Shown here one piece after another: positions 1 to 64,000 of a stretch of 64,000 nucleotides of DNA. Where the stretch lies: assembly GCA_028284675.1 (NCBI GenBank), contig JANQRI010000005.1, positions 31,997 through 95,996 of the forward strand. Reading direction: 5' to 3'. The translations under genes were made by a program, and so were the position numbers. Within the stretch, counting starts at the first letter, position 1; each line of letters starts with the position of its first letter. The notes under the pieces are model-generated. The model was not told the DNA's origin and ran no database searches. It saw nothing but the letters and a program-made list of their open reading frames with translations. Source of the DNA: Gammaproteobacteria bacterium. Lineage in GTDB: Bacteria > Pseudomonadota > Gammaproteobacteria > HTCC5015.

Positions 1-165
1 GTGACCGGTGGCGAAATTTTCGGGCCCAACCCAAAGGGCCGGGACCGTTTTTGCACCCGGCGGCGTTATCATTCGCTTATGTGGAATAACCACATCACGC
101 TTATTCTGCCTTGCCGGATACAAAAACGGCCTCCGGCAGGTGCATGCAATAAGTGTGAACAGGCC

Positions 166-750
166 CTAGGGTAAAATCAATCCCCGGTTTGCGAGCATGG
201 TTGTGAGCCTGATTAACGGTAAGCCGATCAAAGCGGTCGGGTCGGTACCGTTGAGTGATTCAAACAACGTAATTCCCAATGCTTCTGATTTGAAACTGCC
301 GGCTGAGTCATAGGGTTGCTCGGCGCTGACATAACGCTCGATCTGGTCTGTGCTGAGCTTTCTGAATTTAACGTCAAACAACACATCGTCGATCTCACGA
401 TGATTGTTTTCAGTATCAAGCACGCAGAGGCCGGTATGAAATGTTACCGTGCGGCCGCTGCACTGGCTGAGTTGTGAAACCGCGTTTGCATGTGACCCGG
501 GTTTGCCGAGTATCCGGCCATTGAGTTCGGCGACCTGATCCGAGCCGATGATCAGTGCATTTTGAAATTGGCCGGCAATTGCAGTAGCTTTGGTTTCTGC
601 GAGCCGTGTAACTAATGCAGAGGCGGATTCCCCGGCTTGTGCTGTTTCATCGATGTCTGGGGCATGTATTGAGAAGTTGATACCCAGGCGTGCCAGCAGT
701 GTTTTGCGCTGCGGTGAACCGGAAGCCAGGATGATAGGTTTGGTGTTCAA
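166..750 (-). CDS. maf: Maf-like nucleoside triphosphate pyrophosphatase (YceF-type by neighbourhood)
   Basis: 194-aa ORF with the Maf N-terminal motif ILASGSPQRKTLL. It starts 10 nt downstream of pycB on the same strand. It is divergent from yceD-rpmF-plsX, as yceF is in E. coli. Confidence 0.85.
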   Translation of the reverse strand: MNTKPIILASGSPQRKTLLARLGINFSIHAPDIDETAQAGESASALVTRLAETKATAIAGQFQNALIIGSDQVAELNGRILGKPGSHANAVSQLSQCSGRTVTFHTGLCVLDTENNHREIDDVLFDVKFRKLSTDQIERYVSAEQPYDSAGSFKSEALGITLFESLNGTDPTALIGLPLIRLTTMLANRGLILP

Positions 751-760
751 CGGCTAACCG

Positions 761-2587
761 TTATTCTATCTCTATCAGTGTTTCATCCGGATTGACTGCA
801 TCACCTTTTTGTATATGCACTGCTTTGATTGTGCCGGAGACCGGTGCGTGAATTTCGGTTTCCATTTTCATCGCTTCAGTAACCAATACCGGCGCGCCTT
901 CTTTGATGGTATCGCCTTCCTTAACTAGTACATCGATAATCACACCGGGCATGGTGGTGCTGACATCACCGGGTTTACTCGCACGGCGGCGTTTGGATTT
1001 ATTGTCATCCTGCTCTGCAGTGCTGGTTGAGCCGTCCGGTTGAATGACTTCAATGGTTTCGAGCAGTACTTCTTCCGGAATGCCGTCGATCGTCACATAG
1101 AATGGGCGTTTCTTCATACTCTTATGGCCGGTGCCGTCTACACGGATCACATAGGTTTCGCCATGCATCGTGACTTCAAACTCGACCGGAATCGGTTTGT
1201 CCGTACCGGTGGAGGCGGCAGTGACAGGCTCGAGTGGTTCCGGCACCAGCGTGCCGTCTTTGCGTTGCTGTAAAAATTCCTGGCCGATTTCCGGAAACAT
1301 CGCGTAGGTTAAAACGTCTTCTTCGGATTCAGCGAGGCTGTGGATCTCATATGTCAGTTTCTCCAGCTCGTCCGGTATCAGGTCGGCCGGCCTGCAGTCG
1401 ATGGGTTCTTCTTCTGTACCGATCGCTTGAATTTTCAATGCCTGGTTGATCGCTCCGGGGGCTTTGCCGTAGCGGCCTTGCAGGTACAGCTTGACTTCGT
1501 TGGTGATGGTTTTATAACGCTCGCCGGTCAGTACATTCATGACTGCCTGGGTGCCGACAATTTGTGAGGTCGGTGTAACCAGCGGCGGATAACCGAGGTC
1601 TTTGCGCACGCGCGGAATTTCGGTCAGCACATTGTTCATTCTGCCCAATGCGTCCTGTTGCTTAAGCTGGTTACTCAGGTTGGAAATCATGCCGCCCGGA
1701 ACCTGGTTAACCTGTACCCGTGTATCGAGCGTGGTGAACTCACTTTCAAACTGATGATATTTTTTGCGGATCTCATGAAAGTAAAATCCGATTTCCTGAA
1801 GCAGTTCAAGGTCCAGACCGGTGTCATATTCGGTGTCGCGCAGTGCCGCAACCATGCTTTCGGTCGGTGGGTGACTGGTGCCGCCGGCAAATGCGGAAAT
1901 CGCGGTGTCGATATGGCGGCAACCGTTTTCAATCGCTTTTAATTGGCACATGTCCGCCAAACCGGCAGTGGCATGCGAGTGTATAAAAACCGGCACGTTT
2001 AATTCAGCAACCAGTGCTTTAACCAGTTCCGCGGTTTTAGATGGTGTCAGCAGGCCGGCCATATCTTTAATCGCGATACTGTCACAGCCCATCGATTCCA
2101 TTTGTTTGCTCATCTCAACAAACTGTGTTTTGGTATGTACCGGGCTGGTGGTGTAGCAGATGGTTCCCTGCGCATGTTTGTCGGCTTTTTTCACTGCATC
2201 GATCGCAGTTTGCAGATTACGGATATCATTCATCGCATCAAATATGCGGAACACATCAATACCGTTTTCTGCAGACAGCTCGATGAATTTACGAACCACA
2301 TCGTCTGCATAATGCCGGTAACCGAGCAGATTTTGTCCACGTAGCAGCATCTGTAAGCGGGTGTTCGGTAATGCTTCACGCAAAGAGCGTAACCGCTCCC
2401 ACGGATCTTCTTTTAAAAAGCGGATGCAGGCGTCGAAGGTTGCACCGCCCCAGCATTCCAGCGACCAGTAACCGACCTGGTCAAGTTTTTTACAAATCGG
2501 CAGCATATCCTCGGTGCGCATCCGGGTTGCGATCAGGCTTTGATGAGCATCACGTAGAATGGTATCCGTTACATAAACTTGCGACAT
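761..2587 (-). CDS. pycB: Pyruvate carboxylase subunit B (carboxyltransferase plus biotinyl carrier domain; OadA-like)
   Basis: 608-aa ORF. The N-terminus TDTILRDAHQSL is a HMGL-like carboxyltransferase. The C-terminus carries the biotinyl-lysine motif EAMKMETEI. It lies directly downstream of a biotin carboxylase gene. Confidence 0.85.
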   Translation of the reverse strand: MSQVYVTDTILRDAHQSLIATRMRTEDMLPICKKLDQVGYWSLECWGGATFDACIRFLKEDPWERLRSLREALPNTRLQMLLRGQNLLGYRHYADDVVRKFIELSAENGIDVFRIFDAMNDIRNLQTAIDAVKKADKHAQGTICYTTSPVHTKTQFVEMSKQMESMGCDSIAIKDMAGLLTPSKTAELVKALVAELNVPVFIHSHATAGLADMCQLKAIENGCRHIDTAISAFAGGTSHPPTESMVAALRDTEYDTGLDLELLQEIGFYFHEIRKKYHQFESEFTTLDTRVQVNQVPGGMISNLSNQLKQQDALGRMNNVLTEIPRVRKDLGYPPLVTPTSQIVGTQAVMNVLTGERYKTITNEVKLYLQGRYGKAPGAINQALKIQAIGTEEEPIDCRPADLIPDELEKLTYEIHSLAESEEDVLTYAMFPEIGQEFLQQRKDGTLVPEPLEPVTAASTGTDKPIPVEFEVTMHGETYVIRVDGTGHKSMKKRPFYVTIDGIPEEVLLETIEVIQPDGSTSTAEQDDNKSKRRRASKPGDVSTTMPGVIIDVLVKEGDTIKEGAPVLVTEAMKMETEIHAPVSGTIKAVHIQKGDAVNPDETLIEIE

Positions 2588-2622
2588 GATTTATTTTTAC
2601 CGTACTGTTTTAGTTGTATGGA

Positions 2623-4041
2623 TTAAAGTTGTAAATGCGCGGCGATCGCCGCGCCGACCGCGGCGGCTATTTCGCCTTTATTTTGTTTAATTGAGTACTC
2701 GGTGAGCTCCGGGTGCGATTCGACAAAGCTGGTATCAAAATGGGCGCCGGCGAACTCTTTGGAATTTAAAATCTGCATATGATACGGGATGGTCGTTTTA
2801 ACGCCATGCACTTCGATATCTTTAAGTGCCCGCTTTGAACGTGCAATCAGTTCCGGCCATGACAGTGCCCAGACGATTAGCTTGACGCACATCGAATCGT
2901 AGTAGGGCGGGATATGATAGCCGGTGTAGATTGCGCCGTCGGTTCTGACGCCGGGTCCGCCGGCAGCAAAATAACGGCTGATACGGCCGAAGCTCGGTAA
3001 AAAATCATTGCGTGGGTCTTCGGCGTTGATTCGGAATTCGATCGCGATTCCCCGGGTATGGATGTCCTGCTGCTTGACCGAGAGTTTTTTGCCGGCGGCA
3101 ATTCTGATTTGTTCCTGTACGATATCAATCCCGGTGATGGTTTCTGAGACCGGGTGTTCGACCTGCAGCCGGGTATTCATTTCCATAAAATAAAACTGGT
3201 CGTCATCGGACATTAAAAATTCCACTGTGCCGGCATTTTGATAACCAACCGCTTTGGCTGCACGCACGGCCAGATCACCGATATATTCGCGTTGTTTTTG
3301 CGTTAATTGCGGGGATGGCGCGATTTCGATCAGTTTTTGATGGCGGCGTTGAATCGAGCAATCCCGCTCATACAAGTGAATAATATTGCCACGGCTGTCA
3401 GCCAGAATTTGTACCTCGATGTGCCGGGGGTTAACAATGGCTTTTTCCATAAATATGTCGGCGCTGCCGAAGGCTTTGCTGACCTCAGAGCGTACGCGGT
3501 CAAAGTTATAGCCCAACTCGGATTCATCCTTACACAGGCGGATGCCCCGGCCGCCACCGCCGTTTGTCGCTTTCAACATGACCGGATAACCGATCTTTTT
3601 TGCAAATGCTTTAGCATCTTCGAGGCTTTCCAGGTTGCCCTCTGTGCCTGGCACAACCGGAATTTTGGCGGCAATCATTGCTTCCCGGGCTTTGATTTTG
3701 TCGCCCATCTGGCGGATGACTTTTGCATCGGGACCGATAAATTTGATGCCGCGCAGTGCGCATTGCTCGGCCAATGCCGGATTTTCAGATAGAAAGCCGT
3801 AGCCGGGATGCAGCGCATCGCAGCCGGTTGATACCGCCAGATCAACAATTCGCGATACATTCAGATAGCCGGCCACTGAGTCCGGGCCGATATTGTAGTT
3901 TTCGTCGGCTTTGGTCACATGCAGGCTATAGCGGTCGGCATCGGTATAAATGGCTGCCGATTTGATGCCCATTTCGTTACAGGCCCTGGCGATTCGAACT
4001 GCGATTTCGCCCCGGTTTGCAATGAGTATTTTTTTTATCAA
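2623..4041 (-). CDS. pycA: Biotin carboxylase (pyruvate carboxylase subunit A)
   Basis: 472-aa ORF. The N-terminus KILIANRGEIAVRIARAC and the glycine loop NGGGGRGIRL are typical of ATP-grasp biotin carboxylases. It is paired with pycB 35 nt downstream. Confidence 0.85.
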   Translation of the reverse strand: MIKKILIANRGEIAVRIARACNEMGIKSAAIYTDADRYSLHVTKADENYNIGPDSVAGYLNVSRIVDLAVSTGCDALHPGYGFLSENPALAEQCALRGIKFIGPDAKVIRQMGDKIKAREAMIAAKIPVVPGTEGNLESLEDAKAFAKKIGYPVMLKATNGGGGRGIRLCKDESELGYNFDRVRSEVSKAFGSADIFMEKAIVNPRHIEVQILADSRGNIIHLYERDCSIQRRHQKLIEIAPSPQLTQKQREYIGDLAVRAAKAVGYQNAGTVEFLMSDDDQFYFMEMNTRLQVEHPVSETITGIDIVQEQIRIAAGKKLSVKQQDIHTRGIAIEFRINAEDPRNDFLPSFGRISRYFAAGGPGVRTDGAIYTGYHIPPYYDSMCVKLIVWALSWPELIARSKRALKDIEVHGVKTTIPYHMQILNSKEFAGAHFDTSFVESHPELTEYSIKQNKGEIAAAVGAAIAAHLQL

Positions 4042-4283
4042 ATTGATATCCGTGATGATTTAAATTTGCTGCTGTTTTAGCCAGATTTGTTGCAATAACA
4101 CAGCTCCGGCTATTTTTTCTTAAAAAATATTTAAAATCAATAGTTTAGTGGGGTGTGTCAAATATTCCATGGCGTATATGCGGGTATTTCCTGTTAGCCG
4201 GGTTTTGGCAATGAGTCATTTTTGTGCATATTCCTTCAACTTGTTTTGACACCTATCTTACATCTCCCTAAAATTGCGCGCTT

Positions 4284-4796
4284 ATGCGTAGGCAACTGCC
4301 TGATTACTTCAATCCGGATCATCTTGCGGACTCCGGGGCGACTATCGAGGGTATATGGCCAAAAGCACGTTTTGACCGTTTACTGAATATCCCCGAACTG
4401 GTGCCCGGCGATATTCGGCTGAAACTGCGTTTCTCACGCAGGGTATCAGGCAACATCGTCATTGACGGGCGTATTTTGGCTGAGCTGCAATTATTTTGCC
4501 AGCGTTGCCTGCAATTATTTGACTGGCGAATTGATGATGATGTTCATTTGCTGGTCGCAAAGGATGAACAGGAGCCGGTGCAGGATGCGGACTATGAGTT
4601 GTTACCGGTTGATGATGAACGTAATGTGGAAATGTTGCAGCTGATCGAAACCGAGATTATTGTGCGCCTTCCGGATTATCCGGTACATGCACAGATCAGT
4701 GAATGTGATCAGAAAATGCTGCGACAACGCGAAGATACTGATGCAAACGGGACCTCTGGTAATAACCCGTTTGCCATTCTTAAACAACTGAAATAA
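4284..4796 (+). CDS. yceD: YceD/DUF177 family protein (large-subunit ribosome biogenesis associated)
   Basis: 170-aa acidic ORF with a CQRCLQ motif. It sits immediately upstream of rpmF, the near-universal yceD-rpmF arrangement. Confidence 0.8.
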   Translation: MRRQLPDYFNPDHLADSGATIEGIWPKARFDRLLNIPELVPGDIRLKLRFSRRVSGNIVIDGRILAELQLFCQRCLQLFDWRIDDDVHLLVAKDEQEPVQDADYELLPVDDERNVEMLQLIETEIIVRLPDYPVHAQISECDQKMLRQREDTDANGTSGNNPFAILKQLK

Positions 4797-4807
4797 CGGA
4801 GTAAGCT

Positions 4808-5002
4808 GTGGCAGTACAACAACGCCGAAAAACCCCCTCACGTCGTGGTATGCGACGTTCCCACGATGCCCTGGGAGGACCGACTTTATCGGTTGATTCC
4901 ACTACCGGGGAAACACATCGTCGGCACCATGTCGGTGCAGATGGTTACTACCGTGGTCGCAAAGTGGTGGATACACAAAGCTTTGACGATGATGATGAGT
5001 AG
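4808..5002 (+). CDS. rpmF: 50S ribosomal protein L32
   Basis: GTG start preceded by GGAG at 4798-4801. The N-terminus [21 protein letters not shown] is the L32 signature. Confidence 0.95.
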
Positions 5003-5026
5003 CACTGTTCACGGTAATTTTTCCAG

Positions 5027-5061
5027 CAGGGCTTGAGGTTACTCAAGCCCTGTTTGCTTTT
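5027..5061 (+). terminator. Rho-independent terminator after rpmF
   Basis: Perfect 11-bp stem CAGGGCTTGAG / CTCAAGCCCTG with loop GTTA, followed by TTTGCTTTT. Confidence 0.75.
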
Positions 5062-5192
5062 CATCGTTGCAAATTACGGTGTTTGGCTGAAGATGAGTGT
5101 TTATCAATGAATGTGCACAGCGGTTCCTATATAAAGGTAAAATTCGATATGATGCTTTGCGGTTTTATAATGCTCATATTTTCATACCAGGG

Positions 5193-6245
5193 ATGGCGGC
5201 AATAAGTCATAGTATGGTGGATTCGCAAACAGTCATTGCGCTCGATGCCATGAGTGGTGATTTGGGCCCGGAAGTGGTAATTGATGCTGCGGTATTTGTA
5301 GTGCAAAACTATCCGGCGTTAAGGCTTATGCTGGTCGGTGACCGGCCGGTTTTGGAAAAGTTGCTGGCCAGGCATGGCAACCAAGGTGATTTTTTGAATC
5401 AGATTACGATTCGTCATGCCACTGAAATCGTTACGATGGATGAACCGCCGGCTCAGGCCTTGCGTTCTAAAAAAGATTCCTCAATGCGGGTTGCAATTAA
5501 CCTGGTAAAAGACGGTCTGGCGCATGCAGCGGTCAGTGCCGGTAATACCGGTGCGTTGATGGCGACCGCACGGTTTGTTTTGAAAATGATTCCGGGTATC
5601 GACCGGCCTGCAATATGCAGTGCTTTGCCGTCGGCTCAAGGCCATACTTTTATGATGGACCTGGGGGCTAATGTTGATTGCAGTTCCGAACATTTATATC
5701 AGTTTGCATTAATGGGCTCGGTGCTGGTCAATGCGCTTGATAATGCCGAATCTCCCCGTATTGGTTTGCTGAATATCGGCGAGGAAGAGACCAAAGGTAA
5801 TGATATCGTCAAACAGGCCAGCCAGTTATTAAGCAAAAGTGATCTTAATTACATTGGTTATGTGGAAGGCAATGATATCTTTGGCGATAAAGCGGATGTG
5901 ATTGTGACGGATGGTTTTGTCGGTAATGTGTCTTTAAAGTCAACCGAAGGCGTTGCGAAGATGATTGCTGAGTATTTGCGGCAGGAGTTTAGCCGCGGTA
6001 TTGTCAGCAGGGTGATTGGGTTTTTGGCTTTGCCGGTACTTAAGTCTTTTAAGCGTCGTATTGACCCCAGGCGTTACAATGGCGCCAGCTTGCTGGGTTT
6101 GCAGGGAGTCGTGGTCAAAAGCCACGGTAGCGCGGATAAAGTTGCATTTGCAAATGCGATTAAAATTGCGATGCGGGCTGTAGAGCATGACGTTCCCGCG
6201 GTAATTGATCGTCAAATAAATAAACACAATGAAGCGGTAGCCTGA
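5193..6245 (+). CDS. plsX: Phosphate acyltransferase PlsX
   Basis: Contains VIALDAMSGDLGPEV and SAGNTGALMA motifs. The ORF track starts at 5097, but the first 32 codons lie in the terminator and promoter gap and look non-protein-like. ATG 5193 or ATG 5214 (MVDSQTVIALD, same length as the E. coli N-terminus) are the plausible starts. Confidence 0.9.
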   Translation: MAAISHSMVDSQTVIALDAMSGDLGPEVVIDAAVFVVQNYPALRLMLVGDRPVLEKLLARHGNQGDFLNQITIRHATEIVTMDEPPAQALRSKKDSSMRVAINLVKDGLAHAAVSAGNTGALMATARFVLKMIPGIDRPAICSALPSAQGHTFMMDLGANVDCSSEHLYQFALMGSVLVNALDNAESPRIGLLNIGEEETKGNDIVKQASQLLSKSDLNYIGYVEGNDIFGDKADVIVTDGFVGNVSLKSTEGVAKMIAEYLRQEFSRGIVSRVIGFLALPVLKSFKRRIDPRRYNGASLLGLQGVVVKSHGSADKVAFANAIKIAMRAVEHDVPAVIDRQINKHNEAVA

Positions 6246-6262
6246 TCAGAAAGGGGGTAAAA

Positions 6263-7198
6263 GTGGTTTATTCACGAATTGCAGGTACCGGATCTTTTCT
6301 GCCTGAGAAAGTATTGACCAACGCCGATCTGGAAAAGATGGTGGACACTTCAGATGCCTGGATACAAGAGCGCACCGGCATTCGTGAGCGGCGTATCGTG
6401 GCTGATGGCGAAACAACCACGGATCTTGCCGCCGGTGCATTGGAAAATGCGCTCGCAGCTGCCGGCAGATCGGCATCTGATCTGGATTTAATTATTGTGG
6501 CTACCTGCACGCCGGATAGCCTGTTTCCCAGTACTGCGGTGCGCTTGCAACGGCGTTTCGGTATATCCACGTTGCCCGGGTTGGATCTTAATGCGGCTTG
6601 TTCCGGGTTTATTTATGGCTTAAGTATTGCGGACAATATGATACGTGCCGGCAGCAACCGATGTATTGCTGTTATCGGTGCCGAGCGTATGTCAACGATT
6701 CTGGACTGGAATGATCGGGGTACCTGTGTGTTGTTTGGAGACGGTGCCGGCGCGGTTATTCTTGAAGCTGCAGAGACACAGGGCGTAATCTCCACACATA
6801 TTCATGCGGACGGCAAGCATGAAGACCTGCTTTATCATGACATGGCACAGAATGCAGTGATTATGCAGGGCAATGAGGTGTTTAAGGTTGCGGTCCGTAC
6901 ACTGGAGCGAATTGTTGATCAAACACTCGATGCAAATGGCCTGGAGAAAACAGCAGTTGATTGGTTGATCCCACATCAGGCAAACTTACGTATTATGCTG
7001 GCAACGGCCCGAAGGCTCGGGCTCGCGGAAGACAGAGTCATTGTGACAGTTGATACACATGGAAATACCTCTGCTGCATCGATTCCGCTGGCATTGGATC
7101 ATGGGGTTCGTTCCGGCGCGATTCAGCGGGGTGAAACCTTATTAATGGAGTCTTTTGGCGCAGGTTTTACCTGGGGATCGGCTTTGGTGAAGTACTAA
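6263..7198 (+). CDS. fabH: 3-oxoacyl-ACP synthase III
   Basis: GTG start after AGGGGG. The N-terminus is RIAGTGSFLPEKVLTNADLEK. The active-site Cys context is LNAACSGF, and IPHQANLRI and GNTSAASIP are also present. Confidence 0.95.
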   Translation: MVYSRIAGTGSFLPEKVLTNADLEKMVDTSDAWIQERTGIRERRIVADGETTTDLAAGALENALAAAGRSASDLDLIIVATCTPDSLFPSTAVRLQRRFGISTLPGLDLNAACSGFIYGLSIADNMIRAGSNRCIAVIGAERMSTILDWNDRGTCVLFGDGAGAVILEAAETQGVISTHIHADGKHEDLLYHDMAQNAVIMQGNEVFKVAVRTLERIVDQTLDANGLEKTAVDWLIPHQANLRIMLATARRLGLAEDRVIVTVDTHGNTSAASIPLALDHGVRSGAIQRGETLLMESFGAGFTWGSALVKY

Positions 7199-7267
7199 AG
7201 GCGATTTCCTTTATTGCGTTACCGTTAAATCAGAGCTTTCAAAACCAGAGTTCAGCGAGAAGTCGCT

Positions 7268-7912
7268 ATGATCAAAATGCTTATCGTCGATGACCATGAT
7301 CTGGTTCGTGCCGGCATCACCAGAATACTCGGTGATGTGGTGGACCTTGAGGTGGTTGGTGAGTGTTCCAGCGGGGAAGAGGCGATGACGGAATGCCAAC
7401 GTTTGCGGCCTGATGTGGTGCTGATGGATCTGCATATGCCAGGCATGGGCGGTATGGAGGCTGCAAAACGCATAATAGATCGCTATAGCGATATCAAAGT
7501 TATCATTTTAACCGCAGAGTCGGAAACACCGATTTCAAAACACACGATTAAATTTGGTGTGTCCGGATATTTGACCAAAGGCTGTGATGTCGATGAAATG
7601 GTTAAAGCGATTAAGCAGGTTCACGCCGGGCAGCGCTATATATCGCCGGTGGTTGCGCAGAAGCTGGCATTGTCGATGCTGGATGGCGATAAGTCCCCAC
7701 TAGAGAAACTCAGCAAGCGTGAACTGGAAGTGTTGATTCGTATCAGTAAGGGGCAAACCAACCGCGAGATTGCAGATCAACTACACCTTAGTCCGAAAAC
7801 GACCAGCACCTACCGTTCCCGGCTGTTGGAAAAACTGGATGCGTCCAATGATGTGGAGTTAAGCCGGATTTGCCGCGATGCGGGGTTATTGAATAACCCG
7901 ACAGAGGCATAA
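7268..7912 (+). CDS. uvrY: NarL/LuxR-family response regulator, UvrY/GacA-type
   Basis: The receiver domain has LIVDDHDLVRAGI and DVVLMDLHMPGMGG. The C-terminal HTH is LSKRELEVLIRISKGQTNREIADQLHLSPKTTSTYRSR. It sits immediately upstream of uvrC-pgsA, the conserved uvrY/gacA position. Confidence 0.85.
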   Translation: MIKMLIVDDHDLVRAGITRILGDVVDLEVVGECSSGEEAMTECQRLRPDVVLMDLHMPGMGGMEAAKRIIDRYSDIKVIILTAESETPISKHTIKFGVSGYLTKGCDVDEMVKAIKQVHAGQRYISPVVAQKLALSMLDGDKSPLEKLSKRELEVLIRISKGQTNREIADQLHLSPKTTSTYRSRLLEKLDASNDVELSRICRDAGLLNNPTEA

Positions 7913-8035
7913 ATCAGGTTTAGGTACTGATCAATCCTGTGTGATCTTTAATATAGCGCGATCCCGGATGCCTATGGCTACTGAAGGGCGATATTAAGCT
8001 ATCCGGTTACGAAGTATTTCAGGCTTCCATATTCT

Positions 8036-9862
8036 ATGTCAGCTGAAGAAAATCGTTTCGATTATAAAGCCTATCTGAAAACACTGAGCACGCGGCCGGG
8101 TGTTTATCGCATGCTTGATGCCAATGAAAAAATACTTTATGTCGGCAAAGCAGATAACCTGAAGGCCAGAGTCAGCAGTTATTTCCGTAGAGATGCGTTG
8201 CCGGTCCGGATTCAGGCTATGGTTGCGCAAATAGCGGATATTCAAATTACGATCACTAACACGACCGTTGAGGCTTTGTTGCTTGAGAGTAATTTAATCA
8301 AAGAGCTGAAGCCCAAATATAATATTTATCTGCGGGATGATAAGAGTTACCCCTATATTTATGTTTCCACCGATAGTACATTCCCCCGCCTGGCGTTTGA
8401 CCGGGGGAAACAACATGGAAACGGACGTTATTTCGGGCCATACCCAAGTGCGTCGGCGGTGCGGGAAACGTTGGGGTTGTTGCAAAAACTTTTCCAGGTC
8501 AGGCAGTGTGAAGACAGTTTTTTCCGTAACCGTTCAAGGCCGTGTTTACAGTATCAGATTAAGCGTTGTTCCGCGCCATGTGTTGGTTTGGTTTCTGAGG
8601 GTTCTTATCAGCAGGATGTTGAAAAAAGTCTGTTATTTTTAAACGGAAAAAATACCGAGGTGATTGATGTTCTTGCCGGCCAGATGGAGAAAGCGTCTGC
8701 TGAATTAAACTATGAGGCGGCTGCAACTTACCGGGATCAGATCCAATATCTGCGAAAAATTTATGATAAACAATATATCAGTGGCGAGGGCGGGGATCTG
8801 GATATTATCGCAAGCGTTATTGAAGATAGAGTTGCCTGTGTGCAGGTTTTTTATGTTCGTGGTGGGCGGGTATTGGGTAACAAAGCGTTTTTTCCGTCTG
8901 TGCCGGAGAATGCAGCCAATAAAGATGTGTTACATGCGTTTATTTCCCAGTATTATGCACGCCACGAGATTATCGCGGAGTTGCTGGTCAATGAGCCTAT
9001 CGAGGATCAGCAAATGCTGGCGGATATTTTAAGTACGCGCACTGAAATTAATGTTTCTATCTCCGGTAAAGTCCGGGGCGAGCGTGCAAAATGGTTGCGG
9101 TTGGCCGAGGCAAATGCGAAAGCTGCGCTCAATACCTATTTGTCTTCACGCCAGGGTTTATTGCAGAAGTTTGAAAGTCTGAAAAACCTGCTGGAGCTGG
9201 ATACCATTCCAGAACGTATAGAGTGCTTCGATGTTAGCCATACCCGTGGTGAAGCAACAGTTGCCGCATGTGTGGTTTTTGATCAGCAAGGCCCGGTGAA
9301 ATCAGATTACCGGCGTTTTAATATTAAGGGGGTCACCCCCGGGGATGATTACGCCGCAATGCGGCAGGCACTGGAACGGCGTTACACCCGTCTTAAGAAA
9401 GGTGAAAGCAAAATGTCGGATGTTCTGTTGATTGATGGCGGTAAAGGCCAGGTCGCTGAAGCGATGAGTGTTATGGAGGAATTACAGATTCAGGAACTCG
9501 CAATTGTCGGTGTTGCCAAGGGCCCCGAGCGTATTGCCGGTCGCGAACGGCTGGTTGTGCCGCATTTGAATAAAACCCTGGTTACTGCTGCCGATACGCC
9601 GGGTTTGCATCTGATACAGAATATTCGCGATGAGGCGCACCGGTTTGCTATTACCGGTCATCGTGCACGGCGCAGTAAGGCCCGAAATCGCTCAGTGCTT
9701 GAGGATATAGAAGGCCTGGGCCCGAAACGGCGCCAGGCATTGTTGCAGCAGTTTGGAGGGTTACAGGGGCTTAAAAAAGCCGGAATCGAGGATCTGGCCG
9801 GTGTTCAGGGTATCAGTGATAAAATGGCCCAAAAAATTTACCTTACATTGCATGAAAGTTAG
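8036..9862 (+). CDS. uvrC: Excinuclease ABC subunit C
   Basis: 608-aa ORF with GIY-YIG motifs PGVYRMLDANEKILYVGKADNLKARV, a UvrBC domain and a C-terminal helix-hairpin-helix region. Confidence 0.95.
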   Translation: MSAEENRFDYKAYLKTLSTRPGVYRMLDANEKILYVGKADNLKARVSSYFRRDALPVRIQAMVAQIADIQITITNTTVEALLLESNLIKELKPKYNIYLRDDKSYPYIYVSTDSTFPRLAFDRGKQHGNGRYFGPYPSASAVRETLGLLQKLFQVRQCEDSFFRNRSRPCLQYQIKRCSAPCVGLVSEGSYQQDVEKSLLFLNGKNTEVIDVLAGQMEKASAELNYEAAATYRDQIQYLRKIYDKQYISGEGGDLDIIASVIEDRVACVQVFYVRGGRVLGNKAFFPSVPENAANKDVLHAFISQYYARHEIIAELLVNEPIEDQQMLADILSTRTEINVSISGKVRGERAKWLRLAEANAKAALNTYLSSRQGLLQKFESLKNLLELDTIPERIECFDVSHTRGEATVAACVVFDQQGPVKSDYRRFNIKGVTPGDDYAAMRQALERRYTRLKKGESKMSDVLLIDGGKGQVAEAMSVMEELQIQELAIVGVAKGPERIAGRERLVVPHLNKTLVTAADTPGLHLIQNIRDEAHRFAITGHRARRSKARNRSVLEDIEGLGPKRRQALLQQFGGLQGLKKAGIEDLAGVQGISDKMAQKIYLTLHES

Positions 9863-9874
9863 AATAGGCGATAA

Positions 9875-10438
9875 ATGTCACTAACCATTCCAAATATTCT
9901 GACATTGTTCAGAATCGTCCTGATACCAATTCTATTTATACTCTTTTGGTTGCCGGTCGATTGGGCCCGGCCTGCTTGTGGTATTGTTTTCACGCTGGGT
10001 GCGGTCACCGACTGGTTTGATGGGTATCTGGCCCGTCGTTTGGGTCAGCACACGAATTTCGGTGAGTTTCTTGATCCGGTAGCGGATAAGTTGATGGTTG
10101 TGTCAGCATTGATACTGATTCTCAGTGGTGAGCCAAAATTATGGATGGTGATTCCGGTCGCCGTTATTATCGGGCGTGAAATTGTAATCTCCGCGCTGCG
10201 CGAATGGATGGCCGAGCTGGGTAAACGTGCTCAGGTGGCCGTCAGTATGGTTGGAAAAACCAAAACAACGTTTCAAATGATTGCAATTGCGTTTTTGTTG
10301 TTTGAGCAGCCGTTGCTGGGTATTCAGATTTACCCTATTGGAGTGCTGCTTTTGCAGGTTGCCGCCGTGCTGACGATTATGTCGATGTTTTTATATCTGA
10401 AATCAGCCTGGCCTTATATCGGAGAGTCACGCAATTGA
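9875..10438 (+). CDS. pgsA: CDP-diacylglycerol--glycerol-3-phosphate 3-phosphatidyltransferase
   Basis: CDP-alcohol phosphatidyltransferase motif DWFDGYLARRLGQHTNFGEFLDPVADK, with multiple TM segments. Confidence 0.95.
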   Translation: MSLTIPNILTLFRIVLIPILFILFWLPVDWARPACGIVFTLGAVTDWFDGYLARRLGQHTNFGEFLDPVADKLMVVSALILILSGEPKLWMVIPVAVIIGREIVISALREWMAELGKRAQVAVSMVGKTKTTFQMIAIAFLLFEQPLLGIQIYPIGVLLLQVAAVLTIMSMFLYLKSAWPYIGESRN

Positions 10439-10503
10439 TCCGGCACAGTGTGTGCTTGACTAGATCTTCGTGCGGGTTAGAATAACCGCCCTGCCGATAT
10501 CAA

Positions 10504-10579
<76 letters not shown>

Positions 10580-10690
10580 TTAAGTCGTTGATTTTAAAGA
10601 AACCGGTTTTTATATTGCTGCAGTATGGCCATAAGTCGATGTGCCTGACTGTGGCTCAATGTACGGTTGCTTATTTTAGTAAGCTTTAGC

Positions 10691-11296
10691 CTAGTACTTA
10701 ATACTGCAGCCATAAGGTGCGGTTTTCGTTTTGGCAATTTTCTCGCCGGCCAATAATGAGTCCATCGCACTGCGCAGAAAGTTCTCTGACTTCGGAATAT
10801 CGGCAGGATCGGCACTGTTAATACTGTCGATAGCTCCGTTATATCTCAATATTCCAGCCTGGTCGATGACAAAGATATGTGGTGTAGTGCGGGCGCCGTA
10901 CAGGCGGCCGACTTCGCCGTCAGGGTCCAGTAATACCGCGGTTGGCTGGGCACCTCTTGACGCGGTGAGCTCATTCGCTTGAGTGCCTGAAACATAGCCT
11001 TGTTTGCCGGGTGCGGATGAAATAATCGACAACCAGATAATATTTTTTTCAGTGTATAACTTTTGCAGCGCTTGCATATTGCCGCTTTTATAATGCTTGC
11101 GCACAAACGGACAGTCATGGTTTGTCCATTCGAGAATAACAATCCGGTCTTTAAAATCACTCAGCGATACCGATGCAGCATTACTGTCCGGTAATGTAAA
11201 AGCCGGGGCATTACTCCCGATTTTAGCTGTTGCAAAGACGTTTGAAGAAACGGATAAACACAGGCATACCAGTAAGATACGGTTTATTTTATTCAT
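10691..11296 (-). CDS. Secreted thioredoxin-fold (redoxin family) protein
   Basis: Signal peptide MNKINRILLVCLCLSVSSNVFA, then ILEWTNHDCPFVRKHY, a thioredoxin-fold motif with a single CPxV cysteine. The ORF track starts 6 codons earlier at 11314. Confidence 0.7.
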   Translation of the reverse strand: MNKINRILLVCLCLSVSSNVFATAKIGSNAPAFTLPDSNAASVSLSDFKDRIVILEWTNHDCPFVRKHYKSGNMQALQKLYTEKNIIWLSIISSAPGKQGYVSGTQANELTASRGAQPTAVLLDPDGEVGRLYGARTTPHIFVIDQAGILRYNGAIDSINSADPADIPKSENFLRSAMDSLLAGEKIAKTKTAPYGCSIKY

Positions 11297-11453
11297 TTGC
11301 AAAGCGTCTCCCATTGACGATTGTTATTGCTTGAGTACGAATGTCGAATGCTGAAAAAGTTCCATATGAAAGCGTCAATAGCGCAGTAAATCAGGGTTTG
11401 TACCGTCAGAGGCTGCTATTATAGAATGAACCATTTAGGGCTTCTGACCAAAT

Positions 11454-12773
11454 TTGTATAAACAAGCAAAAATTATCCAGCGCTCCGGGCATAATATATC
11501 CCGCACCAATATTAATGACAGTGCGTTAAAAGTGCTGTACCGGTTGCATCACGGAGGTTATAAGGCGCACCTGGTCGGAGGCTGTGTTCGCGATTTATTG
11601 CTCAACCGGGTGCCTAAGGATTTTGATGTCGTGACTGATGCACACCCGGAGCAGATCAAGCAATTGTTTGAAAACTGTCGTCTGATCGGGCGGCGTTTTC
11701 GCCTGGCTCATGTGATGTTTGGCCGTGATATTGTCGAAGTCGCGACATTTAGAGGGCAACAAAGTGATGATGAGCAGCGCCTGAATACCGAGAACGGCCG
11801 GATTGTCCGTGATAATGTTTACGGTGATATTGAAGAGGATATCTGGCGGCGTGATTTCACAATGAATGCGCTGTATTACAATATTGCTGATTTCAGTTTG
11901 ATTGATTATGCCGGTGCGCTGGACGATATCCGTAAGGGTGTTATTCGGCTGATCGGTGATCCACAAATACGTTATCGTGAAGACCCGGTAAGGATGTTGC
12001 GGGCAATACGGTTTGCTGCAAAACTTGGATTTAAAATAGACCGTTATTCTGCTGAACCGATTTATGAAATGGGGCATCTGCTGAAAGATATTCCCTCTGC
12101 GCGTTTATTTGATGAAGTCATCAAGCTTTTTCATGGTGGGCATGCGGTAAAAAGTTTTGATTTATTGCGTCAATATGGCTTGTTTGAGCACCTTTTTCCG
12201 GCAACCCATCACCTGCTTGAGCGGGAACCGTATGCCTTTTCACTGTCATTTATTCAGGCGGCATTAACCAATACCGATATCAGAATTAATCAGGGCAAAC
12301 CGGTTACGCCTGCATTTTTATTTGCAATATTCTTGTGGTTGCCATTATTAAAATCCCTAAAATACACAGTGGATCAGGAAATTCCGGGTGTGATGGAAAT
12401 GCAAAGGGCCGCGTCCAGAATCATCCATGAACAACATCAAAGAACAACTGTGCCGCGCCGCTTTACTACCGTGATGCGCGATATATGGACATTGCAGCCT
12501 CGTTTGCAGCGATACAAACGCAGGCGTGCATTGCAATTGCTTTCGCATTTGCGATTTCGTGCTGGCTATGATTTTTTATATCTGCGTGCGCAGGCAGGGG
12601 AAGCGGTGCAGGAACAGTCTGAGTGGTGGACGGAGATTCAGCAAAAAGATACGGCCGATCAGTTGAATATGGCAGAGGTACCGGCGTCTTCGAAGAAAAA
12701 CGTCCGCCGTAAACGCAGAACGAAAAAAAAGGGAAGAAACAAACCGGCGACAGATCGTAGTGACAGGAAATAG
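11454..12773 (+). CDS. pcnB: Poly(A) polymerase I
   Basis: Head domain GGYKAHLVGGCVRDLLLNRVPKDFDV and RRDFTMNALYY, with a Lys/Arg-rich C-terminal tail. TTG start. folK follows, as in E. coli. Confidence 0.92.
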   Translation: MYKQAKIIQRSGHNISRTNINDSALKVLYRLHHGGYKAHLVGGCVRDLLLNRVPKDFDVVTDAHPEQIKQLFENCRLIGRRFRLAHVMFGRDIVEVATFRGQQSDDEQRLNTENGRIVRDNVYGDIEEDIWRRDFTMNALYYNIADFSLIDYAGALDDIRKGVIRLIGDPQIRYREDPVRMLRAIRFAAKLGFKIDRYSAEPIYEMGHLLKDIPSARLFDEVIKLFHGGHAVKSFDLLRQYGLFEHLFPATHHLLEREPYAFSLSFIQAALTNTDIRINQGKPVTPAFLFAIFLWLPLLKSLKYTVDQEIPGVMEMQRAASRIIHEQHQRTTVPRRFTTVMRDIWTLQPRLQRYKRRRALQLLSHLRFRAGYDFLYLRAQAGEAVQEQSEWWTEIQQKDTADQLNMAEVPASSKKNVRRKRRTKKKGRNKPATDRSDRK

Positions 12774-12774
12774 T

Positions 12775-13308
12775 ATGATCCGGCCTGCAGTAACGACTTA
12801 TTTGGGGTTGGGAAGCAACTTGGGAGATTCCATTGGGCATATCGCCGGAGCGATTCAGGAATTATCAGAGTTGCCGGATTGTGAATTACTTGAGTCATCT
12901 TCGTTTTATAAAAGCGCAGCCTTATTGCCTGATGAGCAGACGGGATATTCGGTCGAAACGCAGCCGGATTATATTAACGCGGTAGTTGCATTACATACCG
13001 CATGGGACCCGAAGTCTTTATTGAATGAATTGTTTGTGATTGAGCGGCGGCATCAGCGGGTTCGTGTCCAGCATTGGGGGCCAAGAACCCTCGATCTGGA
13101 TATCCTGCTGTACGGAGACAGCTGTATCAATGAGCCCGGTCTCAGTATTCCGCATCCGGAGATGCATAAACGTGCATTCGTACTGTATCCTCTATATGAA
13201 ATTGCACCGAAACTTGAAATTCCCGGCAAAGGCCCGTTAAAGCACTTGATTGATGGCTTAGAGGCGAGTGAAATACGTAAATTGACAACAGCTTTACTTG
13301 AGCGGTAA
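12775..13308 (+). CDS. folK: 2-amino-4-hydroxy-6-hydroxymethyldihydropteridine diphosphokinase
   Basis: Contains YLGLGSNLGD and HWGPRTLDLDILLYG motifs. ATG 12775 lies 1 nt after the pcnB stop. The ORF-track start at 12760 would overlap pcnB. Confidence 0.9.
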   Translation: MIRPAVTTYLGLGSNLGDSIGHIAGAIQELSELPDCELLESSSFYKSAALLPDEQTGYSVETQPDYINAVVALHTAWDPKSLLNELFVIERRHQRVRVQHWGPRTLDLDILLYGDSCINEPGLSIPHPEMHKRAFVLYPLYEIAPKLEIPGKGPLKHLIDGLEASEIRKLTTALLER

Positions 13309-13310
13309 TA

Positions 13311-13958
13311 ATGCAGGCAAAATTAGATTACATTGTGGTTGAAGGCCCGATTGGTGTCGGTAAAACAAGCCTCGCAAAGCGTCTGGCGGAAGCATTTAAT
13401 ACGGATTTGCTTTTGGAAGCAGCCGATGGCAACCCTTTTCTGGAGAGTTTTTATCGAAACCCCAGTCGTGCGGCACTGGCTACCCAGCTGTTTTTCCTGT
13501 TGCAGCGTGCCCAGCAGATCAATGAACTTAGCCAGGCAGATATGTTTCAACCGGTGCGAATCGCTGATTTTTTAATCGAAAAAGACAGGCTGTTTGCGGA
13601 ATTGACCCTTGATAGTGATGAATTGAAACTGTATGAACAGGTTTATTCACATTTAACATTGAATGCACCCAAGCCTGATCTGGTGATTTATCTGCAGGCT
13701 CCGGTCGAGGTGTTGTTGGACCGGATTGCAAAGCGTGGTATTACTCATGAGCAGCTGATAGAAGCGGCTTATTTGCAGCGCCTGGTTGAAGCATACACAC
13801 GGTTTTTTTACGATTATAATGATTCGCCGTTATTGATTGTGAATGCGACGGATATTAATTTTGTTGATAACGATGCTGATTTTCAGCTGTTGCTGGAGCA
13901 GGTGCGCAAACCCAATACCGGGATACAATATTTTAATCCTGCGCCTTACAATGTTTAA
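13311..13958 (+). CDS. Deoxynucleoside kinase family protein
   Basis: P-loop VVEGPIGVGKTSLAKRL, PDLVIYLQAPVEVLLDRIAKRG and an overall dCK/dGK-like layout. Confidence 0.75.
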   Translation: MQAKLDYIVVEGPIGVGKTSLAKRLAEAFNTDLLLEAADGNPFLESFYRNPSRAALATQLFFLLQRAQQINELSQADMFQPVRIADFLIEKDRLFAELTLDSDELKLYEQVYSHLTLNAPKPDLVIYLQAPVEVLLDRIAKRGITHEQLIEAAYLQRLVEAYTRFFYDYNDSPLLIVNATDINFVDNDADFQLLLEQVRKPNTGIQYFNPAPYNV

Positions 13959-13985
13959 GGGTTTATTGAACAGGTTGTATGCCCT

Positions 13986-14804
13986 ATGACAGAAACAAAT
14001 ACAAAGCGAGTTCAGGTTACGGTGCGAACCTTGCAGCGCATGAAGCGGCAGGGCGATAAAATTGCAATGCTGACTGCCTATGATGCCAGTTTTGCCGCTA
14101 TTTTGGATAAGGCCAATCTGGATGTGATACTGGTCGGTGATTCACTCGGTAATGTGATTCAGGGAAGAAGCAGCACTTTGCCGGTTACGATGGACGAAAT
14201 GATTTACCATACCGCGGCAGTGGCGCGCGGCTGTCACCGGCCGTTACTGATTGCGGATATGCCGTTTATGAGCTACCGCTCGACTGATCTGGCGTTATCC
14301 AATGCTGCCAGGTTTATGCAGGAGGCCGGTGCCCATATGGTGAAGCTTGAATGTACCGATGCTCAGCGCGATATTGTCAGTGCGTTGGTAAACGAAGGTA
14401 TTCCGGTTTGCGCGCACTTGGGCCTGCGACCGCAATCAGTACATAAACTGGGTGGTTTCTGGGTGCAGGGGCGTGATGAGTCAGCAGCTGCCGCAATGTT
14501 GCAACAAGCGCGACAACTGGAAGCGGCCGGCGCTGATTTATTGTTGCTGGAAGCTGTGCCCGCATCATTGGCGGCAGAGATAAGCCGTGAAGTTCAGGTG
14601 CCGGTTATCGGTATCGGTGCCGGCGTGGAATGTGACGGCCAGGTGTTGGTTTTATATGATGTGCTCGGGATTTCGCAAACCCGGATACCCAAATTCGCGC
14701 AAAACTTTTTGACTGAAAACATCTCCGTGCAGGCTGCAGTGGAGGCTTATGTGGCGGCGGTTAAATCTTCAGCATTTCCAACTGAAGCGCATAGCTTTAA
14801 TTAA
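13986..14804 (+). CDS. panB: 3-methyl-2-oxobutanoate hydroxymethyltransferase
   Basis: Motifs IAMLTAYDASFA, ILVGDSLGNV and ADMPFMSY. Confidence 0.95.
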   Translation: MTETNTKRVQVTVRTLQRMKRQGDKIAMLTAYDASFAAILDKANLDVILVGDSLGNVIQGRSSTLPVTMDEMIYHTAAVARGCHRPLLIADMPFMSYRSTDLALSNAARFMQEAGAHMVKLECTDAQRDIVSALVNEGIPVCAHLGLRPQSVHKLGGFWVQGRDESAAAAMLQQARQLEAAGADLLLLEAVPASLAAEISREVQVPVIGIGAGVECDGQVLVLYDVLGISQTRIPKFAQNFLTENISVQAAVEAYVAAVKSSAFPTEAHSFN

Positions 14805-14833
14805 TCTCTTGCGGTTGCAGGGCTTCAGCTGGC

Positions 14834-15682
14834 ATGGACACGATATCCGCGATTGCTCAATTACGTGACAGAGTAAACCAATGGCAGGCAAGTGGTGAGC
14901 GCATCGCTTTTGTGCCGACCATGGGGAATTTACATGCGGGTCATCTTGAATTGATAAAGGCTGCTGCGGGTAAAGGTAGCCGGGTACTGGTCAGTATTTT
15001 TGTCAATCCATTGCAGTTTGCACCGGGCGAAGATTTTGAAAAATACCCAAGGACACTGGCTGATGATCGCGAACAGTTGTCAGGCCTGTCAGTTGATTGT
15101 TTGTTTACGCCCGATACCGAAATACTCTATCCTCGTGGAAAATCCGGTACAGCCATGGTTGTTGTGCCGGAATTAAGTGACGTATTATGCGGCGCATCCC
15201 GCCCCGGGCATTTTGCGGGGGTCGCTACAGTGGTCGCTAAATTATTTAATCTGGTGCAACCGTCAGTGGCCCTGTTTGGTAAAAAAGACTATCAACAACT
15301 GCTGATAATCCGTCGTATGGTTCAGGATTTAAACTTTCCTACCGAAATAATTGGGGTGGAGACGGTCAGGGAACATGATGGTTTGGCAATGAGTTCACGA
15401 AATCAGTATTTGAGTGCAGGAGAGCGAGCTAAAGCTCCGGAGCTGTTTCGGGTGTTGTCAGATGTTAAGCGCTCGATTATGGGCGGTGCACGGGATTACC
15501 CCCGGCTGGAGCAGGATGCAATGCAGGCATTATCAGCGCATGGGTTTGCCCCGGAGTATGTAGAAGTGCGTAGATCTGATGATTTGTTACGGCCTTCTGA
15601 TCATGATCAATCCTTGGTGTTGCTTGCAGCGGCACGTTTGGGTCAGGCTCGTTTGATCGATAATCTGGAAATTCGTTGCTGA
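14834..15682 (+). CDS. panC: Pantoate--beta-alanine ligase
   Basis: Motifs FVPTMGNLHAGHLELI and FGKKDYQQL. Confidence 0.95.
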   Translation: MDTISAIAQLRDRVNQWQASGERIAFVPTMGNLHAGHLELIKAAAGKGSRVLVSIFVNPLQFAPGEDFEKYPRTLADDREQLSGLSVDCLFTPDTEILYPRGKSGTAMVVVPELSDVLCGASRPGHFAGVATVVAKLFNLVQPSVALFGKKDYQQLLIIRRMVQDLNFPTEIIGVETVREHDGLAMSSRNQYLSAGERAKAPELFRVLSDVKRSIMGGARDYPRLEQDAMQALSAHGFAPEYVEVRRSDDLLRPSDHDQSLVLLAAARLGQARLIDNLEIRC

Positions 15683-15740
15683 AAGAAGTTATAATGCTGA
15701 TGCTTTTCCGTTTTATTATTAATTTTTTTAATAATCAAAG

Positions 15741-16133
15741 GTGCCAGTGGCGGTGCAGGTAACGCTCTTAAAATCCAAGTTACATCAGGCATATGTGACT
15801 CATTCCGAGCTGGAGTATGAGGGGTCGTGTGCTATTGATGGAAGCTTGCTGGATGCGGCCGGTATCCACGAATATGAGCAGATTCAGATTTACAATCTGA
15901 ATAACGGCGAGCGGTTTACAACGTATGCGATCCGGGCAGAGGCGGATAGCGGCGTTATTTCAGTTAACGGTGCGGCGGCGCATAAAGCCCAGCCGGGCGA
16001 CCGGGTTATCATATGCACATATGGGCAGTTCAATAGTCATGAAGCGTCGTTGCATAAGCCCATATTAATTTATATGGACCGGGAAAACCGGATTGTTCGC
16101 ACTGCAAATGCGGTTCCGATTCAGGCCGCCTGA
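15741..16133 (+). CDS. panD: Aspartate 1-decarboxylase
   Basis: [24 protein letters not shown] includes the Gly-Ser self-processing site. GTG start, and the exact start is uncertain. Confidence 0.9.
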
Positions 16134-16370
16134 GCTGGTTTATCCAAAACCGGCTTATTCCAAATTATATTCTGCCCCAATCGAGGGCTTTTCCGATCAA
16201 GTTCAGGGAATAATGGCCGAGCGTATACAATAGAGCGCTTTCTGGCCCTTATAGCTCATGGTTATTCCATCCATAACCGGGGAAAATAATCATTGGAGCA
16301 TGATAGGCTGGGTTTTCCACTGATGTTGAAGAATTGAATATGATGGTTTTTTGATTGCCCGGAGCTAACA

Positions 16371-18011
16371 ATGTCCTCATTAACAGATTCATCCGCCTGG
16401 CGGGCGCTTGTAGAACATTCAAAGTCCATGCCGTCAGTGCATATGCAGACACTTTTCGATGCTGATCCGCAACGTGCGGCAAAGTTCCGGTGTGAGGCTA
16501 CCGGCATACTTCTGGATTATTCAAAGAACCGTGTTACTGAAGAAACCTTTAATTTGTTGTTGGCACTGGCGCGTAGTGCCGGGTTGGAAGACTGGCGGGC
16601 GCGCATGTTCAATGCGGACACAATCAATCATACCGAGGCCCGCGCGGTATTGCATGTGGCACTGAGAAACCGCTCAGATAGTCCACTTATGCTGAATGGC
16701 GAGGATATTATGCCCGCTGTTCGAAAGGTGCAGGCCAAAATGCGGGACTTTTCTCAGGCGGTTCGACAGGGGAGCTGGCGTGGATATAATGGCAAGCCAA
16801 TCAAGGACATCGTCAATATTGGAATCGGTGGCTCAGACCTGGGGCCACGAATGGTGTGCGAAGCACTGAAACCTTATGCCCGCGCAGACTTAAGAACTCA
16901 TTTTGTCTCGAATATTGATGGGGATCATATCCAGGATACGCTGAGTTTATGCGAGCCGTCCACTACGCTATTTATCGTTTCTTCAAAAAGCTTTTCAACT
17001 CAGGAAACACTGAATAATGCGCTGGCTGCCAGGGCATGGTTTTTGGGTAATGGGGGTTCTGAGATAGAGATTCGCAAGCATTTCGTTGCGGTGACAACAA
17101 ATGCAAAGGCGGCGACTGAATTTGGGATTGATTCGGACAGCTTGTTTGATATGTGGGATTGGGTCGGCGGACGTTTTTCATTGTGGTCGGCTATTGGTCT
17201 GCCGATTGCGTTGAGTGTCGGCATGGAGGAGTTTGATGCACTGCTGGCCGGTGCGTATGCAATGGATCAGCATTTTTGTAATGCACCGTTAACCGATAAT
17301 TTGCCGGTTATATTGGGCTTGCTGGGGGTTTGGTATAACAACTTTTTGGGTTTTGATACCCTTGCGGTATTGCCTTATGTGCAGCATCTGGAACATTTTC
17401 CCGGATATTTACAACAGGGTGATATGGAGAGTAATGGTAAGCGTATCGACCGTAATGGTAATGAGGTTGATTACCAAACCGGGCCAATCATTTGGGGTAG
17501 TACCGGTACCAATGCACAGCATGCTTTTTTTCAATTGATGCACCAGGGTACCAAGCCTATACCCGCCGATTTTATTCTGGTACGTGACAGCCACTCTGAT
17601 TTGGCCAATCAACAGCGCATGCTGTTGGCTAACGGTTTGGCGCAAATGGAAGCACTGATGCGGGGTAAAACGGCTGATACGGTAGCGCAAGAACTCAGTG
17701 AAAAAGGGGTGTCCGCTGAAGAGTGCGAACGCCTCAGTCCATACATGGTCTTTGAGGGCAATAAGCCGACTAATGCGCTGCTGATGGATAAATTGACCCC
17801 GGAGAGACTGGGAGCACTCATTGCACTGTATGAACACAAAATTTTTGTACAGGGTATTATCTGGAATATTAATTCTTTTGATCAGTGGGGTGTGGAATAT
17901 GGCAAGCAGCTCGCCAAAAATACCTTAAATGCCCTTAATGGTGAGTTGGAAGCGGCAAAGGGCTTCAGTGCTTCCACCAAAAGCCTGATCGATGCACTAA
18001 AATCCGAGTAG
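16371..18011 (+). CDS. pgi: Glucose-6-phosphate isomerase
   Basis: 546-aa ORF with DIVNIGIGGSDLGP and GSTGTNAQHAFFQLMHQG signatures. GGAG lies upstream of the ATG. Confidence 0.95.
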   Translation: MSSLTDSSAWRALVEHSKSMPSVHMQTLFDADPQRAAKFRCEATGILLDYSKNRVTEETFNLLLALARSAGLEDWRARMFNADTINHTEARAVLHVALRNRSDSPLMLNGEDIMPAVRKVQAKMRDFSQAVRQGSWRGYNGKPIKDIVNIGIGGSDLGPRMVCEALKPYARADLRTHFVSNIDGDHIQDTLSLCEPSTTLFIVSSKSFSTQETLNNALAARAWFLGNGGSEIEIRKHFVAVTTNAKAATEFGIDSDSLFDMWDWVGGRFSLWSAIGLPIALSVGMEEFDALLAGAYAMDQHFCNAPLTDNLPVILGLLGVWYNNFLGFDTLAVLPYVQHLEHFPGYLQQGDMESNGKRIDRNGNEVDYQTGPIIWGSTGTNAQHAFFQLMHQGTKPIPADFILVRDSHSDLANQQRMLLANGLAQMEALMRGKTADTVAQELSEKGVSAEECERLSPYMVFEGNKPTNALLMDKLTPERLGALIALYEHKIFVQGIIWNINSFDQWGVEYGKQLAKNTLNALNGELEAAKGFSASTKSLIDALKSE

Positions 18012-18151
18012 TTGTTTGTTATAACCTTCATATCGACGTAAATTGTGATGCTGATTGCGGTGCATGATTGTTGGATAATATAAAGTGCGTCCTTCTAAAG
18101 CATATTAGAGTATGATTCAGTCCAAAGTATAAAGCTGTGTGGAGGTGCGGC

Positions 18152-18679
18152 GTGAAAAAAACGATCTTCTCAGCTGTGTTGATCATGATGGTAAGTACCG
18201 GTCACGCGCAACAGGCCGGTTGGGAGTCCTCCCGGGAGGAGTTGCAGGGCATCGACGACCAGGTCCAGACTCTGAAAAAAGAAGTCATTCAAATAAACCA
18301 TGAGTTGTCTCTACTTGAGGAAAAACTGCTGTTTCCGTCGACGACCCAGCTTTCGGTGTTTGTATCGCTGGAGGCCAAGCCGGAGTTTCGTCTTGACTCG
18401 GTGGAACTGAAAGTAGGCGAGCAGGTTGTTGCAAAGCATATTTACACGTTTCGCGAACTTGAAGCACTGCAAAAGGGCGGCGTACAAAGGTTGCATACCG
18501 GTAACATTGCGACTGGAAAGCATCAGTTGCACGCGGTTATTCGCGGTAAAACCGCCGGAGGCAGCAATTTTGAGCGCACCGCGAGTTTTCCGGTTACCAA
18601 AGACATCAAGCCCAAGTTTGTTGAAATGCAGGTACAGGCCGGTGGCACCCAGCCACGCGTAAATTTCAAAGACTGGTAA
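18152..18679 (+). CDS. Secreted coiled-coil/beta-rich protein, first gene of the TPR-ExbBD-TonB-like cluster
   Basis: GTG at 18152 lies 6 nt after GGAGG (18141-18145) and gives the signal peptide VKKTIFSAVLIMMVSTGHA. The ORF track starts at 18137. The mature protein has a heptad-like stretch (QVQTLKKEVIQINHELSLLEEKL), then a beta-rich part. I do not recognise the family. Confidence 0.7.
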   Translation: MKKTIFSAVLIMMVSTGHAQQAGWESSREELQGIDDQVQTLKKEVIQINHELSLLEEKLLFPSTTQLSVFVSLEAKPEFRLDSVELKVGEQVVAKHIYTFRELEALQKGGVQRLHTGNIATGKHQLHAVIRGKTAGGSNFERTASFPVTKDIKPKFVEMQVQAGGTQPRVNFKDW

Positions 18680-18688
18680 TTTGCAATT

Positions 18689-20698
18689 TTGAGCAGGCAA
18701 ATGGTTTTTGGGATACGTTTTCCAATCGCATTGACTCTCGGCATAGTGCTGTTTGCCGGGCATTCGGGAGTTTCTGCAAAACAGGACCCGTCCGAACTCA
18801 ATGATCTCTATTATGGTGAAGCACTTTTTTATGCATTACAGGAAAACCACTTCGATGCGATAACCCGGCTGGATGCTGAGTTGATTCAGCATTACGCACT
18901 GGATGAGCCCGAACTGGACAGCCTGGTTAGCCACCGTAGTGATGCTGAATTTGGTGTTGGTGATTTGGAGCTGAATTACCGTATGCACCAAAAAGCCGGT
19001 CGTGCGATAGAAAGAGTCCTGGATGCCAAGCATGTTCCCCAGATTATTCGTAATGAAGCGGCTTACCGGTTGGCCCGTATATATTTTGAAAAAGGTTATT
19101 ATGTAAACGCATTACATGCATTGCAGTTGATCCAGGGGCCGGTGCCGGAACGTATTAAAGATGAGGTGGTATTGCTGCGTGGCCAGGTGGAGATGACCCA
19201 AAGAAACTATGATACTGCGGTTAAGTTGTTTCAGTCAGTCAAAGGGTCTAAAAGCGTTTTTGGTTATGCGCAGTTTAATTTGGGAGTTGCGCTGATTAGA
19301 GCTGATAAATTCAAAAAAGGCGCTGCACAGCTGGATCAGGTTGGCTTGTTTCAGGATGGTCGCCGGGAAATGATAGCGTTACGCGACAAAGCGAACCTGG
19401 TATTAGGCAACAGACTGCTTGAAGATGGTAAACCCCTGCAGGCCAGACAGTATTTTGAACGCGTGCGCCTGGAGGGGCCGTTTTCCAATAAAGCTTTACT
19501 GTGGGCCGGTTGGGCGAATGCCGCACAACTGGACTTCAGAAGTGCTTTGGTTCCCTGGACTTTATTACATGAGCGCGATCCCACTGATGCGGCGGTTCAG
19601 GAAGCATTGCTTGCTGTCCCGTATGCGTATGCCCAGCTGGAGACTTTCGGGCAGGCAGCTTTATTGTATGGTAAAGCTGTTACTGAGTTTGATAAAGAGA
19701 TAGACCGTCTGGATTCATCAATGCGAAGCATACTTGAGGGTAAACTGCGGGTGGCTTTATTGAAAGATCCGCAGGAGCGTAATTCAACATTTATTCAGAA
19801 TTTACGCAGTCTCGAGGATGCCCCGGAGACACGCTATCTTCTGGAGCTGATGGCGAGCCATGATTTTCAGGAATCGGTCAAAAATTATCGTGATATGGAG
19901 CATTTGCGCCTTAACCTGCTCCAATGGCTGGCCAATATTGAAGCATATAATGATCTGATTAAGATTCGCCGAAATTATTATGAGCCGCTGTTGCCCGGAA
20001 TCGAACAGGAATTCAAAACCCAGGATGCATTAATGAGTTCGGTATTGTTGCGTCGCGATGAAGCTGAGCGCCAATTGGACACTGCGCAGCGTCAACGTGA
20101 TATCAATGCGTTTATGACACAGTCTGAGCTGGTCGTCAGTGGCCGGCTTGCACGACTTGAATACCGGCTTTCAAGATTGTCACCGCAGCCGGGGCTTAAG
20201 CAGGCGAAAGCACGTCTGGCCCGCTTGCAGGGCGTATTGGATTGGCAGGTGGAAACCGGTTATGACAGTCGTCTCGCGGTTACTCATGAGCATCTGAAAG
20301 AGCTGGATAAATCCCTGGAGGCGCTTCGTGTGCAGCATCAATTGGTTGTGCGTCTCAAGCGCGAAGCTTATCAGAGTTATGAAGGTTACAAAGTACCGTT
20401 TCGGCGTGCGACCACCCGTTTACGCACATTAAACAATCGTATTAAAGCGATTATGGTGCAGCAGGCAGCTTATCTGGAAAAAGTTGCAGTAAAAGAGCTG
20501 GATCGGCGCCGCCGTAAACTGGCTGATTACCGTGTTAAAGCGCGATTTGCGTTGGCAGAGAGCTATGACCGTGCCACCAAGAAAAAAGCCGAAGAAGCCG
20601 AGCGGGCTATTCGTGAACAACAAAATCAAATTCAGGAAATTCAGGTTGAAGACGAACCGGCAATCACTACAGAAGAAGCAGAGGCCGGCGCTTCATGA
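18689..20698 (+). CDS. Secreted TPR-like plus long coiled-coil protein
   Basis: 669-aa ORF (TTG 18689, alternative ATG 18701) with signal peptide ...LFAGHSGVSA. The N-terminal half has helical-hairpin TPR-like units (e.g. AAYRLARIYFEKGYYVNALHALQ). The C-terminal half is heptad-rich with an acidic tail. Confidence 0.75.
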   Translation: MSRQMVFGIRFPIALTLGIVLFAGHSGVSAKQDPSELNDLYYGEALFYALQENHFDAITRLDAELIQHYALDEPELDSLVSHRSDAEFGVGDLELNYRMHQKAGRAIERVLDAKHVPQIIRNEAAYRLARIYFEKGYYVNALHALQLIQGPVPERIKDEVVLLRGQVEMTQRNYDTAVKLFQSVKGSKSVFGYAQFNLGVALIRADKFKKGAAQLDQVGLFQDGRREMIALRDKANLVLGNRLLEDGKPLQARQYFERVRLEGPFSNKALLWAGWANAAQLDFRSALVPWTLLHERDPTDAAVQEALLAVPYAYAQLETFGQAALLYGKAVTEFDKEIDRLDSSMRSILEGKLRVALLKDPQERNSTFIQNLRSLEDAPETRYLLELMASHDFQESVKNYRDMEHLRLNLLQWLANIEAYNDLIKIRRNYYEPLLPGIEQEFKTQDALMSSVLLRRDEAERQLDTAQRQRDINAFMTQSELVVSGRLARLEYRLSRLSPQPGLKQAKARLARLQGVLDWQVETGYDSRLAVTHEHLKELDKSLEALRVQHQLVVRLKREAYQSYEGYKVPFRRATTRLRTLNNRIKAIMVQQAAYLEKVAVKELDRRRRKLADYRVKARFALAESYDRATKKKAEEAERAIREQQNQIQEIQVEDEPAITTEEAEAGAS

Positions 20699-23600
20699 TG
20701 CGGTATCCATACCATACGATAACCCTGGTGCTGCTGACAGTTGCATTATCTTCCTGTGGTGGTGGCGTTCGGCACAAAGACAGTATTGGCAGTCTGAATA
20801 AAAAGGTTATCAAAGTCGAAGAACCGCTGATTGAAGACTCGCTGGAAAAAGCGATGCAGGCCTATCGTAAATTCCTGACTGAGACTGACGAAACGGAAAT
20901 GACTCCTGAGGCTATGCGTCGCCTGGCTGATTTGCAGCTGGAGGCAAGCTCCGGCTCGTATGATTTTGTAAAACCTCCTGAGACTGTTAAAAAGCCTGTT
21001 CAGGAAAAACAAAAAGCTGTTGCCAAAAAACCAGTGCAGCAGGCGCCGGTTCGTCCCAGTGGCGCAACAGTTAAACAGGAGTCGATTGACCCTTCACAAT
21101 TTGGGAAATCAAAAGTTGAGTCGCCAATCCTGGAGGAGCGGGCCGATGGTACACAGGTTGCGAAAAAAGGCATTACAGCAAATCCGGAAATTAAGTCCTT
21201 AAGCGACGAGTTTAATATTGGTCCTCGCAGTGTTGAAATATTATTCTCGCTGGAGTACGAAAAAAATTCAGCCGCAATTGAATCCGAAGGTGATTTTGAA
21301 AAACGTGCTACCGGTATTTCCAAACCGGCAGCCGCACAAACAATCGCATCACTGCCGGAAGAAGCCGCTGCTGAGCAACAGCAACAAGCTGTGATTGCAA
21401 ATGCAGAAGAGGCGATTGCGCTTTATAAAAAATTATTGGACAAGTATCCACTTTACGAACGTAATGACCAGGTGATGTATCAGTTGGCCCGTGCATATGA
21501 GGAAAGCACCAGGCAGGAAGAGGCAAAAGCGGTGCTGGATAAGCTGGTTAAAAAATATCCGACATCTGTTCATTATGATGAAGCTCAGTTCAGGCGCGGT
21601 GAAATATTTTTTGTGCGCCGTAAGTATTTTGATTCGGAAAAAGCGTATACCCATGTCGTCAATTATGGTCCGAGTTCCGCATTCTATGATCAGTCTTTAT
21701 TTAAGCGCGGTTGGTCATTTTTCAAACAAAGTCTCTATGAAGAAGGTCTGGATGATTTTGTTAAATTATTGGATATCAAAACGGCAGCTGGCTATCACAT
21801 CAAAACTGAGACAAACAAAACTGAGTATCAACGGGTCGATGATACTTTTCGGGTGGTTAGTTTAAGTTTTTCTTATTTGGGTGGTCCCTCTTATATTAAC
21901 GATTATTTTAGCCGGCGTGGGCACCGCGATTATGAGTATCTGGTCTACAGTTATCTGGGAGAGCATTATCTGATCAAACGTCGCTATCAGGATGCGGCGG
22001 ATGCATACAATACATTTATTTCACTTAACCCCTATCATGAAAAATCGCCAAGCTTTCATATTCATACTATCGAGATTTACCGTAAGGGCCAGTTTCCCAA
22101 GCTGGTTATCGATGCTAAAAGGGAATTTGCGATCACCTATGATTTAAACGGAGCTTACTGGACTTATCATGATATTAATCAGTTTCAGGGAATCCTTGCA
22201 TTTATAAAAACCAATCTGACGGATTTGGCCAAGCATTATCATGCTTTGTCACAACGTTCTAAAAAGCGTGACAAACGCCGTGAGGCATATCTGGAAGCCG
22301 CGCGCTGGTATCGCAGTTTTCTGGCTTCGTTTCCGGAAGATAAGCAGGCACCTGAGTTGAATTTTTTACTGGCTGAGCTTTTATTTGATAACAAAGAGTA
22401 TAAGCAGGCTGCCGAGGAATATGAGCGAACTGCCTATGCGTATCCGGTTCACCCCAAATCGGCCGAATCAGGTTATGCGGCGATTTTGTCTTTTCGCGAA
22501 TATAAAAAACAGGCGCCGGAACATTTAAAAGCGCAAATTCATTTGGAGGCAATACGAAGCTCCCTGCAGTTTGCTGATACGTATCCGGCGCATCCGCAGG
22601 CAGCTGATGTATTGACCAGTGCTGCTGAAAGCCTGTATGCGCTTAAAGAGTATGACCGGGCTATTATGGCGGCGCAAAAAGTATTGGAGCGGCATGCGAA
22701 GGCGGACCCGAAGTTAATAAGCGCTTCCTGGATTGTTGTGGCGCATTCAAAGTTTGATTTGCAAAACTTTCCCGACGCGGAGCAGGCATATCAGCAGGTT
22801 TTAAAATTATTACCGAAAAAAGACAAGCGTAAAACAGCGTTGACCGACAAGCTGGCCGCATCCATATATAAACAGGGTGAACAGCATAAAGATCTGGGAG
22901 AATTGGATCTGGCTGTTGAGGATTTCTTGCGTATCGCGAATGTTGCGCCACGTTCCAAGATTCGCCAGACGGCTGAGTTTGATGCGGCAACCGCATTGAT
23001 TACCTTAAAGGACTGGGATCGTGGCGCTAAGGTTTTGGAAGCATTTCGAAAAAACTATCCGAAAAACCCGCTGCAATATGATGTGACTACCAAACTGGCA
23101 TTTGTTTATCAGGAAAGCGGTCAGGCCGGTGCAGCGGCACGTGAATATCAGCGCATCGCGGATGACAGTAAGGATACCGCAGTCAAGCAGGAAGCACTGC
23201 AGAAAGCTGCCGAGCTTTATACCCAGGCTGAACAGTACCCTGCGGCCATTTCAATGCATAAACGTTTTATCAAAAGGTATGCCGATCCGGTTGAGCCGGC
23301 GTTGGAAGCAAGACAGCAACTGGCTGAGCTGTATAAAAAGATCGGCCAGCAAAAACAATATACAAAGACCCTGAAAGAAATTGTCGCGGTTGATAAAAAA
23401 GCAGGTAAGCAACGCAATGAGCGCACCCGCTTTCTGGCGGCAAATGCGGCTTTGGTGCTGGCCGAGCCTGTATTGAAGGTATTTAAAGATGCTCCTTTGG
23501 GACCGCCGTTTAAAAAGACCCTTGCAGCGAAGAAAAAGAAGATGCAGCGGGCACTAAACTTATACGGGGATCTGGCCGATTACAACGTGGCGGAGGTCAC

Positions 23601-23901
23601 CGCTGCGGCAACATTCCAGATTGCCAATATATATTATGAATTCAGTACAGATCTATTGGAGTCAGAACGGCCCAAAAAGCTATCCGCTGAAGAACTGGAA
23701 CAGTACGATTTATTACTTGAAGAGCAGGCTTATCCATTTGAAGAGAAAGCCATCGAAGTTCATGAAAAGAATGTCGAGTTGCTGTCTCTGGGTGTATACA
23801 ACCGGTGGATAGCAAAAAGTTTGGAAAGCCTCGGGCGTTTATTGCCGGTGCGTTATGCAAAACAAGAGCAAGGTGAAAAATTTGTTCTCTCTATTTATTA
23901 A
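20695..23901 (+). CDS. Large TPR-repeat lipoprotein (GltD/NfsD-like by architecture)
   Basis: 1,068-aa ORF with an ATGA overlap with the upstream gene. The lipobox is LSSC (Cys codon 20755-20757). It has a Lys/Pro/Gln-rich linker, then many YbgF/BamD-like TPR hairpins (e.g. QVMYQLARAYEESTRQEEAKAVLDKLVKKYP). Confidence 0.75.
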   Translation: MMRYPYHTITLVLLTVALSSCGGGVRHKDSIGSLNKKVIKVEEPLIEDSLEKAMQAYRKFLTETDETEMTPEAMRRLADLQLEASSGSYDFVKPPETVKKPVQEKQKAVAKKPVQQAPVRPSGATVKQESIDPSQFGKSKVESPILEERADGTQVAKKGITANPEIKSLSDEFNIGPRSVEILFSLEYEKNSAAIESEGDFEKRATGISKPAAAQTIASLPEEAAAEQQQQAVIANAEEAIALYKKLLDKYPLYERNDQVMYQLARAYEESTRQEEAKAVLDKLVKKYPTSVHYDEAQFRRGEIFFVRRKYFDSEKAYTHVVNYGPSSAFYDQSLFKRGWSFFKQSLYEEGLDDFVKLLDIKTAAGYHIKTETNKTEYQRVDDTFRVVSLSFSYLGGPSYINDYFSRRGHRDYEYLVYSYLGEHYLIKRRYQDAADAYNTFISLNPYHEKSPSFHIHTIEIYRKGQFPKLVIDAKREFAITYDLNGAYWTYHDINQFQGILAFIKTNLTDLAKHYHALSQRSKKRDKRREAYLEAARWYRSFLASFPEDKQAPELNFLLAELLFDNKEYKQAAEEYERTAYAYPVHPKSAESGYAAILSFREYKKQAPEHLKAQIHLEAIRSSLQFADTYPAHPQAADVLTSAAESLYALKEYDRAIMAAQKVLERHAKADPKLISASWIVVAHSKFDLQNFPDAEQAYQQVLKLLPKKDKRKTALTDKLAASIYKQGEQHKDLGELDLAVEDFLRIANVAPRSKIRQTAEFDAATALITLKDWDRGAKVLEAFRKNYPKNPLQYDVTTKLAFVYQESGQAGAAAREYQRIADDSKDTAVKQEALQKAAELYTQAEQYPAAISMHKRFIKRYADPVEPALEARQQLAELYKKIGQQKQYTKTLKEIVAVDKKAGKQRNERTRFLAANAALVLAEPVLKVFKDAPLGPPFKKTLAAKKKKMQRALNLYGDLADYNVAEVTAAATFQIANIYYEFSTDLLESERPKKLSAEELEQYDLLLEEQAYPFEEKAIEVHEKNVELLSLGVYNRWIAKSLESLGRLLPVRYAKQEQGEKFVLSIY

Positions 23902-24550
23902 TGGAAAACCCTGGTTGTTTTTTGGGTTGTTGATGATCCTCGTTGGCTGTGTAGGGGGCAATACCAGCGTAAAGTACCGCGGTAGTGAAGCCCGGTCGCC
24001 GGTCGCGATTAGTGCCGCGTTGCAAAACGATTTTAAAAAAGCACTTGCACTGATGAAAAAGGAGAAGTACGAGGATGCGATCCCGCTTCTTGAGGCTATT
24101 TTGGCAAAAAATGATCAACTTCCGGGTACGCATATTAATCTGGCCATTGCGTATATGAATGTGGTAACTGACGATGATAAGGAAAACTTAAGCAAAGCGG
24201 AGCGTTCCCTGTTACGTGCTGTTGAAGTAAACCCCAAAGATGCTGTTGCACATCACCAGCTCGGTTTACTGTATCGCAAAACCGGGCGTTTTAAAGAGGC
24301 CCAGACAGCATATCAACGCGCACTTTCGCTCAAGCCGGACTATGCTAAAGCGCATCTGAATCTTGGCATTTTATGCGATATTTATTTACAGGAGTTTGAG
24401 TGCGCGATTAAGCATTTTGAGCAATACAGCGGTATGGCAGGAGAAGATCGTGAAACAGTTTCATTATGGCTTTCGGATTTGCGACGGCGGGCCGGTATTC
24501 CTGAGCCGCCGCAACAAGAGCAGGCTGCTGTCAGTGAGGTGAGTCCATGA
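23855..24550 (+). CDS. Small TPR lipoprotein (GltE/NfsE-like by position)
   Basis: 231-aa ORF with lipobox ILVGC (Cys codon about 23948). It has canonical TPRs (AHHQLGLLYRKTGRFKEAQTAYQRALSLKPDYAKAHLNLG). The start is uncertain: ATG 23855 overlaps the upstream gene by 47 nt, and GTG 23873 is an alternative. Confidence 0.75.
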   Translation: MQNKSKVKNLFSLFINGKPWLFFGLLMILVGCVGGNTSVKYRGSEARSPVAISAALQNDFKKALALMKKEKYEDAIPLLEAILAKNDQLPGTHINLAIAYMNVVTDDDKENLSKAERSLLRAVEVNPKDAVAHHQLGLLYRKTGRFKEAQTAYQRALSLKPDYAKAHLNLGILCDIYLQEFECAIKHFEQYSGMAGEDRETVSLWLSDLRRRAGIPEPPQQEQAAVSEVSP

Positions 24551-24825
24551 GAATAATTTCAATTGTGCTATTCATGTGTATCGGGCTAAACAGTGCGGTG
24601 CATGCACAGGCTCAACCGGAAGGTGAAACAGTCGATATGAGTGGCATTTCAATTATTGGTAACAGAGAACTGCCCAAAACCCTGTTTATTGTGCCGTGGA
24701 AGAATTCCGAGGTGGGTATCGAGAGTGAGCTGACAAACACACTTGATGCGGGTATGCGGCCTGTTGATCGTAAAGAGTTTGTGCGCGAGCTGGATTATTA
24801 TGATTTTAGCCGCAATCTGCAGTAG
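24547..24825 (+). CDS. Small secreted protein of unknown function (GltF-like only by size and position)
   Basis: 92-aa ORF with an ATGA overlap with the upstream gene and signal peptide MRIISIVLFMCIGLNSAVHA. No recognisable domain. Confidence 0.6.
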   Translation: MRIISIVLFMCIGLNSAVHAQAQPEGETVDMSGISIIGNRELPKTLFIVPWKNSEVGIESELTNTLDAGMRPVDRKEFVRELDYYDFSRNLQ

Positions 24826-24997
24826 ACCTGGGGTTTGTGCATATACCTTGAATGAGCCTGTATAAAAGAGCTTTCCGGGTAGAGCTTGCTGAATCAGTGC
24901 AGGTTGCGGGATTTGCTGCTGTAAACAGAAGAATAAGCTTAAAAATTTGTGTTGGTTCAATACTTTGGGCTAAAGTGCTCCAAATTATCTAAGGTTT

Positions 24998-25006
24998 TGA
25001 TAGTAT
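24998..25006 (+). promoter_or_regulatory. Candidate extended -10 promoter element upstream of exbB-like gene
   Basis: TG-A-TAGTAT (TGnTATAAT-like) lies 30 nt upstream of the ATG at 25036, inside a 210-bp non-coding gap. The -35 is weak (TCCAAA). Confidence 0.25.
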
Positions 25007-25035
25007 ACAGCTGATTTTGCGAAGAGGGTGTCGGT

Positions 25036-25689
25036 ATGTCTGATTTTTTATATGCAATTCCCCGGTTTTTTCAAACGGGCGGACCATTCATGTATCCGAT
25101 TCTTATCGTGTTTGGTTTCGGGCTGGCGATCGCGATTGAGCGCTGGATAAAGCTGAATAGTGCCAGGCGTCGCAACAGGAAAACATGGGACGAAATCCAG
25201 CCAGTTTTACAGGAAGGTGATTTTGATCAGGCGCGGGAGATGACCTCGGGCTCCGAAACCGAGTTGGGCATGGTATTAAGCTTGGGTTTAAGCCGTCAGG
25301 GTGCGGTGCGCCGACGCGATGATATCGAGATCGCGATGGAAGAGGGCATGATGGAAATTATCCCGCAACTGGAGAAGCGCACACATTATTTGGCATTGTT
25401 TTCAAATATGTCCACACTGTTGGGATTATTGGGAACAATTATGGGCCTGATTGCAGCGTTTACCGCGGTGGCAAATGCGAATCCGGCTGAAAAGGCGGAT
25501 TTGCTCTCGGCCAGTATCTCGGTTGCAATGAATACGACCGCATTCGGTTTGATGGCAGGTATTCCATTGCTGTTATTGCATGCGGTATTAACCACCAAGA
25601 CCAGTGAGATTGTGGATAGTCTGGAAATGGCTCAGGTTAAAACCCTGAACATCATTACCGAGTTTGCCAAGCAAGAAGCGCGTAGCTGA
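25036..25689 (+). CDS. MotA/TolQ/ExbB-family proton channel subunit
   Basis: 217-aa ORF with three TM segments. The C-terminal region LFSNMSTLLGLLGTIMGLIAAF ... SVAMNTTAFGLMAGIPLLLLH is typical of ExbB/TolQ. Confidence 0.9.
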   Translation: MSDFLYAIPRFFQTGGPFMYPILIVFGFGLAIAIERWIKLNSARRRNRKTWDEIQPVLQEGDFDQAREMTSGSETELGMVLSLGLSRQGAVRRRDDIEIAMEEGMMEIIPQLEKRTHYLALFSNMSTLLGLLGTIMGLIAAFTAVANANPAEKADLLSASISVAMNTTAFGLMAGIPLLLLHAVLTTKTSEIVDSLEMAQVKTLNIITEFAKQEARS

Positions 25690-26228
25690 TGTCCAGACGA
25701 CGTCGTTTCCGCTCCGACAATAAAGCGCCGGGCGAGCTTGATATCACCTCATTTTTGAATTTGATGGTGGTATTAGTGCCGTTTTTGCTGATTACTGCGG
25801 TATTTTCAAGAATCACGATTTTGCAGTTAAATCTCCCCAGTGGGGAAGGTGCCCAACAGGCGGACGATAAAAAAATCACAATTGAAGTTATTATACGCCG
25901 GGATCGAATCGACCTTGGTGATGGGCGCCAGATCGTAACCCGTTTCCCAAATACCGAAACCGGTGAATACGATATCGTGTCACTGTCCGCGACTCTGCGT
26001 GAAATAAAAAATAATTTTCCAGCAAAGCTCGATGCCATTGTGTTGATGGAGCCTGATCTTGAATATGAGTTTTTGGTCAAGGTTATGGATGCTGTCAGCG
26101 GTGCCGAAGTACTGGAGGAAGACGGTACGACCACCAAAATCGAGTTGTTTCCACAAATTTCTGTCGGTGATGCGCCCGGAGTTAAAACTTCGGGCGTATT
26201 TTTGCAGATCAAAGGTGCCTATACATGA
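25689..26228 (+). CDS. ExbD/TolR-family protein, paralogue 1 (Asn at the canonical TM Asp position)
   Basis: 179-aa ORF with a TGATG overlap with exbB. The N-terminal TM is ELDITSFLNLMVVLVPFLLI, followed by a periplasmic domain. Confidence 0.85.
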   Translation: MSRRRRFRSDNKAPGELDITSFLNLMVVLVPFLLITAVFSRITILQLNLPSGEGAQQADDKKITIEVIIRRDRIDLGDGRQIVTRFPNTETGEYDIVSLSATLREIKNNFPAKLDAIVLMEPDLEYEFLVKVMDAVSGAEVLEEDGTTTKIELFPQISVGDAPGVKTSGVFLQIKGAYT

Positions 26229-26728
26229 AAGATTCACGCCGCATCAAGCGCATGAGCCGTGGGAAGGGCAAGAAAAAAGTGCCCAGCATGAACCTGGTAT
26301 CGCTGATGGACGTGTTTACCATCCTGGTATTCTTTTTGTTGGTGAACTCTTCCACGACTGAGGAGCTGAGTGATCCTAAGTCGATAGAATTACCTGAGTC
26401 CGTGTCAGAGAGTAAACCGGAGCAGACAATTGTATTGATGGTCACACCGACCAATATATTGATCAGAGGCGAAAGCATCGCGGTTGTTGAAGATATACTG
26501 GCGCAAAAGGAACTGGTAGTGAATTCAATCAGGGCCGCGCTGATAGAAGAAGCGGAGCGTAATCAAAGTCTGAGCACGCAAAGCCAGCAAAAACGGAAAG
26601 AAATCACAATCATGGGTGACCGGCAAATACCGTTTAAGTTACTCAAAAAGGTGATGGCCAGTTGTACTTCGGCCGGTTTTGAAAAAATTTCTTTGGCGGT
26701 GGTGCAGAAGGCATCGCAGGCAAGCTAA
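26225..26728 (+). CDS. ExbD/TolR-family protein, paralogue 2 (canonical TM Asp retained)
   Basis: 167-aa ORF with an ATGA overlap. The TM segment is MNLVSLMDVFTILVFFLLV, with Asp29 at codon 26309-26311. Confidence 0.85.
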   Translation: MKDSRRIKRMSRGKGKKKVPSMNLVSLMDVFTILVFFLLVNSSTTEELSDPKSIELPESVSESKPEQTIVLMVTPTNILIRGESIAVVEDILAQKELVVNSIRAALIEEAERNQSLSTQSQQKRKEITIMGDRQIPFKLLKKVMASCTSAGFEKISLAVVQKASQAS

Positions 26729-26774
26729 GGTCTGTTGACATTAATGGCATGTATCTGCCGATTGCATAGAGACA

Positions 26775-28172
26775 ATGACCGATCAGTTATCCGAAAAAGA
26801 GATAGAGCTGGAACGCGAACTTAATGAGCGTAAGCAGGTCCTGTCCGAAGCCCGTGCCGAATTTGAAGCTGCCGAAACTGCTTATGAGCAGTTGCGTAAA
26901 AAGCATGATACCGCGCAAAGGCTTGATCAACTTGCGAAGCAACTGGCTGAACTCGCACAACTTAATCCGCTAAATGAGGAAAGCCCGTTTACCGGTGAAT
27001 CACTGGAGGGGGCTGATCAGGTTAATCAGCATTATGCTGAGCTGGTTGAGCGTATCAATGCTCAGGTCGGGGCTTTTAGAAAGCGCTATAACGAAGCTGA
27101 GTCCAGGGTAAAAGCTGCAGAGAAAGAATTAACCGTCGCGCGGCAGGCGAGCAATAAAGTGGCCGGCGAGCTTGAGCAGGCAAGGCCATTGGTTCGTACC
27201 AGCACAATCATGCGGACCGGCAGTGATGGTGTTGAAAGAGCTTATGTAGTTATTTATCGGCGTGACACGGTGATGCCCTGGTCTGAAGCGACCAAGGATA
27301 AAAGGCGGTTCCGTAAGGCTGTTGTTCGTATCACGCTGTTGATGTTGATACTGGCGATTATCCTGCCTTTCATACCATTGCCGGAACCCAAAGAAATAGA
27401 GGTGATTGAAATTCCTGAAAGGGTCGCCCAGCTGATTCAGGAGCGTAAGCCCCCGCCGCCGCCTCCACCTCCGCCACCCAAGAAAGCTGACAAGCAACCC
27501 AAGGATGCAAAGAAAAAGCAGCTTAAGCCGCGCAAACAGGCGCCTAAAGCGAAAACAGAAGTGGCCAAAGCCGCGCGTGAAAAAGCCCAGCGTTCCGGTT
27601 TGCTGGCTTTTCGGGAAAGCTTTGCCGACCTGATGGACAATAGCGCTGAGGCCAAATTGGGTAAGCAGGCCAGAGTGACCAGCGGCGGTCAGACCGCAAG
27701 AAAAACCGAACGCTCTTTAATCACAACTGCTGCGGGTAAAGGCAGCCAGGGTATTAATGTTGCAAGTTTAAGTCGTGATGTTGCCGGAACCGGGCTAAAA
27801 GGGCGAGGCACCAGTCGGGTAACCGGGGTTATCGGTGATGAGTTCGGTGATGCTGACAGACCGTTGGCTGAGTCTATCCGGGGTTCACGCACTGATGAAG
27901 AGATACAGCTGGTTTTTGATCGAAATAAAAGCGCGCTATATTCGATTTATCAGCGTGAATTAAGGAAAAACCCGACCCTCAAAGGTAAAATCGTGCTGAA
28001 AATCACGATTGCACCATCCGGTAAGGTGTTGGCTTCCGCGGTGGTTTCCAGTGATCTTAATAGCCCGGAACTGGAGCGCAAAATTGCTGCCCGTGTGAAG
28101 CTTTTCAATTTTGGCGGCAAAGACGTAGATACCATTACGATAAATTACCCGATAGACTTTCTGCCTGCCTGA
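26775..28172 (+). CDS. Atypical TonB-like energy transducer (AgmX/PglI-like C-terminal domain, from memory of that family)
   Basis: 465-aa ORF with about 180 aa of N-terminal coiled coil and a single TM (ITLLMLILAIILPFIPL). A run of 10 Pro (27450-27479) is followed by a Lys-rich linker. The C-terminus has a TonB_C-like fold signature (KGKIVLKITIAPSGKVLASAVVSS...ITINYPIDF). Confidence 0.8.
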   Translation: MTDQLSEKEIELERELNERKQVLSEARAEFEAAETAYEQLRKKHDTAQRLDQLAKQLAELAQLNPLNEESPFTGESLEGADQVNQHYAELVERINAQVGAFRKRYNEAESRVKAAEKELTVARQASNKVAGELEQARPLVRTSTIMRTGSDGVERAYVVIYRRDTVMPWSEATKDKRRFRKAVVRITLLMLILAIILPFIPLPEPKEIEVIEIPERVAQLIQERKPPPPPPPPPPKKADKQPKDAKKKQLKPRKQAPKAKTEVAKAAREKAQRSGLLAFRESFADLMDNSAEAKLGKQARVTSGGQTARKTERSLITTAAGKGSQGINVASLSRDVAGTGLKGRGTSRVTGVIGDEFGDADRPLAESIRGSRTDEEIQLVFDRNKSALYSIYQRELRKNPTLKGKIVLKITIAPSGKVLASAVVSSDLNSPELERKIAARVKLFNFGGKDVDTITINYPIDFLPA

Positions 28173-28556
28173 TCCGTATATTTTAATAACGGAAACACTC
28201 TGGAAATCTGTGTGTTTTATTAAAAAATATGCGTGCTTATACGCGCGTTGGTTGTGCTTGCAGGAATCTGCTGCTCCAAAATGATTGGCTTGCAAAGTTT
28301 AAAAACCGGTTTTTTCAATGCTTAAATTTAGTTTAATTCCGGTGCTTTCGGGCTCTTCCGCTAAGAGGTGCTATTTGTTAGACTAGCGGCGATGATAAGT
28401 ATTGTAAAAACAATAAGTTAGGGCTATTTTATTATAAGGATCATTTAATGCGAGGCATATCACGGTTGCAATCCCAGGGACGGCTAAAATAAGCCGGATA
28501 TCCTGAATCAGAATGCCTGATCAGGACAACTTTAAATTTGGTTTTAGTTTAATTTG

Positions 28557-31500
28557 ATGCCCAATAAAAAAATAACAAGGCAGGTATTACCGCTTATCAG
28601 GTACTGCTTTTTTGGCTTTAGCCTGCTTGCCTTGTTGACTGTGCATCCCATAGCTAGAGCTGTTCCGCTTATAAACTCTGCGACTCAGTTTACTCCTGCA
28701 GATACAGCCCGTGACCCTGATTCAGTGCCGAACAACGGCGATGAATATATGGATTCCGCGGGTGTATGGAATGGTCTTGTCGAAGTTACCAATACCACCG
28801 GCGATAGTTTTCAGATTACGCTGACTAACAGCGCGGCCGGTGCACCCGATCCGCTGGTAGACGATGTTGCATTCGATATCGGATTGACCCTGAATGTACC
28901 TGCCGGGTTTCGCTTGCCGGTAAGCCCGTTCAATGTAACCACTGCCGCCACTGGTGGCGACCCGGGTGCGGCTAATTGTGTGGCGCCCGGTGGTGGCACG
29001 ATTACCGCAACCCAGGCCGGTGGTGCCGGTACCCCAATCACGTTCAATATCCCGGCCGATACCAATTTGCCGGCACGGGCCCCTTGTAACTACTCTTTCC
29101 AGTTTGGGCTGACGACCAATGACAGTGCTCCTTTCGTAACCGGCGGCAACTACCAACTGGATTACGATTTTAGCTATAACGAGATTGATGATGATGCCGG
29201 TTCTCAACAAACCACGAACGCGATGCAAAGTGTTGAGGTGCGTGAAGGGGATATCATCATCGTAAAAGCAGCTGTGCCGAATCCGGCGGACCCGAACGGT
29301 GCCTATGCAGATGGTGAAACCGCCGAATGGACTGTATCCGTATTCGGTAACGGTAATGGCGGCAGCTTTGCAGTGCTAATAACTGATTTGTTGAATATCA
29401 ATTTTGATGCGGCGACGTTGCAGTTGACACCGCCGGCAAATCCACCGGGTACGCCGTTCCCTGTGCCTGTGGGTAACAATCAGTACACAATTAACTATCT
29501 GGCTCCCGGGCAACGTGTTGATATCACGGTGCAGGCGAATGTAGCGGTTCCGGCGAATGCAGCAAGTTGCCCTGATTTGCGCAATGATGTAAATGCTGCC
29601 GATCGCCTTGGCAATGCCAGTGCATCGTTTGATTCGGTGGTGTTTGATTTGCAGGATCCATTGCTGGCTTATACGCCGAACGATATTAACATTCCGTTTG
29701 GCGGCACTGACACGGTCAGTTTTAATGTGACCAACCCGGGCTTGGGTGCTGACGGGGGTACTGCAAGAAATATCGTGCTGGATGTCAGTGGTCTTGCCGG
29801 TTTTACCGTGTCCAATGTGTCCGCGCTATGGGCCTTTGACGGCACCAGCCAATTCACTTATCTGGGGCTAGACGGTTTACCGGCTTCCGGTGATGAAATT
29901 CTGGTCAACGGCGGTTCGGCGTTACTGCAATTTGATGTGGGTATGGGGACCTGTGGCGGTCCGGCCGCCAGCACACTGACCTGGACACCCAGTTATGAAA
30001 ACCTGTGTGGGCTTTCGTTTACTCCGCCGATAGAAACATCAACCATTACAGTTGTTAACGAACCGACCTTGGGTATCACCAAGGCTGTTGCACCGGGTGT
30101 CACTAACTTTGGTCAGCCGGCCGTGTATACAATCGATATCACCGGAGCGAACGCGGGCGGCTTGCCGACTGTCGCTGGAGTAGATAATGACTGGACGGTG
30201 ACTGATACATTGCCGCCAGGTGTCAGTGCCGGGGTGATTCCAGCAGTCCCCACCGGCACGATAATTACGATCGGTGCTACAGTATTTACCGATGTTGATA
30301 CAAATATCCCGGTGACTGCCGGCGATACGATTATCTGGCAGGGTGACCGTGATGACCTGGTTCCGACGCTGCCCTCCATAACGGTGAACTTTACCGTTGA
30401 TAGTGGTCCGTTTTGTCCTCCTGATCCGCCGATTACCATTGGCAATACCGCGACACTTGACTATCCGAGTTGTGGCATCAATGTGGCAGACGGTGCCGCA
30501 TTACTTGTGAACGATAGTCCGATTGATGGTGCGCTGCAGCAGTTTACGATTTCAGCCGGTACTCCGGCGCCATTTGAAACCGGTCGGCCTGATACTGATC
30601 TGGTCGCGGTGAATGAAGCAAATGAAGGTGAGCGGATTACCTTTACCGCGACTTACCAGTTTCCTGTGGGTTATCCGGGTATCTGGAGCGGTTCATCCTT
30701 AACCACTGAGATGGGTACCGGCGCCGGCGGTTTAGCGGGTTCACCGTTGCAGCTGGCCTTTGTCGACGGGAATGGAGATGATTTGCCGACTGCCGGGGAA
30801 GTCAGCGGTGTGACGGTTCAGGTGACCAATCCAGGTGGTCCGGATTTTCCGTTAACCAATCTGACGATCGGTGCCGCAGCAGGCCAGGTTACCGTAAACC
30901 CGGGAGGTACGATCACAATAGCAAACCTCGATTTTATCGGTGCAGTGGTCGGTGCCAATATGGCCGATACCACTTTCACGATTGCCTACACTGTCACTGC
31001 ACCGGAAGGTAATCTGGATGCAAATCTGCAGCCGCTGGATGAGGTTAACATTGGCGCATTTACCGAGCGCCTCACATTCTCAGTGGCGAACAACCCGGCC
31101 AGTTGCGGTGGCGGAATTGATTTTACTCAGGGGATTACCGGGATTCAGCTGGAGCGTTCCGATGTCGGCATTGGCGGTAATATCAGCACAACCAACGATG
31201 CCGGTGCTTGCGGTCCGACCACTGCGACCATTGATATCACCGCGCCGCCGGCCGGTGGGCTTAATGCCGATAATATCCGTATTTTATTGCAGGGCACGGA
31301 CTATGTATTGCCGAATATGGTCGGCGATTATACCTTCGGCGGTGCCGGCAACCTGGCTGCGCTCAATCCGACGATCAGTTTTGCCGGCAGTGATGTAATT
31401 ATTGAAGTTACGCCGGGTGACGGCGGTAACCTGACCGGTGATTCGACAATCAGTTTTCCGGTAAATCTAAATGCCGCGGCGGCTGCGCGTGATTTGCCGG

Positions 31501-34500
31501 CAACGGTGTTCTTTGACAGCAATCACACCTCGCCTGATTTTTCTATCGCGCTGGAAAGCGATGAAGACTATAACAATGCTGCGGTGCTGGCCGGTCCGGT
31601 GCAAACCGCAAATCTGGATGTCGAGTTTTTTCCGCCGAATGTGATACTCGGTGATCCGAATAATTTTGCCGATGTTGATCCCGGTCAACCCGGACTCGAA
31701 GGGGTGTTTACCTGGCTGGTCAGAATCACCAATGTCGGCACTAATACCGTTTCGGGTTATGTGTTTTCGAACATGGTGCCGCCGGGCTTTTTACCGTTTC
31801 GTGCCGGTTCATCTCCGGTCGCGGATGCCGGTCTGCTGACCGATCCGCTGATGGTCTGGAGCGGTTTACCTGATTTGTTGCCGGGCGGTTCGGTTGAGAT
31901 CACTGTTGCGATCGGATTGCCGCAAAACGCCGGTTGTAATGTGGGTAATCCGAATCAAACCACGGTTGCTTCCGGCTGTGTTGATGGCACCACGCTGTTT
32001 ACTGAAAACGGCCCGAATGTTTTGTTTCCGGTTATTGATCTGCAGCTTGAGCACCTGGATACCAGTTTCTGTGAATTATGCCGTGATGGTACGGTGGAGC
32101 TGGAAGTGCGTAACGAAGGTGCCTCTGATTTATACGATGTTGTTGTAACCGAAAATCTCGCCGGTTCCGGTTTGGAATATGTGTTGGGCAGCACCGAAGT
32201 ATTTGTCGAAGGCACTGCCGGATTCGTTGCGGTTGGTGATAATGCTGCAACCAATGCCACGCAAATTGTTTGGGATAGCACAAACATTGCGGCATTGGGA
32301 CAGCTGCTATCCGAGATTAACGGTATGCCGTCTGAAATGACGATTCGGTTCCGGGTCCGGTCCTCAGACCCGAACGCGGAAAACCTGGTTGCGGCAAACC
32401 GGAATATCAGTGCAAGCGGGGATTTTAATTTGTTTTGCGGTGATCCGGGTTTGCCATTGGTGGTCGATAATTTTCAGGTGCCCTTGCGTCAGCCGCAGCC
32501 GCAGGTGGAGAAACTTGGCCGAAACTTTTCGGCGCGGCAGACCGCAGCTGATTATGCCGACCCGGTATTTGGTGGTACAGATGACATCGTGATCTGGCAG
32601 GTTGACGTTGCGAACAGTGGTGTAACTTCATCCGCTGATTTGGAAGACTTGCTGGTTAACGATACGGTTGCACCAGGCCTTAACTTTACGCTGCAATTTG
32701 TTTGTCCGACTGAGGCTGATGCGGATGCCCGCGCGGTCGCACTGGAAACATTGGTGGCTCCGGCAGATGCATGTATACCGTATTTACCGGTGTTAGATGT
32801 CGATGACCCTTTCGGTAACCCGGGTAATGACCAGCCCGGTACGTTTATCGATGCTGCGGCCGGTAGCAGCGCTTTTGTTTATTACGTCGGTACGATTCAG
32901 AATCTTTGTACCAATGAAAATAATAATGTTGATATCCAGTGGGGTTGTGAGTCGAACAGTCCACCTGCGGGCGGTATCAATGCTGACGGTAGTGGCGGTG
33001 CATTATCGGCAGGCCTTGCCGCAGGCGATGATGATGACAGTGCATTTCTGAGTACGACCGTTGATCCGAATGGTGTGCTGGTCACACAAACCTTTACCGG
33101 AACCAATACGGCTCAACCTGTGGGCACGAAAGGTATTCTGACAATTACCGTCACCAATAACAGCGGTGGTACGGTACGTGATCTTATTTTAACCGATACC
33201 CTGCCGACCGATTACGAGTTGGATTTGACCTCATTGAATCCGCCAAATACGCCATTTGTTGTGAATCCTGCATTTGGTGTGTATCCAGGTATTGCCGATA
33301 CGTTTGCGGTTAATGCGACCAATCCGAATCAGCCGGTGTTTACATTTACCAGCTCAACCCAGGGGACGGTGAACCAGGCAAATTTATTGCGTAATGGTGA
33401 TGAGTTGGTTTTGACCGTGGGTGTAGTGCGGGTGCGGCCGTTTGATAATGTTAATGACCCTGAAGTCAGAACCGAGAACCCAGGTGACGGTACCGACCCG
33501 GATTATGCCCCACCGTTGCCGGCGGACGACGATAACACCGTCAGCCTGCAGTTCAGTAATACCTGTGGCACTGTATTCACTGATGCAGACAGTGTAAATC
33601 TGCCAAGCGTTATAGACGTTAATATCAACCCCGAGGATATCGATGTCGATATTAATCCGGCTGATCCTAACCTGCTGTTTATTCTCAGTGACCCGACCGC
33701 GACATTAAACTTCAATGTTGTCGTTAGCAATAACGGTGGTCATGACGCAAGCGACTATGATACTTACGTAACCGTGGGTAACGGTATCGATCCCGGAGTG
33801 ATACCGGCCGGGTGTGCACTGGCTGCCCCACCGGCTGAGCTTGGTTTTCCGCCAACAAATCCGGCAGGCATATTGCCGCCGGAATATAACCCGGCTGATT
33901 CACTGACGTTTCGTTGTGTAACCACCGACCCAATACCTCCAGGCGGTTCCGATACATTTGGCTTTACCATACAGCGCGCATTGCCGTTGGGTGTGTCCGG
34001 AGACTTAACATTTCGTGCCGATGTATTGGCACGCACTACATTAAGCGACGGGTCCGCGCCACCGGACCGGGGGGCGGCCGGTTATCCTTATTACTCCAAG
34101 GATAATATTCTTGCCCGTATTATTGGTTTTAATTTATTTAAAACATTTTTCGGAAACTGCAGTGAGGATAATCCCCCGCCGGTTGCGAACGGTAATGTGA
34201 TTATCGGTGAAGAATGTACGTTTGAAGTCGAGGCTGAATGGTTTGGTTTCGCAACACCCGGTTTTGGCAATATTGAAGTACGCAATCCGCGCATCTATGA
34301 GGGTGCGCTCACGAACAACCCGCCGCCGCCCGAGGGCAACCCCGGTGTTGATCCGCCAAACCTGCCGGATACTTTGGACGGGCAGGGGCTGGTGAGTATT
34401 GATACCACGGCCAGCAGCGCCGGTGTCAGTGTTGCGGTACAAAACCCGGCCGCACCCGCAGCGCTGGCCGAAACCGGATTGGCCTGGCGGTTAAATAATA

Positions 34501-37500
34501 TTGCCGCGGTTGGTAATACCGAAGAACGTTTTATCGCGCGGGTGCGTTGGCGAACATTGAATGACCCGGTGAATACTTCGGCCGTGCCAAACCTGCATGC
34601 GGCATTACAAAATGATGAAGTGAACGCGCGTTTTGATGTGTTTTTCTCAGGCACTGGTGCAACAGTGAGTTTTGATGAAACCACCGCAGGCTATCCACCG
34701 GCCGCATTGCGTATTGCCAGTGTCGTCGTAACCGAACCGAATGTCACGATTACCAAAGAAGTTTGTAACGAATCGATATCGATTGCTAACAACCCGGCTG
34801 ATTCGGGAGCAAACTGCCAGCCGTTTGTCGCATTGCCTGGTTTGGTTATGGGGGATTCGGATGATTTATTTATTTATCGTCTGACGGTGAATAATGAAGC
34901 GGCCGCATCCGGTGTTCCCAGAGCGCCGGCTTATGATGTTGCGATCAATGACAGTTTTGATGCGAGCGACCAGATCGCCCCGTTCGATTTCACCACTGAC
35001 GGGCTGGACAATGACGGCGACGGATTGGTTGATGCAGCGGATCTTGACGGCGAAGGCACGGTCGATGACCTGGTGCTGGTGAACGGCAACCCGGCGGATA
35101 TTACCATTGATTCGGCTAACAGCACGGCGTTGGCGCAGGTTGATCCCGGTGCCACGGTTGAGTTGTTTTATCGCGCGCGTCTGGACAATATGGTGACGCC
35201 GACCCAGCAGCTGATCAACACGGCAGACGGCACGTATGATAGTTTACCCGGCGCGTCCGGATCACAGTCGGCACCGCTAGGTGCCAGCGGTGCGTTAGGC
35301 GGCGCACGGCAATACAATATTCCACAGGCTCAGGCAACGATCGAAATCGATAACATCGTAGTTAATCCCGGTTCCAAGGAATTTATCGACAGTGCAAGGC
35401 GTGATGCAGGTCTGGTTGCGGGCGTCTGTGCATCACCCTGTGTGGATGAGAATGTCGTGATCGGTGAAGAGGTCATGGTGGAGCTGGAATTCACGCTGCC
35501 ATTGTCCGAATTGCGTCAATTTGCACTGGAGGACAATCTGCCGGCCGGTATTGAATGTATCGAGGCAATGGATATCGTGCTGCCGGTATTTAATCCGCCG
35601 GCAGTGGATCCGGGTTTTACCCCGGGCGGTGTATTTCCGGCGGCGACCTGTGATGCGAACCTGGTGCGTTGGGATTTAAGTCTGGCCGGCGATCAGACTC
35701 TGCAGGGCACCGGCGGTACGATGCAGTTCGATGTGCAGGCACGATTTATTGCCCGCGTACAAAATACTGTGGTCACAAACAACGGTGGCATTATCGCCAA
35801 TGGGGGTGCATCCACGAATGTGAATGTTTCCTATCGCGATGCCGGCAACACGCTGGTGATGATTCCGATCGACGAAGCACGATTGACCGTGCAAGAGCCG
35901 GTTGTTACGGTCACCAAAACAATGGACCCGGTCGCACCGGCGATAACAGTCGATGCACGTGATTTGATTAATGTGACGGTGCAGGTGCAAAACAACGGTA
36001 CCTCGCCGGCATACAATTTAAGATTGCAGGATGATTTAACCGCGCCCGGCACGAATCTGACTTATATCGCCGGCAGTCAGGGTGGTGCGAATATACCGGA
36101 TGTGATTGATTTAACGATACCAAATGCACCGGTATTTATTTTCAATAATCCATTGCCGCCCGCTGGTACCTTTACGTTTACGTTCCAGGTGCGTGCGGCG
36201 GATATCGTACAGCCTCTGGAAGAACTCAATAATACCGTGGCTGCCCGTTTTACCTCGTTACCCAATAACAATGTTGCGTTGAATGCGGGTGGTGCCATCG
36301 GTTTGGATGGTGCGCCCAACGGTATGCGGACCGGTGCGATCCCGCCGGCCGGAGATCCGGTGAATGACTATGAAGCACAAGGCGTGGATCAGGAAATCGT
36401 GCCGCCGTTGACGATTGTGAAAAACGATCTGACTCCCGGCGTACCGACGACAATCGGGGTCAGGAAAAATTTTGAAGTTGTACTGACCCTGCCGGAGGGT
36501 GTTAGCAACGGTGTGATTGTAAATGACAATCTGATGGCCGGTACAACCAGCTTTGTGCTGGAGAATAATGCTGCTTTCGATATCGTTTATACGTTTCAGG
36601 ATATCGTCAGCATCAACGGCGTGCCGGTTGCCGGTTTTGCAACGCCCGCAGATGCGGAAGCGGCGATGGCGGCATTTACCGCGGTTGATGCCGCCACCGG
36701 CCTGGTAATCTGGAACTTCGGCAATGTTGTGACTGCGATAGAGCAGGACCCGCTAACCACCGTGGTGAATCCACGCATTGTGATTAATTATTTTGCACGG
36801 GTCGGCAACAATGTGACGACTGTAGCCGGTGCAACTTTACAGAATGCAGCCGATTCGAATTATATTAATGGCGAAAACGGTGGTGTTGAAGTTATTAATG
36901 CGCCGTTGTTAGGGCCGTTTGTCGTGGTGGAGCCGGATTTGGTCGTGAATAAAACCGGTCCGGCGGTCATGAACCCGGCAGTACCGGCTTCATTTACGAT
37001 TACCGCGGACAATATCGGCACATCAACTGCGTGGGATGTCACAATCACCGATTTATTACCAAACCTGGATCCGGCTCCAGGTGGTATGTGCGATAACGCG
37101 CCGGTGATAACCGCGATTGATGTGGCCGGCCGTGCACTGGTGGAGAATGTTGATTATACGTTAACGTTTAATCCGGCACCGGCCTGTACGTTTTTAATTA
37201 CATTAATACCGACTGATGCTGCGCCGCCGGCTAACAATGCGCGTATCGATGCCGGTGAGACGCTGACGGTTGTTTACGATCATGTCCTCGACGCAGATAC
37301 GGCTTCGGCAACCAATCTGACCAATATTGCCGGCGCGACCCAGTGGTTTAGTTTGGACACCGACGGTGTGTTGGTGCCGCCGGAAATCAGAACCTATAAC
37401 CGGGTATTAACCAACGGTACGGTCGGCGTGCCTGATCATGAAGATGCGCATACGCTATTGGCTCAAGGGCCGGTATTGTCCATATCGAAGTTGGTTACAA

Positions 37501-40500
37501 ACTTAACCACAGGGCAGGGGCCTGCTGTCAATGTCAGTGCAAGCCCCGGGGATGATTTGCAATTTACATTGCAAGTGGATAACACCGGACCCGTTGCGGG
37601 GAATAATGTTCGGGTGTTTGATGACCCTGATTTATTGAATACACCGCCGGGTTATTACGAAAATTTTTCCACAGATCCGACCGAAAGGCTGCGGAATGTA
37701 ACAATCAGTGCGCCCGCTACGGATAACTCATTGGTCGGTGGTGGTGTTAACAACTCGGGTTTTCTGGATATTACGCTAAATACGCTTGATGCCTGCCCGG
37801 CACCGCCGGCCTGTCCGCCGGGCAGTTCTGCAACCGTTACCTTCGATATTACATTGGATCAGGAAATCCTGAACACCGCGGTGCTGGATAATCGCGCGTC
37901 GACCAGCGTTTTAGGTTTACTTCCAGTGAATTCGAATTTGGTGCAGGTGCAGGTTGGCCAGACGCCAGGTCTTATTGTTGAAAAAACCTCACAGGATTTG
38001 ACAGGTGATCCGAATGTGCTCGCGGTGGGTGATCAACTGCGCTATACGATTACCGCAAAAAATATTTCAAATGAAAACGCGGTTAATGTGTTATTACGCG
38101 ATCAGATTCCGGCCAATACCACTTATGTTGCAAACAGTACTTTCCTGAACGGTTTTGCGGTGGCGGATCCGGCCGCGAATACTTCGGCATTAACCGATGG
38201 TTTGCTGATTAATTCGGTTGATGTTGCGGTGCCCGGGTTTATGACCGCAAATCCGGATCCGGCAGTGAATAATGTTGCAACGATACAGTTTACTGTCACT
38301 GTAAACAGCAATCTTGTGAACGGCACGGTTATTTCAAACCAGGGTGTCGTAACCGGTCTGGGTGAAAACAACGGTCTGGGCTTTGTGCCGATTCTCAGCG
38401 ATGATCCGGCCACACCGGTTGCGAACGATCCGACCCAGGATATTGTCGGCAGCGGTCCGATTATCGATGCGCAGAAACAAGTCAGTATTGTTGCCGGCGG
38501 TGCCGACGGCACCGCGGATCCGGGTGATACCCTGCGTTATACCATCACGGTGTTTAACAGTGGCAACAGTCCAGCCACCGGAGTTCGGCTACGCGATGCG
38601 GTGCCGGCCAGTACGACGTATGCAGCGGATACTGTATCTCTAAACGGTCTTCCGGTTGCGCAACCTGACGGTGGTATTTCGCCGCTGATTGCGGGTATCG
38701 ATATCAGTTCCAGTGATTTGACGCCGCCGTTACCGGGTGCTGGTGCCGGAACTTTGTCTGCAGGTGGCGTTGCAACCATTGTTTTCGATGTGACGATCAA
38801 TGGCGGCACTGCAGCGGGTACGATAATCAGCAACCAGGGTTTCATTACCTCCAATCAGCTGCCGGAAGAACCAACCGATCAGGATGGTAATGATGAAAAC
38901 GGTGATCAGCCGACTGAAATTGTCGTTGGCGGCATCCCGGAACTGGAAATTACTAAAGAAGTTGTGATTGTCGGTGGCGGTACTGCGCAGGCAGGCGGGC
39001 AGCTGGAATATCTGATCCGGGTTGAGAATACCGGGCCGGTGGCTGCGGATAATATCGTTATAAGCGATACGATGCCGGCATTGACGACCTATGTTAACGG
39101 GTCCGGCCGGATCAACGGCGCAGTCGCGGGTGTCACGTTTGCCGGTAATGTGTTGACTGCTGATTACACTTCGGTGTTTGGTACTTTGGGGCCGGGTGAC
39201 TTTTTCCTGGTCACGTTCAGGGTGCAGATTGATGCATTGGGTAATCCGGGTCAGTCGATCGATAATACTGCGAACCTGGTTTGGAATGATGGGGCGCCAC
39301 CGAATTTTAATGCGGCTGATTCGGCCAGTGTCGATATCGGCGGGGCACCGGGTGTCGTCAACTTAAATGGCCTGATCTGGCATGATGCCAATCACAATGA
39401 TTTGTTTGATCCGCTGCTTGAACAGTCATTGCAGGGTTGGGAAGTGCAGGTGTATTTTAATAATGCCGCGCCTACCTCTGCGGATACGCCTATCGCAACT
39501 GCACCGCTGACCAGTGACAGCGGTTTGTTTAGTTTTAACGGTTTGTCACCGGGCGGGCCTTATACGGTTACATTTGCATTGCCCGCCAATAATGTTGCAC
39601 TGGGTGAGACGGTATCGACTGCCGGTACGGCCGGCTTGATGATTATTACCGATATATTTGGCAGTGCCGGTAATAATCTCCAGGATGAAAATCTCGCGGT
39701 TGAACCGACAGGCGTCGTTTACAATTCGGTCAGCCGCACCGGTGTCGGCGGTGCGCGAGTACGATTGGTACGCCCGGATGGTTCGCCGGTTCCCGCGGGT
39801 TGTTTTATAACTCCTGCACATTTGACCAATCAGCAAGGCAATAGCCCTGAGTTGCTTGGGCAGGTTACCCCGGGATTTCAAACCAGTGCCAGTGGACAGG
39901 AAGTTCCTGCGCAGGCCGGTTTCTATCGTTTCGACCTGAATTTTACAGATCCGGTTAATTGCCCAATTGGTCTGTCGGATTATCAAATCCAGGTTATAGT
40001 ACCGAACGAAGATGATTTTGTTGCCGGCGTATCGGGCGTAATACCGCCGGATACCGGTCCGGTCAATCTAAATACCTGTACCGCACCGGCCGGCCAATCG
40101 GTGGATACCATACCACCGCCGCCAGCAAGCACCTGTGATATCCAGGCACAGGGTTTGCCGCCTGATCCTGTCATTCCGCGCGGTAACGGCACGCGTTATT
40201 TTCTGGATCTGCAACTGGGTCAGACTTCGCAGAGCCTGTTTAATAATCATATTCCATTGGATCCTGTATTGGACGGTGTGGTCGCTATCGCGAAAACCAC
40301 ACCGTTAAAGAATGTTGTAAAAGGTCAGTTGGTTCCATATACGATTACATTGACCAATTCATTTACTTTCCCGCTGACCGGATTGTTTGTTCTCGATAAT
40401 TTTCCGGCAGGTTTTAAATATGTTGAAGGTTCTGCACAGATCAATGGTGTCAGCACTGAGCCGGTAGTTGACGGCCTGACGTTAACCTGGAGTGATCTGA

Positions 40501-41264
40501 CTTTGCAGGGGCTCGATACGATGACAATTAAGTTGTTATTAATTGTTGGTGCCGGTGTTGGCGAAGGCGAGTATACCAATACCGCACAAGCGTTTATTGC
40601 CGGCCTGGCCGGTTCTGTTTCCGGTGTCGCCAGTGCCACAGTACGCGTCGTACCGGACCCGACTTTTGATTGTTCAGATGTAGTCGGCAAGGTTTATGAT
40701 GATCGCAATGCGAATGGTTATCCGGATAGCGGGGAACCGGGTATCCCGGGTGCAAGAGTGGTTACCGCCAGGGGGCTGGTGATCACCGCTGATCAATTCG
40801 GTCGTTTTCATGTTGTTTGTGCGGCGGTACCGAACCCTGACCGTGGTTCTAATTTTATTATAAAGCTTGATGAACGGAGTCTGCCTTCCGGATATCGGGT
40901 AACCACTGAAAACCCGAGAGTCCAACGCCTGACCCGTGGTAAAGCCGCGAAGTTTAATTTCGGTGTCACCGTGCACCGAGTCGTGCGTGTTGATCTGACC
41001 GATGCGGCGTTTGAGCCGGGTGGTGCCGAGATACGTGAACACTGGCATTATGTGATCGACGATTTATTTAAGCAATTGCGCGAAGGTCCTTCAGTATTAA
41101 GGCTGTCATACCTGGGTGACAGAGAGTCCGGCAGTCTGGCTGCACGGCGGGTCAAAGCAACCAAGAAGCTGATCGCCAAACGCTGGAAGGCATTAAGTTG
41201 TTGCTACAACCTGCAGATTGAAACCGAAGTATTCTGGCGTACCGGCCGGCCGGGGGACAAGTGA
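28557..41264 (+). CDS. Giant (4,235-aa) secreted surface protein built of DUF11-type and prealbumin/SdrD-B-like beta-sandwich repeats; putative adhesin
   Basis: Uninterrupted 12.7-kb ORF (TTG 28554 / ATG 28557) with Sec signal peptide MPNKKITRQVLPLIRYCFFGFSLLALLTVHPIARA. It has many modules of the form L-x-[IV]-x-K...Y-x-[IV]-x-V-x-N-x-G...A-x-N-V-x-[IV]-x-D-x-[LI]-P, for example LIVEKTS...LRYTITAKNISNENAVNVLLRDQIP. Composition is acidic and rich in Thr, Gly, Asn, Val and Pro. Confidence 0.9.
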   Translation: MPNKKITRQVLPLIRYCFFGFSLLALLTVHPIARAVPLINSATQFTPADTARDPDSVPNNGDEYMDSAGVWNGLVEVTNTTGDSFQITLTNSAAGAPDPLVDDVAFDIGLTLNVPAGFRLPVSPFNVTTAATGGDPGAANCVAPGGGTITATQAGGAGTPITFNIPADTNLPARAPCNYSFQFGLTTNDSAPFVTGGNYQLDYDFSYNEIDDDAGSQQTTNAMQSVEVREGDIIIVKAAVPNPADPNGAYADGETAEWTVSVFGNGNGGSFAVLITDLLNINFDAATLQLTPPANPPGTPFPVPVGNNQYTINYLAPGQRVDITVQANVAVPANAASCPDLRNDVNAADRLGNASASFDSVVFDLQDPLLAYTPNDINIPFGGTDTVSFNVTNPGLGADGGTARNIVLDVSGLAGFTVSNVSALWAFDGTSQFTYLGLDGLPASGDEILVNGGSALLQFDVGMGTCGGPAASTLTWTPSYENLCGLSFTPPIETSTITVVNEPTLGITKAVAPGVTNFGQPAVYTIDITGANAGGLPTVAGVDNDWTVTDTLPPGVSAGVIPAVPTGTIITIGATVFTDVDTNIPVTAGDTIIWQGDRDDLVPTLPSITVNFTVDSGPFCPPDPPITIGNTATLDYPSCGINVADGAALLVNDSPIDGALQQFTISAGTPAPFETGRPDTDLVAVNEANEGERITFTATYQFPVGYPGIWSGSSLTTEMGTGAGGLAGSPLQLAFVDGNGDDLPTAGEVSGVTVQVTNPGGPDFPLTNLTIGAAAGQVTVNPGGTITIANLDFIGAVVGANMADTTFTIAYTVTAPEGNLDANLQPLDEVNIGAFTERLTFSVANNPASCGGGIDFTQGITGIQLERSDVGIGGNISTTNDAGACGPTTATIDITAPPAGGLNADNIRILLQGTDYVLPNMVGDYTFGGAGNLAALNPTISFAGSDVIIEVTPGDGGNLTGDSTISFPVNLNAAAAARDLPATVFFDSNHTSPDFSIALESDEDYNNAAVLAGPVQTANLDVEFFPPNVILGDPNNFADVDPGQPGLEGVFTWLVRITNVGTNTVSGYVFSNMVPPGFLPFRAGSSPVADAGLLTDPLMVWSGLPDLLPGGSVEITVAIGLPQNAGCNVGNPNQTTVASGCVDGTTLFTENGPNVLFPVIDLQLEHLDTSFCELCRDGTVELEVRNEGASDLYDVVVTENLAGSGLEYVLGSTEVFVEGTAGFVAVGDNAATNATQIVWDSTNIAALGQLLSEINGMPSEMTIRFRVRSSDPNAENLVAANRNISASGDFNLFCGDPGLPLVVDNFQVPLRQPQPQVEKLGRNFSARQTAADYADPVFGGTDDIVIWQVDVANSGVTSSADLEDLLVNDTVAPGLNFTLQFVCPTEADADARAVALETLVAPADACIPYLPVLDVDDPFGNPGNDQPGTFIDAAAGSSAFVYYVGTIQNLCTNENNNVDIQWGCESNSPPAGGINADGSGGALSAGLAAGDDDDSAFLSTTVDPNGVLVTQTFTGTNTAQPVGTKGILTITVTNNSGGTVRDLILTDTLPTDYELDLTSLNPPNTPFVVNPAFGVYPGIADTFAVNATNPNQPVFTFTSSTQGTVNQANLLRNGDELVLTVGVVRVRPFDNVNDPEVRTENPGDGTDPDYAPPLPADDDNTVSLQFSNTCGTVFTDADSVNLPSVIDVNINPEDIDVDINPADPNLLFILSDPTATLNFNVVVSNNGGHDASDYDTYVTVGNGIDPGVIPAGCALAAPPAELGFPPTNPAGILPPEYNPADSLTFRCVTTDPIPPGGSDTFGFTIQRALPLGVSGDLTFRADVLARTTLSDGSAPPDRGAAGYPYYSKDNILARIIGFNLFKTFFGNCSEDNPPPVANGNVIIGEECTFEVEAEWFGFATPGFGNIEVRNPRIYEGALTNNPPPPEGNPGVDPPNLPDTLDGQGLVSIDTTASSAGVSVAVQNPAAPAALAETGLAWRLNNIAAVGNTEERFIARVRWRTLNDPVNTSAVPNLHAALQNDEVNARFDVFFSGTGATVSFDETTAGYPPAALRIASVVVTEPNVTITKEVCNESISIANNPADSGANCQPFVALPGLVMGDSDDLFIYRLTVNNEAAASGVPRAPAYDVAINDSFDASDQIAPFDFTTDGLDNDGDGLVDAADLDGEGTVDDLVLVNGNPADITIDSANSTALAQVDPGATVELFYRARLDNMVTPTQQLINTADGTYDSLPGASGSQSAPLGASGALGGARQYNIPQAQATIEIDNIVVNPGSKEFIDSARRDAGLVAGVCASPCVDENVVIGEEVMVELEFTLPLSELRQFALEDNLPAGIECIEAMDIVLPVFNPPAVDPGFTPGGVFPAATCDANLVRWDLSLAGDQTLQGTGGTMQFDVQARFIARVQNTVVTNNGGIIANGGASTNVNVSYRDAGNTLVMIPIDEARLTVQEPVVTVTKTMDPVAPAITVDARDLINVTVQVQNNGTSPAYNLRLQDDLTAPGTNLTYIAGSQGGANIPDVIDLTIPNAPVFIFNNPLPPAGTFTFTFQVRAADIVQPLEELNNTVAARFTSLPNNNVALNAGGAIGLDGAPNGMRTGAIPPAGDPVNDYEAQGVDQEIVPPLTIVKNDLTPGVPTTIGVRKNFEVVLTLPEGVSNGVIVNDNLMAGTTSFVLENNAAFDIVYTFQDIVSINGVPVAGFATPADAEAAMAAFTAVDAATGLVIWNFGNVVTAIEQDPLTTVVNPRIVINYFARVGNNVTTVAGATLQNAADSNYINGENGGVEVINAPLLGPFVVVEPDLVVNKTGPAVMNPAVPASFTITADNIGTSTAWDVTITDLLPNLDPAPGGMCDNAPVITAIDVAGRALVENVDYTLTFNPAPACTFLITLIPTDAAPPANNARIDAGETLTVVYDHVLDADTASATNLTNIAGATQWFSLDTDGVLVPPEIRTYNRVLTNGTVGVPDHEDAHTLLAQGPVLSISKLVTNLTTGQGPAVNVSASPGDDLQFTLQVDNTGPVAGNNVRVFDDPDLLNTPPGYYENFSTDPTERLRNVTISAPATDNSLVGGGVNNSGFLDITLNTLDACPAPPACPPGSSATVTFDITLDQEILNTAVLDNRASTSVLGLLPVNSNLVQVQVGQTPGLIVEKTSQDLTGDPNVLAVGDQLRYTITAKNISNENAVNVLLRDQIPANTTYVANSTFLNGFAVADPAANTSALTDGLLINSVDVAVPGFMTANPDPAVNNVATIQFTVTVNSNLVNGTVISNQGVVTGLGENNGLGFVPILSDDPATPVANDPTQDIVGSGPIIDAQKQVSIVAGGADGTADPGDTLRYTITVFNSGNSPATGVRLRDAVPASTTYAADTVSLNGLPVAQPDGGISPLIAGIDISSSDLTPPLPGAGAGTLSAGGVATIVFDVTINGGTAAGTIISNQGFITSNQLPEEPTDQDGNDENGDQPTEIVVGGIPELEITKEVVIVGGGTAQAGGQLEYLIRVENTGPVAADNIVISDTMPALTTYVNGSGRINGAVAGVTFAGNVLTADYTSVFGTLGPGDFFLVTFRVQIDALGNPGQSIDNTANLVWNDGAPPNFNAADSASVDIGGAPGVVNLNGLIWHDANHNDLFDPLLEQSLQGWEVQVYFNNAAPTSADTPIATAPLTSDSGLFSFNGLSPGGPYTVTFALPANNVALGETVSTAGTAGLMIITDIFGSAGNNLQDENLAVEPTGVVYNSVSRTGVGGARVRLVRPDGSPVPAGCFITPAHLTNQQGNSPELLGQVTPGFQTSASGQEVPAQAGFYRFDLNFTDPVNCPIGLSDYQIQVIVPNEDDFVAGVSGVIPPDTGPVNLNTCTAPAGQSVDTIPPPPASTCDIQAQGLPPDPVIPRGNGTRYFLDLQLGQTSQSLFNNHIPLDPVLDGVVAIAKTTPLKNVVKGQLVPYTITLTNSFTFPLTGLFVLDNFPAGFKYVEGSAQINGVSTEPVVDGLTLTWSDLTLQGLDTMTIKLLLIVGAGVGEGEYTNTAQAFIAGLAGSVSGVASATVRVVPDPTFDCSDVVGKVYDDRNANGYPDSGEPGIPGARVVTARGLVITADQFGRFHVVCAAVPNPDRGSNFIIKLDERSLPSGYRVTTENPRVQRLTRGKAAKFNFGVTVHRVVRVDLTDAAFEPGGAEIREHWHYVIDDLFKQLREGPSVLRLSYLGDRESGSLAARRVKATKKLIAKRWKALSCCYNLQIETEVFWRTGRPGDK
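37971..39350 (+). repeat. Three consecutive ~160-aa canonical DUF11 repeats (protein-level, divergent at DNA level)
   Basis: The repeats start at LIVEKTSQDL (37971), IIDAQKQVS (about 38460) and ELEITKEVV (about 38940). Each carries the GDxLxYTI-x-V-x-N-x-G...V-x-[LI]-x-D-x-[IVM]P-x-x-T-x-Y pattern. Confidence 0.65.
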
Positions 41265-44200
41265 TGCGCTTCCGGTACGCGATTTTGTATTATTTGCTCG
41301 GTGGTTTGCCGTCAGTCGCGGTTTTTGCGCAGGATGATGTAACGGATAAAAACTGTCCGCAAGGTATTTGTCAGGTGATACCCGATTGCGAGGCGGAGGG
41401 CCTAAGTGAAGAAGAATGCGAGTCATATCAGCGTTCCCGTGCACGCGGGCGTATGCAGGACCAAAATAAAATTATTGAACCGGGTTTTTCGTTACGGAAA
41501 ACCAAATTGCCACAGAACAGTGAAATGCTGTTACCGGACGAGGCATTTACACTGTGGATGCAGGACGAAGAGCAGTTCCGGCCGCAGCAGGATGATGAAG
41601 TGGTTTTTGAAAAACGGATTGTGCAGGATGCAGAGACTATCAAGCTCGATGGGCTTGTTGATCCGGTTCGCTTTAGTTCCGGGCGTGACGATATTCCGGA
41701 GGAGTTTATTGGCCAGCTTCGTGATGTACTGAATGATATGCAGGGGCGTGCCAATGTCCGCTTGCATTTTATCGGCCATACCGATAATCAGGCTTTAAGT
41801 GGCGCATCAAAAGCGCGCTACGGTGACAACATCGGTTTGTCTGCAGCCCGCAGCCGGATGGTCGCCGAGTTTTTTCAACGTGCGCTGGGCTTGCCGCCTG
41901 AGGCGGTTTCATTTGAAGGTCGTGGTGCTGATGAACCGTTAGGGTCGAATGATACCGCAAGTGGCAGAGCGTTAAACCGGCGTGTCGAAGTGGAAGTCTG
42001 GTACGATGAAATTACCGAGAGAGAGGTTGAAGAGCAGGCGATCGGTGGGCCGGAAATGACCCGAATAAAAGTCTGCCGCGTGATGCAGCGTTGTATTTAC
42101 AAACGCAAAACAGGCAACTACAAAAAAATTCAGGTCATTAACGCGGTACCGCCGTTACGTTACGAAGGTACCCAGGTTGATATTGACAGTGCATATTTTT
42201 CACGTTTGCGTAAAGCGCTGGCTGATGTTGAGGATATGCCGAATGTTGCGATCCGGGTGGTCGGGCATACCGATAACCAGCCGCTGACCGGCGCTGTAGA
42301 ACGCATTTACACCGACCGAATTAATTTGTCGAAAGCATTGGCGAACCGGGTTGCACGGGTTATTCAGGAAACATTGAAACTCTCGAATACCGACGTAAGT
42401 GCTTTTGGAAAAGGCGAAACTGCACCGGTTGCACCGAATACCACTGCCAGCGGCCGGGCATTGAACCGCAGGGTTGAGGTGGAAATCTGGCATGATGATC
42501 CACGCGGCACTACCGTAAGCAAGCCGCTCGCCTGTCCGGGTGCGGCAGAGGCTGAGATGGTTACGCAAAAATATGAAGATGAAAAAATCATCGTGCCGTT
42601 CAAAAACGGTCAGCCGGCGTATCCGAATGGGTTTGTGCCGCGCGTGCAACGTATTCTGACCGAGTTGCGCGATAAAACCAATGTGCGCATCAATTTCTCC
42701 GGCCATACGACCAATGAGCGCCTGACCCGGCGCGCGGCCATGGTTTACGGTGATCATATGGGCTTGTCTGAGGCGCGTGGCCGACGGGTGATGCGCTATA
42801 CACAGGAGCAGCTGCAACTGACCGACGAACAGGTTCAGCATGAAGGCCGCGGTTTTATCGAGCCATTAAATAAACCGGATGATTCACCGTTTGCGCGTAA
42901 AACATTCAGTCGCCTCGGCCAGGATAATGATCCAATCGTGAACCCGGCCGATGCGCGGGTTGAACTGGAATTTTTATTCGATGAACTGGCCAAGGTTGAA
43001 GAGGACCCGAATCTGGAAATCGTGCCGGTCATGCAGGAAGAGCAGCCGGTCAGCCCGTTTTCATTGCAGCCGATCAGAGTCACCGTGGATGGGGTTACGC
43101 TGGATGATTCACGCCGGCATTCAGCCGATGTGCAGCGTTGTACCGATCTGGAGCTGGATAAGGTCAATATACAGCTTGCATACGATAATTTGCGTCAGTC
43201 ACCGCGACTGAATGTGCAGGCCGTGCCGGCAACCGTAACATTTTGGGATGATCCGGATACCGAGCCGATGGAAAACAAAGTGCGGTTCAAAGCCTATTCA
43301 AATTACCGCGCTTATATCGCGCGTGCTGAAGTGCGTGTTTATGATGCAGAGCAGTCTCTGCAGTCCGAGCCGCTGGAAGTGCTGCCGCTAAATGAAGAGC
43401 TTTATGCGGAATGGTGGTGGATACCCGAGATCCGGCCGTTCGAAGGACCGGTCAAAGAGCTGCGTTACGTGCTGCGTGTATACGACGATAAAGGCCGTTT
43501 CGATCAAACCGCCGCGAAACCACTGTGGGTGGTTAATCAGTTGAAATCGCCGGAATTTTTGCAGGAAATGGATACTGTTGCGGAACAACGTGTGGTGTAT
43601 GGTGAAAATCACCTGGCGAAGCGCGGTATTCCGGTCAATGGCGGCACGATCACCGTGAACGGTGAGCAGGTTGCTGATGGTTATACGGTATGGATTATGA
43701 ATCAGGCGGTGCCGCTGTCTGAGGACAACGCATTTGTTACTGAGCAGATTATTCCCGATGGCTTGCATTCAGTTGAAGTTGCCGTGTTGGATGGTGAAGG
43801 GAGCGGTAGTTTGTATCTGCGTGATCTCAGGTTAAAACGCAGTGACTGGTTTTATGTCGGTATCGCGGATCTGACGCTGGGTGTTGATGATACCGAAGGG
43901 CCGGCCGCGTTGGTGACCACCGATGATACTCATTATGAGAGTGATTTTTGGGCGGATGGCCGTATTGCGTTTTACACCAAAGGCAAAACCAAAGGTGATT
44001 TTACGATCACCGCAAGTGCGGACAGTCGCGAAGAGCCGTTAGAAGACTTGTTCAGCAATTTTGACCAGAAAGACCCTGATGCGGTTTTTCGTCGGCTTGA
44101 TCCTGATTACTTTTACCCGACTTACGGTGATGACAGCACCACAATAGAAGATGCACCGACCAGTGGCCGGTTTTTCGTGAAAGCTGAAAAAAATGAATCG

Positions 44201-46516
44201 TATGCAATGTGGGGTAATTTTGAAACCAAGCTTTACGATACTGATCTGGCGCAAATAGACCGGGTGCTTTATGGCGCGAATCTGCATTATGAAAGTTTAA
44301 GTACCACTGAGTATGGTGAGAACCGCACTGAGACGGATTTATTTATTGCCGAGCCGGGCACTTTGCTGGCCCGGGAAGAATTCCGCGGTACCGGTGGTTC
44401 GCTATATTTTCTGCAACGCCGTGATATTACGCAAGGCTCTGAACGCCTGCGTATAGAAGTGCGTGATAAAGATTCAGATATCGTTTTACAGGTTACCAAT
44501 CTGGTATATGCACAGGATTATGATATTGACTACATCCAGGGCAGGGTATTATTAAATGAGCCGCTGGCCTCTACCGCTGATGATGGCCTGTTGGTGCAAA
44601 ATGGTTCATTGAGCGGTAACCCGGTTTATCTGGTGGCTCGATATGAATACACGCCCGGTTTTGAGGAGTTGGATGATGTCGCAACCGGTGGCCGGGTCGC
44701 ACACTGGTTTGGTAACAAGTTTAAAGTCGGTGCAAGCTTTTCGAATCAGGAACAACTCGGCGAAGTGCAGGATTTGGCCGGTATTGATCTAACTATCCGC
44801 AAGACGCCGGCGACTTATCTGAAACTGGAGTCGGCGAAAACCGAAGGGCCGGCATTTGGACAGACGTTTTCAAATGACGGCGGTTTCCAGTTTAACAACC
44901 TTAATTTTACCGCTGACCCGGAAACCGATGCGGCTGCGCAACGCCTGGAAGCAGCTGCACAACTAAGCGACTTGTTTGGCAATACACCGGGTAAAGTGAC
45001 GTTGTATCTGCAGGAACGCGAGGCCGGGTTTGCGGCGCCGGGTCAGATTACCAATACCGACGTGTCGCAGGCCGGAGCAAGTGTGAATATGCCGGTCGGC
45101 AGCCGCTGGAATATTTTTGCAAAACTGGATGAACGTGATCAGGAGCAGGGTTTGTCAACATCGGCGATTGAGGTTGATACCCGCTATAAGCTGACCGATC
45201 AATGGCGTTTAAGCTGGGGTGTGCGTGCTGATGAGCGTGAAGATGACTCGGTTGTTGTGCCCGGGACCCAGACCACCGGCAAGCGCACTGATCTGTCATT
45301 CGAAGCGGCCTATGACAGCCTCGGCGACTGGTCGGTTTACGGATTTGTGCAGGGCACTGCCGATACCACCGAGAGTCGCGAAGACAACAGCCGGGCAGGC
45401 GTCGGTTCGGCATATCAGCTGTCGGACCGTTTAAAGCTCGATGCTGAAGTCTCCGGCGGTGACGGCGGTTCCGGCGGGCGCCTGGGAATCGATTATCTGG
45501 TCACCGACAGGACTAATCTATATCTTGCATATGCGCTGGAAAACGAACGTTCCGATACCGGCCTGCGCGCCCGTAATGGCCGTGCGACCGCCGGTTTCCG
45601 CACGCGCTATTCAGATGCATTAAGTGTATACGGTGAAGAGCGACTGCTGTTCGGTGAGCAACCTTCAGGGTTGACCCACGCTTACGGTATTGATATTGCA
45701 CCGGCGGATAAATGGACTCTGGGCATTTCTGTTGAGGCCGGCACGTTGGAGGATAATAATTCCGGCGCTGAAACCGAGCGTACCGCAGTGGGTTTGTCGG
45801 CCGGATTTGGTGGCGACAGAGTCCGGTATGCAACAGCGATTGAGCTACGTGAAGACATTACCGATGTTTCAGAGCGTAATACCTATTTGCTAAAAAATAC
45901 TTTATCGGTACAGCTCAGCCCCAGCTGGCGCACGATCGGCAAACTGAATATATCCGAGAGCGAAAGTTCCGCCGGTGAATTTTTCGACGGCGATTTCACC
46001 GAGTTTATTCTCGGTTATGCATACCGCCCGGTATATCATGACCGCCTGAACATGTTGTTCAAATACACATTTTTTGAAAACTTGCCGTCGCCTGAGCAGG
46101 AAACCACGAACAATGGCGCACGCGCGGATTTTATTCAGCGCAGCAATATTGTATCAGTGGACGCGACCTATGATCTGACCAAGCGCTGGACTTTGGGTAC
46201 CAAGTTGGCACGGCGTATCGGTGAGGTTTCTTTGGACCGAATTGATCCGCAGTTTTTTGAAAGTAATGCGAACCTGATTGTATTGCGGGCCGACTGGCAT
46301 ATTGTCCGCACCTGGGATTTGTTGGTCGAGGCGCGCGCGTTGGAGGTTGAAGAGGCCCAGGATGCCCGCGATGGGTTTTTGGTCGCCGGTTACCGGCATT
46401 TGGGCAACAATTTAAAAATCGGTGTCGGTTATAATTTTACCGATTTCTCTGATGACCTGACCGATCTGGATTTTGACAGCCAGGGTTTGTTTATCAATAT
46501 TGTCGGGAAATTGTAA
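41261..46516 (+). CDS. 1,751-aa outer-membrane protein: three N-terminal OmpA-like peptidoglycan-binding domains plus very large C-terminal predicted beta-barrel
   Basis: ATGA overlap with the giant gene, and signal peptide MRFRYAILYYLLGGLPSVAVFA. The OmpA-like domains lie at about 41645-42004, 42148-42493 and 42598-42980 (HFIGHTDNQ...LSAARS...SGRALNRRVEVEVW). From about 43841 onward the sequence has alternating-hydrophobicity strands with Gly, Asp and Asn turns up to the C-terminus. Confidence 0.85.
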   Translation: MMRFRYAILYYLLGGLPSVAVFAQDDVTDKNCPQGICQVIPDCEAEGLSEEECESYQRSRARGRMQDQNKIIEPGFSLRKTKLPQNSEMLLPDEAFTLWMQDEEQFRPQQDDEVVFEKRIVQDAETIKLDGLVDPVRFSSGRDDIPEEFIGQLRDVLNDMQGRANVRLHFIGHTDNQALSGASKARYGDNIGLSAARSRMVAEFFQRALGLPPEAVSFEGRGADEPLGSNDTASGRALNRRVEVEVWYDEITEREVEEQAIGGPEMTRIKVCRVMQRCIYKRKTGNYKKIQVINAVPPLRYEGTQVDIDSAYFSRLRKALADVEDMPNVAIRVVGHTDNQPLTGAVERIYTDRINLSKALANRVARVIQETLKLSNTDVSAFGKGETAPVAPNTTASGRALNRRVEVEIWHDDPRGTTVSKPLACPGAAEAEMVTQKYEDEKIIVPFKNGQPAYPNGFVPRVQRILTELRDKTNVRINFSGHTTNERLTRRAAMVYGDHMGLSEARGRRVMRYTQEQLQLTDEQVQHEGRGFIEPLNKPDDSPFARKTFSRLGQDNDPIVNPADARVELEFLFDELAKVEEDPNLEIVPVMQEEQPVSPFSLQPIRVTVDGVTLDDSRRHSADVQRCTDLELDKVNIQLAYDNLRQSPRLNVQAVPATVTFWDDPDTEPMENKVRFKAYSNYRAYIARAEVRVYDAEQSLQSEPLEVLPLNEELYAEWWWIPEIRPFEGPVKELRYVLRVYDDKGRFDQTAAKPLWVVNQLKSPEFLQEMDTVAEQRVVYGENHLAKRGIPVNGGTITVNGEQVADGYTVWIMNQAVPLSEDNAFVTEQIIPDGLHSVEVAVLDGEGSGSLYLRDLRLKRSDWFYVGIADLTLGVDDTEGPAALVTTDDTHYESDFWADGRIAFYTKGKTKGDFTITASADSREEPLEDLFSNFDQKDPDAVFRRLDPDYFYPTYGDDSTTIEDAPTSGRFFVKAEKNESYAMWGNFETKLYDTDLAQIDRVLYGANLHYESLSTTEYGENRTETDLFIAEPGTLLAREEFRGTGGSLYFLQRRDITQGSERLRIEVRDKDSDIVLQVTNLVYAQDYDIDYIQGRVLLNEPLASTADDGLLVQNGSLSGNPVYLVARYEYTPGFEELDDVATGGRVAHWFGNKFKVGASFSNQEQLGEVQDLAGIDLTIRKTPATYLKLESAKTEGPAFGQTFSNDGGFQFNNLNFTADPETDAAAQRLEAAAQLSDLFGNTPGKVTLYLQEREAGFAAPGQITNTDVSQAGASVNMPVGSRWNIFAKLDERDQEQGLSTSAIEVDTRYKLTDQWRLSWGVRADEREDDSVVVPGTQTTGKRTDLSFEAAYDSLGDWSVYGFVQGTADTTESREDNSRAGVGSAYQLSDRLKLDAEVSGGDGGSGGRLGIDYLVTDRTNLYLAYALENERSDTGLRARNGRATAGFRTRYSDALSVYGEERLLFGEQPSGLTHAYGIDIAPADKWTLGISVEAGTLEDNNSGAETERTAVGLSAGFGGDRVRYATAIELREDITDVSERNTYLLKNTLSVQLSPSWRTIGKLNISESESSAGEFFDGDFTEFILGYAYRPVYHDRLNMLFKYTFFENLPSPEQETTNNGARADFIQRSNIVSVDATYDLTKRWTLGTKLARRIGEVSLDRIDPQFFESNANLIVLRADWHIVRTWDLLVEARALEVEEAQDARDGFLVAGYRHLGNNLKIGVGYNFTDFSDDLTDLDFDSQGLFINIVGKL

Positions 46517-46630
46517 TTTTTAACTGCGAAAAAATTTCTGATTTTTGTAATGGCTTTATTCTTTGATTGGGTGAAGTAGTGACTTATGGTTCAGTAATAA
46601 TATCAGGGCAATAAAGACATGATCAGATGA

Positions 46631-46912
46631 TTAACTAACCAGAACGCCCTGCCAGAATGCAATATGATTTTTTATCGCTGCTGCTTTTGGTTTGGGGTCC
46701 GGATAATACCATGCGGCAGCATAATTGGTTTCACCATTGACTGTAATATCATAATAGCTCGCGGTGCCTTTCCATGGACATACAGTTTGTTTGTCACTCT
46801 TTATAAAGTATTCGTGATTAATCGCATCGGGTGGAAAATAGTGATTACCTTCTATAACGACGCAATCGTTGCTTTCCGCTAATATGGTTCCGTTCCAGAT
46901 CGCTTGGGTCAT
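46631..46912 (-). CDS. DUF427 domain protein
   Basis: MTQAIWNGTILAESNDCVVIEGNHYFPPDAI ... CPWKGTASYYDI ... AAWYYPDP matches my recollection of the DUF427 family pattern. The ORF track starts 7 codons earlier at 46933. Confidence 0.7.
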   Translation of the reverse strand: MTQAIWNGTILAESNDCVVIEGNHYFPPDAINHEYFIKSDKQTVCPWKGTASYYDITVNGETNYAAAWYYPDPKPKAAAIKNHIAFWQGVLVS

Positions 46913-47134
46913 ATGCTGTTGTGCTCCTTGCACTGCTGATTATGGGGTAAAATGCCAAATTCTTTAGCTCCTGGGTATTGTGACGGAATTTGCCGCTCAT
47001 AAGCAACTGAGATCCGTGTAGTATGGTTATTGAATATAAAACCAATAGAGTTGAAAATTGTCCATATGCGCTATGTTATCGAAATATATGAATATAGGTG
47101 GCGATTGTTGCCGGTTTGTCGGTGGTCTCAATAA

Positions 47135-47800
47135 ATGAACCCGGTTCGGTTAATGGCTGTTTCCACGAACAGTGCCAGGCGGAGGCTAATAAGCCTGTTT
47201 AGTATCGTGGCGATATTGTGTGCGTCCGTCGTTTTGGGGCATGTCAGCGCTACGGGTAATTTATCGATTGCCGGTGAATGGGTTTTTGATGTTGAAAAAA
47301 GTGATGATCTGCATAAATCGCTGGCCAAGCGCCTGGAGTTTTTGGATCTTTCGTCGGCAAGACGCGTGAACACATCGGATGGTCCGGTTGTGCTGGGCAA
47401 AGTGCGGCGGCGTCCGACTGAAAAACAGATAACTGAGCTGATTCAGGCGCTGGACAAAATAGTGCCGTTAAAACCGCTGGTGAAAACCTATCATCAGGGG
47501 GCGGTTGTGAACCTGTTTTATGCGGATGGCCGTGAGCGACGGATTTATACCGACGGGCGTGATTCGGCAACAACTGTGCAGAGCACGGCGATGAATCATG
47601 ATCAACAACTGGTGATTGCCGCCTGGGAGGAGCAGGCTCTCATAGTAGAGACCAACACCAATTCCGGTATAGAGATTTTGGAAAGCTATAAAGTTAACCA
47701 GGAAGATGGGAGTTTGCAGGTGATTATTTCGGTCGACTCGGCCGCATTGCCGAAATCCCTGCAGGTCAACTACGTGTATTTGCCGGTGTTGGCGGATTAG
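47135..47800 (+). CDS. Hypothetical secreted protein
   Basis: 221-aa ORF with an N-terminal hydrophobic segment (LISLFSIVAILCASVVLGHVSA) and a beta-rich remainder. No recognisable family. Confidence 0.5.
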   Translation: MNPVRLMAVSTNSARRRLISLFSIVAILCASVVLGHVSATGNLSIAGEWVFDVEKSDDLHKSLAKRLEFLDLSSARRVNTSDGPVVLGKVRRRPTEKQITELIQALDKIVPLKPLVKTYHQGAVVNLFYADGRERRIYTDGRDSATTVQSTAMNHDQQLVIAAWEEQALIVETNTNSGIEILESYKVNQEDGSLQVIISVDSAALPKSLQVNYVYLPVLAD

Positions 47801-47860
47801 ATTTGTTAAAATACCGATCTGGTTATTTTTTCCTTTTAATGCTGACGGGCTGGTAAAAAA

Positions 47861-48859
47861 ATGCAGGCAGCAAATTGCCCAAACAAAGTTGCTGATACCT
47901 CTATTGACCGACGCTTTTGTATAGCGCCGATGATGGATTGGACCGACCGGCATTGCCGGTATTTGCTGCGCCTGATTTTTCCACGGGCTTTGTTATACAC
48001 TGAAATGGTTACAACCGGTGCGATTATATTTGGCGACCGGCAGCGTTTCTTGGCATTTGATTCTTTTGAGCATTCACTCGCATTGCAGTTAGGCGGCAAT
48101 GATCCAAAGGCGATGGCGGAGTGCGCGCGTATTGCCGAGGGCTATGGTTATGATGAAATTAATTTAAATATCGGTTGCCCGAGTGATCGTGTACAATCAG
48201 GCGCGTTCGGCGCGTGTCTCATGGCGGAACCTGAAACAGTTGCTGCTTGTGTTGCGGCGATTAAAAGCACGGTGGGTATCCCGGTGACGGTTAAAACCCG
48301 CACAGGTATTGATGATCTTGATGAGCAAGAGTGCTTGTACCGCTTGATTGAAATGGTTGCCGCGGCAGGTTGTGAGACATTTATAATACATGCACGCAAG
48401 GCCTGGCTGAAAGGTTTGAGTCCGAAGCAAAACCGCGAGGTGCCGCCGCTGAATTATCCGCTGGTGCGGCAGTTGAAGCAGGATTTTCCGGCTTTAGAAA
48501 TTGTTTTAAACGGCGGTCTGAAAACTGAGCAAAGTATTGTTACACAACTGCAATATGTAGATGGTGTAATGGTGGGGCGTGAAGCTTATCAAAACCCTTT
48601 TGGTTTGCTGGGAGCATATCAAAAGGTTTTTGCTGAAAGTAATGTGCCTGTTGGTTGTACTCAAATTATATCCGCTTATTTGCCATATATTGAGCAACAA
48701 CTGGCACAGGGTGTGCCTTTAAAACAAATGACCCGGCATATGCTGGGTTTGTTTAAAGGCATGCCGGGAGCCCGGCGCTGGCGGCGTTCTCTGGCAGAGT
48801 GTTCAGCCGAAGCCGGGCCTGAAGTTATTGAAGACGTATTACGCTGTTTGAATAACTGA
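47861..48859 (+). CDS. dusA: tRNA-dihydrouridine synthase A
   Basis: Contains RFCIAPMMDWTDRHCRYLLR and NLNIGCPSDRVQSGAFGACLM, the DusA signatures. Confidence 0.92.
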   Translation: MQAANCPNKVADTSIDRRFCIAPMMDWTDRHCRYLLRLIFPRALLYTEMVTTGAIIFGDRQRFLAFDSFEHSLALQLGGNDPKAMAECARIAEGYGYDEINLNIGCPSDRVQSGAFGACLMAEPETVAACVAAIKSTVGIPVTVKTRTGIDDLDEQECLYRLIEMVAAAGCETFIIHARKAWLKGLSPKQNREVPPLNYPLVRQLKQDFPALEIVLNGGLKTEQSIVTQLQYVDGVMVGREAYQNPFGLLGAYQKVFAESNVPVGCTQIISAYLPYIEQQLAQGVPLKQMTRHMLGLFKGMPGARRWRRSLAECSAEAGPEVIEDVLRCLNN

Positions 48860-48879
48860 CTTTTTATCCGGGAGTAACT

Positions 48880-49710
48880 ATGAGCCGTAAACCAAAGAAG
48901 AAGCATAAAAAAGGGCCGACTATGGCCGAATTGGCAGACAAGCATGTGCTGTATGAGCAGTCTGTGCAGAATGTCGAATTTGAGGTCGAGTTTGTCGCCG
49001 ACACATTTAAAAGTATACGTCAGCGTAAAGCGAGAGCGATTCGCGAGGATTTCTGTGGCACGGCAAAAGCTGCCTGTCATTGGGTTGAGCAACATAAAGA
49101 CAATACTGCGGTCGGTGTTGATCTGGATGCTGATGTGCTGGCCTGGGGACGCAAGCATAATGTCGCGAAACTCAAGAGCAAAGAAGCCGCACGCGTTTCT
49201 TTACTGAATAATAATGTATTGGACGTCGAAACCGATCCGGTTGATGCGGTGTTGGCGATGAATTTCAGTTACTGGTGCTTTAAAACCCGTGACATGATGC
49301 GCACTTATTTTAAAAAAGTACATGCCGATCTGGTTGACGATGGAGTGTTCTTTCTGGATGCTTTCGGGGGCTACGAGGTCTATGAGGAAATGGAGGAAGA
49401 GACCGAGTATGATGATTTCACTTATATTTGGGATCAGGCGAAATATAATCCGCTAACCGGCGATATGACCACACATATACATTTTAAATTTCCGGACGGC
49501 TCTGAGCTGTGGCCGGCGTTTACCTATGAATGGCGCTTGTGGTCTTTACCGGAAATTCGTGAATTGCTGACTGAGGCCGGTTTTAAAAAGGTCACTATAT
49601 ACAGTCAGCGCTGGGATGAGGAAACCGACGAAGAAACCGAAGAGTTTTATCCGACAGAGACCATGGATGCCGATCCGGGTTGGGTGATATACATAACTGC
49701 TGAAAAATAA
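48880..49710 (+). CDS. Class I SAM-dependent methyltransferase-like protein
   Basis: 276-aa ORF with a motif I-like IREDFCGTAKAA, then VDLD and a post-I acidic residue pattern. The C-terminus is acidic. The assignment is moderate. Confidence 0.6.
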   Translation: MSRKPKKKHKKGPTMAELADKHVLYEQSVQNVEFEVEFVADTFKSIRQRKARAIREDFCGTAKAACHWVEQHKDNTAVGVDLDADVLAWGRKHNVAKLKSKEAARVSLLNNNVLDVETDPVDAVLAMNFSYWCFKTRDMMRTYFKKVHADLVDDGVFFLDAFGGYEVYEEMEEETEYDDFTYIWDQAKYNPLTGDMTTHIHFKFPDGSELWPAFTYEWRLWSLPEIRELLTEAGFKKVTIYSQRWDEETDEETEEFYPTETMDADPGWVIYITAEK

Positions 49711-49765
49711 TCCGGCCTGCATCATATTGCTTGCGGTCTTTGGTTTTGATGTTATCTTTGTCCGC

Positions 49766-50118
49766 GGAAGCCGGCCGGACAATCGCTCTGTATTCCATGT
49801 GAATCGGGGAGGAAAGTCCGGGCTCCGTAGGGCGGAGTGCCAGGTAACACCTGGAGGGCGTGAGCCCATGGAAAGTGCCGCAGAAAATATACCGCCTAAG
49901 CCTTCCGGGCCGGTAAGGGTGAAATGGTGTGGTAAGAGCGCACCGCGCCGGTGGCAACACCGGTGGCAGGGTAAACCCCACTCGGAGCAAGACCAAATAG
50001 GAAAGTGATTGCGTGGCCCGCGCAGCTTTCGGGTAGGTCGCTACAGGTAAACGGTGACGTTTATCGCAGATGAATGATTGTCCTCGACAGAACCCGGCTT
50101 ATAGGCCGGCTTCCTCAC
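49766..50118 (+). ncRNA. rnpB: RNase P RNA, bacterial type A
   Basis: Contains the universally conserved GAGGAAAGTCCGGGCTCC (49809-49826), GGTAAGGGTGAAATGGTGTGGTAAGAGCGCACC and ACAGAACCCGGCTTA. The P1 helix pairs 5' GGAAGCCGGCC (49766-49776) perfectly with 3' GGCCGGCTTCC (50104-50114). It is collinear with E. coli M1 RNA as I recall it. Confidence 0.95.
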
Positions 50119-50298
50119 TATTATATATGGGCTTAAATGAAGGCATGGATACTCCATTTCCGCCAAAACTTCATGTGGTTTCTAGCTTGATTCTTTAACT
50201 GCTTGAATAGTCTCTTCAATCACGGAAATATTCTCTTGGGATGACGCTAAGTCCCTGTCTTTAAAAGAAAAAAAACCTAATTTTAAGTTCCATTTTAC

Positions 50299-50327
50299 TT
50301 GCAAAAAGCCTTTTTGCTTTCTATAGT
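50299..50327 (+). promoter_or_regulatory. Sigma70-type promoter of the dcw cluster (Pmra-like)
   Basis: TTGCAA (50299-50304), an exact 17-bp spacer, then TATAGT (50322-50327), about 135 nt upstream of mraZ. Confidence 0.65.
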
Positions 50328-50335
50328 GTCGTAAT

Positions 50336-50360
50336 GTGGCGAAAAGTGGGAAATAGTGGT
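50336..50360 (+). promoter_or_regulatory. MraZ-type operator: three GTGGN direct repeats at 10-bp periodicity
   Basis: GTGGC (50336-50340), GTGGG (50346-50350) and GTGGT (50356-50360) are each separated by a 5-nt A-rich spacer. They lie just downstream of the -10 element. Confidence 0.6.
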
Positions 50361-50460
50361 AATAGCGCTGACAAAATAGCTGATCCAGCGATCGGTTTTG
50401 GCAGCGTATCTCCACGTTCCATGTTTTCCTGAATTGTGAAACGAGCGGCGGACAGTAGAG

Positions 50461-50931
50461 TTGTTTAAGGGCATAAATTATCTGAATCTTGATGCTAAAG
50501 GCCGTCTGGCAATGCCGGCCAAATACCGCGAGCGCCTGCAGGAAAATGGTGAAGGCAGTCTGGTTGTCACTATTGATCCCACAAATTCCGCCAAAGAGCC
50601 CTGTTTATTGCTTTACCCGCAACCGGAGTGGGAAATCATTCAGGCCAAGATTGATACCTTATCTAGTTTCAATCCTTCTTCCCGAAAGGTGCAGCGATTA
50701 CTGGTTGGGCATGCCGACGATGTATTGATGGATACCAGCGGCCGCATCCTGTTACCTGCTGCGTTGCGTGAGTTTTGCAGTATGGAAAAGAAAATCGTAT
50801 TGATTGGGCAGGGCAAAAAGTTTGAGCTTTGGGACGAGGCGACCTGGGATAAATCCCGCGCCAGTTGGCTGGAGCAGGCCGTAAGCGGGTCGGAATCGTT
50901 ACCGGCCGAGCTGGACTCTTTGTCATTGTGA
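50461..50931 (+). CDS. mraZ: Transcriptional regulator MraZ
   Basis: TTG start. MFKGINYLNLDAKGRLAMPAKYR and the second half DTSGRILLPAALR give the duplicated DxxxR motif. Confidence 0.93.
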   Translation: MFKGINYLNLDAKGRLAMPAKYRERLQENGEGSLVVTIDPTNSAKEPCLLLYPQPEWEIIQAKIDTLSSFNPSSRKVQRLLVGHADDVLMDTSGRILLPAALREFCSMEKKIVLIGQGKKFELWDEATWDKSRASWLEQAVSGSESLPAELDSLSL

Positions 50932-50988
50932 TAAGGCTGAATATCAGGCCTTTATTGCAACGAGCAGAGTGATTAGTAGGGGTGTGAA

Positions 50989-51912
50989 TTGGAACATCAG
51001 CCGGTCATGCTTGAGAGTGTAATCGCGGCGCTGAATATTAAGCCGGACGGCGTTTATCTGGACGGTACATTCGGTCGTGGCGGGCATGCAGCTGCAGTGC
51101 TGAAGGGTCTAAGCGCAGCGGGGCGCCTTTATGCACTTGATCGTGATCCGGCTGCAATCAGTGAGGCTGAACAGCAATTTTCCCAAGACAAGCGTTTCAC
51201 CATACGTCACGGTTCTTTTGAAACACTGATGCAATTTTGTGAGGAGTGGAAAATCGAAGGCCGTATCAACGGTGTGCTGCTGGATTTAGGTGTGTCTTCG
51301 CCGCAGCTTGATGATCCGGCACGCGGTTTCAGTTTTCAGTCTGACAGTCCTCTCGATATGCGTATGGATAACAGCGCTGGTTTGTCGGCCCGGGAGTGGC
51401 TGGCATCGGCAGCTGAGCAGGAGATTGCCGATGTGCTCTGGCAATATGGTGAAGAGCGGTATGCCCGCCGGATTGCGAAACGCATCGTGCATCAACGTAT
51501 TGAGCAACCGCTTAAAACGACCGCGGAACTGGTGCAGTTGATCACTGAAGCGAGTCCCCGCATGCAGCGCCATAAGCATCCGGCGACCCGTAGCTTTCAG
51601 GCGATTCGTATCTTTATTAACCGCGAACTGGAAGCATTGAAAAATGTATTACCGCAAGCGGTTTCGGTGATGGCGCCCGCCGGGCGTCTCGCGATAATCA
51701 GCTTTCATTCCCTGGAGGACCGTATCGTTAAGCGGTTTATGCGTGAGCAGGCCGCCGGTGACCGTTTGCCCCGTGGTTTGCCCGTGAAAGGGTATGCGGC
51801 TAATCGTCGCCTGAAGTTGATCGGGCGTGCACAAAAACCGCTTACAGAAGAAGTTAAGCAAAACCCGCGCGCCCGCAGTGCGGTGTTGCGTGTTGCGGAG
51901 AAGCTGCAATGA
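50989..51912 (+). CDS. rsmH: 16S rRNA (cytosine1402-N4)-methyltransferase
   Basis: Motifs YLDGTFGRGGHA, LLDLGVSSPQLD and SFHSLEDRIVK. TTG start. Confidence 0.93.
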   Translation: MEHQPVMLESVIAALNIKPDGVYLDGTFGRGGHAAAVLKGLSAAGRLYALDRDPAAISEAEQQFSQDKRFTIRHGSFETLMQFCEEWKIEGRINGVLLDLGVSSPQLDDPARGFSFQSDSPLDMRMDNSAGLSAREWLASAAEQEIADVLWQYGEERYARRIAKRIVHQRIEQPLKTTAELVQLITEASPRMQRHKHPATRSFQAIRIFINRELEALKNVLPQAVSVMAPAGRLAIISFHSLEDRIVKRFMREQAAGDRLPRGLPVKGYAANRRLKLIGRAQKPLTEEVKQNPRARSAVLRVAEKLQ

Positions 51913-52178
51913 TCCGGCAGTGGGCGCTGTTTCTGATTTTGTTGCTGTTGGTACAGGCATCGGCAATTGGTTTGGTGTATGTGAAACATTTAAACCGTAA
52001 ACTTTTTGTTGAATTGCAGGCTTCGCAAAGAGTCCGTGATCAACTGATGATTGAGTTTGGCCAGTTGCAACTGGAGCAAAGTACCTGGTCGACTCACGGT
52101 CGTATAGAGCGGATTGCACACCAGAAATTACAGATGCGTATGCCTGATTATGCGGCAGTGGAAATAATAAGTCGCTGA
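51909..52178 (+). CDS. ftsL: Cell division protein FtsL
   Basis: 89-aa bitopic protein with a TM segment then a leucine-zipper-like region (QLMIEFGQLQLEQS). It sits between rsmH and ftsI and has an ATGA overlap. Confidence 0.85.
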   Translation: MIRQWALFLILLLLVQASAIGLVYVKHLNRKLFVELQASQRVRDQLMIEFGQLQLEQSTWSTHGRIERIAHQKLQMRMPDYAAVEIISR

Positions 52179-53911
52179 TGATGAAAATGCGAAATAACAA
52201 TACCCGCAACCACAGCCCCTTCAGGGGGCAGTTGATGCTGGTGCTGATAATGACGGGATTCGTTGTTCTGGCGTTGCGTGCGTATGATTTGCAGGTGTTG
52301 CGGGGAGACTTTTTAACTTTGCAGGGCGATGCCCGCCAACAACGGGTGATTAATGTGCCTGCGCATCGCGGTATGATTGTCGATCGTCATGGCGAGCCGT
52401 TGGCAGTCAGTACACCGGTTGATTCGATATGGGTCGACCCCAGCCGGTTTGTAATGGATAAAAAGGCACTGCGCGCGCTGGCCGGTAAGCTGAATATGAG
52501 TAGCGGTGTATTGCAGCGAAAAATATTACGCGACGATACCCGGGAGTTTGTTTATTTAAAGCGTCAGTTGCCGCCGGCAGTTGCACAGGATGTGATCACG
52601 GCAGGTTTATCCGGTGTGTTTCTGCAGCGCGAATACAAGCGTTATTACCCAACCGCAGAAGTGACTGCGCATCTGTTGGGCTTTACCGATATTGATGACC
52701 AGGGGCAGGAAGGTGTGGAGCTGGCTTATAATGACTGGTTGGCTGGAGGTGCCGGGCGTAAGCGCGTAATTCAGGACCGTCTGGGACGGGTTGTTGAAGA
52801 CCTGGAAAGTATAGAGCCTGCCCGTCCCGGTCAGGATTTGAAACTAAGCATCGACAAGCGTTTGCAGTACCTGACATACCGGGAGCTGAAGTCGGTGGTA
52901 CAACGCCATAAAGCGGTATCAGGCTCCGCGGTTATGTTAGACAGTTATAGCGGTGAAATTCTGGCAATTGCGAATCAGCCGGCTTTCAACCCGCACAAGC
53001 GTGAAGATTTGCGTGGTGAAAAATACCGTAATCGTGCGGTGACCGATGTGTTTGAGCCGGGCTCTACCGTCAAACCTTTTACGATTGCCGCTGCACTTGA
53101 AAATCGTTACATAAAGCGCGGCTCTAAAATTGATACCAGCCCTGGCTTTGTTAAGGTGGGCAGCTACACCATCAAAGACAATCGCAATCATGGTGTGTTG
53201 AGTATTGAGAGCATTATCAGCTTGTCCAGCAATGTTGGTGCAACGCGATTATCGTTGGGTATGCCGGCCAGTGCGTTATGGCATGTTTATAACCGTTTTG
53301 GGTTTGGTCGTACAACCGGTAGCGGTTTTCCGGGTGAATCAACCGGTTACTTAAATCATTTTGATCGTTGGAGCAAAGTAGAGCAGGCGACATTGTCTTA
53401 TGGCTATGGTCTCGCAACAACTGCATTGCAGTTGGCGCAGGCTTATAGTGTGATTGCCAATGGTGGTTATTCCCATCCGCTGACCTATATTGCCCGGCAG
53501 TCACCACCGGAGTCGGTTCGTGTTATCAGTGACGCAACTGCCGAGGCAATGCGTAAAATGCTGATAAGCGTTGTTGACGAAGGTGGCACCGGTCGTAAAG
53601 CGCATGTGCCGGGATACCGTATGGCCGGCAAGACAGGCACAGTTCGTAAATCCACTGCACACGGGTACTCGGAAGAAGAATATATTTCGTTGTTTGCCGG
53701 TCTTGGCCCGGTTAACGATCCCCGCCTGGTCGTGGTTGTGGTGATCGATCAGCCTGGCGGTGATGAGTATTATGGTGGGCAGGTAGCGGCTCCGGTTTTT
53801 TCAGCCATTATGGAGGATGCGTTACGAATACTGAATATCGCGCCGGATGATCCACGCAGCCTTTACGCGCGTAATCGCGAACCCGGTTCCGCTTCCGGAG
53901 ACCGCATATGA
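52178..53911 (+). CDS. ftsI: Peptidoglycan D,D-transpeptidase FtsI (PBP3)
   Basis: Carries the SxxK (GSTVKP), SxN (LSSNVG) and KTG (GKTGTV) motifs. It has an N-terminal TM and a TGATG overlap with ftsL. Confidence 0.95.
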   Translation: MMKMRNNNTRNHSPFRGQLMLVLIMTGFVVLALRAYDLQVLRGDFLTLQGDARQQRVINVPAHRGMIVDRHGEPLAVSTPVDSIWVDPSRFVMDKKALRALAGKLNMSSGVLQRKILRDDTREFVYLKRQLPPAVAQDVITAGLSGVFLQREYKRYYPTAEVTAHLLGFTDIDDQGQEGVELAYNDWLAGGAGRKRVIQDRLGRVVEDLESIEPARPGQDLKLSIDKRLQYLTYRELKSVVQRHKAVSGSAVMLDSYSGEILAIANQPAFNPHKREDLRGEKYRNRAVTDVFEPGSTVKPFTIAAALENRYIKRGSKIDTSPGFVKVGSYTIKDNRNHGVLSIESIISLSSNVGATRLSLGMPASALWHVYNRFGFGRTTGSGFPGESTGYLNHFDRWSKVEQATLSYGYGLATTALQLAQAYSVIANGGYSHPLTYIARQSPPESVRVISDATAEAMRKMLISVVDEGGTGRKAHVPGYRMAGKTGTVRKSTAHGYSEEEYISLFAGLGPVNDPRLVVVVVIDQPGGDEYYGGQVAAPVFSAIMEDALRILNIAPDDPRSLYARNREPGSASGDRI

Positions 53912-55455
53912 TGACCGCTGTATCCGGCCAGTCATTAATTTCGTTGAGCACATTGCTCGAAGGTTTGGTGGTGACTACCGCGAATACCGAGATTGGTATT
54001 GGCGGTCTGTGCCTGGATAACCGTAAGCTGAAAGCCGGCGATGCCTTTTTTGCGTTAAAAGGCACTGCGCAAAACGGTTTGACATTTGCGCATTCGGCAA
54101 TCACGCAAGGGGCCGCAGCTGTACTACATGAAACACCGGCAGACGAAGTTCTGCAGCAGCTTGCGCTCAGGCATGGCGTGCTGTTGATTCATGATACACA
54201 GTTACGCAAAAATCTTGGTCTGATTGCCAGTCGTTTTTATCACGAGCCCTCGAAAAGTATGCGCACGATTGGGGTAACCGGTACTGATGGCAAAACTTCT
54301 TTGTGTCATTTTATCGCGCAATGTTTGGCCAGGCTCGGTGCTGCGGATGATAAAACCTGTGGTGTTATCGGCACGCTTGGTAATGGCTTATACGGTGAGC
54401 TGGGCCCGGCCGGTCTGACAACACCTGATGCGGTTTCATTACAGGCTCTGCTCGCGGATATTCGTGACAAAGGTGCGTCATATGTGGCGATGGAGGCATC
54501 CTCACACGGTATTGACCAGCAACGAATCAATGGTGTGGATATGGATGTTGCGGTGTTAACCAATATTGGCCGGGATCACCTGGATTATCATAAAAATTTT
54601 AATGCCTATAAAGCTGCCAAACGTCAGCTTTTTATGATACCAAGTTTAACAACAGGAATTGTTAACTACAATGATCAGCTGGGGCAAGAGCTGCTTGCCG
54701 ATGCATCTATTAAGTATCCGTTGCGGGCTTTCGGTTTGAGTGAAGAGCGTGATTCGGGTTTTAAATTGATGAACCGGCAGCTTGAAGACTGGGTATTGGG
54801 GCGTGATCTGCAATTTGATGACAATGGTTTTGATCTGGAGGTGGTGACTCCCGATTCGGTCAGACGAATCAAATGCGGGCTGTTGGGGCGGTTTAATGTA
54901 AGCAATGTTTTGACCGTGATTGCGGTTTTGCGGTCACTGGGTTTTGAGTATGCAGACTTGATTGCTGCGGTTGAAGCATTACAGAGTGTCACAGGGCGCA
55001 TGCAGCCTGTTCATCGTCCCGGGTGGCCGGTAGCAGTGGTTGATTATGCGCACACACCGCAGGCATTGGGGGCGGCATTGCAGGCCGTGCGTCAGCACTT
55101 TAGTGGCAAGCTATGGTGCGTATTTGGATGCGGTGGTGATCGTGATCGCGGCAAGCGGGCACAAATGGGAAGTATAGCTGAGCAGTATGCGGATTATGTG
55201 ATCTTAACTGATGACAATCCCCGCCATGAAGCGGCGGAAGAGATTACCGATGCGATTGCCTTGGGTATGCGCTCTTCGGCGATGTGTGTACATGACCGGG
55301 CTGAAGCAATACGTGCCGCCTTACATACGGCGGAGCCGGGTGATTGTGTATTGGTTGCGGGTAAAGGGCATGAGGATTATCAACAGTTTGGTGATGACCG
55401 TGTTGAGTTTAATGACAGGGTCGTGATTGAGCGCATCATGCAGGAGGGGCAATGA
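53908..55455 (+). CDS. murE: UDP-N-acetylmuramoyl-L-alanyl-D-glutamate--2,6-diaminopimelate ligase
   Basis: P-loop GVTGTDGKTS and the DNPR motif (LTDDNPRHE) indicating meso-DAP specificity. ATGA overlap. Confidence 0.93.
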   Translation: MMTAVSGQSLISLSTLLEGLVVTTANTEIGIGGLCLDNRKLKAGDAFFALKGTAQNGLTFAHSAITQGAAAVLHETPADEVLQQLALRHGVLLIHDTQLRKNLGLIASRFYHEPSKSMRTIGVTGTDGKTSLCHFIAQCLARLGAADDKTCGVIGTLGNGLYGELGPAGLTTPDAVSLQALLADIRDKGASYVAMEASSHGIDQQRINGVDMDVAVLTNIGRDHLDYHKNFNAYKAAKRQLFMIPSLTTGIVNYNDQLGQELLADASIKYPLRAFGLSEERDSGFKLMNRQLEDWVLGRDLQFDDNGFDLEVVTPDSVRRIKCGLLGRFNVSNVLTVIAVLRSLGFEYADLIAAVEALQSVTGRMQPVHRPGWPVAVVDYAHTPQALGAALQAVRQHFSGKLWCVFGCGGDRDRGKRAQMGSIAEQYADYVILTDDNPRHEAAEEITDAIALGMRSSAMCVHDRAEAIRAALHTAEPGDCVLVAGKGHEDYQQFGDDRVEFNDRVVIERIMQEGQ

Positions 55456-56870
55456 ATCAATTGCAACTCAGCGAGATTGCGAATGTTTTGCAAGGGCGTC
55501 TGGTGGGTACCAATGCAACGATGCAAACCGTTAGCATTGATACTCGCAATATACAGCCGGGAGATCTGTATATTGCGATTCAGGGCGAACGCTATGATGG
55601 GCATGATTTTAGCGCGGACGCCGTTGCAAAAGGCGCAGCTGCATTGATGGTGCAGCATCAACAGCCGGTTGCGGTACCGCAGATCATTGTGGGTGATACC
55701 CGTAAAGCTCTGGGGCAACTGGCAAAACACTGGCGTTTACAGTACGACATACCGGTATTGGCAGTGACCGGAAGTAACGGTAAGACCACAGTCAAGGAAA
55801 TGCTTGCATCAATTTTAAACGGTATGCAACCAACGCTGGTTACCTCAGGCAATTTGAATAATGAAATCGGTGTTCCGTTAACATTGTTGCGGCTTAGAGA
55901 TTCACACCGTTATGCAGTTGTCGAGCTGGGTGCAAATCACCCGGGAGAGATTCGCTATTTGGCCGGGTTGGCATTACCCAGCAGTGCTTTGATCACTAAT
56001 GCCGGGCCGGCGCACCTGGAAGGTTTTGGAAGTATTAACGGTGTTGCGCATGCGAAAGCCGAAATTTTTGAACCGCTGGGCCCTGAGCAAACAGCGGTTG
56101 TTAATGCCGACGATAAATATGCACCGTTATGGCGTGAGCTGACCGCGCAATGTAAACGTATCGAGTTTGGTTTGAATTTCGATGCGGTGGATGTGGGCGG
56201 TGTTTATACATCCGGCGAAAATCTTTTGCAGATAAAAACGGCCGATGGCACTTGTGAGGTTCAGCTGCCGGTTATGGGTAAACACAATGCGCGCAATGCG
56301 TTGGCGGCTGCAGCTATGGCGCTTACGGTCGGTGCGGATTTGAGCGATATAAAACAAGGTTTGGAGCGTATGCGTCCGGTTAAATCGCGCTTACACCCGC
56401 GGGCCGGGATTAAAGGCCTGCATATTCTTGATGATTCTTATAATGCCAATCCCGCGTCGCTGGAAGCTGCATTGGAAGTTGTGGCTGCAATGCCGGGAGA
56501 AGCCTGGTTGATATTGGGGGATATGCTGGAGCTGGGGGATGATGCCGAGCGGGTGCATGCCGAAATAGGTGGTCTGGCAAAACGCAATGGTATCAGCAGG
56601 CTGTTTACTCTCGGAAAACTCAGTGCATTGGCCGCCCAGAGTTTTGGGCCCGATGCGAAAGCGTTTAGTGATGTGAAATTGCTTACGCAGGCAGTGCTCA
56701 CAGCAGCGCGCCCAAAAATAAATGTGCTGATAAAGGGTTCGCGCAGTATGCGTATGGAAAAGGTTGTAGCCGCGCTGCTCGATTCGGGTTCCGCCGGTGC
56801 TGCCGGCATCAACGCCGAGAGTCCGACTCAATCCGCGGTGGCATCAAACCATGATGGGGATAAACTATGA
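55452..56870 (+). CDS. murF: UDP-N-acetylmuramoyl-tripeptide--D-alanyl-D-alanine ligase
   Basis: P-loop [10 protein letters not shown] and DDSYNANP. It has a ~20-aa C-terminal extension relative to my recollection of E. coli MurF. Confidence 0.93.
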
Positions 56871-57949
56871 TTTTGTATCTGACCGAGTGGCTGCAGCAGT
56901 TTCATTCCGGTTTTAGTGCATTTCAGTCATTGATTTTGCGCAGCATATGCGGTGCGCTGACCGCGCTGTTTATTTCATTTATTGTCGGACCGCATATGAT
57001 TCGCTGGCTAAGTGTTTATAACATTGGTCAGAGTGTAAGAGATGACGGCCCGCAGACACATTTATCAAAAACAGGTACGCCGACGATGGGAGGCGCGTTG
57101 ATACTGGTTGCGGTTATCAGCAGCACTTTGTTGTGGACCGATCTGAGTAATCGCCATATGTGGGTTGTGATTGTTGTAACCATCCTGTTTGGTGCCATCG
57201 GTTGGGTGGATGATTACAAAAAACTTGCGTTACGTAATTCCAAAGGTCTGTCAGCAAAGGCTAAATATTTTTGGCAGTCGGTGATCGCACTGGCTGTTGC
57301 ATTTTTTCTTTTTTATACTGCTCAAACGGCCAGTGAAACCACATTGCTTGTGCCGATTTTTAAAAATATAACCTATGAATTAGGCTGGCTTTTTATTCCG
57401 TTTACCTACTGTGTAATTGTCGGTACCAGTAATTCGGTTAATCTTGCTGATGGGCTTGATGGGTTGGCGATATTGCCGTGTGTGTTGATCGCGGGTGGGC
57501 TGGCGGTTTTTGCATATGCTGCCGGCAATATCAATTTTTCAACATATCTTAATATTCCCTATGTTGCCGGGGTTGGGGAATTAATCATATTTTGCGGGGC
57601 GCTGATGGGTGCCGGTTTGGGGTTCCTGTGGTTTAACGCTTATCCGGCGCAGGTGTTTATGGGCGATATCGGTGCATTGGCACTGGGGGCCGCATTGAGC
57701 GTTATTGCGGTGCTGGTCAGGCAGGAACTGGTTTTATTTGTTATGGGTGGCATTTTTGTATTGGAGGCAGTATCCGTCATTCTGCAGGTTGCATCATTTA
57801 AGCTGACCGGCCGCAGAATTTTTCATATGGCGCCACTGCATCATCATTATGAACTAAAAGGCTGGCCGGAACCGCGGGTAATTGTGCGTTTTTGGATTAT
57901 TACCGTGATTTTGGTTTTGGTTGGTCTGGCGACTTTAAAGATACGTTGA
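56867..57949 (+). CDS. mraY: Phospho-N-acetylmuramoyl-pentapeptide-transferase
   Basis: 360-aa polytopic protein with [13 protein letters not shown] and HHHYE motifs. Confidence 0.95.
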
Positions 57950-57950
57950 A

Positions 57951-59306
57951 ATGCAAATGGCTGCACAGGAAACCGCTTTGTCGACAACACTGATCGTAGG
58001 CATGGGTGTCACCGGGCTGTCGTGCGCGCGTTTTTTACAACGCCATGGGGTACCGTGGCAGATAATCGATAGTCGCTTAACCCCGCCGTTACTGCAGCAG
58101 TTTCAAAATGAATTCCCCGGCCAGACTGCAACGCTTGGTTCTTTTCAGGATACAGCTTTGCACGGAATTCAAACATTGTTATTGAGTCCCGGCATACCCA
58201 GGCGGCATCCGTTTGTGCAATTGGCTTTAAGTAAAGGTGTCGAGGTTATCGGGGATATTGAATTATTCTGCCGTTATGCCGCAGCACCGATAATCGCGAT
58301 TACCGGTTCCAATGGTAAAAGCACGGTCACAACCCTGGTCGGAGAGATATTGCGCAGTTCAGGTAAAGCCGTTGCGGTGGGTGGTAACTTAGGTATTGCA
58401 GCGTTGGATTTATTAAGTGAACCATTGCCGGATTTTTATGTGTTGGAACTTTCCAGTTTTCAGCTTGAGTTGACTGAAAGCCTGACCGCGCATGCGGCGG
58501 TTGTACTGAATATCAGTGAAGACCATATGGACAGATACTCCGCAATAGCGGAGTACGTTGACAGCAAGGCCCGGATCTATCGTGATGCGGCAAATTGCAT
58601 TGTTAACAAAGACGATGCACGGGTGATGCAGATGAACATGCCGGCTAAAGCGCGGCTTACGTGTTTTAGTGCCGATGAACCGGCTAATGATGAATTTGGT
58701 GTTTGTATTGATGATGGGCGACGCTGGTTGGCATATGGGGAGCGGTTGTTGTTGCCGGCTGACGAAATGAAATTGCAGGGAAATCATAATTGTCTAAACG
58801 CATTAGCCGCAATGGCATTGACGCAAGCTGCCGGAGTACCACCGGAAGAGGCATTGTCTGCGGTTAAGGAGTTCAGTGGTTTGCCACATCGCTGCCAATT
58901 AGTGGTAAAGCATGCCGGTGTATGTTGGATTAATGATTCCAAAGCCACCAATGTCGGTGCGGCGGAAGCGGCGATTCAAAGCATTGATACACCACTCATA
59001 TTAATTGCGGGGGGTGACGGTAAAGGCGCGGATTTCACTCATTTGCGTAAAGCAGTTTCACGCACCACACATACAGTGATTTTATTCGGACGGGATGCAG
59101 CTCTACTGGAGGCTGCATTGTGTGATATCAGTCGTTGTATTCTGGTGGCCGATATGCAGCAGGCTGTTACGCAGGCGGCGCATCTGGCGCGATCCGGAGA
59201 CACGGTATTACTTGCACCGGCCTGCTCAAGCCTGGATATGTATAAAGACTATCAGGCGCGCGGCGACGAATTTATCAAATATGTCAAACAGGTGGTCGTG
59301 CAATGA
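57951..59306 (+). CDS. murD: UDP-N-acetylmuramoylalanine--D-glutamate ligase
   Basis: P-loop AITGSNGKST and NDSKATN. Confidence 0.93.
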   Translation: MQMAAQETALSTTLIVGMGVTGLSCARFLQRHGVPWQIIDSRLTPPLLQQFQNEFPGQTATLGSFQDTALHGIQTLLLSPGIPRRHPFVQLALSKGVEVIGDIELFCRYAAAPIIAITGSNGKSTVTTLVGEILRSSGKAVAVGGNLGIAALDLLSEPLPDFYVLELSSFQLELTESLTAHAAVVLNISEDHMDRYSAIAEYVDSKARIYRDAANCIVNKDDARVMQMNMPAKARLTCFSADEPANDEFGVCIDDGRRWLAYGERLLLPADEMKLQGNHNCLNALAAMALTQAAGVPPEEALSAVKEFSGLPHRCQLVVKHAGVCWINDSKATNVGAAEAAIQSIDTPLILIAGGDGKGADFTHLRKAVSRTTHTVILFGRDAALLEAALCDISRCILVADMQQAVTQAAHLARSGDTVLLAPACSSLDMYKDYQARGDEFIKYVKQVVVQ

Positions 59307-60568
59307 GCGCAGTACACGCATTGCAGGGTTTGTTAAGAAAAGCCGCACCGGTAAAAACTGAGGTTTCAGGTATCGACATCGACAGGGTTTTATTGTTATG
59401 CATGTTGATATTGCTGAGCCTTGGTCTTGTGATGGTTAGCTCTGCTTCCGTGACAATTGCTGATAAACAACTGGGAGATCCATTTTATTTTACCCGGCGC
59501 CAAATCAGTTTTGTTGGGCTGGGATTGTTGTTTGCAGTATTCGTGCAACGAATTCGTTTGGTGCATTGGGAAAAATCCGGAATGGCGCTGGTGCTGTTTG
59601 CGTTTTTCCTGCTTTTACTGGTGTTATTGCCCGGCATGGGGCGTACCGTAAACGGTGCAACCCGCTGGCTGGAGCTGGGTGTAATTGGGTTGCAGGTATC
59701 CGAGCCCGCTCGCCTGTTGTTACTGATTTATCTGGCCGGATATCTTGTACGCAGGCAAAACGAAGTGCGTGCCTCATTTAAGGGTTTCATCAAGCCAGTT
59801 GCAGTGCTGGGGCTTGCCTGCATGTTCATACTTGCACAACCTGATTTTGGTTCCGGTGTTGTATTGCTGCTGACCTGTTTGGGAATGATGTTTCTGGCCG
59901 GCGTTCAGCTGTGGCGGTTTGCAATACTGTTGTTTGCGATGGCAGGTGTGCTGGCGGTGCTGGCAGTATCCTCTCCTTACCGTTTGCAGCGCCTGACTAC
60001 ATTTCTTGATCCCTGGGCAGATCCATACAACAGTGGATTTCAACTGACGCAGTCTTTAATTGCATTTGGCAGTGGCGGCTGGCAGGGCGTGGGTTTGGGA
60101 GCCAGTGTGCAGAAACTCTTTTATTTGCCCGAAGCGCATAACGATTTTTTGTTTGCAATTCTGGCTGAGGAACTCGGTCTGATTGGTGTGCATATTGTGA
60201 TTTTGTTATTCGCTTTGTTGGTCTGGCGGATTATCAGAATTGCGATGGCGGCAAAACACGAAGGTCATTTATTTGGTGCATACCTGGCCTATGGTATCGG
60301 TTTATGGGTTGCGATTCAGACGATCATAAACCTGGGGGTTAATATGGGTATATTGCCGACCAAAGGGTTAACGCTGCCATTGATCAGCGCCGGTGGCAGC
60401 AGCCTTCTGGTTATGTGTACCGCACTGGGGCTGGTATTACGGGTTCACCAGGAAGTTATGTTGACGCAAAGCCAGGCTTTACGAAAATCAGCACGTAAAC
60501 CAAAGAGTAAGCCGAAAAAGCCAAAAAGCCGTTCTGCGGCCAAAACCAAAAAGGCACGTAATGCATAG
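59303..60568 (+). CDS. ftsW: Peptidoglycan glycosyltransferase FtsW (SEDS family) with Lys-rich C-terminal tail
   Basis: Ten-TM SEDS layout with PEAHNDFLFA and GLTLPLISAGGSS. It sits between murD and murG. Confidence 0.93.
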   Translation: MSAVHALQGLLRKAAPVKTEVSGIDIDRVLLLCMLILLSLGLVMVSSASVTIADKQLGDPFYFTRRQISFVGLGLLFAVFVQRIRLVHWEKSGMALVLFAFFLLLLVLLPGMGRTVNGATRWLELGVIGLQVSEPARLLLLIYLAGYLVRRQNEVRASFKGFIKPVAVLGLACMFILAQPDFGSGVVLLLTCLGMMFLAGVQLWRFAILLFAMAGVLAVLAVSSPYRLQRLTTFLDPWADPYNSGFQLTQSLIAFGSGGWQGVGLGASVQKLFYLPEAHNDFLFAILAEELGLIGVHIVILLFALLVWRIIRIAMAAKHEGHLFGAYLAYGIGLWVAIQTIINLGVNMGILPTKGLTLPLISAGGSSLLVMCTALGLVLRVHQEVMLTQSQALRKSARKPKSKPKKPKSRSAAKTKKARNA

Positions 60569-61652
60569 CGATAATAGACCGGTATTGATTATGGCCGGTG
60601 GAACCGGCGGGCATGTGTATCCGGCACTGGCGGTTGCAAGGGCATTGCTTGCGCGTGATGTGCCTGTGGTTTGGCTCGGAACACGAAAAGGGCTGGAGGC
60701 ACGCGTGGTGCCGGAATCGGGTATTCCGGTTAAATGGATTACGGTATCGGGGTTGCGCAAAAAACGTATTTGGAATTTATTGTTTGCGCCCTTAACACTG
60801 TTATATGCCTGTCTGCAATCAGCCACAGTGATCGCGAGTATCAGGCCGCGCCTGGTTTTGGGGATGGGTGGATTTGTTGCCGGGCCCGGTGGGCTTGTAT
60901 CCAAAATAATGCATAAACCGCTGGTTATACATGAGCAAAATGCGATTGCCGGATTAACCAACCGCATATTGGCGCGCATGGCCAACTCCGTATTACAGGC
61001 ATTTCCGAATACGTTTAAGAATAACGTAAATGCTTACCATACCGGGAATCCTGTGCGGGAGGATATTTGGGCATTGCCGGAACCATCAGCGCGTATGGCT
61101 GAACGGCAGGGGCGCTTACGTTTGTTGATAATCGGCGGCAGTCTTGGAGCCCGGTTTTTGAACGAGCTGGTGCCAAAAGCAATTTATACGATGCCCTCGG
61201 GAATGTGGCCGGAAATCTACCATCAAGCAGGACAGATGCATATCGACTCAGCACGCAGCACATATACAAAGCTGGGTGTTGAGGCGGAGGTGCATCCTTT
61301 TATCGAAGATATGGCCAGCGCTTATGCATGGGCAGACCTGGTTGTATGCCGCTCCGGTGCGATGACCGTTGCAGAGCTGGCGGCTGCCGGCCTGCCTTCC
61401 ATATTAGTTCCATACCCGCATGCTGTTGATGATCATCAGACCGCTAATGGTCGTTATCTGGAGGAGCAAGGTGCGGCAATAATAGGTTCTGAATCAGAGT
61501 TAACTGCGGAGCAGCTCGGGGACTGGTTAAGTGAGCTGACAGTTGATCGTCAGCGTTTATTGCAAATGGCAAACTGCGCCCGGCGTTTGGCGCGGCCGGA
61601 AGCAACCCAGCTGGTTGTGCGTGAATGCCTTGCCGTGGCAGAGAGCTTTTGA
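60561..61652 (+). CDS. murG: UDP-N-acetylglucosamine--N-acetylmuramyl-(pentapeptide) pyrophosphoryl-undecaprenol GlcNAc transferase
   Basis: Motifs IMAGGTGGHVYPALAVA and SGAMTVAELAAAGLPSILVP. Confidence 0.95.
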   Translation: MHSDNRPVLIMAGGTGGHVYPALAVARALLARDVPVVWLGTRKGLEARVVPESGIPVKWITVSGLRKKRIWNLLFAPLTLLYACLQSATVIASIRPRLVLGMGGFVAGPGGLVSKIMHKPLVIHEQNAIAGLTNRILARMANSVLQAFPNTFKNNVNAYHTGNPVREDIWALPEPSARMAERQGRLRLLIIGGSLGARFLNELVPKAIYTMPSGMWPEIYHQAGQMHIDSARSTYTKLGVEAEVHPFIEDMASAYAWADLVVCRSGAMTVAELAAAGLPSILVPYPHAVDDHQTANGRYLEEQGAAIIGSESELTAEQLGDWLSELTVDRQRLLQMANCARRLARPEATQLVVRECLAVAESF

Positions 61653-61654
61653 TA

Positions 61655-63097
61655 ATGGCTGACAGCAATACAAGCACCGGGCAGATCTGGCGTAATCCAA
61701 TGCGACGCATTAAATGCGTGCATTTTGTTGGTATAGCCGGAGCAGGCATGTCCGGAATTGCGGAGGTAATGCTGAACCTGGGTTATCAGGTCAGTGGTTC
61801 TGATTTGTCTGTGAATACAACCACTGATCGTTTGCAACAGCATGGTGCGACAATATTTCAGGGGCATGCCGCTGCGAATGTAACCCAGGCCGATGTGGTT
61901 GTTACATCCACCGCAATCGCAAAAGATAATCCGGAAGTCAGTGAGGCATTAAAGATGCGTATTCCGGTAGTACCACGCGCAGGCATGCTTGCTGAGCTGA
62001 TGCGGTTTCGCCAGGGGGTTGCGGTTGCCGGCACACATGGCAAAACCACGACGACCAGCATGGTGGCCAGTTTGTTGGCGGCCGGTGGTCTGGACCCGAC
62101 TTTTGTGATCGGTGGCCGGTTGAATAATGCTGCTGCGCACGGGCAACTAGGGCAGGGTGATTATCTGGTGGCCGAAGCCGATGAAAGCGATGCCTCTTTT
62201 TTGTATCTGCAGCCTGTGATTGCGATAGTGACCAATATTGATGCTGACCATCTGAGTACTTATGAAGGTGATTTTAACCGCCTGCGCGATGCATTTAAAG
62301 AATTTCTGCATCATTTGCCTTTTTATGGTCTTGCGGTTTTGTGTATTGATAATCCGGTCGTGCGTGATTTACTGCCGGAGATTAACCGCCCGGTATTAAC
62401 CTATGGGATCGGTGAATTGGGAGACGTGCGCGCCACCGCAATTCATACCGATGCCGGGAGCAGTCGCTTTACTGTGCAGTTACCGGATGTGGAAAAAGCT
62501 TTTGAAGTACAGATGAGTGTGCCGGGCAGACACAATGTACAAAATGCGCTGGCGGCAATAACAGTTGCGAATGAGCTGGGTGTGCCGGTACCTGTTATGC
62601 AGGAGGCATTGTCTGCTTTTGCCGGAATCGGTCGTCGTTTTCAGCGTTACGGTACGCTGAAAATAAAGGCCGGCCAGGTGGAGTTAATTGATGATTACGG
62701 TCATCATCCCAGTGAGATTCAGGCAACCGTCACAGCGGTCCGTGAAAGCTGGCCTAAAAGGCGTTTGGTTGTTGCATTTCAACCACATCGCTATAGCCGG
62801 ACACGTGATCTTCTGGATGATTTTGCTGCGGTGTTAAGCGAAGTAGATGTGCTTTGTCTTTGTGAAGTCTATCCGGCGGGTGAAAAACCGATTCCGGATG
62901 CGGATGGGCGTGCGTTAAGCAAGGCGATACGCGCACATCGGAAAGTAAGTCCTGTGTTTGTAAAAGACATTAATAAATTACCTGAAAAGTTAAGCGCCTT
63001 ATTATCCGATGACGATATTCTATTGACGTTGGGGGCCGGTAATATTGGTGCGATAGCGGCGAAGCTACCGGCATATTTGCAGAAGGGGGCAGTGTGA
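61655..63097 (+). CDS. murC: UDP-N-acetylmuramate--L-alanine ligase
   Basis: Motifs HFVGIAGAGMSGIAEV and P-loop AGTHGKTTTT. ATG 61655 lies just after the murG stop. The ORF track starts at 61625, inside murG. Confidence 0.93.
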   Translation: MADSNTSTGQIWRNPMRRIKCVHFVGIAGAGMSGIAEVMLNLGYQVSGSDLSVNTTTDRLQQHGATIFQGHAAANVTQADVVVTSTAIAKDNPEVSEALKMRIPVVPRAGMLAELMRFRQGVAVAGTHGKTTTTSMVASLLAAGGLDPTFVIGGRLNNAAAHGQLGQGDYLVAEADESDASFLYLQPVIAIVTNIDADHLSTYEGDFNRLRDAFKEFLHHLPFYGLAVLCIDNPVVRDLLPEINRPVLTYGIGELGDVRATAIHTDAGSSRFTVQLPDVEKAFEVQMSVPGRHNVQNALAAITVANELGVPVPVMQEALSAFAGIGRRFQRYGTLKIKAGQVELIDDYGHHPSEIQATVTAVRESWPKRRLVVAFQPHRYSRTRDLLDDFAAVLSEVDVLCLCEVYPAGEKPIPDADGRALSKAIRAHRKVSPVFVKDINKLPEKLSALLSDDDILLTLGAGNIGAIAAKLPAYLQKGAV

Positions 63098-64000
63098 ACG
63101 TGGCCGAGCAACATCCGCAACTCAGAGGCCGGCTGCTAACAAATGAGCCGTTATTAAAATATACATCCTGGCGTGTGGGTGGCCCGGCGGAGCGTTTGTA
63201 TAAACCGGCAGACCGGGATGACTTGCAGCTTTTTATGCAGCAGTTGTCATCAACAGAACCACTAACTTTTATTGGTTTGGGCAGCAATTTGCTGATACGT
63301 GACGGCGGAATAAGCGGAACGGTGATTGTTACCCAGAATGCGGTTAACCGATTGGAAATACATCATGAAAGTCAGACTTCCGTGACAGTCTATGCGGAAA
63401 CGGGCGTAAGTTGTGCTCAGCTTGCCAGATTTAGTGTAAAGCATGCATTGACCGGTGGTGAGTTTTTTGCCGGTATACCCGGTACTGTCGGTGGTGCTCT
63501 GGCGATGAACGCGGGGGCATTCGGCAGTGAAACATGGCAGTTTATTGAGCAGGTCGAAACATTAAGCCGCGCAGGTGAGACTCTGATGCGTTCTGCTGTG
63601 GATTATGAAATTGGGTACCGCAGTGTTAAGGGCTGTTCACAAGAGTGGTTTTTGGCGGGATATTTTCGTTTTACACATGACCCGGCTGCGGATGGTGAAG
63701 AGCGTATAAAAGCATTATTGAATAAGCGTGGTGCCACACAACCGATAGGTGTATACAGCTGCGGCTCGGTATTTCGTAATCCTCCCGGTGATCATGCGGC
63801 CCGCCTGATAGAGTCTGTCGGGCTTAAAAGCTATCGCATCGGTGGAGCAATGGTTTCCGAGAAGCATGCGAACTTTATTATCAATGACGCTGATGCAAGT
63901 GCTGCAGATATAGAGCAACTGATTTATCACGTGCAGGCTGAGGTTGAGGCTAAAACCGGTATTCGATTACAGCCGGAAGTACGGGTTGTGGGAGACTCCG
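63094..64000 (+). CDS. murB: UDP-N-acetylenolpyruvoylglucosamine reductase, 3'-truncated by window end
   Basis: Not in the ORF track because it has no stop in the window. GTG 63094 (GTGA overlap with the murC stop) opens VNVAEQHPQLRGRLLTNEPLLKYTSWRVGGPAERLY ... FIGLGSNLLIRDGG ... GSVFRNPPGD, typical of MurB. The frame stays open to 64000. Confidence 0.9.
   Translation, partial: MNVAEQHPQLRGRLLTNEPLLKYTSWRVGGPAERLYKPADRDDLQLFMQQLSSTEPLTFIGLGSNLLIRDGGISGTVIVTQNAVNRLEIHHESQTSVTVYAETGVSCAQLARFSVKHALTGGEFFAGIPGTVGGALAMNAGAFGSETWQFIEQVETLSRAGETLMRSAVDYEIGYRSVKGCSQEWFLAGYFRFTHDPAADGEERIKALLNKRGATQPIGVYSCGSVFRNPPGDHAARLIESVGLKSYRIGGAMVSEKHANFIINDADASAADIEQLIYHVQAEVEAKTGIRLQPEVRVVGDS

Follow-up and report, generated by a model that had tools for sequence, protein, structure and literature searches.

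What would a PMF motor of the gliding type do beside a giant fibre and a very large outer-membrane barrel? The question is raised by a same-strand (+) block of 11 ORFs of about 28 kb that lies between pgi and DUF427/dusA in the ORF list of the window (the whole 64,000-nucleotide stretch of DNA analysed here). An earlier note on this DNA had described the block as a candidate for an undescribed envelope machine, and all 11 ORFs are indeed found on the + strand, essentially at the positions given there. Housekeeping genes flank the block on both sides, namely pcnB, folK, panBCD and pgi upstream and DUF427, dusA and the dcw cluster downstream. As the earlier note had also reported, TBDT, ABC/MFP/TolC, POTRA/TpsB, usher and T9SS components are absent from the scanned window ORFs outside the block (all non-nested ORFs of at least 140 aa and two shorter ones, leaving out Pgi; PGI is called on the matching contig). 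The ORFs at 47135-47800 and 48880-49710 are without a Pfam match. We consider it reasonably probable that the block is a single conserved 11-gene envelope system built from two modules, Part A (18152-28172) and Part B (28557-46516). The genes of Part A are listed below.

18152-18679, + strand: gene 1, secreted protein of 175-180 aa, leader ...STGHA/QQ, a coiled-coil segment followed by a beta-rich part
18689-20698, + strand: gene 2, GltC-like periplasmic TPR protein of 665-669 aa with a signal peptide
20695-23901, + strand: gene 3, GltD (AgmU)-like TPR lipoprotein of 1,068 aa, lipobox LSSC/GG
23855-24550, + strand: gene 4, GltE-like short TPR lipoprotein of 222-231 aa, lipobox LVGC/VG
24547-24825, + strand: gene 5, secreted protein of 92 aa with a C-terminal helix
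25036-25689, + strand: gene 6, AglR-like MotA/TolQ/ExbB proton-channel subunit with three TM segments
25689-26228, + strand: gene 7, AglQ/S-like ExbD/TolR paralogue 1 (PF02472, 54 bits)
26225-26728, + strand: gene 8, AglQ/S-like ExbD/TolR paralogue 2 (PF02472, 68 bits)
26775-28172, + strand: gene 9, GltG-like transducer of 465 aa

Judged by its sequence, Part A is the Agl-Glt "core complex", a homologue of Agl-Glt/Nfs. This complex has already been published for Gammaproteobacteria as the ancestor from which the Myxococcus gliding machinery evolved (Luciano et al. 2011, PMC3169522), so that Part A cannot be called undescribed. What the earlier note had offered as an analogy to Agl-Glt is in fact homology, given the AgmX/PglI domain and the Glt gene order. 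Gene order and lengths agree with the core clusters of Marinobacter, Saccharophagus, Hahella, Cellvibrio, Shewanella and Teredinibacter in that study, and the order GltC-GltD-GltE-small gene-AglR-AglQ-AglS-GltG is common to both.

Part A contains four TPR or coiled-coil proteins with signal or lipoprotein leaders. Gene 2 gives weak TPR matches; gene 3 matches TPR_6, TPR_2 and YfiO and repeats YbgF/BamD-like units; both are kept in all loci. Their GltC-like and GltD-like labels are based on position and on length compared with the homologues in Table S of Luciano et al. (GltC 550-692 aa, GltD 933-1016 aa and GltE 162-263 aa; PMC3169522). Position and length of gene 4 likewise agree with the GltE homologues, and this gene shows strong TPR matches and a partial NCBIfam GltE match (E=2e-12, below cut-off). 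Gene 1, with its start at 18152 as set by the gene caller, is the conserved opening gene of Part A: it shows 41-67% identity across the aligned loci, is detected by tblastn at each locus that extends far enough, and comes immediately after the barrel gene in loci where Part B precedes Part A. The published gammaproteobacterial cluster opens with the GltC homologue (PMC3169522); gene 1 is missing from the published core complex list and is an extra conserved gene here. Neither gene 1 nor gene 5 has a match in Pfam, NCBIfam or PDB. In the alignment, gene 5 carries the strongly conserved motif LSGISIIGN+E.PK.L(Y/F)IVPWK.SEVG. It probably corresponds to the "additional gene" of the core complex and represents a positional analogue of GltF, since in Table S of Luciano et al. 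one locus tag is passed over between the homologues of GltE and AglR.

The motor parts noted earlier (a single MotA_ExbB protein with two ExbD proteins) and the 92-aa secreted protein are all present. Gene 6 scores 84 bits against PF01618 (MotA_ExbB), with TolQ and ExbB equivalog scores far under cut-off, and the paralogues carry an aspartate at the start of the TM helix (Asp18 in gene 7, Asp29 in gene 8). Gene 9 has more than 1,600 homologues. In its product, residues 1-178 are a cytoplasmic coiled coil, a TM helix follows at ~183-206, and a poly-Pro/Lys linker leads to the C-terminal domain at 373-465. The protein had been described as TonB-like; its head is indeed TonB-CTD-like, but TonB_C stays below cut-off and the AgmX/PglI model is passed instead (NF033768, 67.9 bits against a cut-off of 40). 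Matches to the GltG and GltJ models are partial.

Part B and the spacer that precedes it are composed as follows.

28173-28556: spacer between Parts A and B, 384 bp, AT-rich
28557-41264, + strand: gene 10, fibrillar protein of 4,235/4,236 aa, Sec-type leader ...HPIARA/VP
39912-41261, + strand: conserved C-terminal module of gene 10, found at 50-60% identity in over 1,000 proteins
41264-46516, + strand: gene 11, predicted outer-membrane protein of 1,750/1,751 aa

The spacer may hold a promoter for Part B; consensus scans of it gave no convincing terminator or promoter above chance. The gene 10 product is a long chain of divergent beta-sandwiches of the CLIPPER/DUF11, CLIPPER_2, DUF7619 and SdrD_B types (169 bits against DUF11, 193 bits against TIGR01451) and is rich in A, G, V, T and P. 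The chain and the Sec signal agree with the giant beta-sandwich-repeat protein proposed earlier, but no internal repeats are detectable by BLAST, and a recent tandem expansion was rejected as its origin on that ground. Judging from its domain type, we infer that the protein lies at the cell surface; CLIPPER domains are isopeptide-stabilised stalk domains in fibrillar adhesins (PMC12617251). Between loci, conservation is poor over the N-terminal two thirds. At the C-terminal end, 330 residues are made up of a CLIPPER domain, a CnaB/SdrD_B-like domain and an end domain of about 90 aa with a beta-alpha-beta-alpha-beta arrangement and a CC motif. AF2 models of the C-terminal module have a mean pLDDT of 75.5 (above 90 in the end domain), with Foldseek matches both to pilins and to the solved CLIPPER domain 9ifr (TM 0.74 on the target). 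A conserved C-terminus with a divergent N-terminus is as expected of a machine-bound base with a variable exposed tip.

Gene 11 begins with a signal peptide and a conserved motif, LPD..F..W.QDE. Its residues ~120-580 (nt 41618-43000) hold the three OmpA-like peptidoglycan-binding domains that had been noticed earlier, three by TIGR03350 and two stretches by Pfam, followed by a conserved middle domain (~580-850) and a highly conserved beta region with a predicted giant barrel (850-1751, nt 43808-46513). The C-terminal part is all-beta; AF2 places ~34 strands in 1122-1751 at moderate confidence (mean pLDDT 67, pTM 0.53), and the predicted barrel has 34 strands or more. Foldseek returns only generic large barrels (LptD, TBDTs, SprA and MtrB; TM 0.13-0.29), without a specific structural match, and scans for a TonB box or plug found none, the Plug match in the middle domain having E=0.19. 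The junction with gene 10 had been read as a 4-nt ATGA overlap. The sequence at 41261 is instead GTGATG, with the gene 10 stop TGA at 41262-41264, so that gene 11 starts at GTG 41261 (4-nt overlap) or at ATG 41264 (1-nt overlap), the latter corresponding to the 1,750-aa length of the database protein.

Whether the two parts belong together was addressed by the conservation of their adjacency. Among the best 80 matches of each scan, which include many related genomes (~20 of Microbulbifer) and leave out classic core complexes with a short (~325-aa) GltG, a homologue of the giant protein directly follows GltG in 57 of the 58 genome loci centred on GltG that extend 2.5 kb or more downstream, the C-terminus of the giant protein lies directly upstream of the barrel in 56/56 barrel-centred metagenome loci, and Part A directly follows the barrel, in a permuted order, in 38 of 63 barrel-centred loci. 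The GltG-centred loci carry all nine Part A genes in the order of the window, and the B-then-A order is seen in Desulfobacterales, Thermodesulfobacteriota and Desulfuromonas MAGs. With GltG identities of 36-63% over several orders and two phyla, these loci are not near-identical relatives. The sole unlinked case has both modules on one contig, ~87 kb apart. The comparative check put forward in the earlier note thereby has a strongly positive outcome, and a functional link between Parts A and B is supported by gene context.

The barrel family extends beyond this linkage. About 30 of the 150 best barrel representatives exceed 2,000 aa, with the barrel at the C-terminus; the long representatives inspected are fusions of signal peptide, CLIPPER stalk, C-module and barrel without an internal signal peptide, so the C-terminal module is kept beside the barrel in fused proteins. 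One adhesin-barrel fusion of 5,031 aa, OmpA domains included, directly follows a complete Part A. OmpA-less barrel relatives also adjoin an adhesin, Part A being absent within 10 kb (L169 and L171), and fused OmpA-less versions show no Part A in the visible flanks (L167 and L168); some of these motor-less barrels accompany equally long adhesins. The wider barrel family thus does without the motor. Overlapping pairs, single fused polypeptides and stand-alone pairs without Part A are most simply explained if the barrel serves its adhesin as a dedicated autotransporter-like translocator or anchor. The earlier statement that known paradigms explain neither exporter nor anchor was therefore too strong.

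On balance we favour a two-module arrangement in which a Glt-type PMF motor acts on a barrel-fibre complex; Part B would most likely be an autotransporter-like display unit on which the motor acts via the periplasm. The AglR-like ExbB/TolQ protein and the two ExbD/TolR paralogues would form a stator-like proton-driven unit, the GltG-like protein an inner-membrane transducer whose Pro-rich linker is of sufficient length to span the periplasm and ends in the TonB-CTD-like head, and the GltC-, GltD- and GltE-like proteins with the two small secreted proteins a periplasmic TPR scaffold. The fibre would reach the periplasm via Sec and be threaded or held by the very large gene 11 barrel, its conserved C-terminal module remaining there, while the barrel protein would be held to peptidoglycan by its three OmpA-like domains. 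As in Myxococcus, the periplasmic parts of the outer-membrane protein may be where the GltC-like scaffold and the GltG head dock, with gene 5 as a putative GltF-like adaptor, and docking would deliver PMF energy to the barrel-fibre complex. The precedent for these contacts is the Myxococcus structural model, in which GltC contacts the N-terminal strands of the outer-membrane barrels, GltF links GltC with the GltG TonB-CTD, and GltD is wrapped by GltG (PMC11761067). As its most likely output, the motor would expose or extend the fibre in a regulated way, put it under tension or move it laterally, or release it. Since adhesin-barrel pairs also occur without a motor, basic export is a less likely task, and the motor would more probably serve as an actuator than as an engine on which export depends.

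Other readings of the same block differ in what they assign to Part A. It could help to assemble or stabilise the barrel protein, exceptional in size and tethered to peptidoglycan, or keep local envelope integrity in a Tol-Pal-like manner, without acting on the fibre, Part B being a self-sufficient type-V-like adhesin/translocator pair. The stand-alone pairs and OmpA-less fusions without Part A nearby, the YbgF/CpoB- and BamD-like TPR units of gene 3, the TolQ/TolR-like motor subunits and the genome with modules ~87 kb apart are consistent with this. We nevertheless regard it as rather unlikely, as Part A is Glt-type in its AgmX/PglI domain and gene order, TolA, TolB and Pal are lacking, equivalog scores are far under cut-off, and the linkage persists through gene-order permutation across phyla and follows the OmpA-bearing subfamily, pointing to a dedicated interface. 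Less probable still is a PMF-energised outer-membrane secretion system in which the 4,235-aa fibre cannot pass through the barrel without the motor, by analogy with GldLM, which powers SprA-dependent export in T9SS: homologous barrels with equally long adhesins lack Part A nearby, and autotransporters and two-partner systems export long passengers motor-free, although the periplasm contains no ATP, the predicted barrel is as large as the T9SS translocon class (SprA being among the generic Foldseek matches) and the A-B linkage is tight.

Very little probability is given to a TonB-dependent-like importer in which GltG energises the barrel and the fibre captures a substrate such as polysaccharide or mineral particles. 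The TonB-CTD-like head of GltG, TBDTs among the best Foldseek matches, the faint Plug match and polysaccharide degraders (Microbulbifer) among the hosts point that way, but the Plug match lacks significance, the scans identified no TonB box, TM-scores are only 0.16-0.20 and the fibre-barrel fusion argues for an anchor or translocator. That Parts A and B are functionally unrelated and merely adjacent by coincidence is hardly credible: the 384-bp spacer could hold its own promoter and the parts are unlinked in one genome, yet adjacency in 57/58 and 56/56 loci, the existence of another gene order that is also conserved, and a fused Part B gene directly after Part A speak against it.

Several known systems come close to the block. 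The diagnostic AgmX/PglI C-terminal domain of Part A is shared with Myxococcus Agl-Glt/Agl-Nfs (PMC3169522; Wartel et al. 2013, PMC3858216), and in both the motor is paired with an adhesin-holding outer-membrane barrel module. Gliding genes of Group A (GltA, B, H, K, I and J) are missing here, however, and one 1,750-aa 3xOmpA mega-barrel, a 4,235-aa CLIPPER fibre and a cytoplasmic GltG coiled coil stand in place of three small porin-like barrels, the VWA lipoprotein CglB and FHA domains. GltG is also longer than the 321-334-aa homologues tabulated in 2011 (PMC3169522). We found no paper that mentions this adhesin-barrel cargo module and no account of its linkage to the core complex. The consistent linkage of that complex to a giant fibre and a very large barrel is a pointer to the motor's job in non-gliding bacteria.

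The block shares its class of motor with TonB-ExbB-ExbD and Tol-Pal, as well as a Pro-rich transducer that crosses the periplasm and carries a TonB-CTD-like head. It differs in that the TolQ, TolR, ExbB, ExbD and TonB_C models all stay below cut-off and no plug-bearing TBDT, TolA, TolB or Pal is present. T9SS/SprB gliding in Bacteroidota follows a similar logic, in that a PMF motor of the MotAB/ExbBD class is combined with a giant adhesin on the surface, a very large barrel made of one chain and a periplasmic OmpA_C-like/TPR component (PorE-like logic). There is no relationship in sequence: the cargo lacks the T9SS C-terminal domain, GldKLMN and SprA homologues are absent, and the barrel-SprA match is generic (TM 0.16-0.17).

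With type V secretion (classical autotransporters, two-partner systems and inverse autotransporters) the block shares a passenger with an N-terminal Sec signal, a dedicated barrel encoded beside the passenger or fused C-terminally, and a peptidoglycan-binding periplasmic domain comparable to the LysM of intimin/invasin. It differs in the absence of Autotransporter, ShlB/POTRA and TPS domains, in a predicted barrel ~3x larger than any T5SS barrel, and in the coupling of the OmpA-bearing subfamily to a PMF motor. In CLIPPER/DUF11 fibrillar adhesins such as Acinetobacter silvestris B9T28_05395 (PMC12617251), the stalk likewise consists of CLIPPER, CLIPPER_2 and SdrD_B domains and the adhesin comes with an anchor of OmpA type. 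The block differs from them in that a second protein, translationally coupled to the fibre, carries the OmpA-like domains together with the giant barrel, and in the linkage of the fibre-barrel pair to a Glt-type motor.

Eleven co-directional ORFs, numbered here g1 to g11, lie between pgi and an opposite-strand DUF427 gene. The features referred to below are the following (window positions, with the strand given relative to the block where it applies):

up to 18011: pgi, upstream flank
18152-28172, block strand: Part A (g1-g9), from the TPR and coiled-coil proteins to the 465-aa GltG-like protein
25036-26728, block strand: motor trio (g6-g8), one ExbB-like and two ExbD-like subunits
26775-27310, block strand: cytoplasmic coiled coil of g9 (residues 1-178)
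28557-46516, block strand: Part B (g10, giant fiber protein; g11, 3xOmpA protein with predicted barrel)
41261, block strand: g10/g11 junction, reading GTGATG
43808-44710, block strand: residues 850-1150 of g11
46631-46933, opposite strand: DUF427 gene
47135-47800 and 48880-49710: two ORFs flanking dusA
50461-63097: start of the dcw cluster

Domain scans bore out the inventory that the earlier note had drawn up for these 11 genes: four TPR or coiled-coil proteins with signal-peptide or lipobox leaders, a 92-aa secreted protein, the motor trio, a TonB-like protein, the giant protein and the OmpA protein. The absence of transporter and secretion genes around the block also held for the flanking window ORFs scanned. 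Outside the block, the window is made up of housekeeping genes, among them acetyl/pyruvate carboxylase subunits, plsX-fabH, uvrC, pgsA, pcnB, folK, panBCD, dusA and dcw genes, and the start of the dcw cluster is complete (mraZ, rsmH, ftsI, murE, murF, mraY, murD, ftsW, murG, murC). The two ORFs flanking dusA (221 and 276 aa) have no Pfam match at E ≤ 1e-5. Promoter and terminator scans over 17900-29000 and 41000-47200 gave nothing above the shuffled expectation. The G+C content of Part B (0.49-0.54 over 28001-46000) is higher than that of Part A (18001-28000) and the flanks (0.46-0.49), which may be no more than an effect of the fiber being rich in Ala, Gly, Pro, Thr and Val, or may point to a different history.

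The gene cluster of Part A has been described before. The core complex described by Luciano et al. in 2011 consists of gltC, D, E and G, aglR, Q and S, and one extra gene (PMC3169522). Its genes lie together in Gamma- and Betaproteobacteria, Geobacter and Fibrobacter, and its function is given as unknown (PMC3169522). Later papers still call the function unknown and suggest a basal transport or secretion machine. The supplementary table of the 2011 study covers clusters of Marinobacter, Saccharophagus, Hahella, Cellvibrio, Shewanella frigidimarina and Teredinibacter, in the order GltC (550-692 aa), GltD (933-1016 aa), GltE (162-263 aa), a skipped locus tag, three motor genes and GltG (321-334 aa) (PMC3169522). 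In the window, a single cluster follows this order, C-D-E-(small gene)-R-Q-S-G, and the lengths of g2 to g9 (669, 1068, 231, 92, 217, 179, 167 and 465 aa) match except for a longer GltG. The motor trio is adjacent (PF01618, 84 bits; PF02472, 54 and 68 bits) and comprises one MotA/TolQ/ExbB subunit together with two ExbD/TolR paralogues, as AglR, AglQ and AglS do; both paralogues retain the Asp where the transmembrane helix begins. Like GltG, g9 is bitopic (transmembrane helix 183-206), with a Pro-rich linker (poly-Pro 225-235) and an AgmX/PglI TonB-like C-terminal domain. Its earlier label as TonB-like was corrected: this C-terminal domain is of the AgmX/PglI type (NCBIfam NF033768, 67.9 bits against a cut-off of 40), and the TonB_C cut-off is missed. 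On the features tested, Part A belongs to the Agl-Glt core complex family published in 2011.

At the level of individual proteins the match is partial. g9 aligns in part to the GltG and GltJ models of NCBIfam; it is not an orthologue of MXAN GltG, as it reaches 50.9 bits with the full-length GltG equivalog, for which the cut-off is 650. Among the TPR proteins, only g4 aligns in part to GltE (E = 2e-12; 46.8 bits, cut-off 225), and no GltC or GltD model gave a match. Profile searches with g1 and g5 against PDB sequences gave no match. Compared with the 2011 core clusters, the window adds an extra conserved gene at the front (g1), and its GltG is longer, with 178 cytoplasmic residues forming a coiled coil; this is absent from the 321-334-aa GltG homologues, and Myxococcus GltG has FHA domains at this place. 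The coiled coil could serve to dock a regulator or another partner in the cytoplasm. The block is not a complete Agl-Glt gliding machinery: it lacks all Group A gliding genes (the GltA/B/H porin-like barrels, GltK, GltI, GltJ and the adhesin CglB) and has housekeeping flanks, and its sole GltJ match is the shared C-terminal domain.

The giant 4,235-aa protein g10 carries a Sec-type leader (...HPIARA|VP), followed by a chain of divergent CLIPPER, CLIPPER_2, DUF7619 and SdrD_B-like beta-sandwich domains. PF01345 matches with 169 bits over six stretches and TIGR01451 with 193 bits, so that g10 has the several CnaA-like stalk domains in a secreted protein that mark a CLIPPER adhesin. CLIPPER is the new name of DUF11, a CnaA-like, often isopeptide-bonded stalk domain of fibrillar adhesins (PMC12617251). 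The isopeptide-forming domain model TIGR04226 reaches 50.9 bits on g10, as a sub-threshold-stretch match only. Internal repeats are undetectable by BLAST, which corrects the earlier description of g10 as a repeat protein. Conservation is concentrated in the C-terminal module (C-module): the last 450 residues are 50-60% identical across more than 1,000 proteins, compared with about 25-45% for the rest and an N-terminus that often cannot be aligned. An AlphaFold2 (AF2) model (mean pLDDT 75.5) divides the last 330 of these residues into a CLIPPER domain, a CnaB-like domain and a confidently modeled end domain of about 90 aa (beta-alpha-beta-alpha-beta). Foldseek with this model retrieves Gram-positive pilins, SdrD and the CLIPPER domain 9ifr (TMt 0.74). 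As a candidate OmpA-like domain, the end domain was aligned by hhalign with the three OmpA domains of g11; the match is weak with a consistent register (E 0.0015-0.007, probability 5-17%). In some loci the C-module is called as a separate 580-816-aa ORF behind a truncated giant (L083, from MAG KatS3mg121, 1-10004; L086, 7189-12091; also P0245, P0269, P0276 and P0306), with splits such as 3680+816 aa and 945+696 aa, which could be real or frameshifts.

The g10/g11 junction does not show the ATGA overlap that had been claimed; its sequence allows a 4-nt GTGA or a 1-nt overlap. The 1,750-aa g11 begins with a signal peptide and a conserved N-terminal motif; three OmpA-like domains come next, then a middle domain that is also conserved, and finally 900 C-terminal residues that are predicted to be almost wholly beta. 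AF2 places about 34 strands within residues 1122-1751, at moderate confidence (pLDDT 67, pTM 0.53). Foldseek with this model returned generic big barrels only (LptD, TBDTs, MtrB, SprA; TM 0.13-0.29), and matches of the g11 sequence in the PDB were confined to the OmpA-like domains. As modeled, the barrel is without a specific solved relative. Residues 850-1150 show 60-67% mean identity over 119 homologues, surpassed by the last ~50 residues alone, and are poorly modeled by AF2 despite this conservation; they could form a plug or gate inside the barrel.

The linkage of the two parts was examined from both sides. For the first scan, one genome per GTDB species was searched with the GltG-like alignment, and the best 80 loci with 10-kb flanks were screened by tblastn with the 11 window proteins; classic short-GltG core clusters fall outside this sample. 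Among these loci, which as in the other scan are the 80 closest matches and are not phylogenetically independent, a giant homologue directly follows GltG in 57 of the 58 with at least 2.5 kb downstream, and all nine Part A genes keep the window order as far as the contigs reach. These loci come from Microbulbifer species, Biformimicrobium and MAGs of Thiotrichaceae, Acidiferrobacterales, Thiohalomonadaceae and Thioalkalispiraceae. The lone exception, MAG KatS3mg121, has both Part B genes on this contig as well, ~87 kb away. One locus in the window order has a much shorter adhesin (945+696 aa). In the barrel-centered scan of metagenome contigs, the 3' end of the giant gene is directly upstream of the barrel gene in 56 of 56 loci, and g1-g9 follow the barrel directly, in window order, in 38 of 63 loci, i.e. 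with Part B preceding Part A. For the other 25, Part A would fall out of view past the giant gene. Named hosts of this permuted order are Thermodesulfobacteriota, Desulfobacterales and Desulfuromonas MAGs. Adjacency in related genomes, which the earlier note had proposed as a test of its joint machine, thus gave a positive result. Since the linkage withstands rotation of the gene order across phyla, we consider it strong evidence that Parts A and B form a functional unit.

The barrel also occurs in other contexts. The OmpA-less portion of g11 was searched exhaustively with HMMER against 1.84 billion cluster representatives, which gave 3,788 matches, with 1,116 clusters (50% identity) at E ≤ 1e-30. 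Three architectures were found: proteins of ~1,700 aa with three OmpA domains and the barrel, proteins of ~1,150-1,400 aa without OmpA domains, and proteins of more than 2,000 aa with a C-terminal barrel (~30 of the best 150 matches). The several long proteins inspected comprise a signal peptide, a CLIPPER stalk, the C-module and then the barrel region. As they contain no internal signal peptide, they look like genuine fusions rather than read-through artifacts. The C-module runs straight into the middle domain and barrel in P0381 and P0376, and reaches the barrel via OmpA domains in P0363 and P0373. Such "Rosetta-stone" fusions imply that the C-terminus of the fiber lies beside the N-terminus of the barrel, as in an autotransporter. 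A 5,031-aa fusion with OmpA domains is located directly behind a complete Part A. In the small sample of four OmpA-less loci, no Part A lies within 10 kb of the barrels that adjoin adhesins of 2,388-2,604 aa, nor in the visible flanks of the fusions. This suggests that the adhesin-barrel pair is autonomous and that the OmpA-bearing subfamily is the motor-coupled one. In one fusion locus (L167), a 461-aa ORF considered as a GltG candidate is an IS5-family transposase (2-1387), directly upstream of the fused gene at the contig end. In a stand-alone pair (L171), a 202-aa DUF7933 protein (2200-2808) precedes the 2,388-aa adhesin, perhaps as a minor subunit or tip protein.

Membership in other known systems was rejected because their defining features are missing. 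For a TonB system with TonB-dependent transport, TIGR01352 reaches 22.3 bits (cut-off 27.1), the ExbB/ExbD equivalogs are far below their cut-offs, and the Plug match in g11 has E = 0.19. Tol-Pal scores are similarly low (TolQ 50.5 bits, cut-off 221; TolR 24-33 bits, cut-off 127) and TolA, TolB and Pal are missing from the block; the YbgF-like TPR units of g3, which recall CpoB, are repeats within a 1,068-aa protein. Type IX secretion is rejected, as no Por_Secre_tail cargo domain, SprA translocon or GldKLMN was detected, and the PorW/SprE match in g3 is limited to a TPR segment (41.5 bits, cut-off 250).

Type I secreted RTX/LapA-like adhesins are defined by the lack of a Sec signal, a C-terminal RTX/T1SS signal and adjacent ABC/MFP/TolC genes, whereas g10 has an N-terminal Sec-type leader and no RTX domains, and no ABC/MFP/TolC genes were found among the window ORFs scanned. 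Type V secretion (Va, Vb, Ve) has an analogous passenger-barrel layout, but its barrels have 12-16 strands compared with at least 34 predicted by AF2 in g11, and no Autotransporter, Omp85/POTRA or TPS Pfam domain occurs in g10 or g11. The barrel family, whose members are either fused to fibrillar adhesins or encoded apart from them, seems to be an as yet undescribed, autotransporter-like route for adhesin display. Literature searches of open-access papers and preprints found no report of a linkage of the core complex to an adhesin and mega-barrel, of the barrel family or of the fusions, and no description of the system under GltG with DUF11 or under DUF11 with barrel, OmpA or adhesin.

In the mechanism we propose, g10 would be exported by Sec and then translocated and/or retained by g11, with the conserved C-module at the barrel, and the OmpA domains would tether the fiber-barrel complex to peptidoglycan. 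In an AlphaFold-based Myxococcus model, GltC binds the N-terminal strands of outer-membrane barrels, GltD is a central pillar wrapped by GltG, and GltF bridges GltC and the TonB-like head of GltG via beta-strand addition and a C-terminal helix (PMC11761067). By analogy with this model, g2, which is GltC-like, and the head of GltG may dock on periplasmic parts of the barrel protein, and g5, with its invariant strand motif and C-terminal helix, would fit a GltF-like adaptor. PMF-driven secretion of the fiber by the motor is a live rival. Because barrel-adhesin pairs exist without a motor, we favor a role of the motor in actuation, by which the fiber would be exposed, tensioned, moved laterally or released, over one in obligatory export.

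More broadly, we tentatively propose, as a possible though not the likelier outcome, that the core complex, 3xOmpA mega-barrel and CLIPPER fiber constitute an unrecognized, widespread PMF-actuated surface-fiber machine of Proteobacteria and Desulfobacterota. Its motor would drive secretion, movement or retraction of the giant adhesin through a new barrel class (~34 or more strands), as a proteobacterial counterpart of T9SS/SprB or the ancestral form of the Myxococcus focal adhesions. If true, this would establish what the gliding motor originally did and add a new family of outer-membrane translocators. The findings suggest a path to the gliding machinery in which the motor first served a barrel-anchored fiber and was later refitted with small porin-like barrels and CglB. 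The core complex has been known since 2011 to be widespread in non-gliding Gammaproteobacteria, with function and cargo unknown (PMC3169522, PMC3858216); the conserved, permutation-resistant linkage provides a specific candidate cargo and outer-membrane partner for this motor, whose role has been open since then. The question can be tested directly in hosts that have been cultured, including Microbulbifer species and Thiohalomonas denitrificans. The latter apparently encodes two paralogous 3xOmpA barrel proteins, P0047 (1702 aa) and P0058 (1740 aa), and may have two copies of the system.

Follow-up and report, generated by a model that had tools for sequence, protein, structure and literature searches.

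The genes g1–g11 of the 64,000-nt window (the whole stretch of DNA that was analysed) form a conserved eleven-gene unit, and the first nine are very probably a member of the Agl-Glt core complex. The core complex itself is already known, and this cluster adds another example of it. We show that the long-GltG subtype of the core, to which the cluster belongs, is genetically coupled to a very large adhesin-like protein (g10) and a protein with a predicted outer-membrane β-barrel (g11). The presence of both genes beside the core, as in most relatives, hints at the target of the core, and a functional coupling of the core to g10 and g11 is likely. Our best overall reading, to which we give an even chance, is an envelope machine powered by protons, with secretion, exposure or retention of the adhesin g10 as its task.

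Gene layout and identity of the core

All nine open reading frames of the originally predicted cluster were found at their expected positions on the plus strand (Table 1). The GTG at 18137 may replace 18152 as the start of g1. Neighbours within g1–g9 mostly overlap or are separated by no more than 46 nt, with the exception of 210 nt before g6, which is compatible with an operon. The cluster does not end at 28172 as first proposed, since g10 and g11 (28554–46516) are conserved partners. The gap of 381 nt between g9 and g10 suggests that the two blocks may have separate transcription, while the g10 stop and the g11 start overlap by 4 nt. The annotated neighbours of the cluster in the window are housekeeping genes.

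Table 1. Genes of the eleven-gene unit, with positions in the window.
Gene	Coordinates (strand)	Length (aa)	Features
g1	18137–18679 (+)	180	signal peptide; N-terminal coiled-coil-like segment, β-rich C-terminal part
g2	18689–20698 (+)	669	signal peptide, weak TPR matches, long charged helical C-terminus; periplasmic
g3	20695–23901 (+)	1,068	lipobox LSSC; many TPR matches
g4	23855–24550 (+)	231	lipobox LVGC; TPR
g5	24547–24825 (+)	92	signal peptide; secreted
g6	25036–25689 (+)	217	MotA_ExbB PF01618, 84 bits
g7	25689–26228 (+)	179	ExbD PF02472, 54 bits
g8	26225–26728 (+)	167	ExbD PF02472, 68 bits
g9	26775–28172 (+)	465	cytoplasmic coiled coil, one TM helix, ten-proline run, TonB-like C-terminus
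g10	28554–41264 (+)	4,236	adhesin-like, secreted; Pfam and NCBIfam domains
g11	41261–46516 (+)	1,751	signal peptide, OmpA-like domains, predicted very large β-barrel

Luciano et al. (2011; PMC3169522; PLoS Genet 7:e1002268) described a "core complex" of GltC, D, E and G with AglR, Q and S (Group B genes) and one "additional gene" that lacks homologues in myxobacteria. Its genes lie together at a single locus in several Gammaproteobacteria, Methylibium, Geobacter and Fibrobacter, and the paper assigns it no function (PMC3169522). This is the phylogenomic report of a core outside the Myxococcales to which the original prediction referred. The published sizes are 550–692 aa for GltC homologues, which lie just before GltD, 933–1,108 aa for GltD and 162–272 aa for GltE; the Shewanella frigidimarina cluster Sfri_1230-1223, for example, encodes proteins of 692, 1016, 263, [extra gene], 217, 188, 177 and 332 aa (PMC3169522). 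The published order and sizes match the window genes one by one, as GltC, GltD, GltE, the extra gene, AglR, AglQ, AglS and GltG. The gene sizes of a Geobacter MAG locus (L044) are likewise near those of the published Gura_3070-3077. The evidence of homology comes from two NCBIfam models (GltG and AgmX/PglI) and the published assignment to orthologous clusters, rather than from direct alignment with M. xanthus GltC, GltD, GltF or AglR/Q/S. The resemblance to the Glt/Nfs core that was first proposed is upheld in gene order, sizes and the AgmX/PglI match, but not in its GltF assignment. The Myxococcus gliding (Glt) and spore-coat (Nfs) systems both arose from the Agl-Glt core, the ancestral envelope machine.

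Among 80 related loci from different species, g1–g9 occur in the same order in essentially every locus with a long enough contig, and this recurrence indicates that the nine-gene order is not due to chance. By tblastn, 71 of the 80 loci have a g1 homologue immediately before the GltC-like gene, and homologues of g2, g4 and g5 are present in 76, 75 and 73 of them, respectively. g3 has more than 2,665 strong homologues, and by a degenerate-pattern scan over 509 species genomes carry the GltD-like gene.

g1 has no significant Pfam or NCBIfam match, and carries the conserved motifs LEEkLLyPSnTQ and GGVQRiYtGN. It is the conserved first gene and a further member of the cluster; the text of Luciano et al. 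does not name a gene of this 180-aa type in the core (PMC3169522). g2, correctly described at first as a TPR and coiled-coil protein and left without assignment, is a GltC homologue (the MXAN_2541 class of their Table S3) on the basis of position and size. g3, a TPR lipoprotein in the same position as the published GltD, is the GltD homologue and the presumed central periplasmic scaffold. It contains six YbgF/CpoB-type TPR stretches (TIGR02795, 131 bits summed) together with BamD-type TPRs. The TPR lipoprotein g4 is the GltE homologue and agrees with published GltE in position and size; its score against the GltE model (46.8 bits) is under the cut-off and is exceeded by those of PilW and MamA, so that this match is of the ordinary TPR level.

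g5 occupies the place of gltF in Myxococcus and had been equated with GltF. However, it has no Pfam or NCBIfam match, GltF similarity was not detected, and GltF is restricted to the Myxococcales and Bdellovibrionales (PMC3169522). The locus tags of Table S3 skip between GltE and AglR (PMC3169522), which places the "additional gene" between them, where g5 lies. By position, g5 corresponds to that gene; it bears the strongly conserved motif GmSI.GN.EaPKsL.IVPWK.

Motor subunits and the TonB-like protein

g6 is a proton-channel subunit of the MotA/TolQ/ExbB family, an AglR-type stator. It shares 27–28% identity with E. coli ExbB and TolQ versus 44–88% with its cluster homologues, and in a neighbour-joining tree the cluster ExbB proteins form their own group, away from the two E. 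coli proteins. g7, in the AglQ position, has an Asn in the place of Asp23 of TolR and Asp25 of ExbD; the alignment of its family shows 47 Asn and 12 Asp at this column. g8, in the AglS position, keeps the TM-helix Asp conserved in TolR and ExbD, as do all 58 aligned members of its family (2 others have a gap). With the TM Asp retained in g8 only, the stator would be expected to carry a single protonatable Asp.

g9 consists of a coiled coil (aa 1 to ~180), one TM helix, a Pro/Lys-rich linker and an AgmX/PglI-type domain (aa 373–462; 27891–28160). It passes the model for the AgmX/PglI C-terminal domain (NF033768; 67.9 bits, cut-off 40) and matches the GltG model over 220 residues (aa 239–459; 50.9 bits, E 9e-14), far from the equivalog cut-off of 650. 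The expected relationship to GltG and AgmX/PglI therefore holds at the level of the domain, and g9 is a GltG-type TonB-like transducer but not a GltG equivalog. No PDB sequence match was found for g9. M. xanthus GltG carries FHA domains; none was found in g9 with Pfam or NCBIfam. With 465 aa, g9 is of the long GltG form, as in Geobacter uraniireducens (484 aa) and Thioalkalivibrio (535 aa). In contrast, most published gammaproteobacterial GltG proteins are of the short form (321–334 aa), which is present in every published Cellvibrio, Marinobacter, Saccharophagus, Hahella, Shewanella and Teredinibacter cluster (PMC3169522).

Adhesin-like and predicted barrel partners of the long-GltG core

g10 carries a signal peptide and DUF11/CLIPPER, DUF7619, DUF7927 and SdrD_B Ig-like stalk domains (Pfam, NCBIfam); CLIPPER has been described as forming stalks in fibrillar adhesins (PMC12617251). 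The AF2 model of its last 800 aa (pLDDT 74.8) matches pilin and MSCRAMM stalks in Foldseek. The protein ends in a conserved α/β domain of ~110 aa (40929–41261), for which no Pfam family was matched. This domain was found in 720 representative proteins, and in the best 150 of the 720 it lies nearly always at the extreme C-terminus.

g11 contains two to three OmpA-like peptidoglycan-binding domains at about aa 120–560, with OmpA, PomB and TssL matches, followed by a very large, all-β C-terminal region (about aa 865–1750). The AF2 model (pLDDT 66.7, pTM 0.51) shows about 30–40 long antiparallel strands, and Foldseek matches it to LptD, TonB-dependent transporter, MtrB, FimD and SlpA barrels with probability 1.0 and TM-scores up to 0.29. 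This region is predicted to form an outer-membrane β-barrel, whose size and closure are uncertain given the moderate model confidence and low TM-scores. Over 2,164 proteins of about 1,700 aa are homologous to g11.

Thirty-five loci from many phyla have flanks of at least 3 kb on either side, and in 31 of them g10 adjoins the core; wherever a related locus extends far enough, g11 comes next after g10. The partners take two arrangements, g9-g10-g11 or g10-g11-g1, in loci whose records are labelled Gammaproteobacteria, Burkholderiales, Desulfobacterales, Desulfuromonadales, Geobacter, Nitrospirota, Acidobacteriota, Gemmatimonadota and Myxococcota. The single exception of the long type has homologues of g10 and g11 side by side (KatS3mg121_0376 and _0375), away from GltD (_0278) on the same contig. 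Matching lengths of the longest contig suggest that several GltD-like and g11-like database matches also share contigs. No conserved flanking family other than g10 and g11 was found in the 80 related loci, and no published link between the Agl-Glt core and this pair was found in the searchable literature. In a sister subtype, whose GltG is short (L068, L075 and L079), neither g10 nor g11 adjoins the core. The published clusters of the six genera named above have a short GltG too, and the adhesin is thus excluded as an output common to all cores.

Proposed action, alternatives and comparison with known systems

Adjacency of the genes fits secretion, movement, tensioning or release of g10 by the motor alike. 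That secretion or deployment of g10, rather than another function, is the output is a tentative proposal, which falls somewhat short of an even chance. Its steps are drawn from TolQR/ExbBD and from the AlphaFold model published for Agl-Glt, both used as analogies. A g6 pentamer would surround a g7/g8 heterodimer, and proton flow would change the conformation of g9, whose TM helix may dock on the stator. The linker and AgmX/PglI-type domain of g9 would then engage a periplasmic TPR scaffold of g3 (GltD-like), g4 (GltE-like) and g2 (GltC-like), with g1 and g5 as possible adaptors, which would extend to the barrel of g11. The energy may be used for translocation, exposure or retention of Sec-exported g10 at the surface, where its conserved C-terminal domain would dock on, or plug, g11. 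In M. xanthus, the CglB adhesin is held at the cell surface by the Glt outer-membrane platform.

Alternatively, the motor and TPR proteins could serve envelope integrity in the manner of Tol-Pal, tethering or remodelling the outer membrane and peptidoglycan through the OmpA/Pal-type domains of g11, with g10 as an independent neighbour. The TPR types of g3, the two to three peptidoglycan-binding domains of g11 and a motor within the TolQR/ExbBD superfamily fit this explanation. It is nevertheless unlikely: the cluster has no TolB, Pal or TolA equivalog, the scores for TolQ (50 bits), TolR (24–33) and CpoB (33) are all far under the cut-offs of 221, 127 and 383, and a bystander adhesin is hard to reconcile with a g10-g11 pair that is kept with the core across phyla in two arrangements.

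g9 could instead power TonB-dependent import of a large substrate through g11, as in Vibrio TonB2/TtpB-D, with g10 capturing it at the surface. This is consistent with the ExbB/ExbD/TonB-like architecture, with at least one database match annotated "TPR domain protein, putative component of TonB system" and with the TonB-dependent transporters among the barrel matches of g11. However, g6–g8 miss every TolQ/R and ExbB/D equivalog cut-off in NCBIfam, with ExbB, ExbB2, ExbD, ExbD_1 and ExbD_2 all far under, which leaves the Vibrio TonB2 and Tol-Pal readings without support. Likewise, g9 misses the TonB C-terminal model (TIGR01352; 22.3 bits, cut-off 27.1) while passing that of AgmX/PglI, and Pfam and NCBIfam matches of g11 include no TonB-dependent receptor family, its N-terminal part being OmpA-like. 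The flanks of the 80 loci hold no other conserved family, and the gene content is GltC/D/E-like, differing from the TtpB/C/D set. We thus regard import as improbable, and the Vibrio system, named by the original prediction as its competitor, is not supported.

Equally improbable is the transport or assembly of a surface glycan (polysaccharide or capsule) with g10 and g11 as a surface scaffold. Agl-Nfs, derived from the same core, carries spore-coat polymer, and Wartel et al. (2013) suggested for the core a possible role as "basal transport machinery", with the cargo determining its function (PMC3858216). Yet the 80 loci share no flanking family for the synthesis or export of polysaccharide, the annotated neighbours of the cluster in the window are housekeeping genes and the conserved partners of the cluster are proteins only. 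A gliding device that carries g10 along the surface, as Bacteroidetes do with SprB, is very improbable despite common descent with the Myxococcus gliding motor, the very large adhesin and the Bacteroidetes parallel drawn by Islam et al., as the Group A genes needed in Myxococcus (GltA, B, H, I, J and K) were not found in the window and the peptidoglycan-binding domains of g11 favour a fixed over a travelling outer-membrane part.

The cluster agrees with the core complex of Luciano et al. in gene content, order and sizes, in its kinds of host (Gammaproteobacteria and Geobacter, among others) and in the AgmX/PglI-type domain on the TonB-like component, but the conserved unit has eleven genes, including g1, g10 and g11, instead of the seven and one extra of the paper's text. 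With M. xanthus Agl-Glt and Agl-Nfs it shares a proton-driven AglR/Q/S-type motor of one channel and two differing ExbD-like subunits, a TonB-like transducer, a large periplasmic TPR scaffold and, by prediction, an outer-membrane β-barrel platform that presents an adhesin. In contrast to M. xanthus, g9 has a coiled coil where GltG has FHA domains, one predicted very large OmpA-domain barrel stands in place of three small ones, the adhesin is of a large isopeptide-stalk type and not a VWA lipoprotein, and a single locus holds all genes; CglB was also not found in the window. Tol-Pal (TolQ, TolR, TolA, TolB, Pal, CpoB/YbgF) resembles the cluster in the superfamily of its motor, in the elongated transducer of the inner membrane, in TPR units of the YbgF type and in a peptidoglycan link of the OmpA/Pal type. 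Unlike Tol-Pal, the cluster meets no equivalog cut-off, lacks TolB and Pal, and has far larger TPR proteins, two differing ExbD-like subunits instead of a TolR homodimer, and an adhesin partner. The ExbB-, ExbD- and TonB-like trio and the proline-rich linker are shared with TonB-ExbB-ExbD systems, including Vibrio TonB2/TtpB-D, from which the cluster differs in the AgmX/PglI-type C-terminal domain of g9 and in the lack of a TonB-dependent receptor match in g11. The Bacteroidetes type IX secretion and gliding machinery (GldLM, SprA, SprB), whose GldLM motor is proton-driven, has a different periplasmic scaffold; no sequence or family relationship was found, and no known type IX C-terminal signal is seen in g10, as its C-terminal domain has no Pfam match. 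The likeness to this machinery is by analogy only, and lies in the combination of a proton-driven motor with a very large single-chain outer-membrane barrel and a giant repeat adhesin.

The nine-gene cluster and the published Agl-Glt core

The nine ORFs of the original prediction, here numbered g1 to g9 in order, were all found on the forward strand. Reading of the translations reveals signal peptides in the 180-aa g1, the 669-aa g2 and the 92-aa g5 and lipoboxes in the 1,068-aa g3 (LSSC) and the 231-aa g4 (LVGC), and Pfam detects TPR repeats in g2, g3 and g4. Within the cluster, the genes mostly overlap or are spaced by at most 46 nt, with a 210-nt gap 5´ of the ExbB gene g6 as the sole exception. 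Two further genes, g10 and g11, complete an eleven-gene unit. The order of the block from pcnB to pgi, upstream of this unit, is shared with the three closest related loci (L001–L003, all from MAGs), which indicates that the cluster is chromosomal and stable in this gammaproteobacterial lineage; the GC content gives no sign of a recent transfer. The 221-aa ORF located after g11 has no family match and no counterpart in the related loci and is thus apparently outside the conserved unit. Promoter and terminator scans yielded counts not above those in shuffled sequence and are therefore uninformative on the operon limits.

Features of the window in and around the eleven-gene unit
Feature	Position (nt)	Size or score	Remarks
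uvrC, pgsA, pcnB, folK, panBCD, pgi			housekeeping genes, upstream of the unit
pcnB, folK, kinase-like gene, panB, panC, panD, pgi	5097–18011		upstream block
tRNA-Gly(GCC) gene	10504–10579		after pgsA
Nine-gene cluster (g1–g9)	18137–28172		+ strand
g5	24547–24825	92 aa	small secreted protein
g7 and g8	25689–26728	179 and 167 aa	ExbD-like pair
g10	28554–41264	4,236 aa	adhesin-like; first of two genes after the nine-gene cluster
g10 C-terminal alpha/beta domain	40929–41261	~110 aa	
g11	41261–46516	1,751 aa	start overlaps the g10 stop by 4 nt
221-aa ORF	47135–47800	221 aa	after g11; signal-peptide-like N-terminus
RNase P RNA, bacterial class A	49767–50117	332.7 bits	between a methyltransferase-like ORF and mraZ
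dusA, RNase P RNA, mraZ, cell-division (dcw) cluster			housekeeping genes, downstream of the unit

Luciano et al. (2011; PMC3169522) divided the Myxococcus gliding genes into Group A, which includes GltF and is confined to Myxococcales and Bdellovibrio/Bdellovibrionales, and Group B, which consists of GltC, D, E and G and AglR, Q and S; the core carries one additional gene without a myxobacterial homologue. Their Table S3 lists Shewanella frigidimarina Sfri_1230 to 1223 with GltC (692 aa), GltD (1016 aa), GltE (263 aa), a skipped tag, AglR (217 aa), AglQ (188 aa), AglS (177 aa) and GltG (332 aa), and Geobacter uraniireducens Gura_3077 to 3070 with 629, 1108, 240, a skipped tag, 211, 166, 166 and 484 aa. 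The window proteins g2 to g9 (669, 1068, 231, 92, 217, 179, 167 and 465 aa) fit this order and these sizes gene for gene, and the Group B layout (GltC-D-E, the extra small gene, AglR-Q-S and GltG) is present in one region. The nine-gene cluster very probably belongs to the Agl-Glt core family. g2 and g3 can be assigned as putative homologues of GltC (MXAN_2541) and GltD (MXAN_4870) through an indirect link, which consists of sizes and positions equal to those of the published homologues and of a Geobacter MAG locus (L044) with gene sizes close to those of Gura_3070-3077; no GltD- or GltC-named model is among the NCBIfam and Pfam matches of the window proteins. In correction of the original prediction, g2 is taken as the GltC homologue, and g1 is a further conserved member of the cluster.

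The motor subunits comprise one MotA/TolQ/ExbB-family protein (g6, 217 aa; MotA_ExbB PF01618, 84 bits) and two distinct ExbD/TolR-family proteins (g7 and g8; ExbD PF02472, 54 and 68 bits), as is characteristic of the core. g7 and g8 align weakly with each other (29% identity across 35 residues). At the column of TolR Asp23/ExbD Asp25, g8 has an Asp, which is also present in 58/58 g8-family members aligned there, whereas g7 has an Asn (47 Asn and 12 Asp in the g7 family). Because g8 keeps the conserved transmembrane Asp and g7 has an Asn, the stator is likely to be heteromeric and to hold just one protonatable Asp, which fits the published Myxococcus model of an AglQ/AglS heterodimer within an AglR pentamer. 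The ExbB- and ExbD-like proteins score far under every TolQ, TolR, ExbB, ExbB2 and ExbD equivalog cut-off of NCBIfam (exbB, 40 versus 206 bits; exbB2, 28.5 versus 135; ExbD_2, 23.9 versus 123; tolQ, 50.5 versus 221; tolR, 24–33 versus 127). With E. coli TolQ, ExbB, TolR and ExbD as the reference set, the identity is just 22–28% to TolQ, ExbB and ExbD (27–28% for TolQ and ExbB), compared with 44–88% to the ExbB of related clusters, and a neighbour-joining tree places all the cluster ExbB proteins together, apart from E. coli TolQ and ExbB. The putative placement within the AglR/Q/S clade is taken from published trees, which cover Geobacter and Thioalkalivibrio clusters of equal order and sizes.

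g9 contains one TM helix, after which come ten consecutive prolines and a lysine-rich stretch. The proposed GltG/GltJ-type C-terminal domain of this TonB-like protein was borne out, as g9 passes the AgmX/PglI model NF033768 with 67.9 bits versus a cut-off of 40, and it falls under the generic TonB C-terminal cut-off (22.3 versus 27.1 bits). g9 is not a GltG equivalog (NF033760; 50.9 bits versus a cut-off of 650); the alignment to this model covers 220 residues (aa 239–459, E 9e-14) and is confined to the periplasmic linker and C-terminal domain. In contrast to M. xanthus GltG, which bears two FHA domains, g9 has no FHA domain by Pfam or NCBIfam, and its N-terminal cytoplasmic part gives coiled-coil-type matches instead. 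Sequence search of g9 against the PDB returned only low-complexity proline matches.

The 92-aa g5 had been likened to GltF (MXAN_4868). Its position after GltE and its size agree with this proposal (Anaeromyxobacter GltF has 89–90 aa), but g5 has no Pfam or NCBIfam match at E ≤ 0.01, and Luciano et al. (2011; PMC3169522) described the small gene of the core as unrelated. Judged by position, g5 appears to be the published additional gene and is GltF-like in position and size only. The motif GmSI.GN.EaPKsL.IVPWK of g5 is very strongly conserved across phyla; it could mediate beta-strand pairing with the TonB-like domain, like GltF with GltG in the published model.

The idea that the nine genes mirror the Myxococcus Glt/Nfs core is essentially right, because the order and sizes match Table S3, the AgmX/PglI model is passed while the Tol and Exb equivalogs fail, and the ExbB proteins group separately. 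The existence of the core was already known, and the window itself adds nothing new in this respect.

Distribution, neighbours and two subtypes

For the GltD-like g3, the protein collection contains more than 2,665 strong homologues, and a degenerate-pattern scan of one genome per species found core relatives in more than 509 species, which is a lower bound. The core, which was first reported in about ten non-myxobacterial genomes (Luciano 2011, PMC3169522), is far more widespread than this. The best 80 of the scan relatives, none from a named Myxococcus, carry record labels of Gammaproteobacteria, Burkholderiales, Zetaproteobacteria, Desulfobacterales, Desulfuromonadales, Geobacter, Nitrospirota, Acidobacteriota, Gemmatimonadota and Myxococcota. 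In these 80 loci, the nine genes were located by tblastn with the window proteins in identical order wherever the contig allows, with g1 in 71, g2 in 76, g4 in 75, g5 in 73 and g6 to g9 in 59 to 62 of them. Cultured carriers include Thiohalomonas denitrificans (L083) and Microbulbifer species.

A g10 homologue adjoins the core in 31 of the 35 related loci with at least 3 kb on each side, in one of two arrangements: g10-g11 after g9 or g10-g11 before g1. All-against-all clustering of the flanking ORFs of the 80 loci revealed no other conserved neighbour family, the largest extra being a thioredoxin-like family in 7 loci. One of the four exceptions (L003) has the g10 and g11 homologues side by side on the same contig, about a hundred genes from the core (KatS3mg121_0376/_0375 versus _0278); the remaining three (L068, L075 and L079) have a short GltG of 303–311 aa. 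The loci with a short GltG make up a separate clade in the ExbB tree and have no g10 nearby, except for L015, where the short-GltG cluster is the tandem neighbour of a long-type cluster, which indicates that the core has two subtypes. The published Cellvibrio, Marinobacter, Saccharophagus, Hahella, Shewanella and Teredinibacter clusters all have a short GltG (321–334 aa; Table S3, PMC3169522), and the long form is found in Geobacter, Thioalkalivibrio (Table S3) and the window. As the short subtype shows, the adhesin is not a universal output of the core.

Several variants were observed among the related loci. GltG has 303–329 aa in L015, L064, L065, L068, L075 and L079, where the short-GltG form has no adjacent adhesin or barrel genes; L015 (717–17690), from a Thiohalomonadaceae MAG, holds a short-type and a long-type cluster in tandem. 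In L063, L068, L070, L074, L075 and L079, several of which belong to the short subtype, the GltG length being known for only some of the six, a thioredoxin/TlpA-like gene is located upstream of g1; in L034, it is found downstream of g9 on the opposite strand. A family of 343-aa ORFs, ApbE-like by eye, also occurs in L063, L064, L070 and L074. Four loci with a short GltG of 324–352 aa (L037, L040, L053 and L054, labelled Candidatus Angelobacter, Myxococcaceae, Acidobacteriota and Thermoanaerobaculia MAGs) have a very divergent ExbB-like gene (phmmer 34–44 bits) and two ExbD-like genes that both carry the canonical TolR/ExbD-type motif (INITPLVDVVLVLLIIF); their motor module appears to have been swapped or to have strongly diverged. 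Three Desulfobacterales- and Nitrospirae-labelled MAG loci (L018, 10053–10766; L020, ~18190; L026, ~17471) have a second ExbB-like gene, closely related, after the GltG-like gene.

The adhesin-like protein and the predicted barrel

g10 combines a signal peptide with DUF11/CLIPPER, DUF7619, DUF7927 and SdrD_B domains and an RrgB-type isopeptide domain (Pfam, NCBIfam). DUF11 recently received the name CLIPPER, and it has been shown to form stalks with isopeptide bonds in fibrillar adhesins (PMC12617251). In the AlphaFold model of the final 800 residues (pLDDT 74.8), Ig-like sandwiches are strung together, which match pilins and MSCRAMM stalks such as BcpA, SdrD, SpaD and PrgB in Foldseek, and a confident beta-alpha-beta-alpha-beta domain forms the end. 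Sequence searches matched this domain to nothing in Pfam or the PDB; it is found in 720 representative proteins and, in the best 150 of these (lengths including 800–6,855 aa), is nearly always located at the extreme C-terminus. It has the look of a sorting or docking domain not described before. An OmpA-like C-terminal domain, which had been suspected in g10 by sequence, is unsupported by profile searches against the PDB and Pfam.

In g11, a signal peptide and two to three OmpA/MotB-type domains for peptidoglycan binding are followed by ~900–1,300 residues that are modeled as ~30–40 long antiparallel strands (AlphaFold, pLDDT 66.7). The Foldseek matches are all large outer-membrane barrels (LptD, TonB-dependent transporters, MtrB, the FimD usher and Deinococcus SlpA), with a probability of 1.0 and low TM-scores. 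g11 is a predicted barrel, at moderate model confidence. It belongs to a family with more than 2,164 members, ~1,700 aa in length.

Possible functions of the core with g10 and g11

The family identity of the cluster and its gene linkage to g10 and g11 are established by the comparisons described here, and a functional link of the core to these two proteins is likely. Beyond identity and linkage, the proposed mechanism draws on TolQR/ExbBD biology and on the AlphaFold model that has been published for Agl-Glt. A flow of protons through g6(5):g7:g8 would cause a conformational change in the TonB-like g9, the linker and C-terminal domain of which would grip the GltD-like scaffold g3, bearing g4 and g2. 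g2 and the small secreted g1 and g5 may connect this scaffold to the outer-membrane barrel g11, fixed to peptidoglycan, and work at g11 could translocate, expose or retain the Sec-exported adhesin g10, with its signature C-terminal domain as a natural candidate for the docking piece. Gene adjacency is compatible with secretion, tensioning, movement or release alike, and we lean slightly against secretion or deployment as the output, plausible as it is.

A role in envelope integrity similar to that of Tol-Pal would account for the YbgF-type TPRs and the OmpA-like domains, but it leaves the faithful adhesin partner unexplained; no TolB or Pal gene is present, the tolQ and tolR equivalogs stay under their cut-offs, as does CpoB (32.8 versus 383 bits), and TIGR02795 passes its cut-off solely as the sum of six TPR stretches in g3. 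Import by a TonB-ExbBD or Vibrio TonB2-Ttp system is not supported, as all the equivalog tests fail, and no TonB-dependent receptor family is among the Pfam and NCBIfam matches to g11. An Nfs-like glycan transporter would leave the cluster with no conserved glycan genes nearby. True gliding, for which the complete Agl-Glt machinery would be expected, is opposed by the absence of the Group A genes (GltA, B, H, I, J and K) and CglB among the annotated ORFs of the 64-kb window (housekeeping genes, g10 and g11) and by the lack of any further conserved family in the surroundings of the cluster in the 80 loci; the anchoring of the barrel to peptidoglycan is a further argument against gliding. Zorya-type anti-phage defence is excluded, as only generic MotA-domain (17 bits) and OmpA/MotB-domain matches and no other Zor component were found.

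The export or deployment reading holds that the long-GltG core with g10 and g11 is an unrecognised system of diderm bacteria, which secretes or actively exposes giant adhesins with isopeptide stalks that bear a dedicated C-terminal domain as their mark. We regard this as tentative and rather unlikely as a whole. In such a system, a TPR scaffold would transmit the action of a TolQR-like proton motor and a TonB-like arm to a very large outer-membrane barrel anchored to peptidoglycan. If this reading is true, the coupling of motor and adhesin predates Myxococcus gliding, which was built from it; an adhesin driven by an inner-membrane motor would then be the ancestral job of the machine, and the system might define a new route for giant adhesins onto the diderm cell surface.

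The function of the core in non-gliding bacteria, which bears on the evolution of a complex motility machine, has been an open question since 2011 for the groups studying gliding (Luciano 2011, PMC3169522; Wartel et al. 2013, PMC3858216; Islam et al.). In the account of Islam et al., the core is still a set of seven genes with no known function. The later literature searched goes no further than speculation on the core function or a DUF11/OmpA link, and the literature searched contains no mention of the adhesin and barrel partners. The comparison adds the wide spread of the core, its two subtypes and the location of one subtype almost always beside an adhesin-like protein and a huge predicted barrel. 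This conserved pair is the new lead, which provides a concrete hypothesis for the core function that is testable in the cultured carriers. A known system offers a parallel: the adhesin CglB of Myxococcus is kept at the cell surface by the Glt outer-membrane platform, as g10 may be by g11.

Follow-up and report, generated by a model that had tools for sequence, protein, structure and literature searches.

A giant CLIPPER-repeat protein with a predicted outer-membrane barrel partner and a linked Agl-Glt-like gene block

We analysed a stretch of 64,000 nucleotides of gammaproteobacterial DNA (hereafter the window), which carries a 12.7-kb gene for a giant CLIPPER/DUF11-repeat protein. Comparison with other genomes indicates that the giant is not an orphan: its partner is the adjoining protein ORF2, a large predicted outer-membrane barrel protein. 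Together with nine genes upstream, the pair appears to make up an 11-gene cluster that is conserved, in two gene orders, across phyla. The explanation we favour, and consider probable, is that a surface fibre of autotransporter-like design is split here between the giant, its passenger half, and ORF2, its outer-membrane half, within an envelope-spanning system of 11 genes built around the ancestral Agl-Glt core complex; we infer secretion, surface exposure and the role of the motor from gene context and homology. An initial annotation of the window had described the giant as lacking a cognate exporter. Indeed, no known exporter genes lie nearby, but ORF2 downstream and the nine motor-block genes upstream had been overlooked.

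The giant open reading frame starts at TTG 28554 or ATG 28557 and runs to 41264 on the forward strand, encoding 4,235 aa counted from the ATG. An open frame of ~4,236 codons in DNA of roughly 50% GC cannot have arisen by chance, and a public NCBI-derived protein record is identical to the 4,235-aa sequence; the gene at 28557-41264 is thus real, as had been assumed. Its parts are as follows.

28557..28661, forward strand: predicted Sec signal peptide (aa 1-35), cleaved between ARA and V; signal peptides are conserved in homologues
28662..35156, forward strand: N-terminal part (aa 36 to ~2200), lineage-specific, of divergent beta-sandwich/CLIPPER-like modules
35157..40283, forward strand: stalk (aa ~2200-3909), family-conserved, with CLIPPER/DUF11, DUF7619 and SdrD_B modules and candidate isopeptide lysines
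40284..41264, forward strand: C-terminal module (aa 3910-4235), highly conserved, followed by the stop codon

The Sec signal peptide proposed in the initial annotation could be read as an n-region (MPNKKITRQ), an h-region (VLPLIRYCFFGFSLLALLTV, Kyte-Doolittle peak 2.4) and a c-region (HPIARA, followed by V), and homologues with complete N-termini likewise carried signal peptides, ending in AQA, VQA or ALA. Searches against Pfam and NCBIfam matched the giant to DUF11 (169 bits, six stretches), TIGR01451 (193 bits), SdrD_B and DUF7619, bearing out the DUF11 annotation made earlier. An iterated profile placed 14 DUF11-like modules between aa 245 and 4036, so that the protein contains at least 14 DUF11/CLIPPER modules. 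Multiple PF01345/TIGR01451 matches above threshold, a signal peptide and great length together mark it as a putative CLIPPER/DUF11 fibrillar adhesin.

Conservation was distributed unevenly along the giant. The part from aa 36 to ~2200, which holds four of the DUF11-like modules and is presumably the distal, adhesive end, had few or no homologues in other loci and was common only to close relatives (L083-L091). The stalk was covered in 34-71 of 79 loci, and the C-terminal module, composed of a CLIPPER Ig domain, an SdrD_B-like sandwich and a beta-alpha-beta-alpha-beta tail (aa ~4137-4235), recurred at 55-70% identity in more than 1,200 database proteins. The AlphaFold2 model of this module (pLDDT 88.8) matched Gram-positive pilins, SdrD and the CLIPPER structure 9IFR in Foldseek. 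Members of the giant family range from about 1,650 to more than 4,600 aa; in the giant itself, the C-terminal 1,500-2,000 aa are old and conserved across phyla, and the N-terminal 2,200-2,700 aa are lineage-specific. The earlier view of an old, stably maintained gene therefore holds for the C-terminal portion and fails for the N-terminal one. Near-identical tandem repeats were absent from the DNA, as had been noted: Tandem Repeats Finder returned only four trivial arrays (15-19 nt), and the longest dispersed direct repeat was 34 nt at 71% identity.

The giant has 35 lysines; with the signal peptide and the final 190 aa set aside, 21 remain, of which ~13 lie in a hydrophobic-x-K motif at module starts. 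These module-start lysines, together with a match to the isopeptide-domain model TIGR04226 (2.5e-13), are suggestive of Lys-Asn isopeptide bonds within the protein. Most of its 42 Cys occur in nearby pairs. The modelled tail has the beta-alpha-beta-alpha-beta order, and in hhalign it aligned in register with the OmpA domains of ORF2 at a probability of only 10-16%; the last 104 aa gave no OmpA match in Pfam or NCBIfam, even at E≤1.

Known sorting signals and exporters were also sought. Sequence motif searches of the giant found no GGxGxD motif and neither an LPxTG nor a PEP motif. The last 60 aa contain 13 K/R versus 6 D/E (net charge +7), and the tail is thus basic, not acidic. No Pfam or NCBIfam model matched the last 104 aa at E≤1, which leaves no match there to a T9SS C-terminal domain, PEP-CTERM or OmpA; a Por_Secre_tail/TIGR04183-type domain was likewise absent at E≤1 from both the last 104 and the last 326 aa. 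We scanned every window ORF between 166 and 53911 that reaches 150 aa, and none of the scanned ORFs encoded an ABC transporter, a membrane-fusion protein or TolC; the ORFs at 53908-63097 presumably continue the dcw cell-wall cluster. The initial annotation had reported no RTX repeats, no acidic T1SS-like C-terminus, no LPXTG, PEP-CTERM or T9SS domain and no adjacent T1SS genes, and these observations were all reproduced. A T1SS substrate of the RTX/LapA type is argued against by the Sec signal peptide, the missing GGxGxD motif, the basic tail and the lack of T1SS genes among the scanned ORFs, a sortase or exosortase substrate by the lack of an LPxTG or PEP motif, and a T9SS cargo by the lack of a Por_Secre_tail/TIGR04183-type C-terminal domain. 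Neither the giant nor ORF2 had a Pfam or NCBIfam match to an autotransporter barrel, a TPS domain, Omp85/POTRA or an intimin-type barrel.

Immediately downstream of the giant lies its proposed partner, the stop codon of the giant and the start codon of ORF2 overlapping as TGATG.

41264..46516, forward strand: ORF2, putative outer-membrane partner of 1,750 aa, with a signal peptide (cleaved between AVFA and QDD), OmpA domains and a beta-barrel

ORF2 is laid out as OmpA-like domains (aa ~136-246, 320-410 and 470-575), beta-sandwich domains (aa ~630-880) and a C-terminal beta-barrel (aa ~1270-1750). OmpA (PF00691) was matched at 86 bits in two stretches, with GHTD and NRRVE motifs, and a third, degenerate copy was seen in the sequence; the domains gave profile matches to MotB, PomB, TssL and Pal structures. 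AlphaFold2 predicted ~27 consecutive strands in the barrel. Confidence in this model is only moderate, with a mean pLDDT of 61.8 and values of about 70-88 in the barrel blocks, so strand number and lumen size are uncertain. In Foldseek, all matches of ORF2 were barrels of 22-26 strands (Cir, BtuB, LptD, MtrB), a generic similarity with a query TM-score of 0.13-0.16. Matches to OMP_b-brl and DUF481 were weak and generic, no Pfam or NCBIfam family covered aa 560-1751, and no Pfam, NCBIfam or PDB relative of the barrel module was found. The ORF2 family, at least 49% identical over the full length in one search and 46-70% in another, is present in at least 567 species genomes, and cluster representatives with its barrel module number at least 1,120 (E≤1e-30).

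The pairing of the two proteins is widespread. Among 81 loci in other genomes, 80 encoded a homologue of the last 110 aa of the giant (44-71% identity) directly upstream of an ORF2 homologue, the taxa including Gamma- and Betaproteobacteria, Desulfuromonadales, Desulfobacterales, and Gemmatimonadota and Acidobacteria MAGs. The median distance from the giant stop to the first possible ORF2 start was -4 nt in 83 pairs, and two pairs were fused. Fusions also appeared in a search with ORF2 aa 560-1751, where at least 30 of the best 150 of 3,797 cluster representatives were proteins of 1,900-6,889 aa. In most of these, our own profiles detected as many as 28 DUF11-like repeats followed by the C-terminal module of the giant (E 1e-20 to 1e-99), which directly precedes the OmpA/barrel part, with 0-3 OmpA domains and the ORF2 module at the C-terminus. 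Many open with a signal-peptide-like N-terminus, and for three of them Pfam bore out the DUF11, SdrD_B and OmpA architecture. In one related locus (L164), a multihaem cytochrome with 21 CxxCH motifs occupies the cargo position, as would fit a passenger that can be swapped between lineages.

The core complex of GltC, D, E and G with AglR, Q and S (Luciano 2011) is ancestral to the Agl-Glt gliding and Agl-Nfs spore-coat machines of Myxococcus xanthus (see also Wartel 2013); it was published as a 'standalone' machine, and its function has been unknown since 2011. Family models and synteny with the published Geobacter core suggest that the following nine genes, upstream of the giant in the window, are homologous to the Myxococcus Agl-Glt core.

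18137..18679, forward strand: u180, small secreted protein (signal peptide), first of the block, no Pfam or NCBIfam family match
18689..20698, forward strand: GltC-like TPR protein of 669 aa with a Sec signal peptide and TPR matches, in position and size fitting GltC (673 aa)
20695..23901, forward strand: GltD-like TPR lipoprotein of 1,068 aa, lipobox LSSC read from the sequence; TPR_6, YfiO and YbgF matches
23855..24550, forward strand: GltE-like TPR lipoprotein of 231 aa, lipobox LVGC; TPR families, and NCBIfam gliding_GltE at 2e-12, below the model cutoff
24547..24825, forward strand: s92, small secreted protein encoded after the GltE-like and before the AglR-like gene, no family match
25036..25689, forward strand: AglR-like MotA/TolQ/ExbB proton channel of 217 aa (PF01618, 84 bits)
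25689..26228, forward strand: ExbD/TolR-like protein 1 of 179 aa (PF02472), with Asn at the usual transmembrane Asp site (FLNLM)
26225..26728, forward strand: ExbD/TolR-like protein 2 of 167 aa (PF02472), with the canonical transmembrane Asp (LMDVF)
26775..28172, forward strand: GltG-like TonB/TolA-type force transducer of 465 aa with an AgmX/PglI (TonB_C-like) C-terminal domain

The block unites in one region a single ExbB/TolQ-like gene followed by two ExbD/TolR-like genes, a GltG-type AgmX/PglI protein, an exported TPR trio and, separating the GltE-like from the AglR-like gene, one additional small gene. Its order and sizes are those of published Geobacter and gammaproteobacterial cores, fitting in particular Luciano's Geobacter core Gura_3070-3075 (tag 3074 skipped), where Gura_3075 (240 aa) corresponds in size to the GltE-like protein. 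Luciano's Table S3 skips one locus tag at the exact spot of s92 (Gura_3074, Maqu_1599, Sde_2958), and s92, kept at the same position in 17 genome loci and in metagenome loci, probably corresponds to what was published as the 'additional gene' of the core complex. Homologues of u180 (43-57% identity) directly precede the GltC-like gene in 22 genome loci and many metagenome loci. The GltC-like gene is syntenic across loci, and the GltD-like gene everywhere; the GltD-like protein also matched PorW/SprE weakly (6.9e-11) as well as the YbgF/CpoB and BamD models. The AglR-like protein shares 63-70% identity with homologues in Desulfuromonadales and Geobacter loci, and the TolQ and TolR models matched the motor proteins below cutoff. 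The GltG-like protein has a coiled coil on the cytoplasmic side, a single transmembrane helix, a poly-proline run and the AgmX/PglI domain (NF033768, 67.9 bits versus a cutoff of 40; GltG 9e-14, GltJ 3e-8, tonB_Cterm 1e-4). With 50.9 bits against a cutoff of 650 for the GltG equivalog model, it is a relative and not an equivalog.

The homology of these ExbB/ExbD/TonB-like motor and TPR genes to the Agl-Glt core suggests that machinery cognate to the giant is present after all. The cluster nevertheless departs from the Myxococcus system in several respects. Linked to the core here are a CLIPPER giant and an OmpA/barrel protein of 1,750 aa, and the GltG-like protein has a coiled coil in place of the FHA domain of the Myxococcus protein; both the GltG and GltE equivalog models score below their cutoffs. 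Family scans of the cluster detected no gene of Group A (gltA, gltB, gltF, gltH, gltI, gltJ, gltK); the Myxococcus outer-membrane module, with the small barrels GltA, B and H, the lipoprotein GltK and the vWA adhesin CglB, gave no match in these scans, and neither did the cytoplasmic parts GltI, GltJ and AglZ. No vWA or small OmpA-like barrel protein was found, and the only GltJ match was to the C-terminal domain of the GltG-like gene. The block precedes the giant in the window, in L044, L052, L162 and L163 and in 16 metagenome loci, and follows ORF2 in ~22 genome loci and in L103, L126 and L154. Among loci with enough flanking sequence, none was found without linkage to the block; each scan sampled the 80 nearest relatives, which falls short of proving that the linkage is universal.

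In the arrangement we favour, the 4,235-aa precursor, whose signal peptide is visible in the sequence, would pass the inner membrane via Sec and have the signal peptide removed. The CLIPPER/SdrD_B Ig-like modules would then make up a stiff stalk, poor in lysine and probably reinforced by isopeptide and disulfide bonds, with a lineage-variable N-terminus and an invariant C-terminal module, a picture in part shown by the comparisons above. The invariant module may be held at the periplasmic face, bound to ORF2, which would be pinned to peptidoglycan by its three OmpA-like domains and through whose very large barrel the stalk would cross the outer membrane and be kept on the surface. We propose this anchoring because of the adjacency of the genes, their overlapping stop and start codons and the many natural fusions of passenger, C-terminal module, OmpA and barrel. 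In those fusions the peptidoglycan-binding domains sit between passenger and barrel, so that the point where the chain crosses the outer membrane would have to precede them; no long linker is obvious. The ExbB-like channel and the two ExbD-like proteins would draw on the proton-motive force and, via GltG and the TPR (lipo)proteins GltC, GltD and GltE, could perform mechanical work on the ORF2-giant complex, either driving periplasm-folded modules out through the barrel or pulling or moving the displayed fibre. Conserved gene linkage and homology to the Myxococcus gliding and spore-coat machines point to such a step, and, since classical type V secretion runs without a dedicated motor, a role of the motor in export is speculative.

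A possible, if rather unlikely, alternative is that ORF2 alone exports and anchors the giant in a type V-like, BAM-helped manner without dedicated energy, the Agl-Glt-like block acting only afterwards in tensioning, moving, retracting or load sensing. The giant and ORF2 are the tightest unit, with overlapping codons and natural fusions; the pair shifts as one block relative to the nine-gene block between the two gene orders; and the homologous Myxococcus machine is not a general exporter but passes force to a surface adhesin (PMC9946355; PMC3169522). However, with its 42 mostly paired Cys and its isopeptide-type domains the giant may well fold in the periplasm, and the folding-driven pull on which type V secretion relies would then be lost; ORF2 contains no Omp85/POTRA or autotransporter barrel domain. 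That the giant never reaches the surface appears improbable. In that case the giant, ORF2 and the Tol-like block would be parts of a scaffold in the periplasm, associated with peptidoglycan and serving, like Tol-Pal, to stabilise or remodel the envelope, as might be read from the three peptidoglycan-binding OmpA domains of ORF2, the YbgF/CpoB and BamD matches of the GltD-like protein and the below-cutoff TolQ/TolR matches of the motor proteins. Yet the periplasm is much narrower than the length of an Ig-like rod of at least 14 modules. A hypervariable N-terminus with a conserved C-terminus is, moreover, the pattern of an exposed adhesin, the natural fusions are built as passenger then barrel, and CLIPPER domains typify cell-surface fibrillar adhesins (PMC12617251).

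We give least credence to an orphan Sec-dependent adhesin with unrelated neighbours, exported by a system elsewhere, such as a distal T1SS, or by an unknown one. The lack of known exporter genes among the scanned ORFs and of any known sorting signal would be expected in that case, but the signal peptide, the absence of RTX repeats and the basic tail speak against T1SS, and the comparative data are strongly opposed, with ORF2 adjacent in 80 of 81 loci, natural fusions, and synteny with the motor block kept in two gene orders across phyla. In Bacteroidetes gliding, a proton-driven motor moves the giant adhesin SprB. This analogy (PMC12204202 mentions the type IX motor) and the homology to Agl-Glt could make the cluster a complete gliding-motility apparatus, with the giant as track or foot adhesin; we regard that as very improbable, as family scans of the cluster found no GltI, AglZ or MglA-type cytoplasmic coupling proteins.

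The split fibre proposed here resembles several known systems without coinciding with any. Natural fusions have the order of type V proteins (Va, and Ve such as intimin), namely a Sec signal, a long beta-rich passenger and a C-terminal outer-membrane barrel, which is a resemblance of design and not of family; the division of passenger and barrel over two genes recalls two-partner secretion (Vb), and a peptidoglycan-binding domain on the barrel protein recalls intimin (OmpA in ORF2, LysM in intimin). However, the barrel module of ORF2 has ~1,150 aa and ~27 or more predicted strands versus 12-16 in type V, there is no Pfam autotransporter, Omp85/POTRA or TPS domain here, and a proton-motive-force motor is linked, which type V lacks. 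Giant adhesins of T1SS (LapA, SiiE, BapA, MpIBP) are likewise repetitive, Ig-like Gram-negative surface proteins with one terminal domain anchored in an outer-membrane channel, but our giant carries a Sec signal at its N-terminus and lacks both RTX repeats and an acidic C-terminal signal, its proposed anchor is the C-terminal end, and ABC, MFP and TolC genes are absent from the scanned ORFs. With T9SS and SprB gliding of Bacteroidota the cluster shares only the logic: a Sec-signal cargo with a conserved C-terminal domain, a giant repetitive adhesin, a very large barrel, TPR lipoproteins (compare the weak PorW/SprE match of the GltD-like protein) and an inner-membrane proton-driven motor. It differs in having no T9SS C-terminal domain, no detected GldK, L, M, N or SprA homologues, an ExbB/ExbD/TonB-type motor instead of GldLM, and carriers among Proteobacteria and Desulfobacterota.

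The giant itself can be compared with CLIPPER (DUF11) fibrillar adhesins such as B9T28_05395 of Acinetobacter silvestris, which has a C-terminal OmpA-like anchor (PDB 9IFR; PMC12617251). Both have a signal peptide, a tandem array of CLIPPER modules that carry a lysine where they start and are rich in Asn where they end, and a peptidoglycan-binding OmpA function tied to the C-terminal end, and 9IFR was matched in Foldseek. Here, however, the OmpA domains reside on the separate ORF2 and are followed by a huge barrel, the tail of the giant being only weakly OmpA-like, and linkage to a motor cluster is not described for the Acinetobacter protein (PMC12617251). In chaperone-usher pili and TonB-dependent transporters, too, accessory beta-sandwich or plug domains accompany a large barrel of 22-24 strands; in ushers, Ig-like subunits travel through the barrel already folded, and TonB-dependent transporters, the top Foldseek matches of ORF2, are worked by an ExbB/ExbD/TonB motor. 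There is no sequence kinship with either, the structural similarity is generic (query TM-score ~0.15), and no usher, chaperone, plug or TonB-box feature was identified here.

We found no paper in the literature linking the Agl-Glt core complex to a giant/ORF2 cargo. It is conceivable, and we put this forward tentatively, that the cluster is an unrecognised system for protein export and display at the outer membrane, in which the proton motor and the TonB-like GltG drive folded Ig-like modules through a new family of very large barrels, with a passenger that can be swapped between lineages, and that this was the original function of the Agl-Glt core complex. If so, the machines for gliding and spore-coat formation in myxobacteria would derive from it, another module having taken the place of this outer-membrane one.

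The initial annotation had claimed a giant open reading frame (ORF) encoding a DUF11-repeat protein with a Sec signal peptide. We found that the frame (hereafter the giant) is uninterrupted, and an identical 4,235-aa sequence exists as a public NCBI-derived protein record (exact match).

TTG 28554 or ATG 28557 to TGA 41262-41264, + strand: giant, 4,235 aa counted from the ATG
28173-28556: leader of the giant gene, 384 nt, AT-rich

The N-terminus has all three regions of a Sec signal peptide: the positively charged MPNKKITRQ, a hydrophobic core (Kyte-Doolittle maximum 2.4) and the cleavage region HPIARA-V. Signal peptides ending in AQA, VQA or ALA are also present on those giant homologues from other genomes whose N-termini are visible. 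The domain check proposed by the initial annotation confirmed DUF11 (169 bits in six stretches), SdrD_B and DUF7619 with Pfam, and the DUF11-type repeat TIGR01451 (193 bits) and an isopeptide-forming pilin domain with NCBIfam. A profile iterated on the giant and its complete homologues resolved 14 DUF11-like modules within aa 245-4036. The Pfam family PF01345 now bears the name CLIPPER; its members are CnaA-like stalk domains of fibrillar adhesins, held by an isopeptide bond whose lysine sits at the module start (PMC12617251). Lysine is rare in the giant (35 in total); 21 remain when the signal peptide and the C-terminal 190 aa are set aside, and about 13 of these fall in a hydrophobic-x-K motif at module starts. 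The 42 cysteines are mostly paired nearby. By its domain content, the giant is a CLIPPER fibrillar adhesin.

Signals for type I secretion (T1SS), RTX, sortase, PEP-CTERM and type IX secretion (T9SS) were all absent, as had been noted by eye, both as motifs and in Pfam and NCBIfam searches at lenient thresholds. GGxGxD, LPxTG and PEP motifs were not found anywhere in the giant, and sorting-domain models of either database did not match its last 104 or last 326 residues even at E≤1. The tail is not of the acidic T1SS-like kind, the last 60 residues containing 13 K/R vs 6 D/E, and no ABC, MFP or TolC genes were found among the window ORFs scanned (166-53911). The giant is not a T1SS adhesin. Its DNA carries no tandem repeats beyond trivial arrays and no dispersed repeat longer than 34 nt, in agreement with the reported lack of near-identical repeats.

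Outside the giant's cluster, the ORFs scanned (166-53911) have housekeeping functions: maf, a biotin-dependent carboxylase (a biotin-carboxylase gene and a carboxyltransferase/biotin-carrier gene), plsX, fabH, uvrC, pgsA, pcnB, folK, panBC, pgi, dus, mraZ, rsmH and ftsI. An 11-gene cluster that includes the giant is inserted between pgi (16371-18011) and the dus/dcw housekeeping genes.

10504-10576, + strand: tRNA gene (Rfam)
49767-50117, + strand: RNase P RNA, bacterial class A (Rfam, 332.7 bits)
50461-63097: dcw cluster, beginning with mraZ, then rsmH and ftsI

ORFs at 53908-63097 are assumed to continue the dcw cluster. These two RNA genes are the only Rfam matches of the window, and no riboswitch or other known RNA was found in the 384-nt leader; promoter and terminator scans of the leader stayed at background level with no convincing call, and no obvious Shine-Dalgarno sequence precedes the giant's ATG. 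A 221-aa gene downstream of the cluster (47135-47800) lacks conservation in related loci and is not counted as part of the system.

Family-wide conservation of the giant is limited to its C-terminal 1,500-2,000 residues, and the N-terminal 2,200-2,700 residues are found in close relatives only. Lengths within the family start at about 1,650 aa (in L104 and L116; L numbers denote related loci from other genomes or metagenomes), are about 2,850 aa in the Desulfuromonadales type and reach 4,347 aa (L162) and 4,665 aa (L163). Conservation peaks in the last 326 residues, to which more than 1,200 database proteins are 55-70% identical. The model of this part (pLDDT 88.8) consists of a CLIPPER Ig domain, then an SdrD_B-like sandwich, then a terminal beta-alpha-beta-alpha-beta unit. 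Foldseek matches to the whole model were dominated by Ig domains. The terminal unit aligned in register, weakly, with the first half of OmpA domains encoded by the next gene downstream (hhalign); a profile search of the tail against the PDB returned an SdrD B-repeat motif as its sole match, and no OmpA. This pattern, in which the far end varies, the near end is conserved and the chemistry is that of a stalk, would be expected of a surface fibre tethered through its C-terminus.

The next gene, ORF2, begins within the giant's stop codon.

41264-46516, + strand: ORF2, 1,750 aa, with its own signal peptide; its ATG overlaps the giant stop (TGATG, 41262-41266)

In 80 of 81 loci, the sequence immediately before ORF2 encodes a homologue (44-71% identity) of the last 110 residues of the giant; the one exception has just 265 nt of upstream sequence. 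Wherever upstream sequence suffices, the frame before ORF2 is a giant ORF, and shorter apparent ORFs there are frameshifted continuations. The median distance from the giant stop to the first possible ORF2 start is -4 nt (83 pairs), with overlaps of -4 or -1 nt dominating. Natural fusions occur as well. At least 30 of the best 150 database cluster representatives matching ORF2 aa 560-1751 (the ORF2 module) are 1,900-6,889 aa long and carry the module at the C-terminus, and most of them consist, in order, of up to 28 DUF11-like repeats, the giant's C-terminal module (E 1e-20 to 1e-99), zero to three OmpA domains and the barrel. Many have a signal-peptide-like N-terminus; Pfam confirmed DUF11, SdrD_B and OmpA in three of them, and giant-ORF2 fusions are also found in loci L025 and L077. 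The representative P0373, of 3,297 aa, is a natural fusion too. In view of these fusions, the window's giant and ORF2 are a two-gene version of one passenger-plus-barrel design. They are very probably physical partners. In L071 (Alcanivorax nanhaiticus 19-m-6; 12172-17439 and 20845-21507) there is another giant-like gene downstream of ORF2, which corresponds to aa 1171-2835 of the window's giant, so that this strain may have two passengers at one locus.

ORF2 has three OmpA-like peptidoglycan-binding domains, two of them above the Pfam threshold. In a profile search against the PDB these domains matched MotB, PomB, TssL and Pal structures, and nothing matched outside them. The approximately 1,190 residues that follow belong to no Pfam or NCBIfam family, save for weak generic matches to OMP_b-brl and DUF481. 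An AlphaFold2 model of aa 560-1751, built from 32 sequences (mean pLDDT 61.8, with the beta-sandwich region and barrel at about 70-90), predicts beta-sandwich domains followed, over the final 480 residues, by about 27 long strands in succession. Foldseek of this putative barrel against the PDB returned only outer-membrane barrels of 22-26 strands (Cir, BtuB, LptD, MtrB) with generic similarity, and no specific relative. The family is well conserved: full-length identity is at least 49% in the 120 best matches, mean column identity in the alignment is 60%, and identity across the 80 genome loci kept is 46-70%. Relatives are present in at least 567 species-representative genomes, including Microbulbifer, Alcanivorax, Cellvibrionaceae, Thiohalomonas, Moraxellaceae, Sideroxyarcus, Geobacter/Geotalea, other Desulfuromonadales, Desulfobacterales, and MAGs assigned to Gemmatimonadota and Acidobacteria. 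An exhaustive search with aa 560-1751 gave 3,797 cluster representatives, of which 1,120 reach E≤1e-30. Most representatives are proteins of about 1,130-1,400 aa without the three OmpA domains or a fused passenger (P0400, P0410, P0423 and many more), indicating that the unannotated barrel module family is much larger than the ORF2 type.

Upstream of the giant, on the same strand, lie nine genes, most of whose junctions are short gaps or overlaps.

u180, + strand: 180 aa, secreted, without family match
GltC-like, + strand: 669 aa, TPR protein with signal peptide
GltD-like, + strand: 1,068 aa, TPR lipoprotein
GltE-like, + strand: 231 aa, TPR lipoprotein
s92, + strand: 92 aa, secreted, without family match
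AglR-like, + strand: 217 aa, MotA/TolQ/ExbB channel
ExbD-like 1, + strand: 179 aa, ExbD/TolR
ExbD-like 2, + strand: 167 aa, ExbD/TolR
GltG-like, + strand: 465 aa, coiled coil, one transmembrane helix, poly-proline run and C-terminal domain

The C-terminal domain of the GltG-like protein scored 67.9 bits with the AgmX/PglI model (cutoff 40) and also matched GltG (9e-14) and GltJ. The two ExbD-like proteins (25689-26728) differ at the transmembrane acidic residue, which is Asn in ExbD-like 1 (FLNLM) and the canonical Asp in ExbD-like 2 (LMDVF); this suggests a heteromeric stator in which one subunit type would carry protons. Luciano et al. (2011) found GltC, D, E and G clustered with AglR, Q and S in Gammaproteobacteria, one Betaproteobacterium, Geobacter and Fibrobacter, as a core complex of unknown function with one extra gene absent from Myxococcales (PMC3169522). 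Their Table S3 lists Gura_3070 (GltG, 484 aa), 3071 and 3072 (166 aa each) and 3073 (AglR, 211 aa), skips tag 3074, and continues with 3075 (GltE, 240 aa) (PMC3169522). Since gene order and sizes in the window match those of Gura_3070-3075, s92 at the position of the skipped tag 3074 is most likely the extra gene. By gene content and order, the nine genes qualify as the Agl-Glt core complex.

The order giant, ORF2, u180, GltC, GltD, GltE, s92, AglR, ExbD, ExbD, GltG is found in about 22 ORF2-centred loci; giant and ORF2 come first in Desulfuromonadales, Geotalea, Geobacter, Desulfatitalea, an Oceanospirillum MAG and others. The window, L044, L052, L162 and L163 have the block first and the giant after GltG. 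An independent AglR-centred scan of metagenomes placed the giant after GltG in 16 loci and ORF2 before u180 in 3, and found no sufficiently flanked locus without giant or ORF2. Both scans covered the 80 closest relatives each, and the eleven-gene linkage thus holds for that clade, and not necessarily for every core complex. The pair shifts around the nine-gene block as one unit yet stays adjacent to it, which argues for one functional system, and it is likely that giant and ORF2 work with the motor block. In five loci with ORF2 before the block (L103, L107, L113, L130 and L154), a second AglR/ExbB-like gene lies about 3 kb downstream of GltG. In L164 (GCA_013817245.1, JACDDA010000001.1, 12071-14096), the gene directly after the GltG homologue, the usual position of the giant, runs off the contig end; with 21 CxxCH haem-binding motifs in 675 translated residues it is a multihaem cytochrome c, and the passenger of the system may differ between lineages.

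The description in the initial annotation is accurate. It had also stated that the giant has no cognate known exporter. This stands for known exporter genes, none of which lies among the ORFs scanned; the ORF2 barrel and the motor block, however, are candidate machinery. As judged from its sequence and neighbourhood, the giant is probably the cargo or passenger of a so far uncharacterised outer-membrane system that is conserved and linked to a motor.

The sequences show gene and domain content, signal peptides and lipoboxes, which parts are conserved, and how giant and ORF2 adjoin, overlap in their codons and occur fused elsewhere; the working of the system is proposed as follows. Sec would export the giant, whose invariant C-terminal module would stay on the periplasmic side bound to ORF2, while the OmpA domains of ORF2 would anchor the complex to peptidoglycan. 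The stalk would thread through, or be held by, ORF2's large barrel, and the proton-driven ExbB/ExbD-type motor would act on the outer-membrane assembly by way of GltG and the TPR proteins. Export may depend on this motor, since disulfide-bonded modules, perhaps carrying isopeptide bonds as well, would already be folded when they reach the outer membrane, which would abolish the folding-driven pull on which type V secretion (T5SS) relies. A barrel of ORF2's size could let folded Ig domains through in the manner of ushers, which pass such domains. Alternatively, the motor may serve to pull on or move the displayed fibre rather than to export it, as its Myxococcus descendants pull or move CglB (PMC9946355). 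The model as a whole, a split passenger and barrel served by a motor, we regard as moderately probable. Its layout resembles that of autotransporters and its logic that of T9SS/SprB; it belongs to neither, since their defining domains were tested for and are absent.

Earlier papers call the core complex "standalone" and consider that it might be "a basal transport machinery" (PMC3169522, PMC3858216), or describe it as of unknown function with a composition perhaps sufficient for protein secretion (bioRxiv 10.1101/2020.07.22.216333). Our literature search, incomplete in coverage, found no paper tying it to a giant DUF11 protein or to an OmpA/barrel family. The core complex of Gamma- and Deltaproteobacteria has had no known function or cargo since 2011, about 15 years. 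The window and about 100 related loci now offer the giant CLIPPER fibre as a candidate cargo and the ORF2 barrel as a candidate outer-membrane component, making a candidate function testable in culturable carriers (Microbulbifer, Alcanivorax, Cellvibrionaceae, Geotalea). If true, this would explain the surface route of Sec-dependent giant adhesins without T1SS, T5SS or T9SS signatures, define a widespread unannotated barrel family, and reveal the kind of machine from which bacterial focal-adhesion gliding evolved.
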